Shown one piece after another: positions 1-64,000 of a stretch of 64,000 nt of DNA. The DNA is from Haliotis rubra (lineage: Eukaryota). Below the pieces are notes generated by a model. That model was not told where the DNA came from. It ran no database searches and saw nothing but the letters and a program-made list of their open reading frames with translations. The position numbers and the translations under genes were made by a program. Location: assembly GCF_003918875.1 (NCBI RefSeq), contig NW_025767587.1, positions 186,001 through 250,000 of the forward strand, written 5' to 3'. Each line of letters opens with the position of its first letter. The first letter of the stretch is position 1.

Positions 1-2370
1 TTCATCGCCTCGTTTCTCGTCACCGTATCCATCGCCTCCTTTCTCGTCACCGTATCCATCGCCTCCTTTCTCGTCACCGTATCCATCGCCTCCTTTCTCG
101 TCATCGTATTCATCGCCTTCTTTCTCATCATCGTAATCATCACTTCCTTTCTCGTCACCGTATTCATCGCCTTTCTCGTCACCGTCATCATCGCCTTCCT
201 TCTCATCACCGTATTCATCGCCTCCTTTCTCGTCATTGTATTCATTGCCTCCTTTCTCGTCATTGTATTCATCGTCTTCTTTCTCGTCACCGTAATTATC
301 GTTGCGTTCATCATCGTCGTAATCATCGAGTTTTTCCTCATCACCGTATTCATCGTCTTCCTCATGACCGTAGTCATCGTCTCTAAAATCCTCATCGTAA
401 TCGCCATCGTATTCATCGTCATCTTCCTCATCGTCGTAATCGTCGAACATTTTATCATCATCGTAATCATCGTCATCTTCATCGCCATCATAATAGTCGC
501 TTTCTTCATCGTAACTATAGTCATCGCTTCCTTCCTTGTCACCGTATTCATCACCTCCTACATCACCATGGCCACGTTCCTCCTCGTCGTCTGCGTCGGC
601 TCCTTCAGAAGCACCGTTTGCGTCTCCCTCATCGGCACCATCAGCATCGGCACTTCTCTTTCTCCTGACATGCCTCTTCTCCCCGTGTGCCATCTTCCTC
701 TGAGAATTAAGGTCTGTGTCCATGTCATCCTCTTCTCCGAAGCTGTTTATCCCTATTCTTCTCCCAGCACCAATGCTCTCCTCATCATCCAGAACGTCAC
801 GTGGGTAGGGGGCCTTTTTAAGATGCCGTTGCTTGTTCCTCCCTGGTCGTTTTCTGACGTGGCCCCTGGGGCGTTTGATCTGCATCTCATCAGGGCGTGG
901 CGGTGGGGTGGGAGAGGCACAGGTCTCCTGTCTGGTGGTCTTTTCTGGACACTCCTCGCCTCCTGTGGAGAGTGTCAGATGTACGGTGCGCGTCCCCGTC
1001 GTCTCATCACAGGCTCCCCAGGGTCCCTCTTTGTACTGGCAGTGTTCTCCTACAACAGACACAGGTTCACAGTGATACTTCCGTAACCTCGTGGGGCGAT
1101 GGGTTACCCCTGTGGTCAAAGTGTTCGCTCGTCACGCCGAAGACCCGGGTTCGATTCCCTAAATGGGTACAATGTGTGAATCCCATTTCTGGTATCCCCC
1201 GCCGTGATATTGCTGGAATATCGGCGTAAAACTGAACAAGCGACTTATAACTGAACCAACAGCGCAGATCGATGCTCATGAAGCTGATCACAGGATTGTC
1301 TGGTCCGGACTCGATTATTTACAGACCGCCGCCATTAAAGGTGGAATGTTTCTAATTGTGGCGTAAAACTAAACTCACTCATTCACACGTAACATGATAT
1401 CAAAATATTTCTATCCCACATTTCCCCGATGGGATAAAACAAATACTATTACACAGAAAAGACCCAGGTCAGCTTGATCTTATTATCTTATTTTGTTTTA
1501 AATTTCCGTAGCCAAGCGACTCCATTTACATTTTAAATATTGATATATTTTTCCACTTGACCTAAATTGTAAAATTTCATAAAAATTAGTTACACTTTAC
1601 GTGAATTTCATTCTTTCTGTTATTTTTCATTCAATTTATACTTTTTCGCTTGTCCGATCTCTTGCTAAATAAGGCTTGAGTTGAGAAACAAAAATCACGG
1701 ATTGTCTAACTCGCTTTTCCCATTTTATACTGGATAACACTATCGTTCCACATGCAATACATTTTCCAGGATCAAATACTCAGTAACACAAATCTACACA
1801 GAGGATTATTTTGAGGCTATCTGTTCATCTGGCCTTACGACGTCAAAGATTATTGTTAAAAAATACCCGACTGAAAATTTCAATCTTTTCTGATCACGTG
1901 ATATGCATGACCATTATGTTTGTCAAGAAAGTTCAAATGTATTTTTCATACATAGTATTTGTTTTGTATCTTTCGCCATGGCGATGGTGAATAGTAAATA
2001 TCCCTAGCATTAATATCTATGTATTAAACACGACTGAAACATGTTAATACTTACGATAAAAGTACGCTTTGCAATAAAAGGGCCAGAAAGAGTAAGTTTA
2101 TTTCAATAAAGTTGTGTGGAAGTTGAATGGAATTACGTAAATTCTTCGACTTATCCGTAGTTCGATACATGACTAAAAGGAATACGTAGGGACCAGTTTC
2201 TACTTCGAGACAAATGTAAGTTCGACTCATCTATGTTCGACACAACAGTGTTTCGGTGTATAACAACAGCATAAACAACAATGACAGGGTTTACCTGGTG
2301 TCATAGGCTTCTGCTCGGTGGTGATCACAAAGAATACCAAGATGGCGGAACATACCGATAATCCGCCCAT
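1..2370 (-). CDS. Secreted protein: pleiotrophin/midkine-like Cys4 domain, basic linker, furin site, Asp/Glu/Gly/Tyr-rich repeat tail (3' end outside window)
   Basis: Exon 2370-2295 reads MGGLSVCSAILVFFVITTEQKPMTP+G, then a GTAAAC donor (phase 1). Exon 1049-<1 follows a TGTAG acceptor and reads GEHCQYKEGPWGACDETTGTRTVHLTLSTGGEECPEKTTRQETC...HVRRKRSADADG...(GYGDEKGGD)n, open to the window edge. Probable non-coding exon ends at 4484 (GTAAGT). Confidence 0.85.
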
Positions 2371-4989
2371 GCTGTCTGGAAGAAAAGGAAAACAATTTGG
2401 ATTGAATTCTAATTAATGACGTTATCTGTTGATCGTAACGCGGAGGACTGAACATTAATACAGTGTCACACGGTTGTGTCGAAGTTAAAGGCACCTACGT
2501 ACATGCTTCGAGATATTCGAGATTCGACACAACCGAAAATATCGAATTAAATAAGAAATACGCAGGGACCATGTATTATTTTGAGTGTACGTTCGACACA
2601 TGGAAGTTCGACACAAAGGTGTTTGACTGTTTTTCATTATATTGAGTGAAATTGCTTTGGGCTTAGGCGCAAAATTCTGTTGTCTACAGTTCAATACATG
2701 AACCTCCATATGTTATGTCGCGAATTTTAAGGCGAGAAAGCGATGGCCCTAATCAGCCACCATATATGTGCGAGTGAGTGAGTGAGTTGAGTTTTACGCC
2801 GCACTCAGCAATATTCCAGCTATATGGCAGCGGTCTGTAAATAATCAGATGGACCAGACAATCCAGTGATCAACAGCATGAGCATCGATCTGCGCAATTA
2901 GGAACCGATGACATGTGTCAACCAATGCAAGTCAGCGAGCCTGACCACCCGATCCCGTTAGTCGCCTCTTACGACAAGCACGGGTTGCTGAAGATGAATT
3001 CTAACCCAGACCGTCACGGATCTATGTTATGTGTACTACATATGGCATACTATTGTTTCTAGCGTAGAGTTATTCGGAATGTCTTGAAAAACAAAGGACT
3101 GGTTGGTTGGTTGGTTGGTGTCTTACGCCGCCCTCAGCAATATTCCAGTTATATAGCGGTGGTCGAGTCTGGACCAGACAGTCCAGTGATCAACAGTATG
3201 AGCATCGATCTACGCAATTGGCATACGATGACATGTGTCAACCAAGTCAGCGAGCCTGAACACCCGACCCCGTTAGCGGCCTCTTTGGTTGCTGAAGACC
3301 AATTCATGAGTTGCTGAAGGTTGCTGAAGACCAACTCTAACCCGGATCTTCACGGTTGTGTGGGGATCAGGTTGCTGTTCACCTTTTAATGGGATTCCTT
3401 TTGATTGCATGACATACAACGAAACTACGATATGATACAGCAAGAATCCTTTCACTTTCAGCTTTGTAGTTTTAAAGTTTCAACAAAGACTTCCGATTCT
3501 CGTTGGCTTAAATATAACATATACCGACTGACTTTAGGACAAGTGCTCCATTTAATGTTGGCTTTCACTCAGGTATTGTTTTGGCTTTTTTCTCTGAAAG
3601 GAAATACTTGGTTGTAAGATCCTTGATCCAAGGGGAACCAAAGTTATTTTTTGTTATGATTATTCGTTGATCGTGTTTGGTAATGCACTGATTTTATCTT
3701 CTTTTATCGACGCTTGCGTTTGAATTTCAAATCACCTTGCAGCCATTCCTAATGTAGAATTGCTGTCTGAAGAGACTGACTCACACCGACTTTGCAATGT
3801 AATACCTGTAAGGTCACGAGGCATAGATAAATCTTTCATCGCAGTATAAATGTTTTTAGTCTTAAATTATTCATGTATCAGATCTTTTCTAACTTCATCC
3901 TAATGTCAAGTCAAACTTTTGTAAAATAATAATTGATAGTTTACCATTGTCATTCAAACCACTGCCATGGGATAACATTTGTAGCACATACCTACGTTAA
4001 TATTTAAAGAGATATGTGTATGTACCATGGTGGGTGTTCGAAAATATTCTGGTTCAGCTGAACAATTTCTAGAAACATTTTCTACGCAGTATTTTTGAAA
4101 TGTTCAAATGGTAATCAACAGGGTCCAAACACAATGGTGATGGAAACTGTAAAATCACCGGATTAAAACGATTCAAAATTTATGTTTTTTTGATAATTAT
4201 GTATCAATGTAATTGGTACATCACATTCCCAGCAGACTGTCGATTTCGGAACAAATGGGATCTCACTGTTTATGTGTTCGTAACAGTGGATAAAAGATAT
4301 AGTTATCTAAAAGCTTTGACATCTTGTCTTACCTTGATAACCATGCATAGTAATTATGCACATTATATTATATGTGTACTGAAGAACACAAATGTGGAAA
4401 AATATCTTCAAGAGATATAAGATTTATAAAGATGTATAAATACACACATACAAGATAAACAAAACAAGACAGTTACCACTTACCTAGTAGATCAGCGCTT
4501 CCTGAAATGTGTTGTCCGGATAAAATACGTCTGACGTCTATGTCGACGTGTACGGCGCGGCTTCGCCAACATCAGTGTCAACTGTTGCAAAACGTCAATG
4601 CTTCATTCAAAATTTATTCAGTCTTTAGTTTCCATGACAACGGCGATCGAAAGACATTTTAAAACCAGGTGAACGATTGTCAAAGAGGTTAAAGAATCAG
4701 TTTCACGTTGGTGTGGAACCACAATAATATGTTTCCGGTCAGCTGAGTGACATCTGTCTTTCGTCATCGGGGGATGTCCACCCGTACGTCTTAGTGGGTA
4801 GAATAGGGATAATCTCTGGGGTTTAGGGCAGAGGGGTGCAAGACATACTGAAAGTTCACAGGCTTTAAGATGAATCCATTATCGGGGTTTGGTGCACAGT
4901 AGACACTGCATATTCCAATTAACAGAACAGGATGAACGAAGAACTGGACTATATATCAATACGATAATTACATCATGACAATATAACAG

Positions 4990-6860
4990 GTACCCGTTAC
5001 TGGGTGTCAATACATTGCAACCCGTAACTGGGTGTCTGGGTGTCAATACACTGCAGGTACCCTTTACTGGGTGTCGAAAACACTGCAGGTACCAGTTTCT
5101 GGGTGTCGAAAACATTGCAGGTACCCGTTTCTGGGTGTCGAAAACACTGCAGGTACCAGTTTATTGGTGTCGAAAACACTGCAGGTACCCGTTTCAGATT
5201 GCTGACAACACTGCAGGTACCTGTTAGAGATTATTGACAACACTGCAGGTACCCGTTACAGACTGTTGACAACACTGCAGATACCTGTCACAGATTGTTG
5301 ACAACACTGCAGGTACCCGTTACAGATTGCTTACAACACTGCACGTACCCGTTACAGATTGCTGACAACACTGCAGGTACCCGTTACATACTGTTGACAA
5401 CACTGCAGATACCTGTCACAGATTGTTGACAACACTGCAGGTACCCGTCACAGATTGCTGACAACACTGCAGATACATGTAACAGATTGTTGACAACACT
5501 GCAGGTACCCGTTACAGATTGTTGACAACACTGCAGATACCCGTTACAGATCGTTGACAACACTGCAGGTACCCATTACAGATTATTGACAACACTACAG
5601 GTACCCATTACAGATTGTTGACAACACTGCAGGTACCCGTTACAGATTGCTGACAACACAGCAGATGCACGTTACAGATTGTTGACAACACTGCAGGTAC
5701 TTGTAACAGGGTGTCGACAGCCCCATGGGTACCCGTTATAGAGTCGAGAAAACCCAGCAGATACCCGCTGAACATGCTGACTAGACCTCGGGTACCGCTA
5801 AGGCGTTACAGGAGTGGACTGGATTGCAGCTACACGTTACAGGAGTGGACTGGATTGCAGCTACACGTTACAGGAGTGGACTGGATTGCAGCTACACGTT
5901 ACAGGAGTGGACTGGATTGCAGCTACACGTTACAGGAGTGGACTGGATTGCAGCTACACGTTATAGGAGTGGACTGGATTGCAGCTACACGTTACAGGAG
6001 TGGACTGAATTGAAGCTACACGTTACAGGAGTGAACTGGATTGCAACTACACGCAGGTACAGGTTAGATGGACTGGATTGCAGCTAAACGTTACAGGAGT
6101 GAACTGGATTGCAGCTACACGTTACAGGAGTGGACTGGATTGCAGCTACTCGTTACAGGAGAGAACTGGATTGCAGCTACACGTTACATGAGTGGACTGA
6201 ATTGCAGCTACACGTTACAGGAGTGAACTGGATTGCAGCTACACGTTACAGGAGTGGACTGGATTGCAGCTACTCGTTACAGGAGTGGACTGGATTGCAG
6301 CTACACGTTACAGGAGTGGACTGGATTGCAGCTACACGTTATAGGAGTGGACTGGATTGCAGCTACACGTTACAGGAGTGGACTGAATTGAAGCTACACG
6401 TTACAGGAGTGAACTGGATTGCAACTACACGTTACAGGAGTGGACTGGATTGCAGCTAAACGTTACAGGAGTGAACTGGATTGCAGCTACACGTTACAGG
6501 AGTGGACTGGATTGCAGCTACTCGTTACAGGAGAGAACTGGATTGCAGCTACACGTTACATGAGTGGACTGAATTGCAGCTACACGTTACAGGAGTGAAC
6601 TGGATTGCAGCTACACGTTACAGGAGTGGACTGGATTGCAGCTACTCGTTACAGGAGTGGACTGGATTGAAGCTACTCGTTACATGAGTGAACTGGATTG
6701 CAGCTACTCGTTACAGGAGTTGACTGTAGTGAAGGTACCGCAGAAGAGCTCGAAAACACTGCAGGTACCCGTAACTGGGTGTCGAAAACACTGCAGGTAC
6801 CCGTTGCAGATTCTTGACAACACTGCAGGTACCCGGTGAACGCGTTGAGAACAGTGCAGG
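4990..6860. repeat. Compound minisatellite: 32-bp array interrupted by a 31-bp array (5805-6725)
   Basis: Units AACACTGCAGGTACCCGTTACAGATTGTTGAC and GTTACAGGAGTGGACTGGATTGCAGCTACAC. Confidence 0.95.
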
Positions 6861-6929
6861 TTAACCGTTAACTAATATGACAATACCTCAACACGTACTG
6901 TAACTTTCAATAATAGAATTGCCTTACTA

Positions 6930-7264
6930 TACTATTCACACTTTGCTAAGGATCAAATCATTGATTCAACAGAAAACTGTGATTGGGGTCAAATGTGGTT
7001 TAAATATCTAAGCCCATTGTAAGCATGTGTACTTATCAAAGACCCGTGCCATGATTTGCAAAATGGTTGATTGGTGCCATGAAAACCATTTTTATGGTTA
7101 CTTATGTATCTAGTGTATACGGTTAGCTTAAAGTGGCTGTATTCCTGAAGATGTGTTACCATATCATTATTTATCCAGTTTTAAATGGATACAATTTCAA
7201 ATTATAAACCTACGTTTAAGTAAAGTTGCGAATTTTTGTGATCCTTAGCAAAGGGTGAATAGTA
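6930..7264. mobile_element. Tc1/mariner-type MITE
   Basis: TIR TACTATTCAC[A/C]CTTTGCTAAGGATCA at both ends, TA flanks. Confidence 0.8.
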
Positions 7265-7500
7265 TATATTATTCAGAGGCGAGACTATAATATGTAAACA
7301 TAAACAAACAATAAGTTTCAGATGTAGCAGAATTTAATGTTATTAAGATGTAACTGACGATACAGGTTTGAGAAGAAACTTAAACATTGGCTGTTTGGCC
7401 AGCTGTGCAAGGTATTGTACTGTATTGTACTGTAATTGTTTTGGTGAAACCGTCCTTGCTGTCTATCATTCCCTGTCTGTTTTTATCAATACATTTTCGT

Positions 7501-10500
7501 TTAGCCTCTTCTCCCACCTCTTCTTCCCAGACCACCTTCTCCATCACGATGGGTAAACTCCACGCTTTCACCTCTCACACCACCTTTACTATCGTGTGTC
7601 CCTCGTCCTCCGACTCTTCCATCGTGTCTTCCTCTACTATTTATCATGTCCATTTCTTCTCCACCATTGCCTTTATCAAAATTCTTATCGTCATCAGTAT
7701 CCATGACTCTTCCCCTCCCCCTTCTTCCTCCACCGCCAAACTTCACGTTATTCTCATAACTATTTTCATCAACCATGTCTGCTCCATCCCCTTCTGCTAC
7801 GCTTCTCCCTCCGGCGTGTCGTCCTTCACCTTGCTCCCCCTTTCTTCCTCCATTGCCATAATCTACATAACCTTCATAATCGCCTCCATTATCCACGCTT
7901 CCTTCATTTCTTCTGCTACTTTCTCCATCTATTCCTCTTCCACCTCTTCCCCCAAAAAGGCGTCTTCTTGCGTGCTTCCTTTGCCCATTTTTCCGGCCGG
8001 CGTGACTCATGTCACCTTCAACATCGTTTCCTGTACCTCCCCAACCGTGCGCCCTCCGATTCTGGCCATGTGTTCCTCTACCTCGTCCTCCGTGCATCCC
8101 GTGGTGCCGCCTGGAACCGCGTTTTGATTGATGTTTGTGACGTGCACGTCCTTGTACTCCATGATCTGCGAATCTACCTTCTGCAGCTGCTCCTGCACCT
8201 TCTCCAACTTTCCCTGCGATACCGTGGACCGCGTCTCCATTTCCTTGCAAACTACCCAAGACATCACCGACACCTTGATGACTTCCTGAGACACCGTTGT
8301 CTGTCTCTTCAGATCCTTGTTTATTCCTTGAGTCTCCCCCGACAGCATCACCACCTTGAACACCTCCGTCTATTCCTCGTCCACCTCTTCCCCCAAAATG
8401 GCGTCTTCTAACGTGCTTCCTTTGCCCAGTTACTCGGCCGGAGTGACCCATGCCACCTCTACCTCGTCCTCCGTGCATCCTGCGGTGCCTTCTGGAACCA
8501 CGTATTGATTGATGTTTGCCACGTGCACGTCCTTGGCCTCCATGACCTGTGAATCTACCTTCTGCAGATGCTCCTACACCTCTTCCCTCTCTCCCTTCGA
8601 TATCATCGACAGCGCCTCCATTTCCTTGAAAACTACCCGAGACTACACCGACACCTTGATGACTTCCTGAGACACCGCCGTCTGTCTCTTCAGATCCTTG
8701 TCTATTCCTTGTACCTCCCCCGACAGCATCTCCACCTTGAACACTTTCTCCATCTATACCACCTCCACCTCTTCCCCCAAAATGGCGTCTTCTACCGTGC
8801 TTCCATTGTCCAGTCACTCTGCCAGCATGACCCATATTGCCTTCAAAATCTCTCATTGTACCAGCATCTCCACCTTGAACACTTTCTCCATCTATTCCTC
8901 TTCCCCCAAAATGGCGTCTTCTTGCGTGCATCCTTTTCCCAGTTACTCGGCTGGCGTGACCCATGCCACCTTCAACATCTTCCCCTGTACCTCCCCAACC
9001 GTGTGTCCTCCGATTCTGGTCATGTGCTCCTCTACCTCGTCCTCCGTGCATCCTGTGGTGCCATCTGGAACCACGTATTGATTGATGCTTGTCATGTCCA
9101 CCTCCTTGACCTCCATGACCTGTGAATCTACCTTCTGCAGCTGCTCCTCCACCTTCTCCAACATTCCCTGCGATACCGTCGACAGCACCTCCATTTCCTT
9201 GAAAACTACCCGAGACATCATCGACACCTTGATGACTTCCTGAGACTCCGCCGTCTGTCTCTGCATATCCTTGTTCATTCCTTGAGAGTCCTCCGACAGC
9301 ATTTCCACCTTCATACCTCCTTGAGTCACCTCCGTCTGTCTCTGCATATCCTTGTTTATTCCTTGAGAGCCCCCCGACAGCATCTCCACCTTCATACCTC
9401 CTTGAGTCACCTCCGTCTGTCTCTGCATATCCTTGTTTATTCCTTGAGAGCCCCCCGACAGCATCTCCACCTTCATACCTCCTTGAGTCACCTCCGTCTG
9501 TCTCTGCATATCCTTGTTTATTCCTTGAGAGCCCTCCGACAGCATCTCCACCTTCATACCTCCTTGAGTCACCTCCGTCTGTCTCTGCATATCCTTGTTT
9601 ATTCCTTGAGAGCCCTCCGACAGCATCTCCACCTTCATACCTCCTTGAGTCACCTCCGTCTGTCTCTGCATATCCTTGTTTATTCCTTGAGAGCCCTCCG
9701 ACAGCATATCCACCTTCATGCCTCCTTGAGTCACCTCCGTCTGTCTCTGCATATCCTTGTATATTCCTTGAGAGCCCTCCGACAGCATCTCCACCTTCAT
9801 ACCTCCTTGAGTCACCTCCGTCTGTCTCTGCATATCCTTGTTTATTCCTTGAGAGCCCTCCGACAGCATCTCCACCTTCATACCTCCTTGAGTCACCTCC
9901 GTCTGTCTCTGCATATCCTTGTTTATTCCTTGAGAGCCCTCCGACAGCATCTCCACCTTCATGCCTCCTTGAGTCACCTCCGTCTGTCTCTGCATATCTT
10001 TGTTTATTCCTTGAAACTCCTCCGACAGCATCTCCACCTTGAATATTTTCTTGATTAGTCCTGAAGAGATCACCTTCAGTCACTCCATTTCCTTGAATAC
10101 TCCCTGAGACATCACCGGCAGTCCCATCTCCACCTTGTCTTTTCCTTGGGACATCTCCGCCACCCTTGACATTCTCTCCTTGATCCTGCTCCATTCCTTT
10201 ACCAGAAACAGTGTGTTTTCTTGCATGAGTGTGGCTTGTAAGGATACCTCCAAGCTTGGACTTGGTGCCCTTGAAGAAACTGGGTCTACGTGGAGGTGGA
10301 TTTGGGACCGCTCTGGAGTTGGAGTTTGTTGTTTCGATGATATCCACGCCTGTAGCTGAAGATTAAAAAAAACAAATATCACCATCATCCTCTTATACTA
10401 CTGTGGTGGAGAGGTGGCCTAGTGGTTAAAGCGTTCGCTCGTAATGCCGAATACCCTCGTTCGATTCTCCACATGGGTACAATGTGCAAAGCCTATGTCT

Positions 10501-11891
10501 GGTATTCCCCGCCGTGATGTTGCCTATTTCTGGTGGCCCTGCAATAACGTTGCTGGAATATTGCTAAAGTCGTGGTTTTACCAAACTCACTCTTATACCA
10601 TAGGTATCAATTATTTTCTGAAGACAATACATGAGTACCAGCTTAACGAATGAGAGTAAGTTTAGTTTTACGCCGCACTCAGCAATATTCCAGCTATATG
10701 GCGGCGGTCTGTCAAACAATCCTGTCATCAACAGCATGAGCATCGATCTACGGAATTGGGAACAGATGACATGTGTAAGCCAAGTCAGCGAGCCTGACCA
10801 CCGATCCCGTTAGTCGCCTCTTACGACAAGCATGGGTTACTGAATTCTAACCCGGATCTTCACGGGTACCAGCTTAACCTTAGTGCTGTTTCATATTTGG
10901 AAATCTTGATAAATGCCCACCACAAATGGCCATAAATCGATACTTCCTGTTTCATGCTATACATTATGCCAATATTCTGACTAAAACTGACCATCAATGA
11001 TGCAAATCCAAGTTATGACTTGGGCCATATCTTCTCGTGTTTGAGAACACTTGACTTGCCTTTTCATGTGTTTGTGACGCGTGCCACGGGTTGCTAACGC
11101 ATGGCCATAGTATCACCGTCCATTATTTGACAACCATGCATTACTACATGCTTATGACACAGTTAGCAGAAAAGTCTGATCATTCAGGAAAGTGTCCACA
11201 TTGGTAACTTTCATTCAGTTCAGTGAGTGAGTGAGTGAGTGAGTGAGTTTTGTTTTACGCCGCTTTTTAGCAATATTCCAGCAACATCACGGCGGGGGGA
11301 CACCAGGAATGGGCTTCACACATTGTACCCATGTGGGTAATCGAACCCGGATCTTCGACGTGACGAGCGAACGCTTTAACCACTAGGCTATCCCACCGCC
11401 CCTTATTCAGTACAGATACATAGAGGTAGATATACGTCCGGGATTATACGTATAGTTGTGGATATATTTATAAAACTGTGTACAAAGGCCTTCACAAGGA
11501 ATTTCTATCCCCACAAGCATTTCTGATCTCTAACTTATTTTGCTCAGTATATTACTAGGGCGTCGAACTACACTGTGCCTATAAAGTGTACGGGGGGCGG
11601 TGGGGTAGCCTAGTGGTTAAAGCGTTGGCCCGTCACCCCGAAGACCCGGGTTCGATTCCCCACATGGGCACAATGTGTGAAGTCCATTTCTGGTGTCCCC
11701 CGCCGTGATATTGCTGGAATATTGCTAAAAGCGGCGTAAAACTCAGTCAGTATAAAGTGTTCGAGTAATATTCGACGCCTACAGTAAAGCATGGTTTTAA
11801 CCGATTGGTATTAAAATAGCTACTTACTTTCCTGCAGAGATACGATGACTAGTGCAGTCAGCATGCCCAGGGCACGACAAGGACTGGACAT
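7501..11891 (-). CDS. Secreted ~972-aa Gly/Arg/Asp/His-rich repetitive low-complexity protein
   Basis: Exon 11891-11828 reads MSSPCRALGMLTALVIVSLQE+A, then GTAAGT. It splices in frame (phase 1) to the TTCAG acceptor at 10355 and on into the 948-codon ORF ending 7501. About ten 27-aa repeats are followed by larger RGG/His-rich repeats. Probable non-coding exon ~13550-13494 (GTACGT donor). Confidence 0.85.
9245..10040 (-). repeat. Coding tandem repeat, 81-bp unit x ~10 (YEGGDAVGGLSRNKQGYAETDGGDSRR)
   Basis: Directly visible 81-bp periodicity with near-identical units. Confidence 0.95.
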
Positions 11892-12118
11892 GTTGAAAGC
11901 TGCAGCTGAAACAATTAAGTAAGTTTTACGATAAAGTTTGGTGACCTTTGATTAAAGTTCACATGAGTGAGTATGAGTGAGTGAGTGAGGCAAGTTTCGA
12001 CCAATATCATGACGGGATTGTACCCATGTGTGGAGTCGAACCTGTTCCTCAGCGATACGAGCGAACCCTTTAACCACTAGGACACCAAACCACCGTTTCA
12101 TTCTAAGACGACTCCAAT

Positions 12119-12336
12119 ACATGTAACGTATGCGGTTGAAGCCGAGGTGGCTCAGCGCTCTAGGCGTCTGACTTTGTATGCTGGCGATTAGGTGCCTGAC
12201 TCTGAGGGTGTGGGTTCGAATCCCGCAGGGGACTCAACCCCAAAAGTACTAGAATCTGTACTTTACTAAGAAAGTGTAATCCCAAATATAACATACGTTA
12301 CATTTGACCACTTTCTAAAATGGCATTGTGTATTTC
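12119..12336 (+). mobile_element. tRNA-like SINE family 4
   Basis: A box TGGCTCAGCG, B box GGTTCGAATCC, 12-bp TSD ACGACTCCAATA. Confidence 0.7.
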
Positions 12337-14007
12337 ACGACTCCAATAAAGTAAAATGCATGTGAAGAATCACCCTTTTCAAACATGAATACGGAATTTA
12401 AACACAGTTCTTAATATTATTAACAAAATAAAGTCTCGGTGGGGTACCCTAATGGTTAAATCGTTCGCTCGTCACGCTGAAGACCCAGGTTCGGTTCCCC
12501 ACATGGGTACAATATGTGAAGCCCATTTCTGGTGTCCCCCGCCGTGATATTGCTGGAATATTGCTAAAAGCGGAGTAAACCCATTCTCACTCACTCACTT
12601 TTGATAACAGCTGTGCACCATCACATGTTATGCTGATTGTCACATTTCACCAAGTCCTTTGGTTGTGTTAGGGCCTGTGGGGCTGTATAGTGGTGAGAGC
12701 GTTTGCTTGTCACGTCCCAAAATCGGGCTGGATTCCGCACGTGGATACAATATGTAAAGCCATACTCGATCACTCATTCATCTTGTTCATATCGGGGCGG
12801 TGGGGTAGCCTAGTGGTTAAAGCGTTCGCTCGTCACGCCGAAGACTCGGGTTCGAATCCCCACATGGGTACAATGTGTGAAGCTTATTTCTGGTGTCCCC
12901 CGCCGTGATGTTGCTTGAATATTGCTAAAAGCGGCGTAAAACCAAACTCAGTCAGTCAGTCAGTCTTGTTTAATATCATCCGTGACTACCATCATATCGA
13001 CATATCAGTAATCATCTGCTTTCAGAATGTTCCCGACATTTGTAAACAGTATACATTTTCAATTGAAATTTGCAAAAATCACGTACTGAGGGGCCATCCA
13101 AACTCCAAACATTTTTCTGTCAGCCTGTCGAAAACCAGCTGAGAGCAATATATGAATACATATATGTCGAACGTTTGCTTGACCCTGTATATTCCTGCTT
13201 AATTCATCGTTTTTCAGGGGGCGGTGTGGTAGCCTAGTGGCTAAAGCGTTCTTTCATCACGCCTGAAGACCCGGGTTCTATTCCTGACATGGGTGCAATA
13301 TCTGGTGCCTACTTCTGGTGTCCCCCGCCGTGATATTGCTGGAATATTTCTTAAAGCGGCATAAAACCCTCCTCACTCGAATCTCTGATAACTCGAATCA
13401 TCCCTTCAACTTCGAAAACCGGTTTTTGACTGTGTATTGTCTTGAACAATACAACGAAAAAACAAAAGTCCAAAGAATGATGAAAATACGTACCTGTGTG
13501 AGACCCGTATCACTGTGTGACTTTGTTGTACTGCAAGTAGTAAACCAGAGAAAGAGGGCAGGTCCTGAAGTCGTCTTAAATGAGGTCGCTCTCCATTTAG
13601 TTGCCATGGGAACCAAGGTAAACATTGATCTGCACTGAGTGCGCAGAAGTCAAAATCTTCAAGTTTCACATTCCTATCGTGTCAACTCCATTGACATTCA
13701 TTGTGCCCTTATTGTAGTCTTACATTAATCCAACCAAACCGCAAACAACACCGCTTATTACCGCGAAGTAGACTCCATCAGCACAGAAATAATTATAATA
13801 GTGTATTATGTACTATGAACAAAGAACCGTTTAACACCAATAAACAATATTTCTGTAATTGGTATGTGGAGAATGTGTCATAAAACCTGAAGGGAGACAA
13901 AAACAGAAAGAAAGAAAGGCACTTTTTATGGATAACAACTTCTTTTTTATTCTATGTACGACGTTTCAGAGGTAATGTTTGCTCCTTCATCAGGTGAATG
14001 CTCAACC

Positions 14008-14063
<56 letters not shown>

Positions 14064-14127
14064 GAAGTGAGGTGAGGTGAAATTGGGTTTAACGTCGTGC
14101 TTGAGAATATTTCGCTCATATGACGAC

Positions 14128-14171
<44 letters not shown>

Positions 14172-14245
14172 GAGGTGAGGTGAAATTTTGGTTTAACGTG
14201 TTGAGAATTTTTCGCTCATATGACGACGTAGAGAGAGAGAGGGTT

Positions 14246-14331
<86 letters not shown>
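14008..14331. repeat. (GA)n microsatellite with two embedded SINE3 tails
   Basis: Directly visible. Confidence 0.95.
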
Positions 14332-14335
<4 letters not shown>

Positions 14336-14650
14336 GGGGGTGCATGTTAACACAAAAGACAATGGTTGTAGATCTACGGATATGTGTAATTAAGCCTATC
14401 CATGCCTATGCGTCCTGGGTCATGTTGAAGTCGCCAAGATCATAGAAACTCTTTTGCGTGTGGCATTTGTCTTCAGCTGAAGTACTCAGTGATACGTATT
14501 TTTATTCGAGTGAGGAGAACTCTAGACCACACGAATGACATCTCACACGATGTCTATTTTGCGATTTCTAGTGTTTAACTGTGTTTACTTGAATGTTTAA
14601 ACTAATTGCTGATCAATATATCATGAAGAAGAATAGAGAGTTGTTTTTAT

Positions 14651-15060
14651 ATACTAACGGCCAAAAGAAACTTTACAAATATAAAAATGAGATAATTGGA
14701 ATGAAAAGTAGTTTGTAGGCCCGCAAGCGAATGAAAGCACTCATCGCTAGAATACAGCAACCCTTGATACAACACGTGAAGCGCATGTTTTGCATGTAAA
14801 CGTGTGAAAATGCGAAAAGATCAAAATCACGTGACTCGTTCCGTATGAAAACTGCACGTGCATGGTGGGTATAAAAAGGGGTTTGAATGCTTGCCTTTCA
14901 TTCACTGCAATGGAAAAACGCAAAGAAATGCCAAGCCTTACGGCTGCAGAGCGAGAACGAGCCATCGGAATGGTCCAGATCGGGGTCACCCACGCCCACA
15001 TTGCAAGAATCTTCGGTTGCTCACGCGTTGCTGTAACCAACTTACAGCAATGTTCCAACA
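14651..15060 (+). mobile_element. Tc1/mariner 5' fragment
   Basis: TIR-like TATACTAACGGCCAAAAGAAACTTT; MPSLTAAERERAIGMVQIG from 14928, then truncated. Confidence 0.7.
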
Positions 15061-15114
15061 CTATCACGGCGGTGGACACCCATCATCGGCGGAAAACATT
15101 ACTCACTGGTTGTA

Positions 15115-15695
15115 TTGTCGTTTTCCTCCGTTGCGATGATTCTCTCTAGAATGGACTACTGTAATAGCCTGCATGTTAATATTAACAAAGACCAGATAGA
15201 AAGACGTCAAGCCATTCAGAACTCTGCTGCAAGAATTATCTTCAGATCTTCAACGTTTGACCTTATAACACCATTACTGAAAGACCTCCATTGGCTCCCT
15301 GTTGCTCCTCGCATAGACTTTGAAATTTTTCTGACTTCTTACAAGTGCTACCATGATCTGGCTTCACCTTACCTGCAAGAACTGCTGCACAGATACTCGC
15401 CATCTAGATCTCTTCGACCTCAACACAAGCATCTGGTTACAGTTCCAAAGTTTAAGACAGTCACATTTGGTAAAAGAACCTTTGCCTTCGATGCCTCAAC
15501 ATTATGGAATGAGTTGCCTACATCCCTCAAAATAATTAAAACACTGTCTTCTATAAAAAATAATCTACAGACTTACGGGGTAACCTCTTTCAAAACACAT
15601 TTCTCTAACAATCACCTTGTCTGAGCAGCTCACAGAGCATACTACAATGTCAATAGATGCGGTATGAAAATGTACATATTAGTATTATAATTATA
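15115..15695 (+). mobile_element. L2/CR1-group LINE 3' fragment (ORF2 C-terminus)
   Basis: SRMDYCNSL, IQNSAARII, LKDLHWLPV and LWNELP motifs; TAT-rich tail. Confidence 0.85.
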
Positions 15696-15933
15696 CTTGA
15701 AAAAAAGGATAACGGTAAAATAAATGTTTTAATGTGTCCGGTTTGTGGGAAACACCACGAGACAATGACCTGCCTTACTTATAATAGATTGCATGACATT
15801 CTCATAATACGTGATTAACACTGACCTTGACATTTCGTAGCACGCACCCACCCGTTATCAGTCTGTGACTTGTTGCATCATCTTATCGTTGTTCGTATTA
15901 CCACCCAATAAAGTAGTCATGTACATAATATAC

Positions 15934-15965
<32 letters not shown>

Positions 15966-16125
15966 GGTCCTGCATCCATTCAGGCTTTCGTGCCACTTTG
16001 ATGCAACTGTACTCACTCACAGGCAGCCGGAAAATAGGTCAGAATTTCAGAATTTAAAGTGTTAACTCTTTTTATTTGTTGTTTCTTATCTCAGAGTACC
16101 GTTACTTGGCATATCCTTGCGCGTG

Positions 16126-16132
16126 TATATAA
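16126..16132 (+). promoter_or_regulatory. TATA box of BL1
   Basis: TATATAA ~50 bp upstream of the ATG at 16180. Confidence 0.6.
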
Positions 16133-16179
16133 GGAGGGGCGCACCTGAGCACACGTCACATCTATACCTCTCCAGCATC

Positions 16180-19100
16180 ATGAAGGTCCTCATAGCTCTT
16201 GGACTTGTCGCCTTTGTATATGTAAGTCCACTAGAAGGTATATCTAGTCACCTTTGCATGTGTAAGTCCATCAGAAAGTATATCTAGTCGACTTTGCTTA
16301 TATGAGTCCTTCAGAATGTAGTTCTAGTGAAGATGGCTTGTGTAAGTCCATCAGAAAGTATATATTGTCGACTTTGCTTATATGAGCCCATCAGGATTTA
16401 AGTCTAGTGGAGATGGCTTGTGTAAGTCCAACAGAATGTATATCTAGTTGACTTTGCTGGTGTGAATCCATCAGAATGTAATTCTTGAGGAAATGGCATG
16501 TGTAAGTCCATCGGGAAGAATATCTAGTCGAATTTTCTTATAAAAATCCATCAGAATGTAACTCTAGTGGAGATGGCTTGTGTAAGCCCATCAACCTGTA
16601 TATCTAGTCGACATGGCATATTTAAGTTCATGATATGATTGAAAGCACTTCTCAAAATTCTTTATATATGAATGAATAGTGCTTTTTAACGGTTTTGCGT
16701 CATCCTGTTAAACCACTGCGACGTTCATAATTAAGTAAAGTATACAATGAACCCAAGAAGCATGAAATATGCAAATATAGGTGAATCTTTGTGTTTGACA
16801 CACTTTCTGCTATAGATCAAGGGCCAGTGGCCATTAGCGTTGGGTTCTAATCCCCAATAATGTTAATTGGTTATTCAGTACTATATATACTCTTTAAAAA
16901 AGTAGGAAAAATTCTTTTTTTAATTTACAATTGAAAATATTGAGAGATATATCGGAGTAAATCAATGTTGATATGATAATAATGAATGTTGCGAGAGTGC
17001 ATCACCACTTGCACTTCCTTATGACCATAGTTGTTTGTACAGTAATCGCTCTTAAAAGATGATTGGTGTATGACGTGAAATTTGCATGTGTACGAGTTTC
17101 ATTCTCAAACCAAAAACCGGGCTAGAAACAAACACAAACAACTGTGTGATGCAAGAGGATTGTCAAAATTAATGGTCTACAGTGATTTTTCGATTTTCTT
17201 GAAAACCGTCAAAATCAAGATGACCCCCAACCCCCACCCTTTCCAAGCACGTGTGTGTGTCTACTGCGTTGTGCTCGTGCATCCAATGCATTGTGTTAGG
17301 GAAGGTGATACAGAGAAATGGTGGTGCGTTCATAAGATGTCTGTCCTTTACATTTTTGTTAACGCTTATACTTCCTATCCAAATTGAAAGTTCAGGTTCA
17401 CTTAGTTTTTTTGAAGAGTATACTAGTGGGTCTTGCATTACCCCCTGCTATCTTGCCATCTTCATTTTCCTGTGATGTTGCTAACTGCAGCGTTGACATA
17501 TCCCATAAACGTCAAAGACCTTTATTACTTCGTACGTTCACATGAAACCGGCACCAGGAGATGTAAATGAACTGTCATCCACCGATTGATGTATGAAACT
17601 ACTGACTGTTTCTGTTGAAATAATCTGGTTATATGCATGTACCCTCGATATATACGACTAACGGATAGGGTGGTCAGGCTCGCTCACTTAGCCAACGCAT
17701 GTCATCGTGTCCCAACTGTCGATGCTCATGATGTCGATCCCTGGGTGTCAACAAACGAGCGTCATATAGCGGCAATACATTCGTGACCCACTCGTGTTAT
17801 TCCGGGACAAGCCGAATAGAGGTTACGAAAGGGGCGAGTGGTGACGAATGAGCTGCAATATTGCTGAGTGCGGCGTTAGACAAACAAATTATTTAATCCA
17901 ATATGTTTAGGACATGTAGTGGACTGAATATTGAACGAGTGGCCTAGGGGTGTGGCATGTTAGTCTTGCAAGGATACTCGCTTTATGGTTCGACTCCCGG
18001 GTTGGTAGATTCAGACTGCCGCAGTTGTGAGGGTATCGGTATCCCAGTACCTCAGGTACTCAGTATCCGGTATCTCTGGTACATAATTACAAGCGCCGAA
18101 TGTACACACTTTCCGACTTGGCTGATATCCCAATAAATCGTTTTGCGGAGCTGCGTCTCTTTGTAGGTAAGAAACCTCTGATACTGGGTTAACAACCCTG
18201 ATTTCATGGATTATACTTCTGGGATTGTCAGCATCATACCCGTGACCACTTTCTGCATCACTTCCGTCTTTCATCCTTCATTAAACGGACACGCCGTTGC
18301 GGCGTAAAACACAACACACTCACTTCATTTTGCGCCAGGATCCGCGGATAGATTGTAGCATCATACCCCTGATGGTGGAATTTACCTGAGTCTATACACT
18401 GCATGTCATCTGCTGTGTATGTTTCAGGGTCAGTTCCCCAATTTTGGAGACATCTTTAACTTTGGAACCCGAGATAGCATCCACGGGTATTCCTTCGAAT
18501 ACCACCGGAATGACGTAAGTATGATCTGGCAATTAGATTATGGAAGTGTTACTGAGGTTCCTTAATTATTCGTTCCACTTTCGCTTTAACTCTGCTATAT
18601 ATTTTTTAATATTGAAAGATACGAATCTAAATACTAAGAAGGTTTTTGACTTGTATAAATACTCAAACCCCTTCCATATTCATAACAAACGGTCGAAAGA
18701 AGAGTCTTTGAACGATTCCTATTATGTAATGAACATGTTTTTAGGAATCAGTATCAAATGGTTATTACAGCTTGTGTTCGCGAAACGATTGTGTATCACC
18801 TGCCATACATGTAAGAAAACTTAAAAAAAGCATGTGAATATAATGTTAAAAGTAAAAAAGCATTTTCATGAAATCGAATCAAAAATATGTTTCCAAATTC
18901 TCTGAATTATGCATATATTTGAATGGAAATTATGTGCCTTACAAACACTGTGTCACTGATTCGGCCAGTGGAACAGCTCAAGCTCTGATATCATTCAAAT
19001 GAGACGAGCAATGGAGATGGACAATTATTAGTCATTTTCAAAGCTGTAGGTTCCCCTGATTTCCATTGGCCCACGTTTCTCATCTCGCGTGAATTTACGT

Positions 19101-19960
19101 GAAAGAGCGAGACCTTGGGAAGGCGACCGCACGCATGACAATGGTATTTTATGTGTCAGGAACTGATTCTTGTACGAAACGTCTCTGCCTGCTTCGTCGT
19201 GAACGCTACAAAGGAGATCGAAAGCAAGATGCAACACAGAGACACTAGGGAACAGCTAGAGGTTCGTCAAAACGTTTTCTTTTTATTTCAAATCTTGGCC
19301 TTATTTTATAGGACATTGTACAAATGCGGGTTAGAATTGGTCTTCAGCCAACCATGCTTGTCGTAAGAGGCGACTAACGGAAACGGGTGGTCAGGCTCGC
19401 TGACTTGGTTGACGCATGTCACCATATCCCAGTTGCGTAGATCGATGCTTATGATGCCGATCACTGGATTGTCTGGTCCAGACTCGATATGGCAGAGATC
19501 GCTGTCCTAAAGCTGTAATATTGCTGATTGCGGCGTTGAACATCAAACAAACATAGTCAATGAACGTTAAAGCGTTTGCTCGTCACGCCGAAGACCCGGG
19601 TTCGATTCCCTACATAGGTACAATGTGTGAAGCCCATTTCTGGGGTCCCCCGCCGTAATATTGCTGGAATATTGCTAAAGCGGCTTAAACTCCTGGAATA
19701 TTGCTAAAGCGGCTTAAAACCATCTCACTCACTCACTCTTCTCACCTACCTCACTGAATTTCATATTCAACTTTCATGTGAACATTTGTTTTTGGTTTTT
19801 TTTGTCACACCAGGATGAGTTGTACGCCCAAATAAAAGCACACACCGGTGAGACCGTCAGCAGCATCAGCGACCTCCGCACTAACTACCACGACAACTAC
19901 GCCGTGATTGAGTGCTTCAGACACAGCGTGTACGAACTCCAGTATATTCCCAGCTCTTAG
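16180..19960 (+). CDS. BL1: secreted BRICHOS-like small protein, 125 aa
   Basis: Exons: 16180-16221 MKVLIALGLVAFVY; 18428-18514 GQFPNFGDIFNFGTRDSIHGYSFEYHRND; 19160-19261 ELILVRNVSACFVVNATKEIESKMQHRDTREQLE; 19814-19960 DELYAQIKAHTGETVSSISDLRTNYHDNYAVIECFRHSVYELQYIPSS*. All GT-AG, phase 0. AATAAA at ~19977. Confidence 0.88.
16207..16630. repeat. 40-bp minisatellite starting at the BL1 exon 1 donor
   Basis: Units like TGTAAGTCCATCAGAAAGTATATCTAGTCGACTTTGCTTA, ~10 copies. Confidence 0.9.
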
Positions 19961-21357
19961 ATATATATAAACTGAAAATAAATTAATGTTCCCCATCAAG
20001 TTATTTTCGTTGATTTCATGTTTGTTTGTTTGTTAAACGCTGCACTCCCACGTATGCTGTAAATAATCGAGTCTGGACCAGACAATCAAGTGACTGATAT
20101 CATGAGCATCGGTCAACGATGACATCATCCGGGTCAGCAAACCTGACGACCCGATCCGTCAGTATCCTTTCACGACACTAGGCCGCTGAAGAAATCCAAC
20201 CCGGACTTTCCGGTTTGTTGATTTCATGAGTTAGTTTCATGCTAGTTTCATGGGTCTTCAGCGACCAAGAGCAAATTACGGGATCGTGAAAAAAAGACTT
20301 GGAGCTCAATTGTAGCATATGATTTTAACCGAAATGCAAAGATGCTCATGATGTCAATCACTTGATTGTCTAGTCGAGATCTAGCAATTGTAACTGGAGT
20401 ATGAAGATTTGTTAAACAACAAAACAAAAACAAGGCTGAAGTGAAGTTTACATACCTAGACACAGCGCGTTAAACGAACATTGGGAGAGAATCGAAATAG
20501 GACCATAACAGAAAGTATTTTAAAAGTAAACGTACACATGTAACCATCAATCTCTCTTGTCAGGGAGGCACTGGTTGTCCGTGGCGAGAATTTGATGTGC
20601 AGAGTTACCTCCCTTGGCATGCGCAAGACCAATGAATCCCGGTTTGCCCTTATTATGTTTGTACTGACTGACTGAGTTTGGTTTTACGCCGCTTTTAGCA
20701 ATATTCCAGCAACATCACGGCGGGGGACACCAGAAATGGGCTTCACACAATGTACCCATGTTGGGATTCGAACCCTGGTCTTCGGCGTGACGAGCCAACG
20801 CTTTAACCACTAGGCTACCCCACCGCCCCTTTTATGTTTGTAACTTTTGGCACCTACCTGTACTCGTGTGTCCCACAAAAGTGGGAGAAGGCCCAGACTA
20901 GCATCACGTTGGTGTTTCCTCTCACAATAAACAGGCACGGCATTATGTAACCGATACTGTTCAAACTCACTCACGCACGCACTCTCACTCTCACTCACTC
21001 ACTCACCACTGCCTGGGAGTTTCCGTCGTGAATATCCCCATCTTGTAAAGTATTTTACTGTCAGCTCCTGATGGTGAAGTCAATCATTTTCAGTTGCTAA
21101 GGCACATATTTCATCTAAGTTGAAACGTCCCGCTTACTTGCTTACAACCAAACTAATCAATCAATATGTCCCATAAAAAAATTCAAAATACCAGAAATGG
21201 ATGACATTTATTCGCCCTAATTTATTATCAATGAGCTTTGTTCCTGGTGCATCTCACAGCAGGCTCTGACTTTGATGCAGATGCAGTTTGATAAATTGTT
21301 TGGATGCAGAGTGAATCCTGTTTCCTGCCGCAGTCAGTGTCTCAATTGTTCCATCTA

Positions 21358-21560
21358 CAGTGAAACCTGACTAAACCGGATCTCTGTCAATACCCGACCG
21401 CATTTAATATATACTAATAAGACGTTATTGTACACATGCTTTCAGTCTCGTCTGTCCATTTCAATACCAAAGGATGTAGTTTTGTATCTATTCCGAACTG
21501 CTCTTCAAAACGGACTTATGTTGCGGTCCCATGAATGTCCGGTTTAAACAGATTCTGCTG
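21358..21560. mobile_element. pogo/Tigger-like MITE
   Basis: TA-CAGTGAAACCTG..TAAACCGGA / TCCGGTTTAAACAGATTCTGCTG-TA imperfect TIRs. Confidence 0.6.
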
Positions 21561-21689
21561 TACATGTCCCCGGGATACAATGACACGTTATTGGTCAAGA
21601 CGATGATACGTATCGTAAAGGGCAATACAGCTGTGACCATTATAAGAATTGACTACTGAAAATCAGTAAGACAACGAAAAAGGAAAGTT

Positions 21690-21928
21690 CAGGGGTGGAA
21701 ATAACTATAAAATTGATAGTGTACTCCGGTACAGTGGCAAATGTAAAGTCACTTGCCCTGATAATTTTTCCACTATACCGACCGTTTTCTTCTTGATTTT
21801 TTAAATAAACAACATAATTAACATTGGAGAGTCAACTGGACACCGGTACAGTGTGATATTCAAATTTGCTTGCCCGACAGAAAAAACACTGGACTCGGAC
21901 ATCGGGCAATGGGTTATTTCCACCCCTG
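21690..21928. mobile_element. MITE with CAGGGGTGGAAATAAC TIRs (hAT-like ends)
   Basis: 16-bp perfect inverted termini; AAGTT on both flanks. Confidence 0.7.
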
Positions 21929-22108
21929 AAGTTGTGCCCTGCCTTTAGCACCCGCCAGTGTTCATACAAGTTGCATGATAAAGTAATTTTCGACTGACAC
22001 CCTTTAAATGCAATGCCCACGTCGAGTCGCACAGTTAAAAGACACCAAAGACTATTAATTTTGTACTGAAAAGCCATTGTTTAATTATTAATGCACTAAG
22101 GTAAAGAT

Positions 22109-25100
22109 TCACGATGAACTGTACTGTATCTTGAAAACATCATGGTTAAAACATTCAGCTACCGCTCTGATGTCGTGGTAGTCACTGCGGAGGTCGGTTA
22201 AACTCGCCACAGTCTCGCCCAGCTCAGCCTGTATCTGACCATACAGAACGTTCTGAAAGAAGGAGTGAGTGAGTTTAGTTTTACGCCGTTTTTAGCAATA
22301 TTCCAGCAATATCACGGCGGGGCTTCACGCATTGTACCCATGTGGGGAATCGAACCCTGGTCTTCGCCGTAAAGAGCGAACGCTTTAACCACTAGACTAC
22401 CCCTCGTTCTGAGAGAACAACGCAGAACGTTAGCAGAGAAATTGTACCAAGTAATAACCAAGAGGATATTCGGTTAGCTTCACAGTGTTTGAATTGTAAA
22501 CTACCGCTAAAAACACAGAACGCTTTTGTTTGATGTTGGTTGAATGTCGAAAAGAAGACATTTTAGTCAGGTTTGGTGTAGTTAAGAATAGTGTCATGGG
22601 CAATATGACAATGACAACCCGACTGGCGTGCACGTGACGTCTCAAGGAACACGGGGATAACGGTTTCACAGTGCATTATGAGAGAGTGACTGTGGTCCTC
22701 TGCCGCTTTCAGCAACAGCAGCAATACCACAGCTGGGGGCACAGACAAGGGATTCCAACATTGTACCCCTGTGGGGAACCGAACCCGGGGCTTCGGCGTG
22801 ACGAGCGAACGCTTTTACCACCGCCCCACATTGCACTGTAATAAGGTGGGTTGAGGCGATATGGTCAGCTGAGTTGACCATTACGAGCCACCTTGGGCTC
22901 CAATATTTGTTTGATGAAAACGGACAATTGCGTCAAATGACACGACTTCCCATCCGCAAATCCACTAATGCAACCAAAACCTCACTCAATCGTTCCCCAA
23001 CTCACTCACTCAACCACCCAACCAATCATCAGCTCACTCACTCAGCCGCTCGTTCATCGGTCACTCACTCACTCACTTACTCACTCAAAGACAGTTTACC
23101 TCCAATCCCTCCCTACTTCCTCTGTTCTTCATCTTCTCCGTCAGGTCTTCATCAGTTTCAACGATGAAACAGGCTGTGGCGTTCCTCACCAGTACGAGGT
23201 CCTAGGTCAAATTCAGAATATCTCATAATATCTCGCATTATATCTCACAATATCTCAATACTGTGTCTTATACATACATGCACCTCTGGCGCTTAATTAA
23301 ACATTTGAAGCCAAGGGTACACTCAAGCAACGTAGCATTATATTTTAAAAACCGATACTGCAAAGTGCTCTTTATCTTTTGTTGTTGTAAGGAAATTCCT
23401 CTTAGAATCAATATGGAATCAAATCTATTCGGTAGTTACATCTACAGTAATAACTAAGGGATTTGTTGCCATTTTAATTTTGGAATCAAATTCTACCAAA
23501 TCGGTTGATTAACGACCTGACCAATCTATATGAAACAACAACGTCATAATTACTGATAATCATGCTACACCTCAGATCATTCTAGACAAATTGTGAAATT
23601 CGTTATCATATTGACACAAATATTATACGGATTGAACATTCGAGACACAATACACAAAATAAAATAGATAACATTCATTTCATCCGATCCAGTTCCTGCA
23701 AAATTGGGTTCCTGTTTTACATTCACCCCTGCCAGCTTTAAAGAGAACCACCGATAGGGCGGTAGCATTCGTAATACCATGAAAGTATGACGTATGTCAA
23801 AATTATGTCTGTGGGGAACGAGTTTCTTTACAGTATTTATGGAAATGTTCACTGATACTCACCGCTGAACGATGATATTCGAAAGTGTACCCGCTGATTT
23901 TACCGGTTCCAAAGTCGAAGACTCCTAACCCAAACTGGGCCTGAAATACACATAGAAAACAGACTGAGTGAGTTAAACGCTTTTGTACCTATATTTCAGT
24001 TGTATTCGCACTTAAAATGTGTATGAATGCAGACTTGATCTCGTCACGATATGGCTGGAATGATACCGATGTGACGTAAAACCCAACTCAACTCAACTGT
24101 ATCGACACAGGCTAGGTTAATAATGAAAGTTATACCACTAGGGTATGTTATGTCCATTGTTCCGGCAGGTTGATTTTCTGTGTATCAACCTTCTATCTAC
24201 ACGTGCAGAGGTTGATATGTGGATAACAACCTTGGCGGTGCAGGAAACACACGTGCAACAAGCAATGTACGAGTCCATTCGGCGCCCTCGTGGTATAAGT
24301 AGGTTAGCACCCCCCCTCTGCTGGTGATATGGATTCAACGCTCTCGCCTGACGGCTCGAGCGTTGAAATCCATATCACCCTTGAGGAGGGTGCTAACGTA
24401 TACGCAAACCAGAGTGATCTCCGATCGCGACAAGCGAGCGAGTGAGGATTACGCCGCCTTTTCAGCACTGTTCCAGAACATCACGGCGGGGGATACCAGA
24501 AATAGGATTTACATATTCTACCCAAGTGGGGAATCGAACCCGGAAGACGGTTGATCGATTACCCACTACCGCTAGGCTACCTGACCGCCCGGGATTGGTG
24601 CGACCTACCAAGGATATAGTAAAACAAGAGTGAGTGAGTGAGTTTAGTTTTACACCGCACTCAGCAATATCCCAGCTATGTGGCGGCGGTCTGTAAATAA
24701 TCGAGTCTGGACAAGACAATCCAGTGATCAACAGCATGAGCATCGATCTGCGCAATTGGGAACCGATGGCATGTGTCAATCAAGTCAGCGAAACTGACCA
24801 CCCGATCCCGTTAGTCGCTTCTTACGACAAGCATAGTCGCCTTTTATGGCAAGCACATGGGTTGCTGAAGACCTATTCTACCCCGGATCTTCACGGGTCC
24901 GGTATCTCATCTTGGTCTAGACGCTGTATATTTGTGATCTTTTTGCACGGAAACCTGCGTCTCCTTAGGGACCAGTTCAAAGGTTCAAAATTGGACAAAA
25001 GAGAGACAAGGAGTGAGTCAATATGGTTTTACGCCGCTTTTAGCAATATTCCAGCAATATCACGGCGGGGGCAGAAATGGGCTTCACACATTGTGTTCAT

Positions 25101-26223
25101 GTGGTGAATCAAACCCGGGTCTTTGGAGTAACGAACAAACGCTTTAAACACCTGGCAATCTCACTGCCCCGAAGGCTAAAGGAAACACAAAACAAAAGCT
25201 AAAGAAAACCTCTGAAAATGCTTAATTCTTTGGAATGCTAAACACATGAAAAATGACAGACATGTTTTAGTACCGTGCCATATGTTTAAATTTAACAGAA
25301 ACATTATTCTGGAATGTTCAGATAAGACGCGACAAATGAGTGTTGAAAAGTTCAGGGTTTTGGATGTTAACATTTCATGAGTGTTTCAACGGCTGAGAGA
25401 AATCTAATTTCAACTCGCCTTCATAGCGATAGGATTAGTGACATAGGTGGGCGTTTTTCGTATTACAGATACATTACAAAACACTGAAAAATAAGTTTAG
25501 TTGACTTTGTCAGATGGAAACCTTGCAGGGTCATTAATCCCTCTCCCTCCCCTTATCATACCCCGCCCCTATCGCCTCCCCCACCCCTTTTCTCAATTGA
25601 CATTTGTGGATAAGTATAGTCTCCGACAGGAGCATCGTAATAAATACAACCGATAATGAAACAATATAATAAATTGAACATTTATAAAGTGCCTGTATGC
25701 ATGCTCGAATAGCTAAGACATTATTACCCCGGTTAACCCAAGCAGCCTGTGCGATGCTAGAAGGTTAACAGTCACATGACTTATCCCACCGGGTACCCAT
25801 TCACTGCAGGGACAATAGAGGCAATTTTGAACTTGCCTACCGCATATGTTAATTGCGCTTCGTTGTGGAGCAGGACAGAAGTCCTAGAAACTCTCAGGAG
25901 TCAAGCTGCAAAACGCGGTCAGCCATTCAAGAACTCCCCCGTGACCAGCGTTAACTTCAACTGATTTGTGGCATGGGTTCTATGAAGAAGCCCACACACC
26001 ACCACAAACCTCCACAACCACCGGTTTGTATATTACGTTCATATTCATCAAATAATATGGTACCTATGATTTATGAAAATCAGATAAAGTGTTTCATTAA
26101 CTCAAAGAACGCCGGTAGATTTCAAGACATATGTAAAAAATGTAACATTTTTATGACTATAATGAGAAATAATTAACTCACATATGCCACAATGGACAGG
26201 GTGAATAATATCAACAGCCACAT
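22109..26223 (-). CDS. BL2: secreted BRICHOS-like small protein, 121 aa
   Basis: Exons: 26223-26182 MWLLILFTLSIVAY; 23940-23863 AQFGLGVFDFGTGKISGYTFEYHRSA; 23201-23100 DLVLVRNATACFIVETDEDLTEKMKNRGSREGLE; 22252-22109 NVLYGQIQAELGETVASLTDLRSDYHDIRAVAECFNHDVFKIQYSSS*. All GT-AG, phase 0. Absent from the ORF track. Confidence 0.85.
22262..22404 (-). mobile_element. SINE family 1 copy at the BL2 exon 4 acceptor
   Basis: TSD CGTTCTGA[A/G]AGAA at 22249-22261 and 22405-22417. Confidence 0.85.
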
Positions 26224-26665
26224 GCTTGTCTCACTTCATAGCAAAAACAAGATAATCTCACAATACACAACAGCTGGTCAGACGCTATCTTTAGTCCAGG
26301 GTGTATCTGCTTTAGATTACAGGTTCATATTCACACAGAAAGTAGTTAAAATATTATTTGGAAAATATATACTCATGCCGATAATGGTTGTCACCCCCTT
26401 CAAATTTTTTTATTGGAGAAGGGGGGTAGGGGGGAGGGGGGGAACAACCATTATTGGCACGAGTATAGTATTTAAGAACAGGTTATTTGGTGTAAAAGAA
26501 CATGCCACGTTTAGTTATTCGCAAACACCTGTTAAGATAGACTAACGCTTAGTCTCTGAAGATTTTAATAGCAACTTTAAGACAATTTTAATAGAAACAA
26601 ACTCCTCTTGAACTGAGAAAGAAACACATGTGAGCATGGTTAGAGGGTTAGTTGAGACGCAAATT

Positions 26666-27218
26666 TATAGTGCGTTTGGCTCAAAAGCGGACCGATGAAT
26701 TGCAATTTAATTCGAAGACTAGTAAACATATAATAATCAATGAAACGCTGATCATAATCAAAACATCAGACCAACTCTGTGATATGTTTGCAGAATTTAT
26801 GTCCTAAAATTAAAAATGTTGTTTAACAAACAGTCATTAAAATATTGACACGGTTCACTATTTGTTACGAGAGAGGAGTGCAGAGAAAGGGACAGCCAGG
26901 TGTTAGAGAAGCACGTGCACAAGTGCAGACAAAGTTATTGATTCATTAACCTGTGCTGTGCCGTCTCCATCCTTTCTCGCACACCTGGCTGTCCCTTTCT
27001 CTGCACTCCTCCCTCGTAACAAATAGTGAACTCAGTCAAGATTTTAATGATAGTTTGTTAAACAACTTTTTTATTTTTAGGACATAAATTCTGCAAAAAC
27101 CTCACAGAGTTGGTCTGAAGTTTTGATTATGATCATTGTTTCATGGAGTATTTTATGTTTATTATTTTTCGAGTTAGATTGCAATTCATCGGTCCGCTTT
27201 TGAGCCAAACGGACTATA
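26666..27218. mobile_element. Foldback MITE with ~245-bp inverted arms
   Basis: TATAGTGCGTTTGGCTCAAAAGCGGACCGATGAATTGC is mirrored at 27181-27218; the arms extend to ~26910/26975. Confidence 0.85.
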
Positions 27219-27555
27219 GACTTGCATATTCCATGTTGCATCGGAGATAGGGAAAGTAACATAGTTCAGGTATGTGGGTCAGATCTATGTCAGATGTACA
27301 GACTTATATGGAGGCTTGTATACACAGGTACAGAACGCTCACTAACATTTTCCAGTTGCGTATCTACATGTGATTCGGTTCTTTGTGCCGAAAGGTCACT
27401 GATTGAAATAAGAGGATACATATATCGAAATATTGTTATCGAACTAATATTTGCATACATAAAACATTCAGCAGTTTGTGAATTTGGATAATACATGTCA
27501 CAAGATATTCGAAGGGTAAATGGATACATTTAATTACATTTATGACGACCACGCT

Positions 27556-27797
27556 TATAACGAACTGACGGATATAACGAACTGACGGATATAACGAACT
27601 GAACGAACTGACGGATATAACGAACTGACGGATATAACGAACTGACGGGTATAACGAACTGACGGATATAACGAACTGACGGATATAACGAACTGACGGA
27701 TATAACGAACTGACGGATATAACGAACTGACGGATATAACGAACTGACGGATATATCGAACTGACGGATATAACGAACTGACGGATATAACGAACTG
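27556..27797. repeat. 17-bp minisatellite GATATAACGAACTGACG
   Basis: ~14 units, directly visible. Confidence 0.95.
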
Positions 27798-28434
27798 TTT
27801 ATATGTCCAACCACTTGCTGAATACATTAGTCGAAATGTGGTTATGAAGAACTAAAACTATAATGTAGTTCGTTATAACCGTATTTTGCTGAAAGGAATA
27901 TGAACATATCAGAGAGTGAAGTCAGTATCATATACTTCTTGAGAACTGATTTCCGTTCCCTCCGTTTCAAATTTCACTTTACATTTAAACATTTATCACT
28001 GATACTTACACACGGTAGATAAGGATTTAACTGACTTGAAGTATTGTTTACCTGATGCTGGGATTTACGTTGTACGTCGACTACTGGATTCCAAGATCGT
28101 GAACTGAAATCCTGAAAATCAATATTTTTTTCTCCAAACTAAACAATGTGGTATTTTACGTCCTGTGTGAAGTTCACGTAAAATAACATCAGCTTCATCT
28201 CGAGCTGCTTCCGAAATGTCAGGTATAGAAATGTGATACAAAAGTCTTGTTATTCACAAGCCCGGTCGATATTTGTGTTGTCTACCCAGAAGTGACTGGC
28301 GGCGCACCCAATACTAGCTGATGGACCACATAACCGCGGGTAGTGACAGTATTTTGACTATTTCGTCGGGATAATGGGAAAGAAGTGTTCATTTGGGAAA
28401 GTCTTCCGACCGTATCCCCCATTAAATTTCATTC

Positions 28435-29852
28435 TACTGAGTCAAGAAAGAAACTTCAATAATGAATAATTTTTCTCTGATGATACATCTATGTATCCGA
28501 AATGGGATCCCTATCTTTCGACTCTAGAAAAACGTTAGCAAAACCCACTCAAACCCATCCATTTGTCGTGCAAATGACGTTAGCGCCAAATCAGGTTTTG
28601 CACGTGCAGTCGATCACGTCGATCTTCGCATCGAAGTTTTCTTCATATGCACGTGTTTGCATTGGCCTCAAGAATTGAAAAAAACACTTTTAAACCACAG
28701 TTCAAACGGTACTTGAAATGCCACGATTGTCAAATGTGCAACGTGAACGTGCCGTTGGCATGTTGCAAGCTGGAAGATCAGTTATTGACGTCGCAAGAGC
28801 AATGGGATGCGGCCGTCGTACTGTGTATGACTTGCGAGGTCGTCTACAACAAACTGGCACCACTTCTGATAGCCCAAGGTCGGGTCGTCCACGTGTGACG
28901 TCACGAGCGGAAGACCGTCAAATCGTGCTACGTCACCTACGTGACAGATTTCTGCCGGTTACACGAACCAGGGCTGAGATGTTTAGAGGTCGACTGTCCT
29001 CACAGACCATTCGAAATCGGTTGCGGGCTGCCAATCTCCATTCTCGACGTCCATGTCGTGGGCCAATATTGACGCCGTTTCATCAACGTAAACGTCTGCT
29101 GTGGGCCCAACGTCACCTCCGATGGACCCAGAGAGACTGGAATCGAGTTGTCTTTAGCGATGAATCCAGGTTTACCCTCAGATTCGCGGACGGCAGGCAT
29201 AGAGCCTGTAGACGACGTCGTGAACGGTATGCCCAATGTTGTGTACAGGAAGTCGACAGATTCGGGGGCGGAAGTTGCATGGTGTGGGGTGCTTTCTGTG
29301 GGAACAACCGTTCCCGACTTCTGGTCATCCGTGGAAACCTCACAGCTGCTGCTTACCGCGACCAGGTGCTCACCCCTGAACTGATTGCGGCTCATGGTGT
29401 CTAAAGTTCCAGCATGATAATGCTGGCCGCATACCGCGATGTTGACACGAAATTTTCTTCAAAACGCTGGAATCAACGTCATGGACTGGCCATCGAGGTC
29501 CCCTGATATTGAACTGAGAAACTTCGCAACCTTTAATTCTTGTGACTTGACATTCTGCAGAATCCCCAACCACGTGTTCACAAGCATCAGGCAGTCGATG
29601 AGGAGACGGCTGTGGTGAATGAGTAGCCTAATGATATTGAACTGATTATTTTTATTCTTGGCTTGACATTCTGTATACCCATGTTTTGGAACGGCTGTGT
29701 ACCCTAATCGAAATGATTATGGCACTGTCAGTGTATCGAGTACATCACACAGATCTCAGCAATGAAATAATAACAATTTAACCATCTTACCATCTCTTGT
29801 TCTTTTACAGTGCCCTGAAGACAGAATGTGAAGTTTCTTTTTTGACTCAGTA
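28435..29852 (+). mobile_element. Tc1/mariner DNA transposon, defective
   Basis: TIRs TACTGAGTCAAGAAAGAAACTTCA / TGAAGTTTCTTTTTTGACTCAGTA enclose a transposase ORF. Confidence 0.9.
28718..29510 (+). pseudogene. Tc1-like transposase, truncated
   Basis: HTH start MPRLSNVQRERAVGML, GRPR and VFSDESRF motifs; stop at 29404, then out-of-frame FQHDNA and WPSRSPD; C-terminus missing. Confidence 0.88.
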
Positions 29853-29926
29853 TATGTGGGTTACAAATTTGACATGCACTTGGGTTCTGCCATTAATGAC
29901 ACTACCCGCAACACATGCGCCGCTGC

Positions 29927-30318
29927 ATACTTGTCCTGAAGATGACATGATACTTGTCCTGAAGATTACATGATACTTGTCCTGAAGATTACATGATACT
30001 ATACTTGTCCTGAAGATGGCATCATACTTGTCCTGAAGATGGCATCATACTTGTCCTGAAGATGGCATCATACTTGTCCTGAAGATGGCATCATACTTGT
30101 CCTGAAGATGGCATCATACTTGTCCTGAAGATTACATGATACTTGTCCTGAAGATGGCATCATACTTGTCCTGAAGATGGCATCATACTTGTCTTGAAGA
30201 TGACATCATACTTGTCTGCAAGATGACATCATCATATTTGTCCTGAAGATGACATCATACTTGTCTGCAAGATGACATTATACTTGTCCTGAAGATGACA
30301 TCATACTTAGCATGAAGA
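29927..30318. repeat. 23-bp minisatellite ATACTTGTCCTGAAGATGGCATC
   Basis: ~17 units, directly visible. Confidence 0.95.
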
Positions 30319-32205
30319 TCAACACCGTATGCTTCAAATCCCCCTCAGGATCTTTCGCCTGCAGTACGAGCCGTCAAAAAGGGGGTCGGGTGGCCAAGTT
30401 TGATGACGTTGCTGAAGATCTTTGCTCATGATTTCAGTCACTGGTCCAAACGTTGGGTATGATAATATTTACGCTCCAGACACAAGTGTTAAATAGTCAG
30501 ATTATACGATATAATAGTTCACTGATTCATGAATTGACACACGAGTAAATAAATTATGTTTAAGCCGCATCAACACTATTGCAGCTTCTCGCGGTTTCGA
30601 CACACATGAACTGGATATGAGGTTGAGGCCCCGATTTCTCGAATCAGTTTCTCTTTTTTACACAAATTTCAAATTGACTTTGACAATTTGAAACAGCTGA
30701 ATTTTAAACTCAAATGAATTTTTTAAATGAAAGAGCCCAAACAACTAAGTAATCTATCCACCAAACTCAAACCGTCTACTATGTTTGAGTTTATTATCGA
30801 TTTTAGTTCATTCTGGGAAATGCATTTTCTCAAATTTGAGTCAAAACTCAGACTTAAGATTGTTTCAAGAAATCGGGGGCAGATTCAGTAAGATTCATTT
30901 GCTAGGCTCACATTGCAATTAAACAACCCTGTAGTCCTATCCACACCATTCATTCGGAGTTTATACTAGAATACGACGATAGATTGTATAGGTGATTCCA
31001 ACATCTTGTCCAATCCATCTTCAACCAACTACATAACAAACGTACTTGTACAAACCCCCTGCCCCATGTATGTAGGTATGCGATACCAAAGAAGCGTCGT
31101 GTCTCATGCTCTACATGTTGTTTGTACGGTTGTTCGCTTGTTTGTTGTTTAACGCCGAACTCAGCAATATTCCAGCTATATGACAGCGGTTTGTAAATAA
31201 TCGAGTCTGAACCAGACATTCCAGTGATCAAAAGCATGAGCATTAATACTCGCAATAAGGATACGATAACATGTGTCAACCAAGTCAGCGAGCCTGACCT
31301 CCTGAACCCGTTAGTCGCCTCTTACGACAAGCATGGGTTGCTGAAGACCAATTCTAACCCGCATCTTCAAGGGTGGAGTATTTTGAGCATTTCGTCGGGA
31401 TAATGGGACGAATGTGGTTACTGAAGATCAATATTCTAACCCGGATCTTCACGAGTCGCTCGATATGTAAATGAACTGGTACCATTAACATATTCTATGT
31501 ATAATCCAAAATATTTACTTTTTGTTTCTTTTTACTGATTATTCTTGATATCCTAATTAATGAATTCCCCTTATACTTTAATTCTTCAAATCAGTGGGGG
31601 AACCTGTGGATGTGATTTAAATGCAACCTACAAGTCTGGAGAGTGAGTTTGGTTCAACTTGTTTGGTTAGTATTTCAGCCACGTCGCAGTGTGTCAGCTC
31701 AGAGAGGTCAAGGGCGTTTCAATCTTTGGTGAGGACATAGGAAACGGGGATGGTCTAATACCCTCAGATGCATCTTGCTTATTTAGCAGCTGTTGCGTGA
31801 AAACTGAAAACTGAAGCCAGCCGGGCGTGTATATTCAAATAGACATAGTTCATTCGTTCGTCCGTTCGTCCGTTCGTAAGTAAGTGAGTGAGTTGGCCTT
31901 TTTCTGGCGTTCGCATTATCTTGGCCGTCAAGACAAAGGTAATATTGATGACATGGTGAACTGAACACAAGGTGTCGTCTTGCTAAGCCATCGCTTTCCG
32001 CATAAAGCCACTTATTGTCACTTTAAAGTGACCGCACACCTTGCAGTACAGATCTTCAGATTGAGCTATTTGTGGGGAATGTACACAAGCAGAAATGAGA
32101 TTCATTGCCAAAATCGTTCACCCAAACAATCAATATGGACGACCGATAGAAATCAGCTTTAATGTGTCAACCAACTGGACAAGAAGAAAACCTCTGTGGC
32201 ACCAC

Positions 32206-32356
32206 TTAGGAGCTGGGGGTCAGGTCGTAGACGGAGTGCCTGAAGCACTCGGCGACGGCGCGGATGTCGTGGTATTCGGTGCGGAGCTCGCTGAGGCTGC
32301 TCTTGCTCTCGCCAGTGTGGGCTTTGATCTGCTGGTAGATATCGTCCTGGAAAAAG

Positions 32357-32394
<38 letters not shown>

Positions 32395-34529
32395 CCACCG
32401 CCTACTTGAATATCATCGATCAAAATTATCATCAGCTTGACTATCTTGTCAAAAACATTCCTCATTTAGTTACTCCCTGAAAACGTAATAGGTTAGATTT
32501 CACCACAACCTTAATTCGTCATCTTAGAATGATCCTAAAATTCTAAAGATCTTTCAAAAAGATCTTTATGTCATTCGATCGTCTTACTACCTTGTTAAAT
32601 CTTCTTTGGCACTTAATCGAAATTGATTAAATCCGTGAATCCCGGCTCGATTCCCCATATGATTACAATATGTGAAGCCTATTTCTGAGTATTTTGAATA
32701 TTGCTAAAACGGTGTAAAATCTAACCCACTTACGTTTTATGCTGAATACATACCTCGTATTTGTCCCTGCTGTCCATGCTATCCAGGAGCTTCTCGATGT
32801 CGTCGTCAACATGTATCAGATAACAGGCGTTAGAAGTACTCACCAGGAGCAGATCCTGACAGAAACAGACCTCTTGGTACAATTTCAGAACGTCTTCATC
32901 ATACCGAATTAATATACAACAAGAAAACACCTAAGTCGGATTCACCTGTGAATATCTGTGTTAGAATTGGTCTTCAGCAACTGATGCTTGTCGTAGAAGG
33001 CGACTGAAGGGATCTGGTGGTCAGGCTCGCTGACCTGGTTGACACATGTCATCGTATCCCAATTGCATAGATGCTCATGATGCTCAATTATTTACCAACC
33101 GCCGTCTGAACTATTGCTCAGTGAGGCGTTACACAAAAAGACCCCAAAGGCTTAAGCAATCAAGCGGGAGTCCTTCTTTGCATTCTAAACAGCCATCCTA
33201 AACGGAGCTCGCTCTTAGGAACGGAGCCATGGGTGACACAGCAGAACAAAAAAGGGCAGTTAACTTTCCAAATACGAAGTTCAGCTGCCAGCTTCGAAAA
33301 TCTAGGCGCCAGGTTAGAATATGGTCTTCAGCAACCCATGCTTGTAAGAGGCGACTGACAGGATCTCCGACTTGGTTGACACATGTCATCGTACTCAGGT
33401 GGTGGTGGTGGAATTGGGTTTAACGTCGTGCTTGAGAATATTTCGCTGATATGACGACGTGCATGCGTTTGTGTGTGTGTGTGCGGCTGCTTGTACTAGC
33501 CCAGACTTAAGCTGGTTTTATAGTGCTAGCCCACTGGGATACCATGCCGCAGTGAAACATGAATACCCCACTCAGACACATTATACTGACTCCGAGCCAA
33601 CCAGTCCTTGTTGTACCCATTAATGCCGAGCGCCAGGCAGGGACCAAGTACTCAGGATGGGAATATTGCTGAATGTGGCGTTAACAACACCCGAATGATT
33701 CTGACTGTAACAGGATATACATTAAACGTTGTGAAGCAGTCGCGGGCCCTCACGGTTTACTTCTCTGAGGTTCACCGGGATATCTAATGAAAGCAACACT
33801 TCAGGTTCCCAATGACTTATGATATCTGGGTCATTCCATACCCAGATGAGGTATTGTCTCGTACTTACATGGGTCTTGTGGTACTCAAAGTCTATGCCAT
33901 GAATTCTGTCACTGTTCCAGCCAAGAATGTTATCCACTGGTATGAACTGGGCCTGGAAGAGTGAGTGAGTGGATATGATTGACCTTCTGTGTTTCATTCA
34001 TGTCAACTGTTGCCATTACAACGTAGGAATGAATGTAGTGTTTTGTTTTAAAATCTATGTTGCAACAACGAATCCAAATATTTTTAAACTCCTCTCCTTT
34101 CTTCAAAAAAGAAGAAAAAGGATGTCAAATGATCAGCTTTTCTACAATTGAGGTATGCTGCATTTGTACAATGTCTCATCTTAAGCGACAGAGCGAGTAC
34201 TACTTTTTGTCGGCTTGTCGAAGAGAAATATTTCACTTATAAATGAACAAGTGGACGTCCAGGTCCTGGTCAGTGACGTCACACACTCACAGCAGCAAGG
34301 GCACAGAGCCCCAGGATGATATAAAAAATCAAAAATCTTTATTTCTGATACTATGAGGCCACGGGCCTATGGTACAAAACACCTCATCGAGACTTGAAAT
34401 AAAATGTTAAAATGAAAGCATGTATAATATATACAATCTTAATATGACAAAATTGATTTCCTTTTTCCGACGCATAAAACAGATATTTAGCAGTATTCAA
34501 GGAAATGTCAGGATGATATAAACCCTCAT
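32206..34529 (-). pseudogene. BL3: BRICHOS-like paralogue disrupted in exon 1
   Basis: Exon 1 (MRVYIIL/GLCALAA; 34529-34509 and 34325-34291) is split by an insertion, giving MRVYIILTFP*. Exons 33952-33869 (AQFIPVDNILGWNSDRIHGIDFEYHKTH), 32855-32754 (DLLLVSTSNACYLIHVDDDIEKLLDSMDSRDKYE) and 32346-32206 (DDIYQQIKAHTGESKSSLSELRTEYHDIRAVAECFRHSVYDLTPSS*) are intact. Confidence 0.82.
34326..34508 (-). mobile_element. 5'-truncated non-LTR retroelement 3' end with 14-bp TSD
   Basis: CAGGATGATATAAA is duplicated at 34312-34325 and 34509-34522. The minus strand ends AATAAA-GATTTTTGATTT. The insert is absent from paralogue BL4. Confidence 0.8.
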
Positions 34530-35493
34530 GATTAAGTTTTTCGACGACAAGGTACAGCTAAATGACCAATACGTGTTTAAATATATTTTAAAAAGGGATT
34601 GGCAGGTTTTACCTATAGAGCAGGTGGTGCTAGAGGAGCGCCGTTTTGTCACGATCACGTTATCAGAATGATTACATTTCTTGCAGGAATGTGCAGAGCT
34701 CCAGATAAGGTTTAGCACATGTGGGTACTGTACCCACTGTATTTTTTTTGGAGTGGGTATTATGAATGTTGAGTGGGTATTTCATTTTCCGTTACCCACT
34801 GCTTTCAAATATGTGCGTATTTCAGTCATTTTACTCACCTAAGTATTACGTCATTGAGTAAGTTTACTAAGCAGGTATGTTCTGCCTTATGTCATACCGA
34901 TTCAAAACCAACTTAAATATAATGGAAATGATTTCATAAAAAATCACTGATCCTAAACTGACAGTACAACACTACTCCTATACTAACTGTACAACTTGAT
35001 AGTAATCGATGTCTTTCTCATTACGCAAGCGATTTTTATAAATATATTCCGTACGCATTTGTTTAAACTTTTTGCGTATCTAACATTTTAAATGCGTAAC
35101 TGGTACGCAACAATTATTTTTCATGCATAATTGGCAATTTTCTATGCGTATTTTACCCGGATACGCAGCTTATCTGGGCCTTTGAACGTGTGTCATAATT
35201 TATGGACAGGGTTCGTCGCTTCTATGTGTGAGATGCTTATTTGTCTTATATATTGTGGAGTACCATAGTAATATGACGGCTACCAAATTGCGAACCTGGT
35301 CCGGTGGTTGATGTCATGATCTACGATCTTTACCGTTAATGTATGACGTCATGATCTACGATCTTTACCGTTAATGTATGATGACATGGAGTCATCCACG
35401 TCATCAACACGATTAAATAAGTCGCCATTTAGGACCATTGGGGCCAGCAAACAAACTCAAATGTATGGTACAATAACGTGGTGACACATGGTC

Positions 35494-35850
35494 ATTCTTC
35501 ATGGGACATCATACTTGGCCGCATCAGACACGTGCCGTTGGTGATTTTCTTGCCTGAACGCAACTTCTTCACATCGTTCTTGGCAGACGTCCGTTGGTGA
35601 TTTCTTGCCTGAAGCAACTCTACCTTGGCCCGTCAGAAGTCCGGTTCTCAATCCCAGAGAGCATGTTTGGGACATTATGGGTCTCAGTATACGCCATAGA
35701 GATCTTCCAGACGCCAATCTTGATGTACTGGAACAAACCCTCAAACACGAATAGAACGCAATACCTCAACGTCCACATCAATATCTGATACAGTCAATGA
35801 AGAGGAGAGTCAGGGATGTTTTTGCAGCTGGTGGTGGTTAAACGAGATTT
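35494..35850 (+). mobile_element. Degenerate Tc1 transposase C-terminal fragment
   Basis: Encodes PWPVRSPVLNPREHVWD, a decayed WPxxSPDLNPIEHxWD motif. Confidence 0.6.
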
Positions 35851-36495
35851 CGCATTGGGCACGGTCATTGATACTTATGTGATGAAGAATGTCTGCCAGA
35901 ATCTTGATAATGACCGAGCTTGTTAACGTCAAACGACCACTGTTATAAGCAGTACAAAATGAGTCAATTTTGGCCATGTTTGCTTGTGTGATTTGCCGCT
36001 TAAATATTCCCTCGGCTCCATGCATCTATATAGTAAGTTAAATTGAGGTTTGAATAAGTTCTTTTGCTGTGGTTAAAGGTAGCATAGTGATACTATGAAG
36101 AATAGGGAGGGGGGGGGGGGGTGCGATACGTTTGTTCATGTGTCGATATAACAGATTCCTTGTTTGTAACATACCATGTCTCGACGTGTTTGAACATTAT
36201 CACCTGCTGAACGCTGGGAAACGTCGATAACATCACTTCTCAGTTACTCCGTTCCATTGCAGTGTCCCAAAGAGACACGTACCCTTCTAGCCGACCTCCT
36301 GTTGAAGCAATTTTACTATCATGTTTTCGTTCATGCAGATTGTTGAGGGAAATGAATCACTTTGCAATGAAATGATACATAAGCCATACGAGACATGCTG
36401 AACGTTGTGTTAAAGTCTTTCATTAAGTGATCATCCACTTATTCGTTTTCAATATAAAAATGACAAATTTAGACATCCACAGTACTAGTACCTGG

Positions 36496-36745
36496 TTTGT
36501 TGTTTGTTAAGTTTGTTTGTTTGACCTATATGTTGTTGTTGTTTGTTAAGTTTGTTTGTTTGACCTATATGTTGTTGTTGTTTGTTAAGTTTGTTTGTTT
36601 GACCTATATGTTGTTGTTGTTTGTTAAGTTTGTTTGTTTGACCTATATGTTGTTGTTGTTTGTTAAGTTTGTTTGTTTGACCTATATGTTGTTGTTGTTT
36701 GTTTAGTTTGTTTGTTTGACCTATATGTTATTGTTGTTGTTGTTG
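36496..36745. repeat. 39-bp GT-rich minisatellite
   Basis: ~6 units, directly visible. Confidence 0.9.
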
Positions 36746-36896
36746 TTCTTTGTTGTTTTCAGTCTAAACAAATCCATGCAAGTTTAGCATTTAAACCTTT
36801 TAGGCTTCAAAACGCGTTTAAATTACCTGACAAGGATTAAACACTTTTAATAGAGTTGTTACCAAGTTGACATCTTCCAGGGAAAGGAAATGCCTG

Positions 36897-38206
36897 NNNN
36901 NNNNNNNNNNNNNNNNNNNNNNNNNNNNNNNNNNNNNNNNNNNNNNNNNNNNNNNNNNNNNNNNNNNNNNNNNNNNNNNNNNNNNNNNNNNNNNNNNNNN
37001 NNNNNNNNNNNNNNNNNNNNNNNNNNNNNNNNNNNNCTGCTTCATATTAGCTGCGATAAAGATCGGTTAATGATGTAATAAGAACTCACAATTATGAATT
37101 ACCAAATGGTACACTGCCTTGGAAACCAGCGTAAGTTGATGCAGTAGACATTTGTTTTTGGTGAATAAGACCAGTTATACAGCCAGGTTTTCACTTATTT
37201 CATGGGAAAGTTAGTTCTTCAATGCTGTTGATTGAAACATACTCATATGAAACCTTTCCTTGCTCATACTCCAACTGTACACACTCATTAGATTATATAA
37301 GAAAAGGTTCCAAATATAACATCCATGGACATAAACGTTTTGGAGAGTTTTGTTGTTTTTTCAGGTGTTAACATTATCTTGGCCGTCAAGAGGTTCACAA
37401 AAGGTATATTCATGACATGGTGAACTGAACATAAGGTGTCATCTTGCTAAGCCATCGCTTTCCGCATAAAGCCACTTCGTGTCACTTTAAAGTGACCGCA
37501 CACCTTGCAGTACAGATCTTCAGATTGAGCTATTTGTTGGGAATCTATAAAAGCAGAAATGAGATTCATTGCCAAAATCGTTCACCCAAACAATCAATAT
37601 GGACGACCGATAGAAATCAGCTTTAATGTGTCAACCAACTGGACAAGAAGAAAACCTCTGTGGCACCACTTAGGAGCTGGAGCTGGAGCTGGGGGTCAGG
37701 TCGTAGACGGAGTGCCTGAAGCACTCGGCGACGGAGCGGATGTCGTGGTATTTGGTGCGGAGCTCGCTGAGGCTGCTCTTGCTCTCGCCAGTGTGGGCTT
37801 GGATCTGCTGGTAGATCTGGTNNNNNNNNNNNNNNNNNNNNNNNNNNNNNNNNNNNNNNNNNNNNNNNNNNNNNNNNNNNNNNNNNNNNNNNNNNNNNNN
37901 NNNNNNNNNNNNNNNNNNNNNNNNNNNNNNNNNNNNNNNNNNNNNNNNNNNNNNNNNNNNNNNNNNNNNNNNNNNNNNNNNNNNNNNNNNNNNNNNNNNN
38001 NNNNNNNNNNNNNNNNNNNNNNNNNNNNNNNNNNNNNNNNNNNNNNNNNNNNNNNNNNNNNNNNNNNNNNNNNNNNNNNNNNNNNNNNNNNNNNNNNNNN
38101 NNNNNNNNNNNNNNNNNNNNNNNNNNNNNNNNNNNNNNNNNNNNNNNNNNNNNNNNNNNNNNNNNNNNNNNNNNNNNNNNNNNNNNNNNNNNNNNNNNNN
38201 NNNNNN
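36897..38206. other. Two assembly gaps (36897-37036, 37822-38206)
   Basis: N runs. Confidence 1.
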
Positions 38207-40516
38207 ATCAAAATTATCATCAACTTGACTATCTCGTCAAAAACATTCCTTATTTAGTTATTCTCTGGAAACATAAACTTTCATTTCACCACAACCTTAA
38301 TTCGTCATCTTACAATGATCCTTTCAGAAAGATCTAATCGAAATTGATTAATCACGTGAATCCCGGGTTTGATTCCCAATATGATTACAACATGTGAAGC
38401 CTATTCCTACTTGAGCATTGCTAAAACGGTGTAAAATCTAACCTTCTTACGTTTTGCATTTAATACATACCTCGTATTTTTCCCTGCTGTCCTTGCTATC
38501 CAGGAGCTTCTCGATGTCGTTGTCAACATGTATCAGATAACAGGCGTTAGAACTCCTCACCAGGAGCAGATCCTGACAGAAACAGACCTCTTGGTACAAT
38601 TTCAGAACGTCTTCATCATACCGACTTAACATACAACAAGAAAACACTCAAGCCGGATTAACCCGTGAACATCAGGGTTAGAATTGGTATTCAACAACAC
38701 AAAAGGCTACTAACAGGATCGGGTGGTCAGGCTCGCTGACTTGGTTGACACATGTCATCGTATCCCAATTGCATAGATCGATGATCATGATGTTGATCAC
38801 TGGATTGTGTGGTCCAGACTCGATTATTTACAGACCACCGCCATATAGCTGGACTATTGCTGAGTGCGGCGTTAAGCAAAACACAAAGGCTTAAGCAATC
38901 AAGTCAGGTTCTTTCTTAGCATCCTAAACAGTCAAGACTCAAAAAGCTCGCTCTTATTAACAGAGCCATGGGGGTGGTGGGGTAGCCTAGTGGTTAAAGC
39001 GTTGGCTCGTCACGCCGAAGACCCGGGTTCGATTCCCCACATGGGCACAATGTGTTAAGCCCATTTCTGGTGCCCCCGCCGTGATATTGCTGGAATATTG
39101 CTAAAAGCGGCGTAAAACTAAACTCAGTCAGTCAGTATTAACAGAGCCATGAGTGACAAGGGAGAACAAGGGAGCAATTGAATTCCCAAAAAGTAAACCC
39201 TAAAAATTTCAGCTGCAAATTGTAACATTTGAAAGAAAAACTAGAAGAGACTATCCATGGTCCGTTCAAGTACTACTATACAGTTTTGACCTTTTAGAGG
39301 AATTCCATAAATTTCGTATCTACATTTTTCTTTCTTTGCATCCTTAACAGCCATCCTAAACAGAGCTCGTTCTTAGGAACAGAGCCATGAGTGACACAGA
39401 AGAACAAAAAGGGCAGTTAACTTTCCAAATACGAATCCCTAAAACGTTCAGTTGCCAATAGTAACATTTAAAAGAAACACCAGTTGAAACTATTCATGGT
39501 CCGTTCAAGTACTGCAATACAGTTTTGACCTTTTACAGCAAATTCCATACATTTCGTATCTACATTTTTCAAATTTTTAATCCAGATCTTTGTCATATCC
39601 TTTAAAGCGAAACCTAGAATAAATGTTCCCAGTTTGAAACTACTACCGCTAAGGTCGAGGAAGCTGTTTTCTGATTGATATCGACTTCCTGCCAAAGTTG
39701 GCTAAAGCTCATTCTGACTATGCCCCTGAAGACCCGGGTTAGAATTGGCCTTAAGCAACCCATGCTTGTCAGAGTCGACTTACAGGATCGCTGACTTGGT
39801 TGACACCTGTCATCGTATTCAGAATTAAACAACACCCAAATCATTCTGACTGTAACAGGATGTACAAAAAGCGTTGTGTGGCAGTCGCGAGCACTCACAG
39901 TTTACTTTTCTGAGGTTCACCGGGATGTCTAATGAAATCAACACCCGAATGAGGTATTGTCTCGTACTTACATGGGTCTTGTGGAACTCAAAGCTCCAGC
40001 CATGAATTCTGTCACTGTTCCAGCCAAGGATGTTGTTGATGATGTCCACTGGTTTGAACTGGGCCTGGAAGAGTAAGTGAGTTGGGATTAACCCTCTTCA
40101 TTCATGTCAACTGTTGCCATCACAACTGTTGCCATCACAACTGTTGCCATCACAACTGTTGCCATCACAGCTGTTGCCATCGCAACTGTTGCCATCACAA
40201 CTGTTGCCATCACAACTGTTGCCATCACCAAGTCTATACTGCAACAAAGAATTAAAACAATTTTAAACTCCTCTCCTTTCTACCCCGCCACAAAAAGAAA
40301 AAGAAAAAGGATGTCACATGATCAGCTTATCTCCACTTGAAGTATCCTTGTACAATGTCTCATCTTAAGCGACAGAGCGAGTACTACTTTTTGTCGGCTT
40401 GTCGAAGAGCAATATTTTACTTATAAATTAACAAATGGACACCCAGTTCCTGGTCAATGACGTCACACACTCACAGCAGCAAGGGCGCAGAGCCCCAGGA
40501 TGATATAAACCTGCAT
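37670..40516 (-). CDS. BL4: secreted BRICHOS-like small protein, ~129 aa
   Basis: Exons: 40516-40475 MQVYIILGLCALAA; 40064-39972 AQFKPVDIINNILGWNSDRIHGWSFEFHKTH; 38572-38471 DLLLVRSSNACYLIHVDNDIEKLLDSKDSREKYE; ~37822-37670 [D]QIYQQIQAHTGESKSSLSELRTKYHDIRSVAECFRHSVYDLTPSSSSSS*. The exon 4 acceptor lies in the N-gap. Confidence 0.82.
38971..39135 (+). mobile_element. SINE family 1 copy in BL4 intron 2
   Basis: Flanked by TSD TATTAACAGAGCCATG; not present in BL3 intron 2. Confidence 0.9.
40108..40228. repeat. 15-bp minisatellite CAACTGTTGCCATCA in BL4 intron 1
   Basis: 8 units; only one unit at the equivalent BL3 position (~34004). Confidence 0.95.
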
Positions 40517-40809
40517 GATTAAGTTTTTTTCGACAACTAGGAAGAGTTGAATGACCAATACGTCTTTAAATACATTTTAGCAAAGGATTGGCAGGTTTTA
40601 TCTTCAGAGCAGATGGTGTAAATAAAAGGAGCGCCTTTTTGTCACGATCATGTTATCAGAATGACTTGCATTTCTTGAAAGAACGTGTGTCTTAGTTTGT
40701 TGACAGGGTTCGTCGCTTCTATTTGTGATCTGCATATTTGTTTTAACCTTCAGGCTCATTTTTTGTGTAGCACCACTGCAATATGCCCACTAACTAAATG
40801 TGAACCTCC

Positions 40810-41630
40810 GACATATGTTATACATAGCGCAACATCCGAGATATCATGCTTTAGATATATAGCGTCATATCCGACATATCATAAAGTATATAGGCTTTAT
40901 AGCATTACATCCGACATGCCATGTTGTATATAGCATCATATACGACATGTCATATTGTTTAAAGCACCACGTCTGACATATCATGCTGTTTATTGCATCA
41001 CATCCCTTGTATCTCATTGTCTATTGCATCACATCTGATCTATCATATTGTATAATGCACCACAACCAACATATCATGTGGTATATTGCATACACCTCAG
41101 ACATACTATGTTGTATATAGCGCCACATCCAACATACCATGTTGTAACACCATATCCGTCATATCATATTGTATATAGGGCCACATCTGATCTTTCCTGA
41201 TGTATATTGCATCACACCCAACATATCATGTTGTATATAGCGCAACACCCCATATACCATACGATATGTCTGATATGGCGCAATATACAACGTTGTATAC
41301 TTGGTGCTGTGCTATATACAGCATGATATGTTGGAGGTGCTGCAAGATACAATACGATATGTTGGATGTGATGCAATATACAGCAGGAAAGATCAGATGT
41401 GGCCCTATATACAATATTATATGTCGGATATGGTGTTATATACAACATGATAGGTCGTTTGATATGTTATATAAAATACGATATTTCAGATATGACACTT
41501 TATACAGCATATGTTGGATGTGACCCAATATACAAAATGCTGTGTCTGATGTGACGCTATATACAACACTGTATGCTGCATGTTGCACTATATAAAACAT
41601 GATATGTTGGGTGTGGCACCACATACAACC
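40810..41630. repeat. Degenerate ~31-bp satellite in two inverted halves
   Basis: 41161-41230 is near-reverse-complement of 41352-41420. Confidence 0.8.
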
Positions 41631-42480
41631 CCCTATACAGGCTGATATTTCACTGGTCTAACTATGTTACATCCTGGTATGTTGTATATCTCATTATGTT
41701 CATGCATTTGTATATGTCATGATGTAATGACCGCCGTTTATGATGGAAGACTTTGGTTTCATGAAAAAATAAATTTAAAAATAAAAATACCTAAAAACAC
41801 TAACTGTGAACCTGGTCCAGTCAATTTTTGGCCATGTGTGCTCCCATGAAACAACTGTTATTACAGCGTTTAGATTTGACATTTAATTATTTCACGACGG
41901 TAATTCTAGCCTCATAGTGACATTAATTGAGGTTTGGATAAGTTCCTTTGCTATGCTTAATGGAAACATATTGACACCATATATTGTTATAACAAATACC
42001 AGGTTCTCAACATCGCAAAGTCTCCACATGGTTTGGATATAGACATGCTGGTGAAGACTGGAATAAAGGTGATAGGGTCTTTTCTCAGTTACTCCATCAA
42101 TACGAGACACGTACCTTCTAGCAGATCTTCTGTATCGCAGCTTTTTTCTTGTAGAGTGTTTGGGGGAATTGAATCACAACGCAATGAAATTATGCATAAG
42201 CATAAGTGACCAATCACAAATTCGTAAACAAAATGCCAAAAGAAAGTCTACCATTAAAATTTTGAAATTATGTTTAGGGGAAGTGATTGAACAAACGAAA
42301 CCAAACGTTTTCTGTGCACCCAAACGCATCCCAAATGTGGGTCAAGTTGCCAACAATTGAGAATGTCGCGCACTTTGTAAATAAGACAGAAATGCATGAC
42401 ATGCCTTTTAATATCCAAATGCACAAAACTCACATTGCGAAAACAAATCAGTGTAAATACAATCCCATTGACCATTTAAA

Positions 42481-42845
42481 ATGCCCAGGCTCAGCCGTGA
42501 ACAGAGAGAAAGCGCAATAGGCATGATCAATACGGGCGCGTCCGTAAAGCCATCAACAGGACACACACAATACTGACCACAAGAGCATCCTGGAGTGCAC
42601 ATTGAATTCGGTAACGAATTTCAAACTCTATGATTTAAATTGTGAAACTGACATTTGACCCCCATGTGAATCATCCCTCTGTAAATTTAATATGTTTGCT
42701 TTGTTTACTTGTTTAAACCATTGTAAATACTGTGGAAGCCGTCCATCCTTCCAATACAGATGAATTTTCATTCAATGCATTTTGTTATTTCTTCCTATAA
42801 AAGTTTGCGTCGTGGGACACTTTCTTTTGGAATTTAGTTTATTTA
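42481..42845 (+). mobile_element. Tc1 relic (N-terminal HTH fragment)
   Basis: MPRLSREQRESAIGMINTG at 42481; TIR-like end at ~42817-42842. Confidence 0.5.
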
Positions 42846-43099
42846 ACATATAATGACAATATTACCATACCAAAACCAGTTTAGAAATGCAATGTACCTG
42901 ATTATTTGAATATTGTTCCATGTTGCTTAAAAACGTTTGTGTAAAACGTTTTAAGTCTAAACAATTTCAAACAAGTTAGGAATTCAAACATTTCAGACAT
43001 CAAAACGCGTTTAAATTACCAGGCAAGGATTGAACGCTTTTAATGGTTTGGTTACCAGGGAGAGGAAGTACCAGATAATACAGAGATGCTATAAGATTA

Positions 43100-43700
43100 C
43101 AGACAAGTGACAAGTTTATTTTACATTTGAGACCTCATGGCCCATTGTGCTAAAACACACGGATCATACAATGCGCAAGATATATTGATATACAATGCAA
43201 GGCTACTTAGTACTTAACATTGTACATTTCATTTGAGGAACAGTGATATTCTCTTTATAAGAACAGAATTTGTTGTTGACATTAATGATACAAATTTATC
43301 ATGGGATGGAATGTTATGATAATATGGTGGCGTAACAGTTCTCTACTTGTCTTATAATGAGGACATAGGATTATAATTAGCTGTGGTTATGATATGGTAT
43401 GAATTTCCAAAAGATACTCTGTCTTGGACAACGTCAATTGCTGCATTCAGCAAACATTCAATTTTAGTGTTCACATATAGATTTATTTCGGAATATTATC
43501 TCTAGGAAATGCATGGCGTAATAGTTCCAGATGGTACTCAATAAATGCTCAGTGCCTTCAGTGGACATTTCACAGTCATGGAAAAGGATCACATTGCAAC
43601 ATAAGTGATTCATTTAATGAAGGATAAGAGAAAAACATTTTCTATGATGAGTGGCAATTATTCAACTACAACACCAATATTTCTGCAACAGGAACTTAAA
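43100..43700 (-). mobile_element. Degenerate LINE 3' end
   Basis: Minus strand ends AATAAA-CTTGTCACTTGTC; remnant PPYYHNIPSHDKFVSLM resembles an ORF2 C-terminus. Confidence 0.5.
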
Positions 43701-44479
43701 AAATATAGGTACAATTAAAGAAACATCTTTTGTGTCATAGCCAGCAGAACTAAACACATTCGTATAACTGATTTGAATACTATTTTAGCCGACTTTAAAG
43801 GTGAATCCGGGAAAGCAAATTATACTCTGCTATTTGTTATTTAGCTAGATGAATAGATTGAAACAACACTTGCTATATTCTTAATTATTAATGAATAATA
43901 TGTAGGTAATAGGGTATATGTACAATGTGTTAAAGGTAATAAATGAGTAACTTTTGGTTGGAATTATTTTTAAGAAGCACATGGGGATGTCCTCAGATCT
44001 CCGATACGGTGGTACGTAAGCCCTAATTACAAGATCTGATTGAAATGAGATTTCGGGTTTTATTTCTCCTCAAAGTGTTTTTTACAAAGAAGTAAATTTA
44101 TATGAGGAGCATCTTAGTAAATACTGTAAAATACCTCAAACAAAATGTTTTCGAATGCAACAATTCAATACCACATAGAGTAACGTTCACTTCCAACACT
44201 TTAATTGAGAAAAATATTAGTTCGTTTAAGCAATAGTGATGACACAAATGTGTTTATATTCTCGAGCAGTGTTATCAAGAGCTCGTTCTGTTTCAGCGAA
44301 ACAGTTAACCTAATTCCTGATTTGAAGAATGTAACCTAAAGTCGCTGTCTATATTTTCTATTCCAAAGAAAGTACTCTTAACAATTACTGATAGGAATGT
44401 GCCAACACTCCTCGGTGCACAGGAACGGTACTGTCATAATCTCAGAGACTCGCACAGACTCGCCGATTCGCCAAACAAC

Positions 44480-47400
44480 ATGAAGGCTCTCCTTGTTTTT
44501 ACTGCCTTGGGATTTGTCCTGGTAAGCTAACAAATTGGCAGTAGTATGATCGATGTAATCGATGTTTATGTCACACCATACACCGTGTGGGACGCCAGGT
44601 GTACTTTGTCCCACAGATGGCAAGATGAATCTGGTTCATTCTTGTCTTCCGTGCGAGCCAGTACACCTGGTCCACCATATTGTGTCTCGGAAGGTCGCCA
44701 AAGCGTTAGTTAGGGTTGTCAAGATTCCGTGAATATTCGAATTTTGTTTGGTCAGCTGGATTAACCCAAACGGAAATTTTGTATATAGAGAACCTCGATA
44801 ATCTGGACTCTATTGCGTAGTGATTAAATTTGTGAATGTATTAAGGGGACCTGTGAATATCCGGGCCAGAACTGGTTTTCAGAAACCCAAGTTGGTCTTA
44901 ACATGCAATTATAGAGCGGATTGGGTGGTCAAGCTTTCTCACGTTGTTGATGCCTGTCCCGCTCGCATAGATCGTGCTCATAATGTCAATCACTGGGTCG
45001 TTTGGTGCAGACGACATTATCTACAGTCCACCATTGGGGAATATGTCTATGCGATTATGTATCATACATTTCAGAGGAATGAGCACACAGAATACAGTAT
45101 ACATGGTATTCAAAGTCTTTTGTCCTCTTCAATAATCTGGAATATCCTAATGGTTAAAGCTTTCGCTCCTTGCGGGAAGACCCGAGCATAATTCCACACA
45201 TGTATATAATGTGTGGAGCCTACGGCTGGTGTCGGGGGGTGGGGTAGCCTAGCTGTTTAAGCGCTCGCTCTTCACCCCGAAGGCCCAGGTTCGATTTCCG
45301 TATGGCGTCAGTGTATCAAGCTAATTTATAGAATTTCCACCGTGATTTTGCAGGAATATTGCTAATAGCGGTATTAAACCATACTCACTCACTCACTCCC
45401 AGACGCCTCCGTGGTGTAGTGGTTAGAGCGTCCGCCCGGAGAGCGGAAGGTCGCGGGTTCGATCCCCGACCGCGTCATGCCAAAAGACGTTAAAATATGG
45501 TACTTGTTGGTCCCTGCCTGGCGCTCGGCATTAATTTGGAACAAAAAGGACTGGTCGGCTCGAAGTCAGTATAATGTGTCTAAGTGGGGTATTCATGCTT
45601 CACTGCATGGTATCTCAGTGGGCTAGCACTATAAAACCCAGCTTCAGTCTGGGTTAGTACAAGCAGCCGCACATACACATACACACGCATGCACGTCGTC
45701 ATATGAGCGAAATATTCTCAAGCACGACGTTAAACCCAATTTCACCTCACCTCCCTCCCACTCACTCACTCACTCTGGTTGCCACGTGCACGTCGTAATA
45801 ATGCTGGACAATTGCCAAAAGAGGCGAAAAATCATACTCAGTCACGAATAAATGGCCGGGAATAGACAATGTCGTCTAAAATGGCGGTTACATCTTTACA
45901 CGAGATATCTCTTGTTTGATGAAAGTTTGTCTCATCGTATAAATATATTCCTGTTCCTATTTCAGGGAGATATCGGACAGATCGTGTACTACCACCCCGA
46001 GCTCGTCCACGGCTACTCAATGGAGTATCACAGCTACGCCGTATTTAGCTTCTCGTATTTCCTACCACGAATAAATAATTACTTGCTGATGTTCAAATGA
46101 AGTGAAACTCAGTACGTCTCAGTTAGACTCAGTTGATCCGGAAAAAAACTTAATGGACATGGAGGCTTATTATATACACGAAATACCCATGATTCTTAAA
46201 TAATATATTTGAACACTCTCACCAGGACCTGTACCGTATCTGGATTGAAAATTGAATTATCACTCAAATCGTGTTGCCTTAAGAAGTATAAGAGATTAAG
46301 TGATATCTCCTTGTTGATGATCCTACGATGAAATTTATAAATGTTTTTTCAGGCGATTGTGACATCATTGTTGACTTCACAATTGTTTTTTTAATAACAA
46401 ATATATAGCAAGGATCGTTGATAAAGGTTTAATACTCCGCGGCTAGAGTTAATGTCAGTAAACACTCACAGAGTTTTTCTAATTTTTCACTTTTTTGTAT
46501 TCATCACCAGCATGGAAAGGCACTGAACACAAATCAGACATTAAATGGCATTGTAATATTTCTGTACAACCAGCTGATTCATATAACAATAATGAATGTA
46601 TATTTCAGGACATCATTGTGGTGAGGAACGCTACTACTTGCTACATCGTCGACGTCACCGCCGCCATCGAGACCGACCTGAGGCACAGCACAACGAGGAG
46701 AACGATAGAGGTGAGGTATAAATTGAAAATAACGACATCGAGCGATAATCATTATATCATTATGATAGATGGACTCGTCCCTCTAAACACTAATGTTACA
46801 AACACATACAGCCTGTCTCAAACAACTGAAAACTCGATTAATGTAACTTTTCTCGACAAACATCCACTTCGAATGTAGATGACTTGAGTTTCTGGGTTCG
46901 AATTCCGGTTCGCCTCAATTTGGATTTTTTGGTCGGTAGGCACAATACTCGTTTTCGTGGCGTTTACCAATATGCTAACCGTCTTATAGCCGCCTTATTT
47001 TGGCTTTCCTTACACATTACGTTGGCACGACGTTAAATAGCTGGAGTAGTGATTCATTCGGCTTTAAACTTACTAAATACAACCTCGTGTTGTAAGCTGA
47101 TGCCTTGCAGAGTTACTTCCCTGATGCTTTGCAGAGATACTTCCCTTAGCTCAGACATTCACACAAAGCGTGGATTCAACCCAGGTCGGAATATGTAATC
47201 TGACAAGCCATCATGATACACGTGGATATACGCCCCGGCCAGTGTTACCTGGAACTTTATTCTCTTCTCACGCACTCCCTCACTCCCTCACTCATTCCAC
47301 TCACTCACTCCGTTCAATGTTTACTTCCTTCCAATCACACACTCACTCACTCCTTCTCTCCACTCACTCACCCACCCACACACTCACTCACTCACCCAAC

Positions 47401-47747
47401 CACTCACTCACCCGACCCCCTACTCAATCACTCACCCGACCCCCTACTCAATCACTCACCCGACCCCCCACTCACTCACCCGACCCCCCACTCACTCACT
47501 CAACACTGTAAAATGCAAAGAAATTGTAAAAAACCCACCCCACCCCCTTTGTATTGGGTAAATACACGGGGTGTTTGAATGTTTCCAGGAGGAAATCTAC
47601 AACCAGATGGTGAGTCACAAGGGGGAAGTGGTGTCCTCCATCGACAAGATCCGCCAGCAGCTTCAGGACATCCGTGCTATAGTCGAGTGTTTCAACCACA
47701 ACGTCTACCAGATCAAGTACATGCACTCAACATCGAAATCAATTTAA
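44480..47747 (+). CDS. BL5: secreted BRICHOS-like small protein, 125 aa
   Basis: Exons: 44480-44521 MKALLVFTALGFVL; 45966-46040 GDIGQIVYYHPELVHGYSMEYHSYA; 46609-46710 DIIVVRNATTCYIVDVTAAIETDLRHSTTRRTIE; 47589-47747 EEIYNQMVSHKGEVVSSIDKIRQQLQDIRAIVECFNHNVYQIKYMHSTSKSI*. AATAAA overlaps the stop codon. Confidence 0.87.
45403..45757 (+). mobile_element. tRNA-derived SINE family 3 (Meta/MESC-like core)
   Basis: tRNA head, GTCATRCCAAAAGACGTTAAAATATGGTACTTG core, (CACCT)n tail. Confidence 0.85.
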
Positions 47748-47821
47748 TAAACCTATCGAATGTACAGTACAAGCAAATCAATTATCAAATCTGAAATGGT
47801 TATCTTGCAAATGACGATTAT

Positions 47822-48180
47822 GAGGTGAGGTGATGTGAAATTGGGTTTAACGTCGTGCTTGAGAATATTTCGCTCATATGACGACGTGCATGCGTGTGTA
47901 CGTGTATGTGCGGCTGCTTGTACTAGCCCAGACTTAAGCTGGTTTTATAGTGCTAGCCCACTGAGATACCATGCCGCAGTGAAACATGAATACCCCACTC
48001 AGACACATTATACTGACTCCGAGCCGACCAGTCCTTGTTGTACCCATTAATGCCGAGCGTCAGACAGGGACCAACAAGTACCATATTTTAACGTCTTTTG
48101 GTATGACGCGGTAGGGGATCGAACCCGCGACCTTCCGCTCTCCGGGCGGACGCTCTAACCACTACACCACGGAGGCGGTC
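47822..48180 (-). mobile_element. SINE family 3 full-length copy
   Basis: TSD GACGA[T/A]TATGAG. Other copies: 59373-59690 (TSD ACCAT[G/A]CTGAGTA), 33400-33648(-), and tails at 14059 and 14168. Confidence 0.88.
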
Positions 48181-48644
48181 GACGAATATGAGAAAACTCC
48201 ATTTTGTGTAAGCGTCATATTGTTTGAATACGTTTGTAAACAATGGATTAAGGAATCTATCAATGTTAAACATTCCCACCACCTATTCCCACCCTTCCCA
48301 AACACACATCACACATGGGCACACCCTGCACAGATCACAGAAACACACATTCCAACCTCATCAACGGCTAAAACAGGAACTGCTATATGCTTATAAATAC
48401 TGCAGTCATGTTGCTGAAGAAAAATACCACGCCTTAATGGAATATATTAATATAAGAGTGAAATATTTATCCCAACACTGGAAGATAGTTTGATACATGA
48501 TCCTAAGACAGGCCGATGTTGATTATCTATTATTTACAGTTGAAATGTATCGCCAGTACAACATATACTGGTGTGCTTAGTATGTACTACTGGCCAGCGT
48601 ACTCATCTACACTACACCACAACACGACCCAAAACAATATGCAG

Positions 48645-49021
48645 TGTGGTAGTGTGCGGTCTTGTGCATAAAGCTCAGGTCACAAATCAGTTGAAGTTAA
48701 GCAACGTTGGGCGCGGCGAGTCATTGGGTGGGTGACCGTGTTTGGCAGCTTGACTCCTGAGGGTGTCTAGGACCAACCGACAACGAAGCACATGTGATAC
48801 ATGTGGTCTCACCTTAGGCAAGTGAGTTTGTTCACAATTGCCTCTGTTCACCCTGCAGAAAATGGGTACCCGGTGGGATAAGTCATGTGACTATAACCTT
48901 CTGGCGCCTCACAGGCAGCTTCGGTTATCCGGGGTAATAATGAACTGTGGAACTCTGTTAACGCTTTGAGCACACTTTGGTGTGGAGTTTATTGCAATAA
49001 TGAGAATCCATATCATTATTC
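48645..49021 (+). mobile_element. SINE with 5S-rRNA-derived segment and CORE-like domain
   Basis: GAAGTTAAGCAACGTTGGGCGCGG..TTGGGTGGGTGACCG is 5S-like; CCTTAGGCAAG..AAAATGGGTAC is CORE-like; partial inverted copy at ~25720-25975. Confidence 0.7.
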
Positions 49022-49319
49022 ACAGACCACCAACCAAATCACAGCATTGCACCGCACCGCACCGCACCGCACCGCACCGCACCGCACCGCACCGCACACA
49101 ACACATCACATGAGGCAACAAACCATACCCCCATCCCCGCCCCCAGCCCCACACCAATATTCTACAGTCTCTGAATCCAACCTACATGTACAAGAGGACC
49201 CGACTTAACTGATGCTCCACCCATGAATGCCAAACACATATCTACTCAGGTGACCGAGCTCAGAGCACCAGGGTAGGTGTTGTTGTATTGGGTGTTCCTA
49301 TCGTGATCTCTATGTACCC

Positions 49320-49487
49320 GGGGCGGTGGGGTAGCCTAGTGGTTAAAGCGTTCGCTCGTCACGCAGAAGACCCGGGTTCGATTCCCCACATGGGTACAAT
49401 GTGTGAAGCCCATTTCTGGTGTCACCCGCCGTGATGTTGCTGGAATATTGCTAAAAGAGGCGTAAAACCATACTCACTCACTCACTC
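49320..49487 (+). mobile_element. tRNA-derived SINE family 1 (~170 bp), representative copy
   Basis: A box TAGCCTAGTGG, B box GGTTCGATTCC, (ACTC)n tail, TSD TCTATGTACCC. More than 20 copies, e.g. 1093, 10407, 11224(-), 11592, 12437, 12794, 13217, 19566, 20665(-), 24441(-), 25011(-), 54008, 55203(-), 56250, 58709(-), 61407, 61941, 63968. Confidence 0.9.
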
Positions 49488-49908
49488 TATGTACCCATTC
49501 AACAGAACCAGTGAGAGTGGTGCACATTTTGGCAATATTCAAGCCTTATCCCGAAATAAAGGCTCTAAACAACACGACCATGTGGGGAATCGAACCGCGC
49601 TTCAACCAGAAAACTACGGTTCCCAGTCAAATCAGAGTCGTGTGTTAGTGAGTGAGCTAAGGTCTTATGTCGCATTGCCATTACTTCAGCCATACAGCGA
49701 CGAGACCAAATTATTAACACAAAGTCTCACTCAAAATCATGTACACACTCCAACATCACAATATTGTTTTCATTTTGAAAGAATGGTCTAAAATCTACTA
49801 TTTACAATCCAGTATAATGCTATTTACAATCCAGATTAAAACTATTTACAATCCAGTATAATACTATTTACAATCCAGTGTACTGCTTTTTTACAATCCA
49901 GTGTAATA

Positions 49909-50733
49909 CTACAGTCTTCAAAAAAGCATATCTCATAGCAGTATGAACCTAGTGAGCCACAATTGCGTACACAGATTGACAACTGTATTGTGAATAGTGT
50001 CATCACGTTGTCATACCAGTCACTGCACAAAGGTGTGGCCCCAGGGGGCGTGATAGTCAGTACCTAGTGTGAGCACCACGAGCTGCTATCACTTTTCGAC
50101 ACCTCCCAGGAACAGACCGGATGACACGTTGGATTCTTGCCTGGGGAAACCTCCGCCATTCCTCCTGTAACGCCACTGCAAGTTCTCCAAGCGTCTGCGG
50201 GACCCGTTGACGTTGACGTACACGTCGATCCAGCTGATCCCAAAGATGTTCTATGGGGTTCAAGTCTGGGGACCTGACGGCCAGGGCAAGACATGAATGT
50301 TCTCATTGGCTAGGTAGGCCATTGTCACGCGTGCCGTATGGGATCGGGCGTTGTCTTGCTGTAAGATCTCTCGCTGCCGGTTGATAGTGGGACGGACGTG
50401 TGGACGAAGAATCTGGTTGATGTACCGGTTTGCAGTCAGATTCCCCTGAACCAGCACTAAGTCAGTCCTACCGGTGTATGATATGGCACCCCACATCATA
50501 ACACTCCCCCAACCGAAGTGATCGATCTGTCGTACGCAGTTGGGCGCGTAACGTTCATTCCTACGTCGGTACACACGTTGTCTTCCATTTTGGTTGTGTT
50601 TGCGCGACATAACCATTAAAAATCACATACATCACATCATTCAAACATAAACATAGTCTTTAGATCTATTGCCGATATGAAAATGCAATAGAAAAATCTC
50701 TCCCCCCATGCGTTTCTTTTTTTGAAGAGTGTA
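49909..50733 (-). mobile_element. Internally deleted Tc1/mariner inserted in a minisatellite
   Basis: SVMMWGAI, LQQDNARSH, WPS and NPIEHLW motifs with a frameshift; TIR-like ends at 50709-50733 and ~49909. Confidence 0.8.
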
Positions 50734-51165
50734 TTTACCATCCAGAAAAATACTAATTTCAATCCAATATAATGCTATTTACAATCCAGATTAACACTAT
50801 TTACAATCCAGTATTATACTATTTACAATCCAGTATAATACTATTTACAATCCAGTATTATACTATTTACAATCCAGTATATTACTACCTACATTCCAGC
50901 ACAATACTATTTACAATCCAGCACAATTCTATTTACAATCCAGGATAGGTAGTCACTCATATATTTCAGACAGTATTTCACATAACCGACAAGTACTTAT
51001 TATAAAAACAATATTAATAAAATTTCTCGTATGGCTCGAGACAGAAAGTATATAAATTATGTATGGAAGCGATATCCGTTACGATATGAGTTATTTTTTA
51101 TTGAAACTGAGACTGTTACCAAGGCTACGGGATGTAAACACAATAACAACAAGCACACCTCCATC

Positions 51166-51221
51166 TATAAATGGATGTGATTCAAAGACAATCTTCACTT
51201 TCTTTTGGTTCTGAACGACCG
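51166..51221 (+). promoter_or_regulatory. TATA box and probable short non-coding exon 1 of the 53755 gene
   Basis: TATAAA at 51166, CACTTT Inr-like site ~30 bp downstream, G/GTAAGT donor at 51222. Confidence 0.55.
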
Positions 51222-53754
51222 GTAAGTATTCTCATTCTCTTAATACTTCGTCTGTGATATTTCTCTAATACATACTTTCACGGAGTCAAGCCGAGGGGAG
51301 GATTGGCTGATCCAAAAAGACATAAAGTCAAAAAGAACCAAGAACGATTTCCCAGATAAATGAATAAAAATAATAATTTACATTTTCTATTAAGTTAGGA
51401 CGTTATACTATTTGTATAATTTGTGAACGGAGGGGCGAATGAAATTATGCCGATATTGTTGTTTCATTTAATTAAATATTAAGCTGACTTCGAATATGGT
51501 CATTTGACCATAATCAAAAAATTAATTTATAAAGAGTAATCTGTTGTGGCGTATTGTGGTAAAAATATAATTAGTTAGATCAATCATGAGGCCATATACA
51601 GATAGACGCTCTTTTTCAATTAATGGAATGGAGAATGATCTCATGATCCCTACCATGTTGGAAATTTGTAAATTTGAGCTAAGAAACCCCAACTTCATTG
51701 ATTTAAGATTTTAAAGATACCATTAACAATTGTTTATTGAGATATATTTTTCTTATTTGTAAAGTTTTAAATTAAATTATCTTTAAAAAATAAAATCACA
51801 AAGTATTCTTTGAATGCTAAATAGACGACCCTGCAGTTCCTCATTTATAACGTCACTAAATTAATATATTTTCAGCTGAAAAATTAAGAATATGTTAAAT
51901 CAACCGACATATATAATTGCTTTTTCTTCTCTGGTACTACCATAAATGGTGCTCATTGTCATGGGAGCTTTAAACATCATACAAACACGACGTATAGCTG
52001 TTACCTGCCCGGATATGGCTGCTGTACAACGGGGAACGCTTGTTTTAGTCTGCTTGAGTCAGTGACGTCACCACATGGTGTAAAACCACCGTTGTTGTTG
52101 TTGTTGTAGCAGGCAACGTCCCCTTGTTGCTCCAGTCGCCGTGGCGCCAAAATAATATTTACGTTGACGGGGAATAGATACCTGTAAATTATTAATATAG
52201 AAACTGATGTATACTGGGACATGATACTTGTTGAGAATATAGAAGTTAAGGGCCACGGAGTCATATTTATCATCCAGTACTCAGGTTTCCAGAGCAGATA
52301 TCGTTTAGGTAAGTTTTGAGCAAATTGCTGATTGGTTAATATTTTTCGGACTATTTTCGTCTCCCTGAGATGTAAACAAAGATGGCCATAGCAATTAAGA
52401 TATTTTTGTTCTTGACTTTTTCTATCGACATAAAAGTTTACTTAAAATATTACCAAGAAATGGTAAAACTTGCAGAATTTAAAGCAATAAATGTTAGCAC
52501 TACTTTTGTATGTGCTTGTTGTTTATGACGTAATGGTGTCACTCGTTCTCTCTACCGTCACTATTGTTCGTTTGGATGTATTCATACGCAAGTCTTCAAC
52601 TGTTACTTGTTACAAGTGACATTTCGTATTTAATTTCTCTTGAAGGATAAATTAAGTATGATATTTGATGATAAATAGAATCTCACCCGCGTGTCGTTTG
52701 ATATCAAATATGTCACCACGAGTTGATAAAAGTGAGAAAACCCAGAGGCTGGCCGAGACACTAGGGTGAGATTCTCTATTTCTTAAAATAATTGATAATG
52801 CCTAGAAAACTAAGGACATCCGGGTTCTTAAATACAACTACAATTCTTCTTCTTCTTCTTCTTCTTATTATTATTACAGTTATTCATATTGCGAGTAGGA
52901 GTTTATACGGAATACTGCACGACAGGTACAAACCTGTTGAAGTAATTTGTGATGAAGTTTGCGTGGGTTTAATGTTGAAATGAAATATGTAATAGGGTAC
53001 AATGTGCGAAGTCCATTTCTGGTGTCCCCCGCGGTGATATTGCTGAAATACTGCTTAAAGCGGCGTAAAACTAAACTCCCTCACTCACTCACTCTCTCAC
53101 TCTAAACCCCGTCAGCAGTGATAACTGGTGTTAGGTATTAATGGCATTAATGGCTTTGAGTGTGGCAAAACGTCGTGTAGACTATAAATGGCGCTTCTTG
53201 TCTAGCCTCGGCTGCCAGTGACACTGACACCACCTGGTGTTAAAGTGGGTGACATGTCTTCTTCATAGAGGTCTCACCAACGACACCAGGTGTTTGAAAT
53301 TAATTGTTAGTATCGTCCTGGTGTTTGTGATTCGTTTCTTGCCCTGTTCGAGAGCTCCATCCGAAAACACTACTGACACCCGGTGTTTGAAGCCATGGCG
53401 TGTAGTGTCCTGACCTCTCAACAAACCTGTAACGGCATTAGCTGGTTGAGATATGTGACAGGTATCAACCTGATCCGGCGTCCGGCTCTTGTCAATGGCA
53501 ATAAAGATCCCGAATACCAACCCCAAACCCCAAGGGTTCATTCAATCAAATGACAAAAGAATATAAATTATATTTTCTTATGAATATAATAAGTTGAATT
53601 AATCAGCATGTCCGCCAAACAAGTGTGTTTGCTACATTTAAACGAAATCCACCATCCACACAAAAATAAAATTAAAACAAATAGTCCAATCAAGGGGTAA
53701 TGATTATACTGTGTGTTAAGAGATAATCTTCTTGCAGCCCTCAGGACACAAGAC

Positions 53755-55014
53755 ATGAAGTGGTACCTGCTGGCCGTGTGCGTCATCCTCCTTGGACAAG
53801 GAGAAGCTACGCCTGTGGAAGGTAGGTATCCCGGGGTGTTTAATGGTTGGTGGGGTAGCCGACACGGGTAAACGTTTGCCAATCAAGTCGGATTCGACTT
53901 CGTCACTTGGTGCAATGTTTGACGTCATTGTTGTTGTCCGTCACAGTGGTGATGCGTGGTCATGGCGACGTTGAATGTCGGACGTGTTCCAGAACGATGA
54001 TGAACGATGGGTTAGCCTAGCGGTTATAACGTCCGTTCGTCACGCCGAAGACCCGGGTTCGATTCCCCAAATGGGTACAATGTGTGAAGCCCATTTCTGG
54101 TGTCCCCCGCCGTGATGTTGCTGGAATATTGCTAAAAGCGGCGTAAAACAATACTCACTCCAGAACGATGACTAGAGGTTCTGTGAATTCTGCTCTTCAT
54201 AGGGCTGCTTTGAGTGGGCATAATAAGCGTCTGGTTGTCTGGCTCATAAACAGAACATTGCTGGAATTTTTGTCTCGAATATGTCATGCCTCTTGCAAAT
54301 TTCGTGCAATTCGAACAACATCTCGATTGCTTTTCCCAGCAACTCCATCATGCATAAGGGCATGGATTTGGCGCATTTTAAATATGCAAATAATTTATTA
54401 TTATTTTGAATAAATATGGATTTGTCTCCTTTTTTAGGCAGACTATATTTCTCGAAGCAGTTGGTGAATTTTTGTCTCTCTTAAAAGTTCGATACTGAAT
54501 GGTTTGTCTCTCGTGTTCTCTAGACGTGCAGCCCGGGGCTCCTCAAGGTTTGTTCCGGGCAACCAGCGGTGTAGAGTACGTCAAGGATGGGGAAGAGCAG
54601 AACGACGATGCTGGCGGGAATGATGAAGATGGTGATGAAGAAAATGGCGATGATGACGAGAATAACGAAGATGAGGACGAGGAGAATGATGATGGTGGCG
54701 AAGATGATGAGAATAAGGTAGAGTCCAAAGAGGAATCATTCTGGGAAAAGTACAATGTAAGAAGACCCAAAAACTGGAAAAAGATGGGCCATAAGCGAAG
54801 GCATCGTTACAAAAAAGAAATTATGGAAAAGGCAGAGAAGCATGGTAGATCAGAGAACAAAGGCGGTAAGAAGATATCACGGAAGGCAAAGAAGATGATG
54901 GACATTGGGAAAGAACTCATAAAAGGTAGCCATAAATTGAAAGAGGCCGGGCAGGAAATCCGCAGCATGGCGGAAGACGTTGCACGTATTGTTAAACGTT
55001 TTCGCTCAGATTAG
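53755..55014 (+). CDS. Secreted 185-aa protein with acidic D/E/N block and Lys/Arg-rich helical C-terminus
   Basis: Exon 53755-53821 reads MKWYLLAVCVILLGQGEATPVE+G, then GTAGGT (phase 1). Exon 54524-55014 follows a TCTCTAG acceptor and is in frame. AATAAA at 55041. Confidence 0.87.
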
Positions 55015-56404
55015 GTGACCTTGAACTTCACCAGAGGATCAATAAAGATTCAAGAGCAATGATATAAGGCTTTCTTTGTGTACCGATATGGACTTCCTGG
55101 GGGTTGGTTGGGGGTTGGGTGGGTGGGTGAGAGAGTGAGAAAATGAGAAAGAGAACCGACGACAAGCGAGAAGGAGAGGAGGGATAGAGAACGCCGCAAA
55201 AAGTGAGTGAGTTTAGTTTTACGCCGCTTTTAGCAATATTCCAGCAATATCACGGCGGGGACACCAGAAATGAGCTTCACACATTGTACCCATGTAGGGA
55301 ATCGAACCCGGGTCTTCGGCGAGAGAGACGAAAGAAGGGTGGGTGGGTGGGTGAGCGATGATATTTCAGCGCATGCAGCTATTTGCAATTGGGTATATTT
55401 TTTATGACTCGTTGTGTCTTTCAGAACAGTTTCCTTGACGAGTAGAAGGCACATCTGCAGTTAAAACTACATAAATGGTTTTCTGAAAATAAGCGATGAC
55501 CAAAGGGTTTTGTTAGAAGGGATAGCCTGTCCAGGTCCCGTGGTAGCACTCGTCATATATGCATTCCCACAGTGTTGCCTGATCTCTGGGGAAAGCAGCC
55601 AGTAAACAATTGGCAATAAAGCGACCAATGATGCAAAAAATACACTGACGCCATGGCACATTATCTGTAACAAATTCTATCGATTATTTATTAGTCCCAT
55701 GAAAATCCTGGTTAGAATTGATCTTCAGCGACCCATGCTAAGGGGATCTGGTGGTCAGGCTTGACTTCGTTCACATGCTACCGTTTCCCAACTGCGTAGA
55801 ACGACGATCATAATGTTGATCACTGGATTATCTGGTCTAGACTCGATTATTTACCGACTGCCGCCATATAGCTGGGATATTGCTGAGTGCGGCGTAAAAC
55901 AACAAACAAATGAAAAACAAACTTATTGTATTCGAATCTTAGACAGAAACACAGCTTCAACCTTTTCTCCCTGAATCCAGACAATATTAGCTTCACAAGT
56001 ATCCCAGGTTTGTCTGCAACTAGGATTTCAGGGCCAAATAGACTTGTTGTACCTTAGGCTTGCCCCTTGAGAGGATACCGGGTGTTCGTGAAAGGTGAAA
56101 CCCTTTCTGCCCAACCGGTTGTACCGTCACAAACACACGAAAAGACAAGTCAATTAGTCACCTAAACACTGGAACTAGTACTGCAAGCCAAAAGAGGAAT
56201 TACATGAGACGTAACCTTTGTCACATATATGTAAAATTTTATAATGACAAGGGCGGTAGGGTAGCTTAGTGGTTAATGCGTTCGTTCGTCATGCCGATGA
56301 CCCGGGTTCGATTCCCCAAATGGGTACAATGTGTGAAGCCCATTTCAGGTGTCCCCCCGCCATGATATTGCTGGAATTTTGCTTTAAAATAGTGGCGTAA
56401 AACC

Positions 56405-56919
56405 CATCCTCGATAATCTCCAGGGTATACGTTAGGATAACTCTCCACTATACCCTGGATGCATCCATGGATTGGGGCGATGATTTTATTACCTCCCTTG
56501 GCTGGCTTTTTATCCAATCAGGCGCCTACGCTGGGAAGTTGAGCGTACCACTCACAACTCACTCTCGCTTCTTAAATTATCTAACCGTTTAAACTTGGCA
56601 ACACAATTGATGCAGAGGTACTCTGTAAGAAGTAGAAGGAGTTCTTTTATATATTTTTTTAAAGTTTCAGATCTGTGAATTTGTCTTTATTATTTCCTCA
56701 AAAATCTGAGTGGCACAGCGAACAAACCTTCGCGACTGCGACCGCTATCTTTGTTGATACTGGCAAGCTCGGATGTAACGGCGGCTTAGCTGATTGGCTA
56801 CTGTGAGAATGCGGAGCCAGTCAAGGGAGGTAATAAAATCATCGCCCCCAAGTCATGGATGCATCCAGGGTTTAGTGGAGAGTGATCGTAACGTATACCC
56901 TTGGAGATTATCGAGGATG
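56405..56919. mobile_element. Mutator-like MITE inserted in a SINE tail
   Basis: ~100-bp TIRs starting CATCCTCGATAATCTCC; 9-bp TSD CGTAAAACC. Confidence 0.85.
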
Positions 56920-59900
56920 CGTAAAACCATACTCACTCAACTAAAATGATAATGATAGAGTAGCTTCTTCAAGGTGATTTGATCACTCATGATCTACGAA
57001 ACCTGATACTGAAAGCATCCTTCGTCTCCTGGACCTCCGTACAAGCAATACATGACTTTTAGCGAAACAAAATATGTATACGTATCCATTTTCTGTCAAC
57101 TACACTTCGAGGCGTGAGTAGACGCAGTATGACAATGGCTGCTGTGAAGAATTCCGGACGAAGTTATAAATATCGGAGGGACACATGACTTCACTGCAGC
57201 TAATAGAAACATTCTGTTTTAACATTTGGGGTAAAATTACGTTGACAGTGATCGTTATGATATAAGAAAGAAAACCAACACAGGTTCCCATATTAGAACA
57301 TACTTCCGTTTTACATCGAAGATAGAAACTGCCAGTCTTGTGGTTTGAGTTGGCCGCCATTAGGATCCCGACCGAAGTAGCGGACTGTTATTTTAGTCAG
57401 CTAAGTCTGGATTAAAAACATTGTTCTCATAGCAAGTTGATTGTTGGAACTGTTATTTTAGTCCGTGGTCCGTAATTGAGAGTCCGGATTATATAGCAAG
57501 CTTTTATGATAAATTAAGAACAATTTTGCGGGGACTCAAAGAGTAGTCCGGATTATGGGGGAAACTGGATTACACAGAGTCCGGATTTGACAGATTCCAC
57601 TGTATACAGTGAACCAATATTGATGGACATGTTCTTGAATGGATTACGACACGACACGACACGTCAAGCTAATGTTCTTGTCAGATAATACTCATCCGGT
57701 TTGTGAGTTGGGTTTAAGGCTGCTTAGAGCTGTAATACTGTCATATTACAGAGTGTCTGCTTAATGTGGGAGAGAACCCCGAAGTTATGTAGTGTAAGGT
57801 GCTTACCATATTAGTGAAACATACCAGCACGGCTTTGATGCTGACAACACAAGAGATGCCATTGCGGAGAACAGATATTTGTCCCTTCTGTCATAGGTTT
57901 CAGGCCTGTCTAAGTGGGGCAACTCTGAAGAGTAAATTGCCTTGACTTCGGCCGTCTTGCCCCTTTAGCAGATTGACAGATATTAGTTGATTTTCTCGTG
58001 AATACATTTTGTCATTTTTGAAAAAAAATGCATTAAAAATATTAAATAATTTAAATCATTAGATACCCCATCTACGCGGATTAACGCAACGTTAAGGGTT
58101 TTTTCCATTGCTGTGAATTTCAGGCGTTCTACTCTGGCTATTATGTTAAAATACGTATCCAAAAGTCATGTGAATCTAGGGTTCAAAACTTGGGATGCCT
58201 CCAGGGATGGTACATTTTGGTGAAGAAAATGGATGCATTGTCAATCTATCTTTTGGTTTAAATGGAGTCAATTTATTACAGATATCAAAGTTATTTTTGT
58301 AATAAGTCGCATGGAAATAACATATTGGAAGTTGTGGCGAAAGTGGAATTGTTACACACACACACACACGCACACACGCACGCACGCGCGCACACACGCT
58401 CACACACACACACAAAAGGAAAACCAAAACATACATACAGACGTACATGGTAAATGAAATTATAAAAATAAACCGAATTTGTTGCCGGGACTCCCCGATA
58501 TCCCACATCGCCTGGTGTTGAATCATGCTGGACTTAAGGTCGGGTTAACTTAAAAGTCATACACATATTGTTGACTGCAGAGACAAAAACAACTTATACA
58601 CACAGTTGACACGAATCATTTTCACACAAACACTTGTAACAAATCACACACAGACACTTGCAACTAGAATGTGTGTGTTCATATAGAGGATCCAGACAAA
58701 GTGGATGACTGACTGAGTTTGGTTTTACGCCGCTTTTAGCAATATTCCAGCAACATCACGGCGGGGGACACCAGAAATGGGCTTCACACATTGTACCCAT
58801 GTGGGGATACAAAGTGGATGAACACCAAACATATGGTTACGTACATTGTTTCTCTGTTCACAGATAATTATGTATATTATTATAATCTATTTATATAGCG
58901 CCGAGTTCCAGCTAGGCTGCTCACAGGCGCTTTGTTTTTCCCACGATCATAGGACGTCAGTCTCAACGGCACTTCGTATTATCAATCTCAACTCCCTGGG
59001 GGATCATACAACACTTGCAGCCACTAGGCGCACCGAGTTAATGTGGCTTTCCATCCTTACGAGGTATACCAATTCACAGCTGGGTGGACTGGGACACATA
59101 GTCACAGTATTTTGTCCAAGTACACTGAAACGTTGCTGTACCCGCAACTAGGTGTTTGCCACCATTTGATCATTTACCAGCGGATTCGTGGGTTCTTTTA
59201 AGTGCACAGGGTTGTGTACTGTACACTAGGGGTTGTGACAACACTGAAAGAGTACCAAGGTTTTTACACCCGGTCACAGGTGGGCTCGATCCCGGTACCT
59301 CAAACTCGCTGGATTACTAACTTGGCGCCTTAGACAGCTCGCCCACCGCGGCCTCCACTACCATGCTGAGTAAGGTCGTGGGTTCGATCCCCGACCGCGT
59401 CATACCAAAAGACGTTAAAATATGGTACTTGTTGGTCCCTGCCTGGCGCTCGGCATTAATGGGTACAACAAGGACTGGTCGGCTCGGAGTCAGTTTAATG
59501 TGTCTGAGTGGGGTATTCATGCTTCACTGCGGCGTGGTATCTCAGTGGGCTAGCACTATAAAACCAGCTTAAGTCTGGGCTAGTACAAGCAGCCGCACAT
59601 ACACATACACACGCATGCACGTCGTCATATGAGCGAAATATTCTCAAGCACGACATAAAACCCAGTTTCAGCTCACCTCACCTCACCTCACCATACTGAG
59701 TACTCTAAACCTTTCAGATTAGCTAAACAAGGTCACATATTTTCGCCAAGACAACCCTCAATAGAGAGCACGTTATCACCACGACCTCATCACCCACGCC
59801 ATGTCAAACGTCTGCACGCGCACGCACACACGCACACGCACAGGCCCATGCACACACACCGCTTCGTTTTAAAACACTTCTCGCCCACCGACACAAAAGT

Positions 59901-60288
59901 ATCAAGTACCAATGGCATTTAAACATTTACGAATACAATAAATACAACACTTAACTTTAAAACATAGAAGTAAAAATGTGAACTCAAAGAAATATTTTAT
60001 TTGAAACCTATGAAATAATCATTTAAACGCAGGATCTGGTATCCTGGTTACGGATGAAAAAAAATGTTTGGCTAATAGAATTAGTGTTTGTAAAAATGAA
60101 TAACGATGTATTTGTGGCCGGGCCGGCCACGACTTCACTTTCTAGTGCAGTTTTAATAAGTTTTTAAAACTTATCTATTTTGAGTATTCCATTGTCACGA
60201 TGTTATTCCACGAGACTTATCTTATCTAACATATAAAATACCTCTCGTCAGAGATGTGGTCTCTTGTACAGAACATATTTCTGAAAAC

Positions 60289-62357
60289 ATGAAGCTGGTG
60301 TTTGCTCTTCTGCTCGTTGGGATTGCTGTGGTAAGATTTCAGTTTTAAAACAGACATATTGATTAAAACATCACAAGCAGAATTTTATCCCTTAGGTAAA
60401 TAAGGATCTGCTTATGTGTATGCGAGGACCAGTTTCGAGCGTTGTATGGTCCTTGGTTTGCGAGAACACTGCGCATGTTCGTGGTTTTACCAAAGCTCTA
60501 AGCGTATAACTGTAAATAATAACGCTTATGTAACGTTAGAGGTCAACTCGCTCACCACTTAAAGAGGTGATGTGCGGTGCTTAAAAAATGGTAATACCGA
60601 ATACTGCTAATGTGGCGCTGAAACATTTTGTGTACATAATAATTTATTATGTTGATGTTTATAGGCTCAGTATCCAAATAACTACCGCCCTGATCGAATC
60701 CACGGCTACACGTTTGATTACCACTCCTATGCTGTAAGTATAATTCAACTTAAAGGTGTTCCACACATTATTGTATTTCATGACTGGTTTCGTGAGTAAG
60801 TTGCTCTTGCGTTTGACTTGAAAACCATATTTTTCTCTGAAACCGTTATACTGCTGCAGGGTTTTATAGCACCGACTTGTTGGTGACTATGAAAATAGAT
60901 CCAACTGACGAGCTTCCTCTTTATACTTCCAGCCTTCTGGTTCTCGATCTTTCTAATAGACCCGTGAAGATCCGGGCTAGAATATTGATCTTCAGTAACC
61001 CATGCTCGTCGTAAGAGGCGACTAACGGGATCGGGTGGTCAGGATCGCTGACTTGGTTGACACATGTCATCAGTTCCCAATTGCGCAGATCGATGCTCAT
61101 GCTGTTGATCTCTGGATTGTCTGGTCCAGACTCGATTATTTAAAGACCGCCGCCATATAGCTGGAATATTGCTGAGTGCGGCGTAAAACTAAACTCACTC
61201 ACTCTTTCTAATATGTCGCTGCATCACTCTGGGACTCTTTTCTGATAAGGCTTACAACAGTTCTTACTCTAACATCCACCATGTCTTAAAGACAACCCTC
61301 TTTGAACGTTACAAGTGACTATTCAGTCCACTATTTCCCTTTGTTTGCAAACAAGTCACATGTGCCATATATTGATCTCATGTATGTGTCTTGGGCATAT
61401 CTGTTTTGGGGTAGCCCAGTGGTTAAAGAGTTCGCTTGTCTCAACAAAGACCCGGGTTCGATTCCCCTCGTGAATACAAGATTGATATGACTGGTGTCCC
61501 CTGCCATAATATTGCTGGAATATTGATACAAGCGGCGTAAAACAGTTATCAACGAAAGGTATTCCAAGATCAGGGTGACGTTGAATAAGAATATGGAAAT
61601 GCTAAAAAATATGGTAACATGTCCCGTTAATGATGGAGAATGTACGGCGCTATATATTGCTCATGTTTGTTCAGAAAATTGCAACAAAACAAATCGCACA
61701 TACTCGGCTATAAGGAAGTATGAGGCCTTTGGTAAACATCTTCACGAACTAAGTCAATATAGGGGACATAATCTTGAATATCTTTTACACGAACCATGGC
61801 AGGGTTGTCCAAAAACAGGCGAAAATATGGTACATTGATGTTGCCCTTCCTGGCACGTCATTAATGTTATAGTCGGAGCCAGGGTACATGATCTGGTCTC
61901 AGGATCAATGGTAACCTGTGGCATGCTGCCTCAGTACACCTTAGCCTAGTGGTTAAAGCATTGGCTCGTCACGCCGAGTACCAGGGTTCGATTCCCCAAC
62001 ATGGGTGCAATGTGTGAAGCCCATTACTGGTATCCCCAGCCGTGATATTGCTGGAATATTGCTGGGATATTGCTGGAATATTGCTAAAAGTGGCGTAAGA
62101 CCATACTCACTCACTCAGTTGGCGAGCACTGTAAAACCGACAACAGTTGAACACAAACTGACGCAGACACACACACCGACAGAACAGACTAATACAAAAC
62201 TATAAAATCACACAGGGACACTGGCGCGCAGACACTTATCGCGTTGATTTACTTTCAGGATTTGCTGGTGGTCACCAACACCAGCACCTGCGTTCTGGTG
62301 TCCCTCCCTGGGAAGGATGACGAAATGAGGGACCTCCAAGAACGCTACAAGATTGAA
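60289..62357 (+). CDS. BL6: secreted BRICHOS-like small protein (exons 1-3; exon 4 beyond window)
   Basis: TATAAAA at 60232. Exons: 60289-60330 MKLVFALLLVGIAV; 60665-60733 AQYPNNYRPDRIHGYTFDYHSYA; 62259-62357 DLLVVTNTSTCVLVSLPGKDDEMRDLQERYKIE. All GT-AG, phase 0. Confidence 0.83.
60959..61202 (+). mobile_element. Headless retroposon family 2 (~245 bp), representative copy
   Basis: Starts GACCCGTGAAGATCCGGG; shares the GCTGGAATATTGCT..GCGGCGTAAAAC tail with family 1; TSD TCTTTCTAATA. Other copies: 2771-3020(-), 3101-3356(-), 10652-10866(-), 19326-19552, 24628-24898(-), 31137-31373(-), 38661-38880, 55697-55910. Confidence 0.88.
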
Positions 62358-62437
62358 GTACGGTACCCTGTTAATCTTAAAATGCTTCATCGCGTCTCAA
62401 TCTGTTCACTTACCTTCATCCTTTGAAACATAGATTC

Positions 62438-63745
62438 CTCATCATCTCTCAACACCCATTAAATGCCCCTCCAATACACCCTTCAGTACTCATCGACACA
62501 CCTCATCATCTCTCAACACCCATTAAATGCCCCTCCAATACACCCTTCAGTACTCATCTCTCAACACCCACACCCCTCATCATCTTCTCAACACCCATCA
62601 TAAATGCCCATTAAATGCCCCTCCAATACACCCTTCAGTACTCATCGACACACCTCATCATCTCTCAACACCCATTAAATGCCCCTCCAATACACCCTTC
62701 AGTACTCATCGACACACCTCATCATCTCTCAACACCCATTAAATGCCCCTCCAATACACCCTTCAGTACTCATCGACACACCTCATCATCTCTCAACACC
62801 CATTAAATGCCCCTCCAATACACCCTTCAGTACTCATCGACACACCTCATCTCTCAACACCCATTAAATGCCCCTCAATACACCCTTCAGTACTCATCGA
62901 CACACCTCATCATCTCAACACCCATTAAATGCCCTCAATACACCCTTCAGTACTCATCACCACACCTCATCATCTCTCAACACCCATTAAATGCCCTCCA
63001 ATACACCCTTCAGTACTCATCGACACACCTCATCATCTCTCAACACCCATTAAATGCCCTCCAATACACCCTTCAGTACTCATCGACACACCTCATCATC
63101 TCTCAACACCCATTAAATGCCCTCCAATACACCCTTCAGTACTCATCGACACACCTCATCATCTCTCAACACCCATTAAATGCCCCTCCAATACACCCTT
63201 CAGTACTCATCGACACACCTCATCATCTCTCAACACCCATTAAATGCCCTCCAATACACCCTTCAGTACTCATCGACACACCTCATCATCTCTCAACACC
63301 CATTAAATGCCCCTCCAATACACCCTTCAGTACTCATCGACACACCTCATCATCTCTCAACACCCATTAAATGCCCCTCCAATACACCCTTCCAGTACTC
63401 ATCGACACACCTCATCATCTCTCAACACCCATTAAATGCCCTCCAATACACCCTTCAGTACTCATCGACACACCTCATCATCTCTCAACACCCATTAAAT
63501 GCCCCTCCAATACACCCTTCAGTACTCATCGACACACCTCATCATCTCTCAACACCCATTAAATGCCCCTCCAATACACCCTTCAGTACTCATCGACACA
63601 CCTCATCATCTCTCAACACCCATTAAATGCCCCTCCAATACACCCTTCAGTACTCATCGACACACCTCATCATCTCTCAACACCCATTAAATGCCCCTCC
63701 AATACACCCTTCAGTACTCATCGACACACCTCATCATCCCTCAAC
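62438..63745. repeat. ~64-bp minisatellite in BL6 intron 3
   Basis: CCTCATCATCTCTCAACACCCATTAAATGCCCCTCCAATACACCCTTCAGTACTCATCGACACA x ~20. Confidence 0.95.
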
Positions 63746-64000
63746 ACCTTAAAAAACACCCACTACATGCTCCAACATCCCTTCTACCCCTTTACACCTC
63801 TCAACACATCTGACACGCTTCAACACCCACCATCGAAAATCAACGCTGCTCAACGCTCATCAGCATTCCCGAGCACTAAAAACCAATCCTCAACGCTATT
63901 CATTGCTCTTCAACGCACTCACAACGCTCCTCGACAAACACACACACACACGCCATCATACCTCAACAGGGCGCTTGGGTAGCCTAGTGGTTAAAGCGTG

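What the first reader, a model, noticed from the sequence alone, without database searches (positions are those of the whole stretch)
1..62357. Possible chaperone-plus-client secretory locus: BRICHOS-like genes interleaved with disordered charged proteins
Seen: every host gene found in the 64 kb has a signal peptide. The three non-BL genes encode low-complexity, charge-blocked proteins (acidic DEGY repeats; RGG/His/Gly repeats; an acid-base diblock) and share the layout non-coding exon / signal exon with phase-1 intron / one large exon. One lies between BL5 and BL6. Inference: this is a co-regulated gland locus (mucus, adhesive, shell or egg coat) in which oppositely charged polymers coacervate or fibrillate and the client-less BRICHOS-like proteins act on them in trans.
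Basis: inference. Interest (0 to 1): 0.8.

Follow-up and report, generated by a model that had tools for sequence, protein, structure and literature searches.

The report
Abalone BRICHOS-like cluster with charged neighbours
This stretch of blacklip abalone DNA holds a tandem array of small secreted proteins with a BRICHOS chaperone-like fold, plus three unrelated genes for secreted, highly charged, disordered proteins; the gene models are real, but nothing yet shows that the two kinds work together.

Summary
The window is Haliotis rubra, contig C2697:186001-250000. It carries six four-exon "BL" genes (about 125-aa precursors with a 14-aa signal exon). It also carries three genes built as a signal exon, a phase-1 intron and one large exon: G1, PTN/MK-C domain plus a polyacidic Tyr tail; G2, a 972-aa Gly/Arg/His repeat protein; G3, an acid-base diblock.

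"BRICHOS-like" is supported by fold. A pLDDT 91.8 model has proSP-C BRICHOS (2YAD) as its top hit in three independent structure searches (best Z 6.7), and two Cys are invariant. Pfam PF04089 does not match.

The family is gastropod-wide and already in databases: the "anoxia-induced grl/let-like" proteins of Littorina and H. discus, and two Lottia proteins that UniProt calls BRICHOS domain-containing. The array holds at least 9 BL genes. BL3 is broken by a repeat insertion, and BL6's last exon lies outside the window.

Linkage with G2 and G3 is conserved in other abalones. It is absent in Patella, Gigantopelta and Babylonia. Co-expression, coacervation and chaperoning in trans remain untested. 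The scan also noted the six BL genes separately (s1-352082).

Verdict: a new member of a known kind, moderately interesting.

The parts
1..2370 (-). G1: signal exon 2370-2295 (phase-1 donor) and large exon from 1049 running off the left edge (stop about 144 bases outside). 423-aa precursor: PTN/MK C-type domain, basic linker with an RRKR site, then a polyacidic Asp/Glu/Gly/Tyr repeat.
   Evidence: model; PF01091 PTN_MK_C, 30.1 bits against a cut-off of 25.3; tail net charge -101.
7501..11891 (-). G2: signal exon 11891-11828 (phase 1) and large exon 10355-7501. 972-aa Gly/Arg/His-rich repeat protein: ten 27-aa units, then three units of about 150 aa.
   Evidence: An orthologue of the same composition lies in H. 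cracherodii L001. No Pfam or atlas match.
16180..19960 (+). BL1: four exons, 125 aa, identical to RefSeq LOC124262815.
22109..26223 (-). BL2: four exons, 121 aa.
32206..34530 (-). BL3: exons 2-4 are intact. The signal exon is split by a 185-bp dispersed repeat (34324-34508) with a 12-bp target-site duplication, so it is probably a pseudogene or a null allele.
   Evidence: (at least 40 genomic copies of the insert at 91-95% identity).
37670..40516 (-). BL4: four exons. The acceptor and first base of the last exon are lost in the assembly gap at 37822-38206.
44480..47747 (+). BL5: four exons, 125 aa. Orthologues in H. cracherodii and H. rufescens (83% identity to the H. cracherodii protein).
53755..55014 (+). 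G3: signal exon 53755-53821 (phase 1) and large exon 54524-55014. 185-aa acid-then-base diblock.
   Evidence: The H. rufescens orthologue (205 aa) is annotated in the same position.
60289..62357 (+). BL6: exons 1-3. The last exon lies outside the window, beyond the 64-bp satellite at 62437-63748.
36897..37036 (.). Assembly gap in intergenic DNA between the BL4 3' end and the BL3 upstream region.
37822..38206 (.). Assembly gap inside BL4 intron 3, at the place where BL3 has a (CAT)n microsatellite.

Best explanation
The window is the left two-thirds of a Haliotis tandem array of at least nine genes. They belong to a gastropod-wide family of small secreted proteins: a signal peptide plus about 110 residues, with no client tail. 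The family has a divergent BRICHOS fold. It is the same family as the database entries named anoxia-induced grl-like or let-like protein, and as two Lottia proteins that UniProt names BRICHOS domain-containing.

Inference: by analogy with gastrokines and with isolated BRICHOS domains, the proteins most likely act outside the cell or in the secretory pathway. There they would act as free-standing chaperones that bind exposed aggregation-prone segments, probably as part of a stress response.

Three unrelated genes, so far seen only in Haliotis, sit at one end of the array (G1, G2) or inside it (G3). They encode secreted, disordered, charge-segregated proteins. The neighbourhood has been stable within abalones. 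However, the BL family is older than these neighbours and exists without them in other gastropods. The charged proteins are therefore possible clients, not demonstrated ones.
For: Gene models; BL1 matches RefSeq exactly.

Fold: AlphaFold2 with a 47-sequence alignment gives pLDDT 91.8.
- Foldseek against the PDB puts the six 2YAD BRICHOS chains within the top eight hits (best E 0.11, probability 0.87).
- The Foldseek-independent search ranks 2yad_A first (Z 6.7, rmsd 2.9, 74 of 77 residues aligned) and the BRICHOS trimer 8ox2 third (Z 5.0).
- The first named family in the ESM Atlas shape search is PF04089 (TM 0.52).

Conserved residues: Cys54 in 47 of 47 sequences, Cys111 in 46 of 47, an acidic residue at position 30 in 35 of 47.

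Family: 56 representatives at E <= 0.001. Those whose sources I looked up come from Haliotis, Gigantopelta, Babylonia, Patella, Nucella, Littorina and Lottia, with source names including anoxia-induced grl/let-like and BRICHOS domain-containing. BL1 is 29-31% identical to these, with BLASTP E 1e-15 to 1e-20 against a ten-sequence database.

Array extent.

Synteny within Haliotis.

No such neighbours in three other gastropods.
Against: - The Pfam BRICHOS model matches none of the 47 family members and no BL exon in the genome.
- The structural scores are middling: Z 6.7 is within the range that unrelated folds can reach.
- Which acidic residue corresponds to the BRICHOS Asp was not established.
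- No chaperone activity, no expression site and no anoxia response is shown for any gene of this array.
- The paper behind the grl name was not readable here.
- G2 could not be tied to an annotated protein, and its internal repeats evolve almost neutrally (pN/pS 0.8-0.96).
Confidence: 0.6

Rival explanations
1. This is one co-regulated gland locus: G1, G2 and G3 are oppositely charged polymers that coacervate or fibrillate after secretion, and the client-less BL proteins keep them soluble in trans until release.
For: - All nine genes encode secreted proteins, from four unrelated families.
- The charges are complementary: G1 about -99, the G2 C-terminal half is basic and His-rich, G3 is a diblock.
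- G3-BL and G2-BL linkage is kept in H. rufescens and H. cracherodii.
- Two RNA-like runs of a related species hold low-depth contigs on both G3 and BL6 exon 2, while two other runs hold neither.
Against: - BL relatives in Patella, Gigantopelta and Babylonia have no such neighbours.
- Other BL copies in the same genome (contigs C902 and C2189) lack clear charged partners, apart from one acidic ORF about 5.5 kb away on C2189.
- Relatives are named as anoxia-induced transcripts, not gland products.
- No peptide of these proteins was found in the supplements of the H. laevigata shell proteome paper.
- The read evidence covers four runs, at depths of about 1-5, with the RNA status only guessed.
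Confidence: 0.12
2. The BL proteins are not chaperones. They are secreted signalling or defence factors that merely reuse the BRICHOS scaffold (like gastrokines as mucosal factors). The array expanded under diversifying selection, as immune or stress effectors do.
For: - Tandem expansion with copy-number differences between species: one BL1 in H. rubra, two in H. cracherodii.
- Paralogues are only 35-45% identical, and orthologues across abalones 77-83%.
- One copy has been killed by a transposon.
- A stress-induced name is attached to relatives.
Against: There is no C-terminal peptide to release, no cationic or amphipathic segment typical of antimicrobial peptides, and mature pI is 4.8-6.2. 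No receptor or activity data exist either way.
Confidence: 0.2
3. The neighbourhood has no functional meaning. A repeat-rich, gene-poor region happened to collect fast-evolving lineage-specific secreted genes, and G2 may be a decaying or non-functional repeat ORF.
For: - Dense SINEs, satellites, Tc1/mariner remnants and a Maverick/Polinton-like element surround the genes.
- G2 repeats show pN/pS near 1.
- G2 was not retrieved as an annotated protein, and no gene is listed at its orthologue's place in H. cracherodii.
Against: - Four unrelated families that are all secreted is unlikely by chance (my rough estimate is below 1 in 1000, if about 15% of genes encode secreted proteins).
- G2's 948-codon frame stays open through repeats that are about 13% diverged.
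- Its H. cracherodii orthologue keeps the signal exon (62% identity) and the Gly/Arg/His composition, even though the repeat sequence differs.
Confidence: 0.25

Closest known systems
BRICHOS domain of prosurfactant protein C (PDB 2YAD) and the BRICHOS superfamily (Pfam PF04089)
   Same: Best structural match in three searches. Two conserved Cys lie near the two ends of the aligned core. A hydrophobic N-terminal targeting segment is present. A genuine BRICHOS exon elsewhere in this genome aligns its Cys-Tyr-Val motif with the BL Cys54 motif.
   Different: No Pfam match. The protein is about 110 residues in all, with no linker, no long loop and no C-terminal client region. The position usually held by Asp is not established.
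Gastrokines (vertebrate secreted signal-peptide-plus-BRICHOS proteins; from general knowledge)
   Same: The same minimal layout: a cleavable signal peptide and a free BRICHOS domain secreted without an obvious attached client.
   Different: No sequence similarity was found or tested. Gastrokines are larger, and exist as a few genes per genome rather than a nine-gene array.
BRICHOS-linked antimicrobial peptide precursors of marine worms (arenicin, alvinellacin, nicomicin; review PMC11767717)
   Same: Lophotrochozoan secreted BRICHOS proteins with a signal peptide.
   Different: Those carry a convertase site and a C-terminal peptide. The BL proteins end 8-14 residues after the last strand.
Database entries named anoxia-induced grl-like and let-like proteins (Littorina littorea Q1EHI9 and Q1EHI8; Haliotis discus discus D5FW84)
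   Same: True homologues: 29-31% identity over the full length (E 1e-15 to 1e-20), and the same size, signal peptide and two Cys.
   Different: They are paralogues outside this array. Anoxia induction is known only from the name and from a paper title (Larade and Storey 2008, cited in PMC2699829) that I could not read. With only two Cys, the proteins are not granulins.
Oppositely charged secreted protein sets that coacervate, such as sandcastle-worm cement or mussel foot proteins (from general knowledge)
   Same: G1, G2 and G3 are secreted, disordered and charge-segregated, with Tyr-, Gly- and His-rich repeats.
   Different: No sequence relation, no evidence of gland expression, and no phosphoserine- or Dopa-type motifs were examined. 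This is only an analogy.

Membership tests
BRICHOS domain (PF04089) | Match to the family's sequence profile above its curated cut-off | tested here: not met
   No hit for BL1, for BL exons, for any of the 47 family members, or at the BL cluster in a six-frame genome search. UniProt names two Lottia members BRICHOS domain-containing. That name presumably comes from another profile, which I could not run.
BRICHOS domain (PF04089) | Fold: a central beta-sheet packed by two helices, as in 2YAD | tested here: met
   Model pLDDT 91.8. 2YAD ranks first in Foldseek (E 0.11) and in VIA-align (Z 6.7, 74 of 77 residues, rmsd 2.9). A BRICHOS cluster is the first named family in the atlas search. The scores are moderate.
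BRICHOS domain (PF04089) | Two conserved Cys forming the domain disulfide, and one conserved Asp | tested here: inconclusive
   Cys54 is invariant and Cys111 is present in 46 of 47 sequences. Asp or Glu at position 30 occurs in 35 of 47, and Glu38 in 31 of 47. Neither the disulfide geometry nor which acidic residue is equivalent could be checked.
BRICHOS domain (PF04089) | Proprotein layout: hydrophobic N-terminus, linker, BRICHOS domain, then a C-terminal aggregation-prone client | tested here: not met
   A signal peptide is present, but the proteins end just after the last strand. They are domain-only.
BRICHOS domain (PF04089) | Chaperone activity against fibril formation or aggregation | not testable with these tools
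   Needs recombinant protein assays.
Gastropod anoxia-induced grl/let-like family | Full-length sequence homology to the named Littorina and Haliotis discus proteins | tested here: met
   Profile search E 7.7e-14 to 9.3e-11; BLASTP 29-31% identity; names.
Gastropod anoxia-induced grl/let-like family | Transcript induction by anoxia | not tested
   No suitable runs could be examined.
Pleiotrophin/midkine (for G1) | PTN_MK_C domain above the gathering score | tested here: met
   PF01091, 30.1 bits against a cut-off of 25.3, residues 7-52 of the large exon. No N-terminal PTN/MK domain was found.

The most novel reading that the evidence does not exclude
In abalones, a set of free-standing secreted BRICHOS chaperones has become genomically and transcriptionally coupled to lineage-specific polyacidic, polybasic/His-rich and diblock disordered proteins. 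The BL proteins would hold these in check in trans until secretion. That would be a natural chaperone-plus-client gene neighbourhood for a coacervating or fibrillating biomaterial.
Probability: 0.12. Interest if true: 0.8.

Novelty: new member of a known kind. Interest (0 to 1): 0.45.

Why it matters
BRICHOS domains are studied as anti-amyloid chaperones, almost always as parts of proproteins that carry their own client.

A gastropod-wide family of minimal, client-less, secreted BRICHOS-fold proteins would give a compact natural model of trans-acting BRICHOS function. This family is expanded to at least nine tandem genes in abalone, and its relatives are named for anoxia induction.

The finding also flags dozens of mollusc "uncharacterized proteins" for re-annotation. 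The Pfam model tried here misses this family, so sequence-only annotation may keep missing it.

The three charged neighbours are candidate structural or secretion proteins of abalone. They are worth checking in mucus, digestive-gland and shell proteomes. If they prove to be BL clients, the locus would be a rare case of chaperone-client linkage in an animal genome.

Tried and rejected
- Pfam on single BL exons, on full BL1 and on all 47 relatives: no BRICHOS hit.
- Profile search of PDB sequences: nothing.
- Single-sequence structure prediction of BL1: useless, pLDDT 45.
- hhalign of the family against one genuine abalone BRICHOS exon: only a 12-column match around the first Cys, not significant.
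- The look-up of encoding contigs for BL1: the window's own genome is withheld.
- The search for homologous proteins with G2: flooded by low-complexity words, no hit; this says nothing either way.
- Atlas look-alike search for G2 and G3: no usable hit.
- Literature searches for peptide strings, LOC and XP identifiers and the grl/let names: no paper. Supplements of the H. laevigata shell proteome paper: no match. The Larade and Storey 2008 paper is not held.
- Sequencing runs: no run on record as RNA holds the stretch. I laid reads at 90% likeness, which let SINE copies swamp the tables. Only faint exon signals remained.
- I considered and dropped the poly-Asp ORF at 32220-32465: it is the wrong frame of BL3's last exon plus a (CAT)n microsatellite.
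- I did not run complex prediction, because I do not claim that the BL proteins bind the G proteins, and disordered partners are outside what that test can judge.
Full report
**Identity of the window.** A search with the last exon of one BL gene returned a 125-aa RefSeq protein of Haliotis rubra (LOC124262815). It is identical to my four-exon model. The genome search places the window at contig C2697:186001-250000 of a 1.38-Gb assembly. About 42% G+C, many SINE copies, satellites and transposase remnants fit a mollusc genome.

**The BL genes.**
- A conserved 34-residue exon occurs six times. A conserved last exon occurs five times in the window. A third conserved exon lies upstream of each copy.
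- A scan for short ORFs with a hydrophobic core and a phase-0 donor found a 14-residue signal exon with a strong GTAAG or GTGAG donor for each of five genes. The BL3 counterpart was found by homology.
- All introns are phase 0 with canonical ends. The assembled proteins are 121-128 residues and align along their whole length.
- BL3's signal exon is interrupted after the seventh codon by 185 bp flanked by a 12-bp direct duplication, which brings a stop three codons later. The insert has at least 40 copies at 91-95% identity across the genome. BL3 is therefore a pseudogene or a null allele.
- BL6's last exon is 1.5 kb beyond the window's right end.

**Assembly gaps.**
- The gap at 37822-38206 lies in BL4's intron 3, at the place where BL3 carries a (CAT)n microsatellite. 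It removes the acceptor and the first base of the last exon. The rest of that exon reads in frame and matches BL3.
- The gap at 36897-37036 is intergenic.
- Continuity across either gap cannot be shown, and I did not try to fill them.

**The three other genes.**
- Each has a signal exon ending in a phase-1 donor, and an acceptor that restores the frame of one large exon.
- G1 is 423 aa. It has a PTN/MK C-type domain above Pfam's cut-off, a basic linker with an RRKR site, and a 258-residue tail that is 31% Asp, 17% Glu, 19% Gly and 10% Tyr, with net charge -101.
- G2 is 972 aa, 27% Gly and 12% Arg, with 44 His. It has ten 27-residue units followed by three units of about 150 residues; its C-terminal half has pI 11.
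- G3 is 185 aa, with an acidic block (-28) followed by a basic, probably helical block (+18).
- None of the disordered parts has a Pfam or atlas relative.

**Are the BL proteins BRICHOS-like?**
- By sequence profile, no. Pfam PF04089 matches neither BL1, nor any of 47 relatives, nor the cluster in a six-frame search.
- By structure, yes, at moderate strength. A profile built from BL1, its H. cracherodii orthologue and the window's own exons found 56 representative relatives. With 47 of these as the alignment, AlphaFold2 gives pLDDT 91.8.
- Foldseek against the whole PDB puts the six chains of 2YAD, the proSP-C BRICHOS crystal structure, within its first eight hits (E 0.11, probability 0.87).
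- An independent all-against-all aligner ranks 2yad_A first (Z 6.7, rmsd 2.9, 74 of 77 residues aligned) and a BRICHOS trimer third.
- The first named family in the ESM Atlas shape search is PF04089 (TM 0.52).
- The family keeps two Cys (47 of 47 and 46 of 47) near the two ends of the aligned core, and an acidic residue upstream.
- A genuine BRICHOS exon from another contig of this genome aligns its Cys-Tyr-Val motif with the first BL Cys, though not significantly.
- The proteins stop just after the last strand, so they are domain-only.

**The family is not unknown.**
- Source names attached to relatives include "Anoxia-induced grl-like protein" (Haliotis discus discus; Littorina littorea), "Anoxia-induced let-like protein" (Littorina littorea), and "BRICHOS domain-containing protein" for two Lottia gigantea entries in UniProt.
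- BL1 is 29-31% identical to these over its full length.
- The review PMC2699829 describes screening of a Littorina hepatopancreas cDNA library for anoxia-induced transcripts. [quoted passage not shown] I could not read that paper, so the link between it and the grl entries is my inference.
- With two Cys only, these proteins are not granulins.
- The other relatives whose sources I looked up are unnamed proteins of Gigantopelta, Babylonia, Patella, Nucella and Littorina saxatilis, plus marine metatranscriptome and unnamed metagenome entries.

**Extent and conservation of the locus.**
- The contig carries BL last exons at nine places over about 70 kb. Three further copies lie on two other contigs. 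BL7 is RefSeq LOC124262817.
- The order in H. rubra is: Maverick/Polinton-like element, G1(-), G2(-), BL1(+), BL2(-), BL3(-), BL4(-), BL5(+), G3(+), BL6 to BL9 (+). Only G3 is interleaved.
- In H. rufescens the annotated genes run: 127 aa BL(-), BL5 orthologue, a 205-aa G3 orthologue, BL6 orthologue, then proteins of 130, 145 and 140 aa; the last is the BL9 orthologue.
- H. cracherodii has two tandem BL1-like genes. Upstream of them, on the opposite strand, lie a signal exon 62% identical to G2's and a 427-residue Gly/Arg/His ORF with different repeat units.
- So the neighbourhood is conserved among abalones, and G2's composition is conserved although its sequence is not.
- In Patella caerulea, Gigantopelta aegis and Babylonia areolata the BL relatives stand singly or in pairs next to NAAA, ITIH-like, cobW and CFAP107 genes. 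No charged low-complexity ORF lies within 10 kb.

**Expression.**
- No run on record as RNA holds the G3-BL6 stretch. Ten small contig sets guessed to be RNA hold 5-8% of its words.
- Laid at 90% likeness, they mostly cover SINE copies.
- Two runs of a related species (organism B) have low depth on the G3 exon (5.4 and 4.5) and on the bin with BL6 exon 2 (1.5 and 4.8). Two runs of organism A, the organism whose DNA runs hold most of this stretch, have almost none.
- This is compatible with co-occurrence but far too thin to count as co-expression.

**Judgement.**
- The functional story rests only on adjacency and charge arithmetic. Linkage within Haliotis speaks for it. Against it stand the older origin of the BL family without such neighbours, the presence of other BL copies elsewhere in the genome, and the stress-related naming of relatives.
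- I therefore read the locus as a tandem array of free-standing secreted BRICHOS-fold proteins, most likely trans-acting chaperones of the secretory or extracellular space. Three Haliotis-specific charged proteins are plausible but unproven clients.
- The scan noted the six BL genes separately (s1-352082). It also noted a canonical BRICHOS precursor elsewhere in this genome (s1-344790).

Noticed in passing
window 34324-34508: A 185-bp dispersed repeat is inserted in BL3's signal exon, with a 12-bp target-site duplication. At least 40 copies at 91-95% identity exist genome-wide, so it is a young short mobile element.
   Followed up: yes
L005:5256-9595 (about 10-15 kb left of the window): Large ORFs with weak DNA_pol_B_2 and rve integrase matches, and a Rho_N-like repeat ORF. 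It looks like a Maverick/Polinton-type element bordering G1. Observed only.
   Followed up: partly
window 28718-29404, 50260-50616, 14862-15149: Tc1/mariner-type transposase remnants (HTH_Tnp_Tc3_2 and related HTH domains) between the BL genes.
   Followed up: partly
window 5048-6835 and 62437-63748: Two satellite arrays: 31-32 bp with about 50 copies, and 64 bp with about 20 copies. The second lies inside BL6's last intron.
   Followed up: no
window 32357-32394 and 37822-38206: A (CAT)n microsatellite sits just upstream of BL3's last exon. The assembly gap in BL4 is at the same relative place, which suggests that the repeat caused the gap.
   Followed up: partly
window 7501-10347; L001:427-1707: G2's three long internal repeats differ at pN/pS 0.8-0.96. 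The H. cracherodii orthologue keeps the Gly/Arg/His composition and the signal exon, but has different repeat units. Selection seems to act on composition rather than sequence.
   Followed up: partly
L001:10001-21657: H. cracherodii has two tandem BL1-like genes where H. rubra has one, so copy number in the array changes between species.
   Followed up: partly
window 57350-57749: Contigs of two RNA-like runs of a related species cover this unannotated intergenic stretch (summed contig depth about 20-120). No gene model was found there.
   Followed up: no
G000:C1768:572001-572138 (L023:5001-5138): An exon of a canonical BRICHOS gene (PF04089, 24.5 bits), preceded by what look like partial tandem copies of the same exon.
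   Followed up: no
G000:C2189:4919383-4919868: An acidic Ser/Glu-rich ORF of 162 aa lies about 5.5 kb from an isolated BL copy. It is not known whether it is a gene.
   Followed up: no

What the first reader, a model, noticed from the sequence alone, without database searches (positions are those of the whole stretch)
1..1049. Pleiotrophin/midkine-like domain fused via a furin site to a hyper-acidic Tyr repeat
Seen on the minus strand (missed by the ORF track because it runs off the edge): CQYKEGPWGACDETTGTRTVHLTLSTGGEECPEKTTRQETC, then an Arg/Lys/Pro linker, RRKR-SA, and more than 200 aa of D/E/G/Y with a 27-bp GYGDEKGGD/EYGDEKGGD repeat. Known: the midkine C-domain pattern is CKY..WGACD..TGT..R..L..C..T..C; PTN/MK proteins bind heparin and have basic tails; RxKR is the furin consensus. 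Inference: cleavage separates a polyanion-binding module from a Ca-binding polyanion whose Tyr residues could be sulfated or hydroxylated. This is an unusual architecture and a biomineral/adhesive candidate.
Basis: partly seen in the sequence, partly recalled or inferred. Interest (0 to 1): 0.72.

Follow-up and report, generated by a model that had tools for sequence, protein, structure and literature searches.

The report
Abalone midkine-domain protein with acidic tail
An abalone genome holds an apparently unannotated gene for a secreted protein that joins one small midkine-type domain, which has lost its usual positive charge, through a cut-site motif to a very long acidic, tyrosine-studded repeat; the design is unusual but its job is still unknown.

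Summary
On the minus strand a 76-nt exon (2370-2295: ATG plus a hydrophobic signal-like peptide) can splice in phase (GT/AG) to an exon (1049-1) that stays open for 349 codons and runs off the window.

- **Domain.** The first 45 residues are a real PTN/midkine C-type domain: Pfam PF01091 scores 29-31 bits (cutoff 25.3), all four Cys are in register, the AlphaFold2 model has pLDDT 91, and the top four Foldseek PDB hits are pleiotrophin and midkine.
- **Rest of the exon.** A Pro hinge, a 23-residue polybasic cluster, a mixed-charge stretch and a single RRKR|S motif follow. Then come at least 218 residues that are 51% D/E, 18% G and 10% Y, with a 9-residue (27-bp) period.
- **Interpretation, partly supported.** The domain is the most acidic of 91 related units (net -3) and has lost 5 of 6 conserved basic positions. 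The "polyanion-binding module" therefore reduces to the basic cluster.
- **Relatives.** No orthologue or similar architecture appeared in a 1.84-billion-protein library that includes abalone RefSeq.
- **Shell link.** The motifs tried are absent from the held text of a deep greenlip-abalone shell proteome.
- **Untested.** Cleavage, Tyr sulfation, the splice junction and the C-terminus.

This is a new architectural variant of a known domain family, of moderate interest. The scan had already noted another midkine-domain mosaic gene elsewhere in this genome.

The parts
2295..2370 (-). Candidate first coding exon: an ATG in a good context (A at -3, G at +4) and 25 codons plus 1 nt. It encodes a signal-peptide-like N-terminus with a 13-residue hydrophobic core. 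An acceptor-like tract just upstream of the ATG suggests a further 5' UTR exon.
   Evidence: sequence, donor CAG|GTAAAC at 2295/2294. (mean Kyte-Doolittle 2.88 over residues 4-16). No signal-peptide predictor and no RNA read were available, so this part is inferred.
1050..2294 (-). Intron (GT..AG, phase 1) holding a tRNA-derived SINE copy at about 1100-1395.
   Evidence: One search shows very high contig depth only over 1045-1392 (repeat family) and none over the unique intron at 1480-2290.
1..1049 (-). Large coding exon, open for 349 codons and running off the window edge. The 3' end of the gene was not seen.
   Evidence: Short RNA-like contigs of a related sample cover 84-938 at about 96-97% identity with one in-frame 3-nt deletion.
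919..1041 (-). PTN/midkine C-type (TSR-like) domain with C-x9-C-x19-C-x9-C spacing. It is an acidic variant with net charge -3.
   Evidence: Pfam PF01091 at 29.0 and 31.2 bits against a cutoff of 25.3. PDB phmmer finds midkine-b 2luu, midkine 1mkc and pleiotrophin. Alignment A1 has C3, C13, C33 and C43 invariant, and Y5, W10, L26 and G29 at 90% or more. AlphaFold2 pLDDT 91 with three strands. Foldseek top four are 8voi, 2lut, 2luu and 2n6f, TM 0.56-0.80. Charge comparison.
814..882 (-). Polybasic cluster (exon residues 56-78: 11 K/R plus 2 H in 23 residues) after a Pro-rich hinge. It is the counterpart of the basic tails of midkine and pleiotrophin.
   Evidence: linker residues 46-131: K+R 23, D+E 14.
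655..666 (-). RRKR, followed by Ser-Ala: a furin/proprotein-convertase consensus at the boundary between the linker and the polyacidic tail.
   Evidence: the only R-x-[KR]-R in the exon. The one difference at these codons in the related sample is synonymous (661 T>C, AGA>AGG). Cleavage itself is inferred.
1..654 (-). Polyacidic Asp/Glu/Gly/Tyr tail of at least 218 residues with net charge -95. It carries 22 Tyr, mostly every ninth residue; 16 have D/E at -1 and 18 have 4 or more acidic residues within +/-5.
1..383 (-). 27-bp (9-codon) tandem array, 14.4 copies, with a 159-bp higher-order period. The three units nearest the window edge are identical.

Best explanation
This is the 5' two-thirds or less of a real, lineage-restricted abalone gene for a secreted bipartite protein.

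**Shown**
- A signal-like exon can splice in phase to a long open exon.
- That exon begins with a well-formed midkine/pleiotrophin C-type domain.
- The domain has been stripped of the family's basic surface.
- A polybasic cluster, one RRKR|S motif and a 9-residue-periodic polyacidic Tyr repeat of at least 218 residues follow.

**Inferred mechanism**
- The precursor enters the secretory pathway.
- A furin-type convertase cuts after RRKR in the trans-Golgi.
- Golgi tyrosylprotein sulfotransferase modifies many of the Tyr residues, which sit in textbook acidic contexts.
- The result is a small disulfide-locked N-fragment carrying a basic patch, plus a long carboxylate/sulfate polyanion.
- The polyanion binds Ca2+ and basic partners in an extracellular matrix or secretion.
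- The two fragments can stay associated through the basic cluster, as the two halves of the nacre protein Pif stay in one complex.

Which secretion it serves (shell, mucus, other matrix) is not known.
For: - Domain identity.
- Gene structure.
- Open frame and composition.
- Coding-phase repeat.
- A related sample carries contigs over the exon only (84-938), not over the unique intron. They show an in-frame 3-nt deletion and an unchanged RRKR.
- The closest relatives are secreted multi-domain midkine-type proteins.
- A cleaved precursor giving a matrix-binding part and an acidic mineral-binding part has a precedent in Pif 97 / Pif 80 (PMC5379566).
- Sulfotyrosine-rich acidic stretches acting as heparin mimics that bind basic clusters have a precedent in fibromodulin and osteoadherin (PMC7310474).
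Against: - No read spans the 2295|1049 junction, and exon 1 and the domain itself (939-1049) have no contig cover.
- The runs are only guessed to be RNA.
- The protein is absent from a library that holds Haliotis rubra and H. asinina RefSeq proteins, so no annotation pipeline has called it.
- Constraint outside the domain is weak. There are 15 non-synonymous and 5 synonymous differences to the related sample (pN/pS about 0.65), and about 0.7 between repeat units.
- The expected tryptic peptide and the other motifs are absent from the held text of the H. laevigata shell proteome supplements.
- The C-terminus is unseen. An ER-retention signal or a membrane anchor there would change the picture.
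Confidence: 0.45

Rival explanations
1. It is a cytokine- or prohormone-type precursor. The useful product is the roughly 100-residue N-terminal midkine-like fragment, released by a prohormone convertase. The long acidic Tyr-rich part is a granin-like pro-region that condenses with Ca2+ in secretory granules and neutralises the basic cluster during transport.
For: The single RRKR sits directly before the acidic part, and there are further dibasic pairs in the linker. The N-terminal disulfide domain, long acidic Tyr-rich region and dibasic sites resemble the layout of chromogranins and secretogranins (own knowledge, not tested). The relatives are growth-factor-type proteins.
Against: The domain has lost the basic residues through which midkine-type factors bind their proteoglycan receptors. 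The acidic part (net -95 or lower) far exceeds what is needed to neutralise a patch of about +11. No tissue information is available.
Confidence: 0.2
2. It is a dedicated shell-matrix protein, a functional analogue of Pif, aspein or asprich. The acidic repeat nucleates or inhibits CaCO3, and the N-part anchors it to the organic framework.
For: Abalone build nacre. The tail has Asp-rich, disordered, tandem-repeat composition typical of acidic shell proteins (general description in PMC6003135). The Pif precursor is cleaved in the same way.
Against: None of the motif strings tried (GDEKGG, YGDEK, DEYGD, WGACD) occurs in 6.2 million characters of held supplements of the deep H. laevigata shell proteome, and DDYDD occurs only once, in a different sequence. 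Its two Asp-rich major proteins are different sequences. No literature link exists. Caveats: some files were cut when stored, that study searched transcriptome-derived databases, and sulfated peptides would be missed.
Confidence: 0.15
3. The protein is not cleaved, and the acidic tail works in cis. It folds back on the polybasic cluster as a built-in heparin mimic and keeps the protein soluble or auto-inhibited until a competing polycation or Ca2+ opens it.
For: Oppositely charged segments lie on one chain. Sulfotyrosine acidic stretches bind basic clusters of heparin-binding proteins (PMC7310474).
Against: RRKR followed by Ser in a secreted, disordered linker is a near-ideal convertase site and would be hard to protect. 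The motif is unchanged in the related sample.
Confidence: 0.07
4. It is a decaying or never-functional locus: a stray midkine-domain exon next to an expanding 27-bp minisatellite that happens to stay in frame. The gene model would then be an artefact.
For: It is not present in any protein set searched, although abalone RefSeq proteins are in that library. Substitution pattern outside the domain is near-neutral. No junction read exists.
Against: All defining residues of the domain are intact and it folds with high confidence. There are 349 stop-free codons in a codon set (GAA, GAG, TAC, TAT, AAA, GGA) that lies one mutation from stops. The signal-like exon has consensus splice sites in the right phase. 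An in-frame indel and exon-only cover are seen in a second sample.
Confidence: 0.13

Closest known systems
Invertebrate multi-domain midkine/pleiotrophin-like proteins (Miple-type). Example: P0009, whose unit 123-163 is the best match at 20/41 identities.
   Same: Same domain type (PF01091). Identical Cys spacing and the C-x-Y...W-G/S-x-C-D...T-L-T-L...G core. Secreted.
   Different: Those proteins carry 3-9 tandem, strongly basic units (mean net +3.6 per unit) and no acidic repeat. This protein has one acidic unit (-3), then a convertase motif and a polyanionic tail.
Vertebrate midkine and pleiotrophin (PDB 1mkc, 2lut, 2luu, 2n6f, 8voi)
   Same: The C-domain fold is shared: three antiparallel strands, two disulfides, TM 0.56-0.80 to the model. 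A basic segment directly follows the domain, like their Lys-rich tails.
   Different: There is no PTN_MK_N domain. The basic heparin-binding positions of the domain are mostly replaced. More than 200 acidic residues are appended.
Haliotis rubra 'neogenin-like' XP_046583259.1 (P0016), the midkine-FN3 mosaic noted earlier by this scan
   Same: It is another abalone gene that re-uses PTN_MK_C units in a new architecture.
   Different: It has three basic units fused to FN3 domains, with no acidic repeat and no convertase-bounded tail.
Pif (Pinctada fucata nacre protein; precursor cleaved into Pif 97 and Pif 80)
   Same: Design only: one secreted precursor is cleaved after translation into a framework-binding part and an acidic part with aragonite-binding activity (PMC5379566).
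   Different: No sequence or domain relationship. Pif 97 has VWA and chitin-binding domains, which are absent here. No evidence places this protein in shell.
Sulfotyrosine-rich acidic extensions of fibromodulin and osteoadherin (class II SLRPs)
   Same: Clusters of Tyr in Asp/Glu context. In those proteins the clusters are sulfated and act as heparin mimics that bind basic clusters of heparin-binding proteins (PMC7310474).
   Different: Those are short N-terminal stretches on LRR proteins. Here the stretch is a tandem repeat of at least 218 residues, and its sulfation is only predicted from sequence context.

Membership tests
PTN/MK family, C-terminal domain (Pfam PF01091) | Score above Pfam's gathering threshold | tested here: met
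   29.0 bits for the whole exon and 31.2 bits for the domain alone, against a cutoff of 25.3.
PTN/MK family, C-terminal domain (Pfam PF01091) | Four Cys in register (two disulfides) plus the conserved aromatic and Trp core | tested here: met
   In the 45-sequence alignment A1, C3, C13, C33 and C43 are invariant, and Y5, W10, L26 and G29 are at 90% or more. All are present here.
PTN/MK family, C-terminal domain (Pfam PF01091) | Three-stranded antiparallel sheet superposable on solved midkine and pleiotrophin C-domains | tested here: met
   AlphaFold2 pLDDT 91 with strands 4-10, 19-28 and 36-42. Foldseek ranks 1-4 are 8voi_B, 2lut, 2luu and 2n6f with probability 0.98-1.00 and TMq 0.56-0.80, and generic TSRs rank lower. 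The E-values are only 0.02-0.14 because the domain is so short.
PTN/MK family, C-terminal domain (Pfam PF01091) | Basic surface clusters that bind heparin and chondroitin sulfate | tested here: not met
   Net charge is -3, against a mean of +3.6 and a minimum of -2 in 90 related units. Five of the six columns that are K/R in at least 60% of same-length relatives are Q, E, V, S and E here. Binding itself was not measured.
Vertebrate-type midkine/pleiotrophin cytokines | Two-domain layout PTN_MK_N + PTN_MK_C with a short basic tail, about 120-170 residues in total | tested here: not met
   Only one domain was found in the exon or anywhere in the window. At least 300 further residues follow it.
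Thrombospondin type-1 repeat (Pfam TSP1 families) | Score above threshold | tested here: not met
   The only TSP1 family listed, TSP1_spondin, scored 13.6-18.3 bits against a cutoff of 41. The single Trp in the domain rules out a multi-Trp ladder. The resemblance is at fold-superfamily level only (ranks 5-14).
Furin/proprotein-convertase substrates | R-x-K/R-R motif in an accessible segment of a secretory protein | tested here: met
   RRKR followed by Ser-Ala is the only such motif. It lies in a low-complexity linker.
Furin/proprotein-convertase substrates | Actual cleavage | not testable with these tools
   This needs expression or proteomics.
Tyrosylprotein sulfotransferase substrates | Tyr with an acidic residue at -1, several acidic and few basic residues within +/-5, in a secreted protein | tested here: met
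   Of 22 Tyr, 16 have D/E at -1 and 18 have 4 or more acidic residues within +/-5. The later repeat units have 2 Lys within +/-5, which is less favourable. This is a rule of thumb only; sulfation itself cannot be tested here.
Mollusc acidic shell-matrix proteins (Pif, aspein, asprich and similar) | Recovered from shell matrix, or homologous to a protein that is | tested here: not met
   No homologue was found. None of the motif strings tried matches this protein in the held H. laevigata shell-proteome supplements. The test is incomplete because it covers one species and some files were truncated.

The most novel reading that the evidence does not exclude
Abalone have turned a heparin-binding cytokine module into the head of a protein-only "glycosaminoglycan mimic". 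One precursor would yield a de-charged midkine-fold cap with a basic clasp, plus a polymer of regularly spaced (every 9 residues) sulfotyrosines and carboxylates. That polymer would organise Ca2+ or polycationic partners. One candidate partner is the Gly/Arg-rich repeat protein encoded about 5 kb upstream on the same strand. The material would be a shell, mucus or adhesive. The design would parallel Pif and coacervate-forming cement proteins but would have arisen independently.
Probability: 0.1. Interest if true: 0.75.

Novelty: new variant of a known kind. Interest (0 to 1): 0.48.

Why it matters
- Midkine/pleiotrophin domains are known as basic, glycosaminoglycan-binding cytokine modules. 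Here the fold is kept but the charge is inverted, and it is fused to a polyanion. That shows the module being re-used for something other than heparin binding.
- If the tail is sulfated at its periodic Tyr residues, it would be an unusually long and regular sulfotyrosine polymer. That would interest people working on biomineral or adhesive chemistry and on TPST biology. An expanded TPST-like gene family was noted elsewhere in this genome.
- The gene also appears to be missing from abalone annotations. This is a practical point for anyone searching abalone secretomes or shell proteomes against those databases.

Tried and rejected
- **Word-index protein searches.** Searches with the N-part, the acidic tail and the neighbouring repeat ORF were all blank. 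The neighbour search was an attempt to fetch a locus reaching past the window edge. The ORF could therefore not be extended.
- **Metagenome contig scan.** A scan with the N-part gave pattern hits but no relative.
- **Read evidence.** Only four small runs of contigs, guessed to be RNA, hold parts of the exon. They neither support nor refute the splice junction.
- **Literature.** Searches for midkine/pleiotrophin with Haliotis, shell matrix or mantle, for miple with mollusc, and for four peptide strings found nothing relevant. Pleiotrophin appears only in hen eggshell papers.
- **Rejected match.** I checked whether the Asp-rich major shell protein idb_22086 of H. laevigata is this protein. It is not: it is a D/V/A/N-rich sequence with a possible TM segment.
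- **Selection test.** Substitution counts give pN/pS of about 0.65-0.7 from very few sites. That is too weak to decide between selection and neutrality.
- The spliced exon1+exon2 protein was not joined or searched as one sequence. Each exon was handled by reference. The N runs at 36897-37036 and 37822-38206 were left untouched.
Full report
**What is in the sequence**

Read on the minus strand, window 2370-2295 carries an ATG in a good context. It is followed by 25 codons and one extra base, encoding a short hydrophobic N-terminus (13-residue core, mean Kyte-Doolittle 2.88), and it ends at a consensus donor, CAG|GTAAAC.

After a 1245-nt intron that contains a tRNA-derived SINE, a pyrimidine-rich tract ending in TAG|G opens an exon at 1049. 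With the phase-1 join (G+GA = Gly) the frame runs for 349 codons to window position 1 without a stop. Upstream of 1049 the same frame has a stop at 1134-1132 and no ATG after it, so the exon needs a spliced 5' partner.

**The domain**

Residues 2-45 of the exon translation match Pfam PTN_MK_C (PF01091) at 29.0 bits, or 31.2 bits for the domain alone, against a cutoff of 25.3. The only TSP1 family listed, TSP1_spondin, stays far below its threshold.

Against all PDB sequences, the only five matches up to E = 10 are midkine-b (2luu), midkine (1mkc), midkine-a (2lut) and two pleiotrophin chains (8voi, 2n6f).

A full HMMER scan of 1.84 billion representative proteins with the first 139 residues gave 20 hits at E of 0.001 or lower, the best at 3e-13. 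Eight of the ten I scanned with Pfam carry three to nine PTN_MK_C units; the other two showed none. The best single unit, P0009:123-163, shares 20 of 41 residues with no gap.

In a 45-sequence alignment the four Cys are invariant, and Y5, W10, L26 and G29 are at 90% or more. All are present here. AlphaFold2 on that alignment gives pLDDT 91 and three strands. Foldseek against the PDB ranks pleiotrophin C-domain, midkine-a, midkine-b and pleiotrophin first (TMq 0.56-0.80, probability 0.98-1.00), ahead of generic TSR domains. The domain call is therefore sound by profile, sequence and fold.

**What is unusual about the domain**

I extracted 90 related units from the hits. Their net charge averages +3.6 and ranges from -2 to +10. 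This unit is -3, the most acidic of all.

Among same-length relatives, six columns are K/R in at least 60% of units. This protein keeps only one of them and has Q, E, V, S and E at the other five. The fold is kept but the basic, glycosaminoglycan-binding face that defines the family's activity is largely gone.

**The rest of the exon**

- **Hinge and basic cluster.** A Pro-rich hinge leads to a 23-residue polybasic cluster (residues 56-78, window 814-882). This recalls the basic tails of midkine and pleiotrophin.
- **Mixed-charge stretch.** A mixed, partly acidic stretch follows.
- **Cut-site motif.** The only R-x-[KR]-R motif of the exon is RRKR, followed by Ser-Ala (residues 128-133, RRKR at window 655-666).
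- **Charge flip.** From there the charge flips. The remaining 218 residues are D 33%, E 18%, G 18% and Y 10%, with net charge -95.
- **Predicted N-product.** It is almost neutral at +1.
- **Repeat.** The tail is a coding-phase tandem repeat with a 27-bp period, 14.4 copies at 1-383 and a 159-bp higher order. Its 9-residue profile is [D/G/N]-D-E-K-G-G-D-[D/E/G]-Y, with Tyr invariant in 15 exact units.
- **Tyr context.** Of 22 Tyr, 16 have D/E at -1 and 18 have at least four acidic residues within five positions. That is the usual context of Golgi tyrosine sulfation. This is a rule of thumb from the literature, not a test.

**Is it a live gene?**

*For*
- The domain is intact.
- The frame is long and open in codons that lie one mutation away from stops.
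- The splice sites are consensus and in phase, and the signal-like exon fits.
- Four small 2016 runs from one study hold short contigs over the exon (84-270, 221-421, 328-639, 624-938) at about 96-97% identity. The runs are stored as contigs and guessed to be RNA. None of the four has anything on the unique intron (1480-2290).
- Those contigs carry one indel, a 3-nt in-frame deletion at 756, and leave RRKR unchanged (661 T>C is synonymous).

*Against*
- No contig covers 939-1049 or exon 1, so the junction is untested.
- Differences to that sample are 15 non-synonymous to 5 synonymous (pN/pS about 0.65), and repeat units compare at about 0.7. This means weak constraint, as expected for a disordered repeat but also compatible with drift.
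- The big library contains H. rubra and H. asinina RefSeq proteins. Even so, nothing resembling this N-terminal region beyond the generic domain was found, so the gene appears unannotated.

**Function**

None of the following could be tested here: cleavage, sulfation or hydroxylation, Ca binding, tissue of expression, and the C-terminus.

The reading I rate most likely (0.45) is a secreted precursor cut by a furin-type convertase. The products would be a small disulfide-locked fragment with a basic patch, and a long and probably sulfated polyanion that binds Ca2+ or basic partners outside the cell.

Two precedents are analogies of design, not homology:
- The nacre protein Pif is made as one precursor and cleaved into a framework-binding part and an acidic part with aragonite-binding activity (PMC5379566).
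- The sulfotyrosine-rich acidic ends of fibromodulin and osteoadherin act as heparin mimics that bind basic clusters (PMC7310474).

The specific shell-matrix idea gets no support. No paper links the domain to mollusc shells. The in-depth H. laevigata shell proteome contains neither YGDEK, which lies inside the expected tryptic peptide, nor the other motifs tried, in its held supplements. Its Asp-rich proteins are different sequences. That test is imperfect: some files were truncated, the study's database was transcriptome-derived, and sulfated peptides would escape detection.

The rivals are a prohormone/granin-like precursor (0.20), a dedicated shell-matrix protein (0.15), a decaying locus (0.13) and an uncleaved protein whose tail masks the basic cluster in cis (0.07).

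**Comparison and novelty**

It is a member of the PTN/MK C-domain family by every structural criterion. It fails the family's functional hallmark (the basic surface) and the vertebrate two-domain layout.

The combination of one acidic midkine-type unit, a convertase motif and a long periodic Asp/Glu/Tyr repeat was not seen among the relatives retrieved. I class it as a new variant of a known kind.

I re-found that protein as P0016 and confirmed its domains. Abalone therefore seem to shuffle this module repeatedly. Another note (s1-344815) reports TPST-like sulfotransferase paralogues beside a Gly/Asp/Tyr repeat gene in this genome. That is a lead for the sulfation idea and I did not test it.

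**Limits**

- The gene runs off the window and I could not fetch the neighbouring sequence. The word searches with the exon and with the neighbouring ORF were blank, as was the metagenome scan.
- The single read-laying run is spent.
- N runs in the window were left as they are.

Noticed in passing
The word search found no relative. It is a polycationic-leaning neighbour of a polyanion gene; co-expression or pairing is pure speculation.
   Followed up: partly
window about 1100-1395 (+), inside the intron: A tRNA-derived SINE copy. It draws contig depths of 5,000-95,000 in the four runs while the unique intron has none, so it belongs to a very abundant repeat family of this genome.
   Followed up: no
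window 54499-55014 (+): A 171-codon ORF with an acidic D/E/N/G block followed by a Lys/Arg-rich block (net -9). It may be an exon of another charge-block protein. It was not examined.
   Followed up: no
window 28718-29404 (+): A 228-codon ORF that looks like the N-terminal part of a Tc1/mariner-type transposase (helix-turn-helix-like start, then a DDE-like region). It is probably a transposon remnant. This is judged by eye only.
   Followed up: no
window 5711-6459 (+) and 62807-63982 (+): Tandem repeats that give long artificial ORFs (units such as ...TRYRSGLDCSYTLQEWTGLQLHVTGVDWIAA... and ...LQYTLQYSSTHLIISQHPLNA...). They are likely satellites rather than genes.
   Followed up: no
window 8-16 (-), exon residues 346-348: The last visible repeat unit has Gly replaced by Arg, which creates an R-G-D tripeptide (and a K-R pair) at the very edge of the window. 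It is a single occurrence and probably chance.
   Followed up: no
P0016 / XP_046583259.1 (Haliotis rubra) and XP_067675169.1 (H. asinina): Proteins named 'neogenin-like' in RefSeq carry three PTN_MK_C units in front of the FN3 domains. The name hides the midkine part.
   Followed up: partly

Follow-up and report, generated by a model that had tools for sequence, protein, structure and literature searches.

A tandem cluster of six paralogous loci, c1 to c6 (Table 1), lies within the Haliotis rubra window, i.e., the whole 64,000-nucleotide stretch of DNA analysed here. The products are secreted two-Cys proteins of about 120-125 aa which, judging from structure prediction, very probably adopt a BRICHOS-like fold. 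The whole account, in which the six genes encode cargo-free secreted BRICHOS-like proteins acting as chaperones in trans, we regard as evenly poised between true and false.

Among dedicated anti-amyloid chaperone domains, BRICHOS has been studied best, and isolated recombinant BRICHOS domains are under development against Abeta42, IAPP and other fibrils. To our knowledge, all BRICHOS families described so far carry their own cargo or at least an extension, together with a nearly invariant Asp that serves as a pH-dependent switch. What would be new in the present case is the client-less form of a BRICHOS-like protein; the BRICHOS fold as such and the gene calls for c1 and c2 were already known.

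Architecture of the gene cluster

The original prediction described six hidden paralogues of identical architecture without a complete open reading frame. Six real loci are indeed present, collinear with one another, built of four exons each and, as claimed, with phase 0 introns throughout, the splice sites being canonical GT-AG; c3, c4 and c6 depart from the common pattern within the window. Complete reading frames are missing only because introns interrupt them, and c1 and c2 cannot be called hidden: both were already annotated in assembly GCA_003918875.1 as uncharacterised proteins of the same lengths (125 and 121 aa), and RefSeq models exist. The c1 model is 100% identical to the uncharacterized protein LOC124262815 (P0001) of Haliotis rubra, and the 121-aa gene of the public assembly is called exactly at the c2 span. 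A family HMM run against the six-frame translated window recovered exactly the exons of c1 to c6 (per-exon E-values from 1e-16 to 1e-2), while no seventh copy or stray exon was found in the window, including the regions at 1-16 kb and 48-60 kb. We consider the gene models almost certainly correct.

In c1, c2, c4, c5 and c6, a hydrophobic signal peptide is encoded by an exon 1 of 42 bp; the exception to this part of the prediction is c3, where a 184-bp insertion splits the exon. Exon 2 had been proposed to end in an HGYxFEYH-type motif, and its actual end lies three residues beyond that motif. The expected length of exon 3 was recovered: 99 bp in c6 and 102 bp in the other five copies. The exon 4 motif EC-F-x-H-x-V-Y/F is present in c1-c5, exon 4 of c6 lying outside the window, and the predicted spacing of 57 residues between the two Cys is seen in c1. 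Among one another, the paralogues are only 35-50% identical. In the case of c1, a TATA-like box was found at -54 and an AATAAA signal 20 nt past the coding end.

Table 1. Positions of the six loci, of the insertion in c3 and of the assembly gaps (window coordinates; exons in order of transcription)
Feature	Span	Strand	Exons or extent	Product
c1, intact	16180-19960	+	16180-16221, 18428-18514, 19160-19261, 19814-19960 with stop	125 aa
c2, intact	22109-26223	-	26182-26223, 23863-23940, 23100-23201, 22109-22252 with stop	121 aa
c3	32206-34529	-	split exon 1, 34509-34529 + 34291-34311; exons 2-4, 33869-33952, 32754-32855, 32206-32346	
Insertion in c3 exon 1	34312-34521	-	184 bp (34325-34508) plus 13-bp direct duplications 34509-34521 and 34312-34324	
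Intergenic N gap	36897-37036	.	between c4 3' end and c3 5' region, no exon hit	
c4	37670-40516	-	40475-40516, 39972-40064, 38471-38572, readable exon 4 37670-37821 with stop	
N gap inside c4	37822-38206	.	intron 3/exon 4 junction, left unfilled	
c5, intact	44480-47747	+	44480-44521, 45966-46040, 46609-46710, 47589-47747 with stop	125 aa
c6, exons 1-3 only	60289-62357	+	60289-60330, 60665-60733, 62259-62357; exon 4 beyond window	

Individual copies and assembly gaps

Apparently, the cluster is composed of four genes that are functional within the window, of c3, which is broken in exon 1, and of c6, which runs off the window end. In c3, probably a pseudogene, exons 2-4 are open, and reading through the 184-bp insertion leads to a stop after 10 codons. 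Further copies of this insert are absent from the window. The sequences of c3 and c4 are 84% identical, and their comparison gives a dN/dS of 1.68 (16.5 non-synonymous and 2.5 synonymous differences).

The gap inside c4 swallows the 3' end of intron 3, the acceptor and one or more bases at the start of exon 4, whose initial codon reads ?AC and was taken as X. The flanks of the gap occur in the same order and on the same strand as in c3, in which only some 78 bp separate the matching points, and what can be read of exon 4 keeps the expected frame. It is therefore plausible from the sequence, but not provable, that c4 continues across the gap. The intergenic gap is situated about 0.64 kb downstream of the c4 stop and about 2.4 kb upstream of the c3 ATG; it is adjoined by a 39-bp tandem repeat (36497-36738).

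The remaining copies have counterparts in other abalones. c5, arranged head-to-head with c4, is 83% identical to its orthologues P0003 (H. cracherodii) and P0058 (H. rufescens). Intron 3 of c6, which is still open at the window end, holds a 64-bp minisatellite (62437-63748). In the c6 orthologues P0004 and P0059 (119-120 aa), exon 4 is present in canonical form, in H. rufescens about 2.4 kb downstream of exon 3; in that species, the c6 orthologue is followed by one more gene of the family. A neighbouring 948-aa repeat ORF, which has no Pfam match, was considered as a client in trans and rejected, since no evidence links it to the cluster.

Signal peptide, termini and missing cargo

Judged by the -3/-1 rule, the signal peptide consists of the 14-residue hydrophobic exon 1 product and an A/G at -1, followed by Gln in 38 of 49 sequences; it provides the N-terminal signal peptide or signal anchor expected of a BRICHOS protein. 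The other expected features of a BRICHOS precursor, a convertase site and an aggregation-prone mature peptide, are lacking: c1-c5 reach their stop codon directly behind strand 5, within 10-18 residues of the second Cys, and neither a convertase site, a conserved dibasic site nor a cargo peptide was found. The proposal that the proteins stop after the strand of the second Cys, with no client behind it, is borne out. Its companion statement, that BRICHOS clients are normally C-terminal, needs an exception for proSP-C, whose client is N-terminal and whose chain likewise stops behind strand 5 (PMC9714404). The N-terminal tails of the family are hypervariable in length and sequence, and F/W/Y, P, G and N are enriched in them relative to the core. 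Such an aromatic, Pro-, Gly- and Asn-enriched tail could be a small cargo in cis.

Predicted fold

Two AF2 models, one of the full-length and one of the mature protein, reached pLDDT values of 92.4 and 88.8. The predicted strands comprise residues 29-32, 35-40, 45-49, 53-58, 90-92 and 115-119, and the predicted helices residues 61-67, 70-86, 95-102 and 105-111. The models show the BRICHOS topology described in PMC9714404, from which we also took the position of the Asp: strands 1-4 follow one another in antiparallel orientation, a variable helix and a second, short one come next, and strand 5 lies beside strand 4.

In Foldseek searches against the PDB, the best match of the full-length model was 2yad, and all six 2yad chains occupied ranks 1-6 for the mature model. 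Against Swiss-Prot, BRICHOS proteins (arenicins, GKN1/2, SP-C, BRICD5, ITM2B/C and LECT1) took the top 19 ranks and 25 of the top 30. The list of AFDB clusters is headed by small mollusc proteins, followed by BRICHOS, ITM2 and GKN2 entries. ESM features related c1 to the GKN1 BRICHOS cluster at 0.89 and a 24%-identical member of the family at 0.91; the ESMFold model of the latter matched an SP-C cluster with a TM of 0.67. The structural part of the prediction is hence well sustained: AF2 models, two aligners, ESM features and the ESMFold model of the divergent member all point to BRICHOS only. Homology of the abalone family to BRICHOS is, in our view, likely, albeit less assured than the fold itself.

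Cys54 is located in strand 4, and Cys111 at the end of the short helix 105-111 that precedes strand 5, 8 residues before the aligned C-terminus; both elements are equivalent to BRICHOS elements. Cys189 of proSP-C is spaced in the same way. An N-glycan sequon precedes the first Cys of the abalone proteins. By this placement in the models, Cys54 and Cys111 would form a BRICHOS-type disulfide.

Sequence-level comparison with BRICHOS

Membership in PF04089 was not seen at the sequence level. By hmmscan, PF04089 was absent for P0001 (c1) and its orthologue P0002 at E<=10 and for 55 family members at E<=1, with only scattered chance matches such as Tubulin_2 (E 0.069). Precomputed Pfam annotation is blank for all named members, profile searches against PDB sequences returned nothing relevant, and the family alignment, used as query in a word-indexed homologue search, yielded 7 gastropod proteins only, none of which carries PF04089. 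The accepted BRICHOS subfamilies are themselves connected by mutual HHpred links of only E 1e-4 to 0.015 (PMC9714404).

A gastropod-wide family

Among 1.84 billion representative proteins, 56 were matched by the family profile at E<=1e-3; they are mostly 115-160 aa long, with non-self E-values down to 1e-40. MAFFT had misplaced the exon ends of trimmed exon fragments, hence the profile was built from untrimmed exons and includes a three-residue misplacement in five fragment rows. The named members, from Haliotis, Gigantopelta, Batillaria, Babylonia, Littorina and Pomacea, are all gastropods, and the family is gastropod-wide. The abalone proteins belong to this unnamed family of 12-kDa proteins by a full-length profile match, the signal peptide, a spacing of about 57 residues between the paired Cys, and the motifs FEYH/YDD, CY-V and YHD/YHS...EC. 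Only Cys54 and Cys111 are near-invariant (53/54 and 54/54). Public names of the members read 'uncharacterized', never 'BRICHOS domain-containing', and a full-text literature search found no paper on the abalone or gastropod family. Two Littorina entries, AAM48584.1 and AAM48585.1, were named "anoxia-induced" by their depositors.

Residue 40 and column 104

In canonical BRICHOS domains, strand 2 ends in Asp (97%) or Asn (2.7%) (PMC9627735). This Asp is missing from the six abalone genes, all of which encode His at residue 40, the last of strand 2. Family-wide, column 40 contains 39 His and 14 Asp and no other residue. The suggestion that His replaces the conserved Asp therefore stands in so far as His ends strand 2 in all six genes, while Asp is retained in a quarter of the family. 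Based on strand boundaries and range anchors, with no residue-level superposition, His40 is the best candidate for taking the place of the BRICHOS Asp. Columns 40 and 104 covary, with H/D observed 38 times and D/S 12 times, which may reflect a single clade split. From their placement in the predicted secondary structure, His40 would be paired with Asp104.

Possible function and alternative explanations

In our preferred account, the product of each gene measures about 12 kDa, and its signal peptide of 15 residues is predicted to be cut after the first codon of exon 2, usually exposing Gln. At the N-terminus of the mature protein, 8-16 residues very probably form a disordered tail of variable sequence, behind which lies one compact domain of BRICHOS topology: four consecutive antiparallel strands, then helices, an additional short strand, another short helix and strand 5. 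Secreted as stand-alone BRICHOS-like modules, the proteins may recognise hydrophobic or beta-prone stretches exposed on other proteins outside the cell and act in trans as ATP-independent holdase or anti-aggregation factors, perhaps pH-tuned through the His40/Asp104 pair. We put this trans-chaperone mechanism forward tentatively, as possible rather than probable, and the originally proposed free anti-amyloid chaperone with sensitivity to pH or metals is likewise conjecture. The depositor names of the periwinkle entries fit a role in stress or acidosis. Extended further, the family would be a large gastropod- or perhaps mollusc-wide set of cargo-free BRICHOS chaperones, induced by anoxia and acidosis, that keep extracellular proteins soluble and in which the pH-sensing Asp gave way to His40-Asp104 (Asp40-Ser104 in caenogastropods); in this full form, we think the proposal unlikely.

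The resemblance to BRICHOS may be real and the role a different one, with the fold as a scaffold for lineage-specific secreted stress, immune or mucosal factors and tandem diversification providing ligand or target specificity. Gastrokines, the closest family by ESM features, are largely such factors, and the low identity among paralogues, the dN/dS of c3 versus c4, the hypervariable tails and the anoxia names would all suit this reading. Against it, the core (Cys pair, FEYH, YHD and CY-V) is kept across gastropod orders, and chaperone-type activity was present in every BRICHOS domain tested so far (PMC9627735, PMC9714404); on balance, we find a non-chaperone role rather doubtful. The fold itself could be convergent, the proteins then forming a two-Cys alpha/beta family that is confined to molluscs, has no relation to BRICHOS and shares with it a common strand-helix arrangement. 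Both the missing signal in Pfam and PDB sequences and the lack of the BRICHOS Asp in most members would be expected in that case. Convergence is, however, hard to reconcile with the near monopoly of BRICHOS in the top Swiss-Prot ranks and its hold on PDB ranks 1-6 by the mature model, with an end-to-end match that includes the C-terminus 8 residues past the second Cys, with a Cys pair on equivalent elements, with Asp at the end of strand 2 in a quarter of the family, and with the independent ESM evidence from a divergent member. Accepted BRICHOS subfamilies are themselves no more than weakly linked (PMC9714404), and we judge convergence quite improbable.

Finally, the proteins might possess a client after all, namely the short N-terminal tail rich in aromatic residues, Pro and Gly, which the domain would shield up to its release. 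The precedent of proSP-C (PMC9714404), the tail composition and an NFG-type motif in the c1 tail argue for such a cargo. Yet the tails range from 7 to 44 residues without a conserved motif, no dibasic or other conserved cleavage site separates tail and domain, and the first 10 tail residues are disordered (pLDDT 44), the whole tail not being confidently packed on the domain. A cargo in the tail thus appears highly improbable.

If the preferred account of cargo-free chaperones is true, the abalone proteins are natural trans-acting BRICHOS domains, similar to the anti-amyloid agents for which human Bri2 and proSP-C now serve as engineering templates, and the family offers a sizeable natural collection of minimal domains of about 95 residues, secreted alone, as the field makes them artificially. 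It would also constitute a natural experiment on the Asp switch, because the family swaps Asp for a covarying His/Asp or Asp/Ser pair, and might provide a handle on extracellular proteostasis in intertidal molluscs during anoxia and acidosis. Standard domain models would then be missing a whole branch of the BRICHOS superfamily, a claim that for now draws on fold-level evidence and database names.

Comparison with known systems

The best structural match to the abalone protein by two aligners is the proSP-C BRICHOS domain (PDB 2YAD). Four antiparallel strands, helices, a short helix linked to strand 4 by a disulfide (predicted in abalone) and strand 5 are common to both, and in both the aligned chain stops 8 residues beyond the second Cys of the strand 4/short helix pair. 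Sequence similarity is undetectable, with 11-16% identity in structural alignments. In contrast to proSP-C, a type II membrane precursor with an N-terminal transmembrane client, the abalone proteins are predicted to have a cleaved signal peptide only; Asp105 of proSP-C probably corresponds to the His of the abalone proteins, and the extra short strand at 90-92, absent from proSP-C, resembles the 4' strand of other BRICHOS proteins.

The gastrokines GKN1, GKN2 and GKN3, the nearest named clusters by ESM features (0.89-0.91), share with the predicted abalone proteins a signal peptide directly before a BRICHOS-type domain and the status of small soluble secreted proteins. They are about 180 aa long with a C-terminal extension, whereas the mature abalone proteins have about 110 aa and end 10-18 residues past the second Cys. 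Unlike these, gastrokines are recognised by PF04089, and their key position is still occupied by Asp or Asn.

Lophotrochozoan secreted BRICHOS proteins, as the abalone proteins are predicted to be in BRICHOS-like form, are known as the precursors of arenicin, alvinellacin, nicomicin and capitellacin, with arenicin-1 being the top Swiss-Prot Foldseek match. In these antimicrobial precursors, the domain is followed by a convertase site and by a cargo of the Cys-rich beta-hairpin or Trp/Cys type, both of which are lacking in the abalone proteins of the cluster.

The Littorina littorea proteins 'anoxia-induced let-like' (AAM48585.1) and 'grl-like' (AAM48584.1) are true family members, with profile E-values of 1e-11 and 8e-10, respectively. 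Their function is hinted at by the database names alone. They belong to the caenogastropod Asp40/Ser104 branch and are about 25% identical to c1, with which they share length, signal peptide, Cys pair and motifs.

A parallel is given by OAF (Out at first), which, unlike the abalone proteins, keeps the Asp, a convertase site and a disulfide-rich mature peptide of 70 residues. Its BRICHOS domain was recognised only via AlphaFold comparison (PMC9714404), so that in OAF as in abalone membership in the superfamily is seen by structure or weak profile signals and missed by standard domain models.

Gene cluster and its exon layout

Six paralogous genes, c1 to c6, were modelled from motif scans, tblastn searches with the c1 exons and splice-site reading. 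The models are collinear, follow one another in the order and orientation listed in the table, and have AG and GT at all internal boundaries and introns exclusively in phase 0. Exon 1 (42 bp) codes for a stretch of 14 hydrophobic residues. Exon 2, of 69-93 bp, begins with A or G, usually followed by Q, and carries (I/V)(H/S)G-x-x-(F/M)-(E/D)-(Y/F)-H three residues before its end. Exon 3 (102 bp) contains (D/E)-(L/I)-x-(L/V)-V-x5-C, while exon 4 leads from Y-H-D to E-C-F-x-H-x-V-(Y/F) and a short Ser-rich end. A family HMM run against every stop-to-stop piece of the window recovered exactly these exons and no others. Paralogues share 35-50% identity (c3 and c4: 84%). Chance cannot account for this likeness. 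An N-x-S/T sequon in the loop right before Cys1 (Cys54 in c1 numbering) occurs in exon 3 of c1, c2, c5 and c6 (e.g., 19178-19186) and in many other family members; it is absent from c3 and c4.

The genes had been described as hidden. They are uncharacterised rather than hidden: once spliced, c1 matches the H. rubra uncharacterized protein LOC124262815 at 100% identity, and assembly GCA_003918875.1 places 125-aa and 121-aa genes exactly over the two spans. H. cracherodii and H. rufescens have counterparts orthologous to c1, c5 and c6 at 77-83% identity, which makes the duplications older than these species.

Features of the cluster and its surroundings
Feature	Positions	Strand	Remarks
948-aa ORF	7501-10347	-	partly ten 81-bp (27-aa) repeats; originally read as repeat protein with dibasic sites
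c1	16180-19960	+	
Minisatellite	16207-16612		40-bp (80-bp) unit, ~10 copies; begins at c1 exon 1 3' end and GTAAGT donor
c2	22109-26223	-	
228-aa ORF	28718-29404	+	Tc3/mariner-type transposase HTH domains (PF01498, E 2e-10)
c3	32206-34529	-	
39-bp repeat	36497-36738		6 near-perfect copies, ~160 bp below following gap
Assembly gap	36897-37036		intergenic, c4 3' end to c3 upstream region
c4	37670-40516	-	
Assembly gap	37822-38206		junction of c4 intron 3 and exon 4
15-bp repeat	40108-40228		8 copies, c4 intron 1
c5	44480-47747	+	
c6, exons 1-3	60289-62357	+	
Minisatellite	62437-63748		C-rich 64-bp unit, ~20 copies; most of readable c6 intron 3

The architecture, first taken as identical in all six, is shared in collinearity and phase, but exon 3 of c6 has 99 bp, and c3, c4 and c6 each depart from it within the window. 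In c3, a 184-bp insertion after 21 nt of exon 1, with a 13-bp target-site-like duplication, leads to a stop after 10 codons, and the gene offers no alternative in-frame ATG. Exons 2-4 remain open, and dN/dS against c4 is 1.68, based on 19 differences, in agreement with either a pseudogene of recent origin or an allele that carries the insertion. Only exons 1-3 of c6 are present, intron 3 being still open at the window end. In H. rufescens, exon 4 of the c6 orthologue follows ~2.4 kb past exon 3, and a further family gene lies behind it (130-aa product, 24906-26919 of the contig), with three short degenerate repeats ahead of its exon-3-like segment. The H. rubra cluster probably runs on past the window end.

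The gap within c4 hides the exon 4 acceptor and one or more opening bases of that exon (first codon ?AC, rendered X); it was left unfilled, and no letters were supplied. Because its flanks align to points of c3 ~78 bp apart, in the same order and strand, and what can be read of the exon keeps the expected frame, c4 is likely continuous here, the N-run probably exceeding the true distance. Repeats may explain the assembly breaks.

Several neighbouring elements were recorded. At its start, c1 intron 1 repeats the exon-intron junction in a series of degenerate copies, which are potential decoy donors. Towards the window end the GC skew is strongly negative owing to the minisatellite in c6. The last bases there, ~63968-64000, resemble a tRNA-derived element at its 5' end, with a box A region of GGGTAGCCTAGTGGTTAAAGCG type, cut by the boundary. 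Judged by its domains, the 228-aa ORF, which lies between c2 and c3, is what remains of a transposon. The public assembly calls part of the 948-aa ORF as a 476-aa gene; the 948-aa ORF has no Pfam match, and nothing was found that ties it to the cluster.

Evidence for a probable BRICHOS-like fold

Sequence-level searches of the family found no link to BRICHOS. AlphaFold2 with a 55-sequence alignment gave pLDDT 92.4 and pTM 0.77 (mature protein only: 88.8 and 0.80, first 10 residues disordered). In the model, four strands in succession are followed by a pair of helices, a short strand and one further helix; a short helix that terminates at Cys111 and a final strand complete it. As modelled, this order is the BRICHOS topology, with the additional 4' strand that members other than SP-C have (PMC9714404). 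In Foldseek searches against the PDB, the proSP-C BRICHOS structure 2yad ranked first for both models, its six chains filling ranks 1-6 for the mature one; against Swiss-Prot, BRICHOS proteins were the first 19 matches and 25 of the top 30, with every known subfamily represented. As independent support, language-model features placed c1 (0.89) and a 24%-identical Gigantopelta member (0.91) with the GKN1 BRICHOS cluster, and the latter's own ESMFold model matched an SP-C cluster with TM 0.67 and an ITM2 cluster with 0.54. Taken singly, the structure-match scores are weak or middling; it is the exclusivity of BRICHOS among the matches that makes the assignment persuasive. The predicted structures thus make a BRICHOS-like fold very probable.

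Predicted disulfide, candidate Asp site and missing client

The family proteins have a signal peptide and a nearly invariant Cys pair, modelled with one Cys on strand 4 and the other on the short helix ahead of strand 5. The conserved BRICHOS disulfide joins these elements (PMC9714404), and the pair would form its counterpart.

At the end of strand 2, canonical BRICHOS domains have Asp (97%), Asn (2.7%) or rarely Glu or Ser (PMC9627735). Position 40 is the final residue of strand 2 in our model, and the 2yad alignment anchors (25 with 90) bring proSP-C residue 105 near it. This column is strictly two-state: 39 members, among them the six abalone genes, have His, and 14 have Asp. Column 104 covaries with it (38 cases of His40 with Asp104, 12 of Asp40 with Ser104), which suggests an interaction between the two positions and the retention of an ionisable group that titrates near neutrality. 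Since Asp40/Ser104 members of known source are all caenogastropods, the covariation may reflect a single evolutionary event. The proposed replacement of the BRICHOS Asp by His is therefore the best, if indirect, reading. Glu38, two residues earlier, is an alternative counterpart; lying on the same strand, it is expected on the same face as residue 40.

The expected lack of a client after the domain was borne out: c1 to c5 stop 10-18 residues past Cys2, and neither convertase site nor cargo is present.

The wider family

A profile of c1, its orthologue and exon fragments of the remaining copies, searched against 1.84 billion representative proteins, gave 56 matches at E<=1e-3, mostly of 115-160 aa. 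Named members are gastropods only (Vetigastropoda, Neomphalina, several caenogastropods); the others stem from short contigs and marine metatranscriptome-type records. As one 951-bp contig holds an uninterrupted two-domain ORF, as in mRNA-derived sequence, relatives appear to be transcribed. P0031 and P0071 (MCI3325506.1, MCI3732336.1), on 541-679-bp contigs, are deposited in GenBank as Escherichia coli hypothetical proteins and are almost certainly gastropod contamination of bacterial assemblies.

Conserved columns (c1 numbering) are Q16, D30, H33-G34-Y35, F37-E38-Y39-H/D40, L45-L47, C54-Y55-x-V57, W63, I80-Y81, I84, G89-x-T91, Y102-H103-D/S104, A107, E110-C111, Y117, L119, Y121 and P123, with the Cys pair alone close to invariant. 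Three clusters of this fold in the ESM Atlas are confined to molluscs (118, 96 and 62 members). In AFDB, the nearest clusters by fold comprise small proteins that are uncharacterised and, to judge by their accession prefixes, apparently come from scallop and mussel.

Possible function and alternatives

We tentatively prefer a mechanism in which the secreted stand-alone BRICHOS-like protein would act in trans as a holdase, possibly pH-tuned, a function that we consider possible rather than probable. The sole external hint comes from two Littorina littorea members whose depositors named them "anoxia-induced let-like" and "grl-like" protein, clones which we take to come from Storey laboratory hepatopancreas cDNA screens. 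Anoxia in shelled molluscs leads to acidosis, which, speculatively, would suit a His/Asp switch. A review of these screens names neither clone (PMC2699829).

One rival reading is a non-chaperone secreted factor built on a BRICHOS scaffold. Less probably, the N-terminal tail would be cargo in cis. Tails are 7 to 44 residues long, show a mild enrichment in aromatics, Pro, Gly and Asn, and contain no cleavage motif. Convergence of fold would agree with the negative sequence searches; given matches so dominated by BRICHOS, we regard true homology as likely, and the original description as divergent BRICHOS-fold proteins is supported at the level of predicted structure.

No paper in the searched literature describes the family or ties it to BRICHOS, and it is best called a previously undescribed client-less, Asp-less BRICHOS variant, a case comparable to that of OAF when it was recognised as a BRICHOS member. 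Some members have two or three tandem domains within one intronless transcript-like ORF (P0007, P0018, P0035, P0045; positions 41-841 of a JGI 3300032755 contig), much as canonical families have been described to include precursors with several BRICHOS domains.
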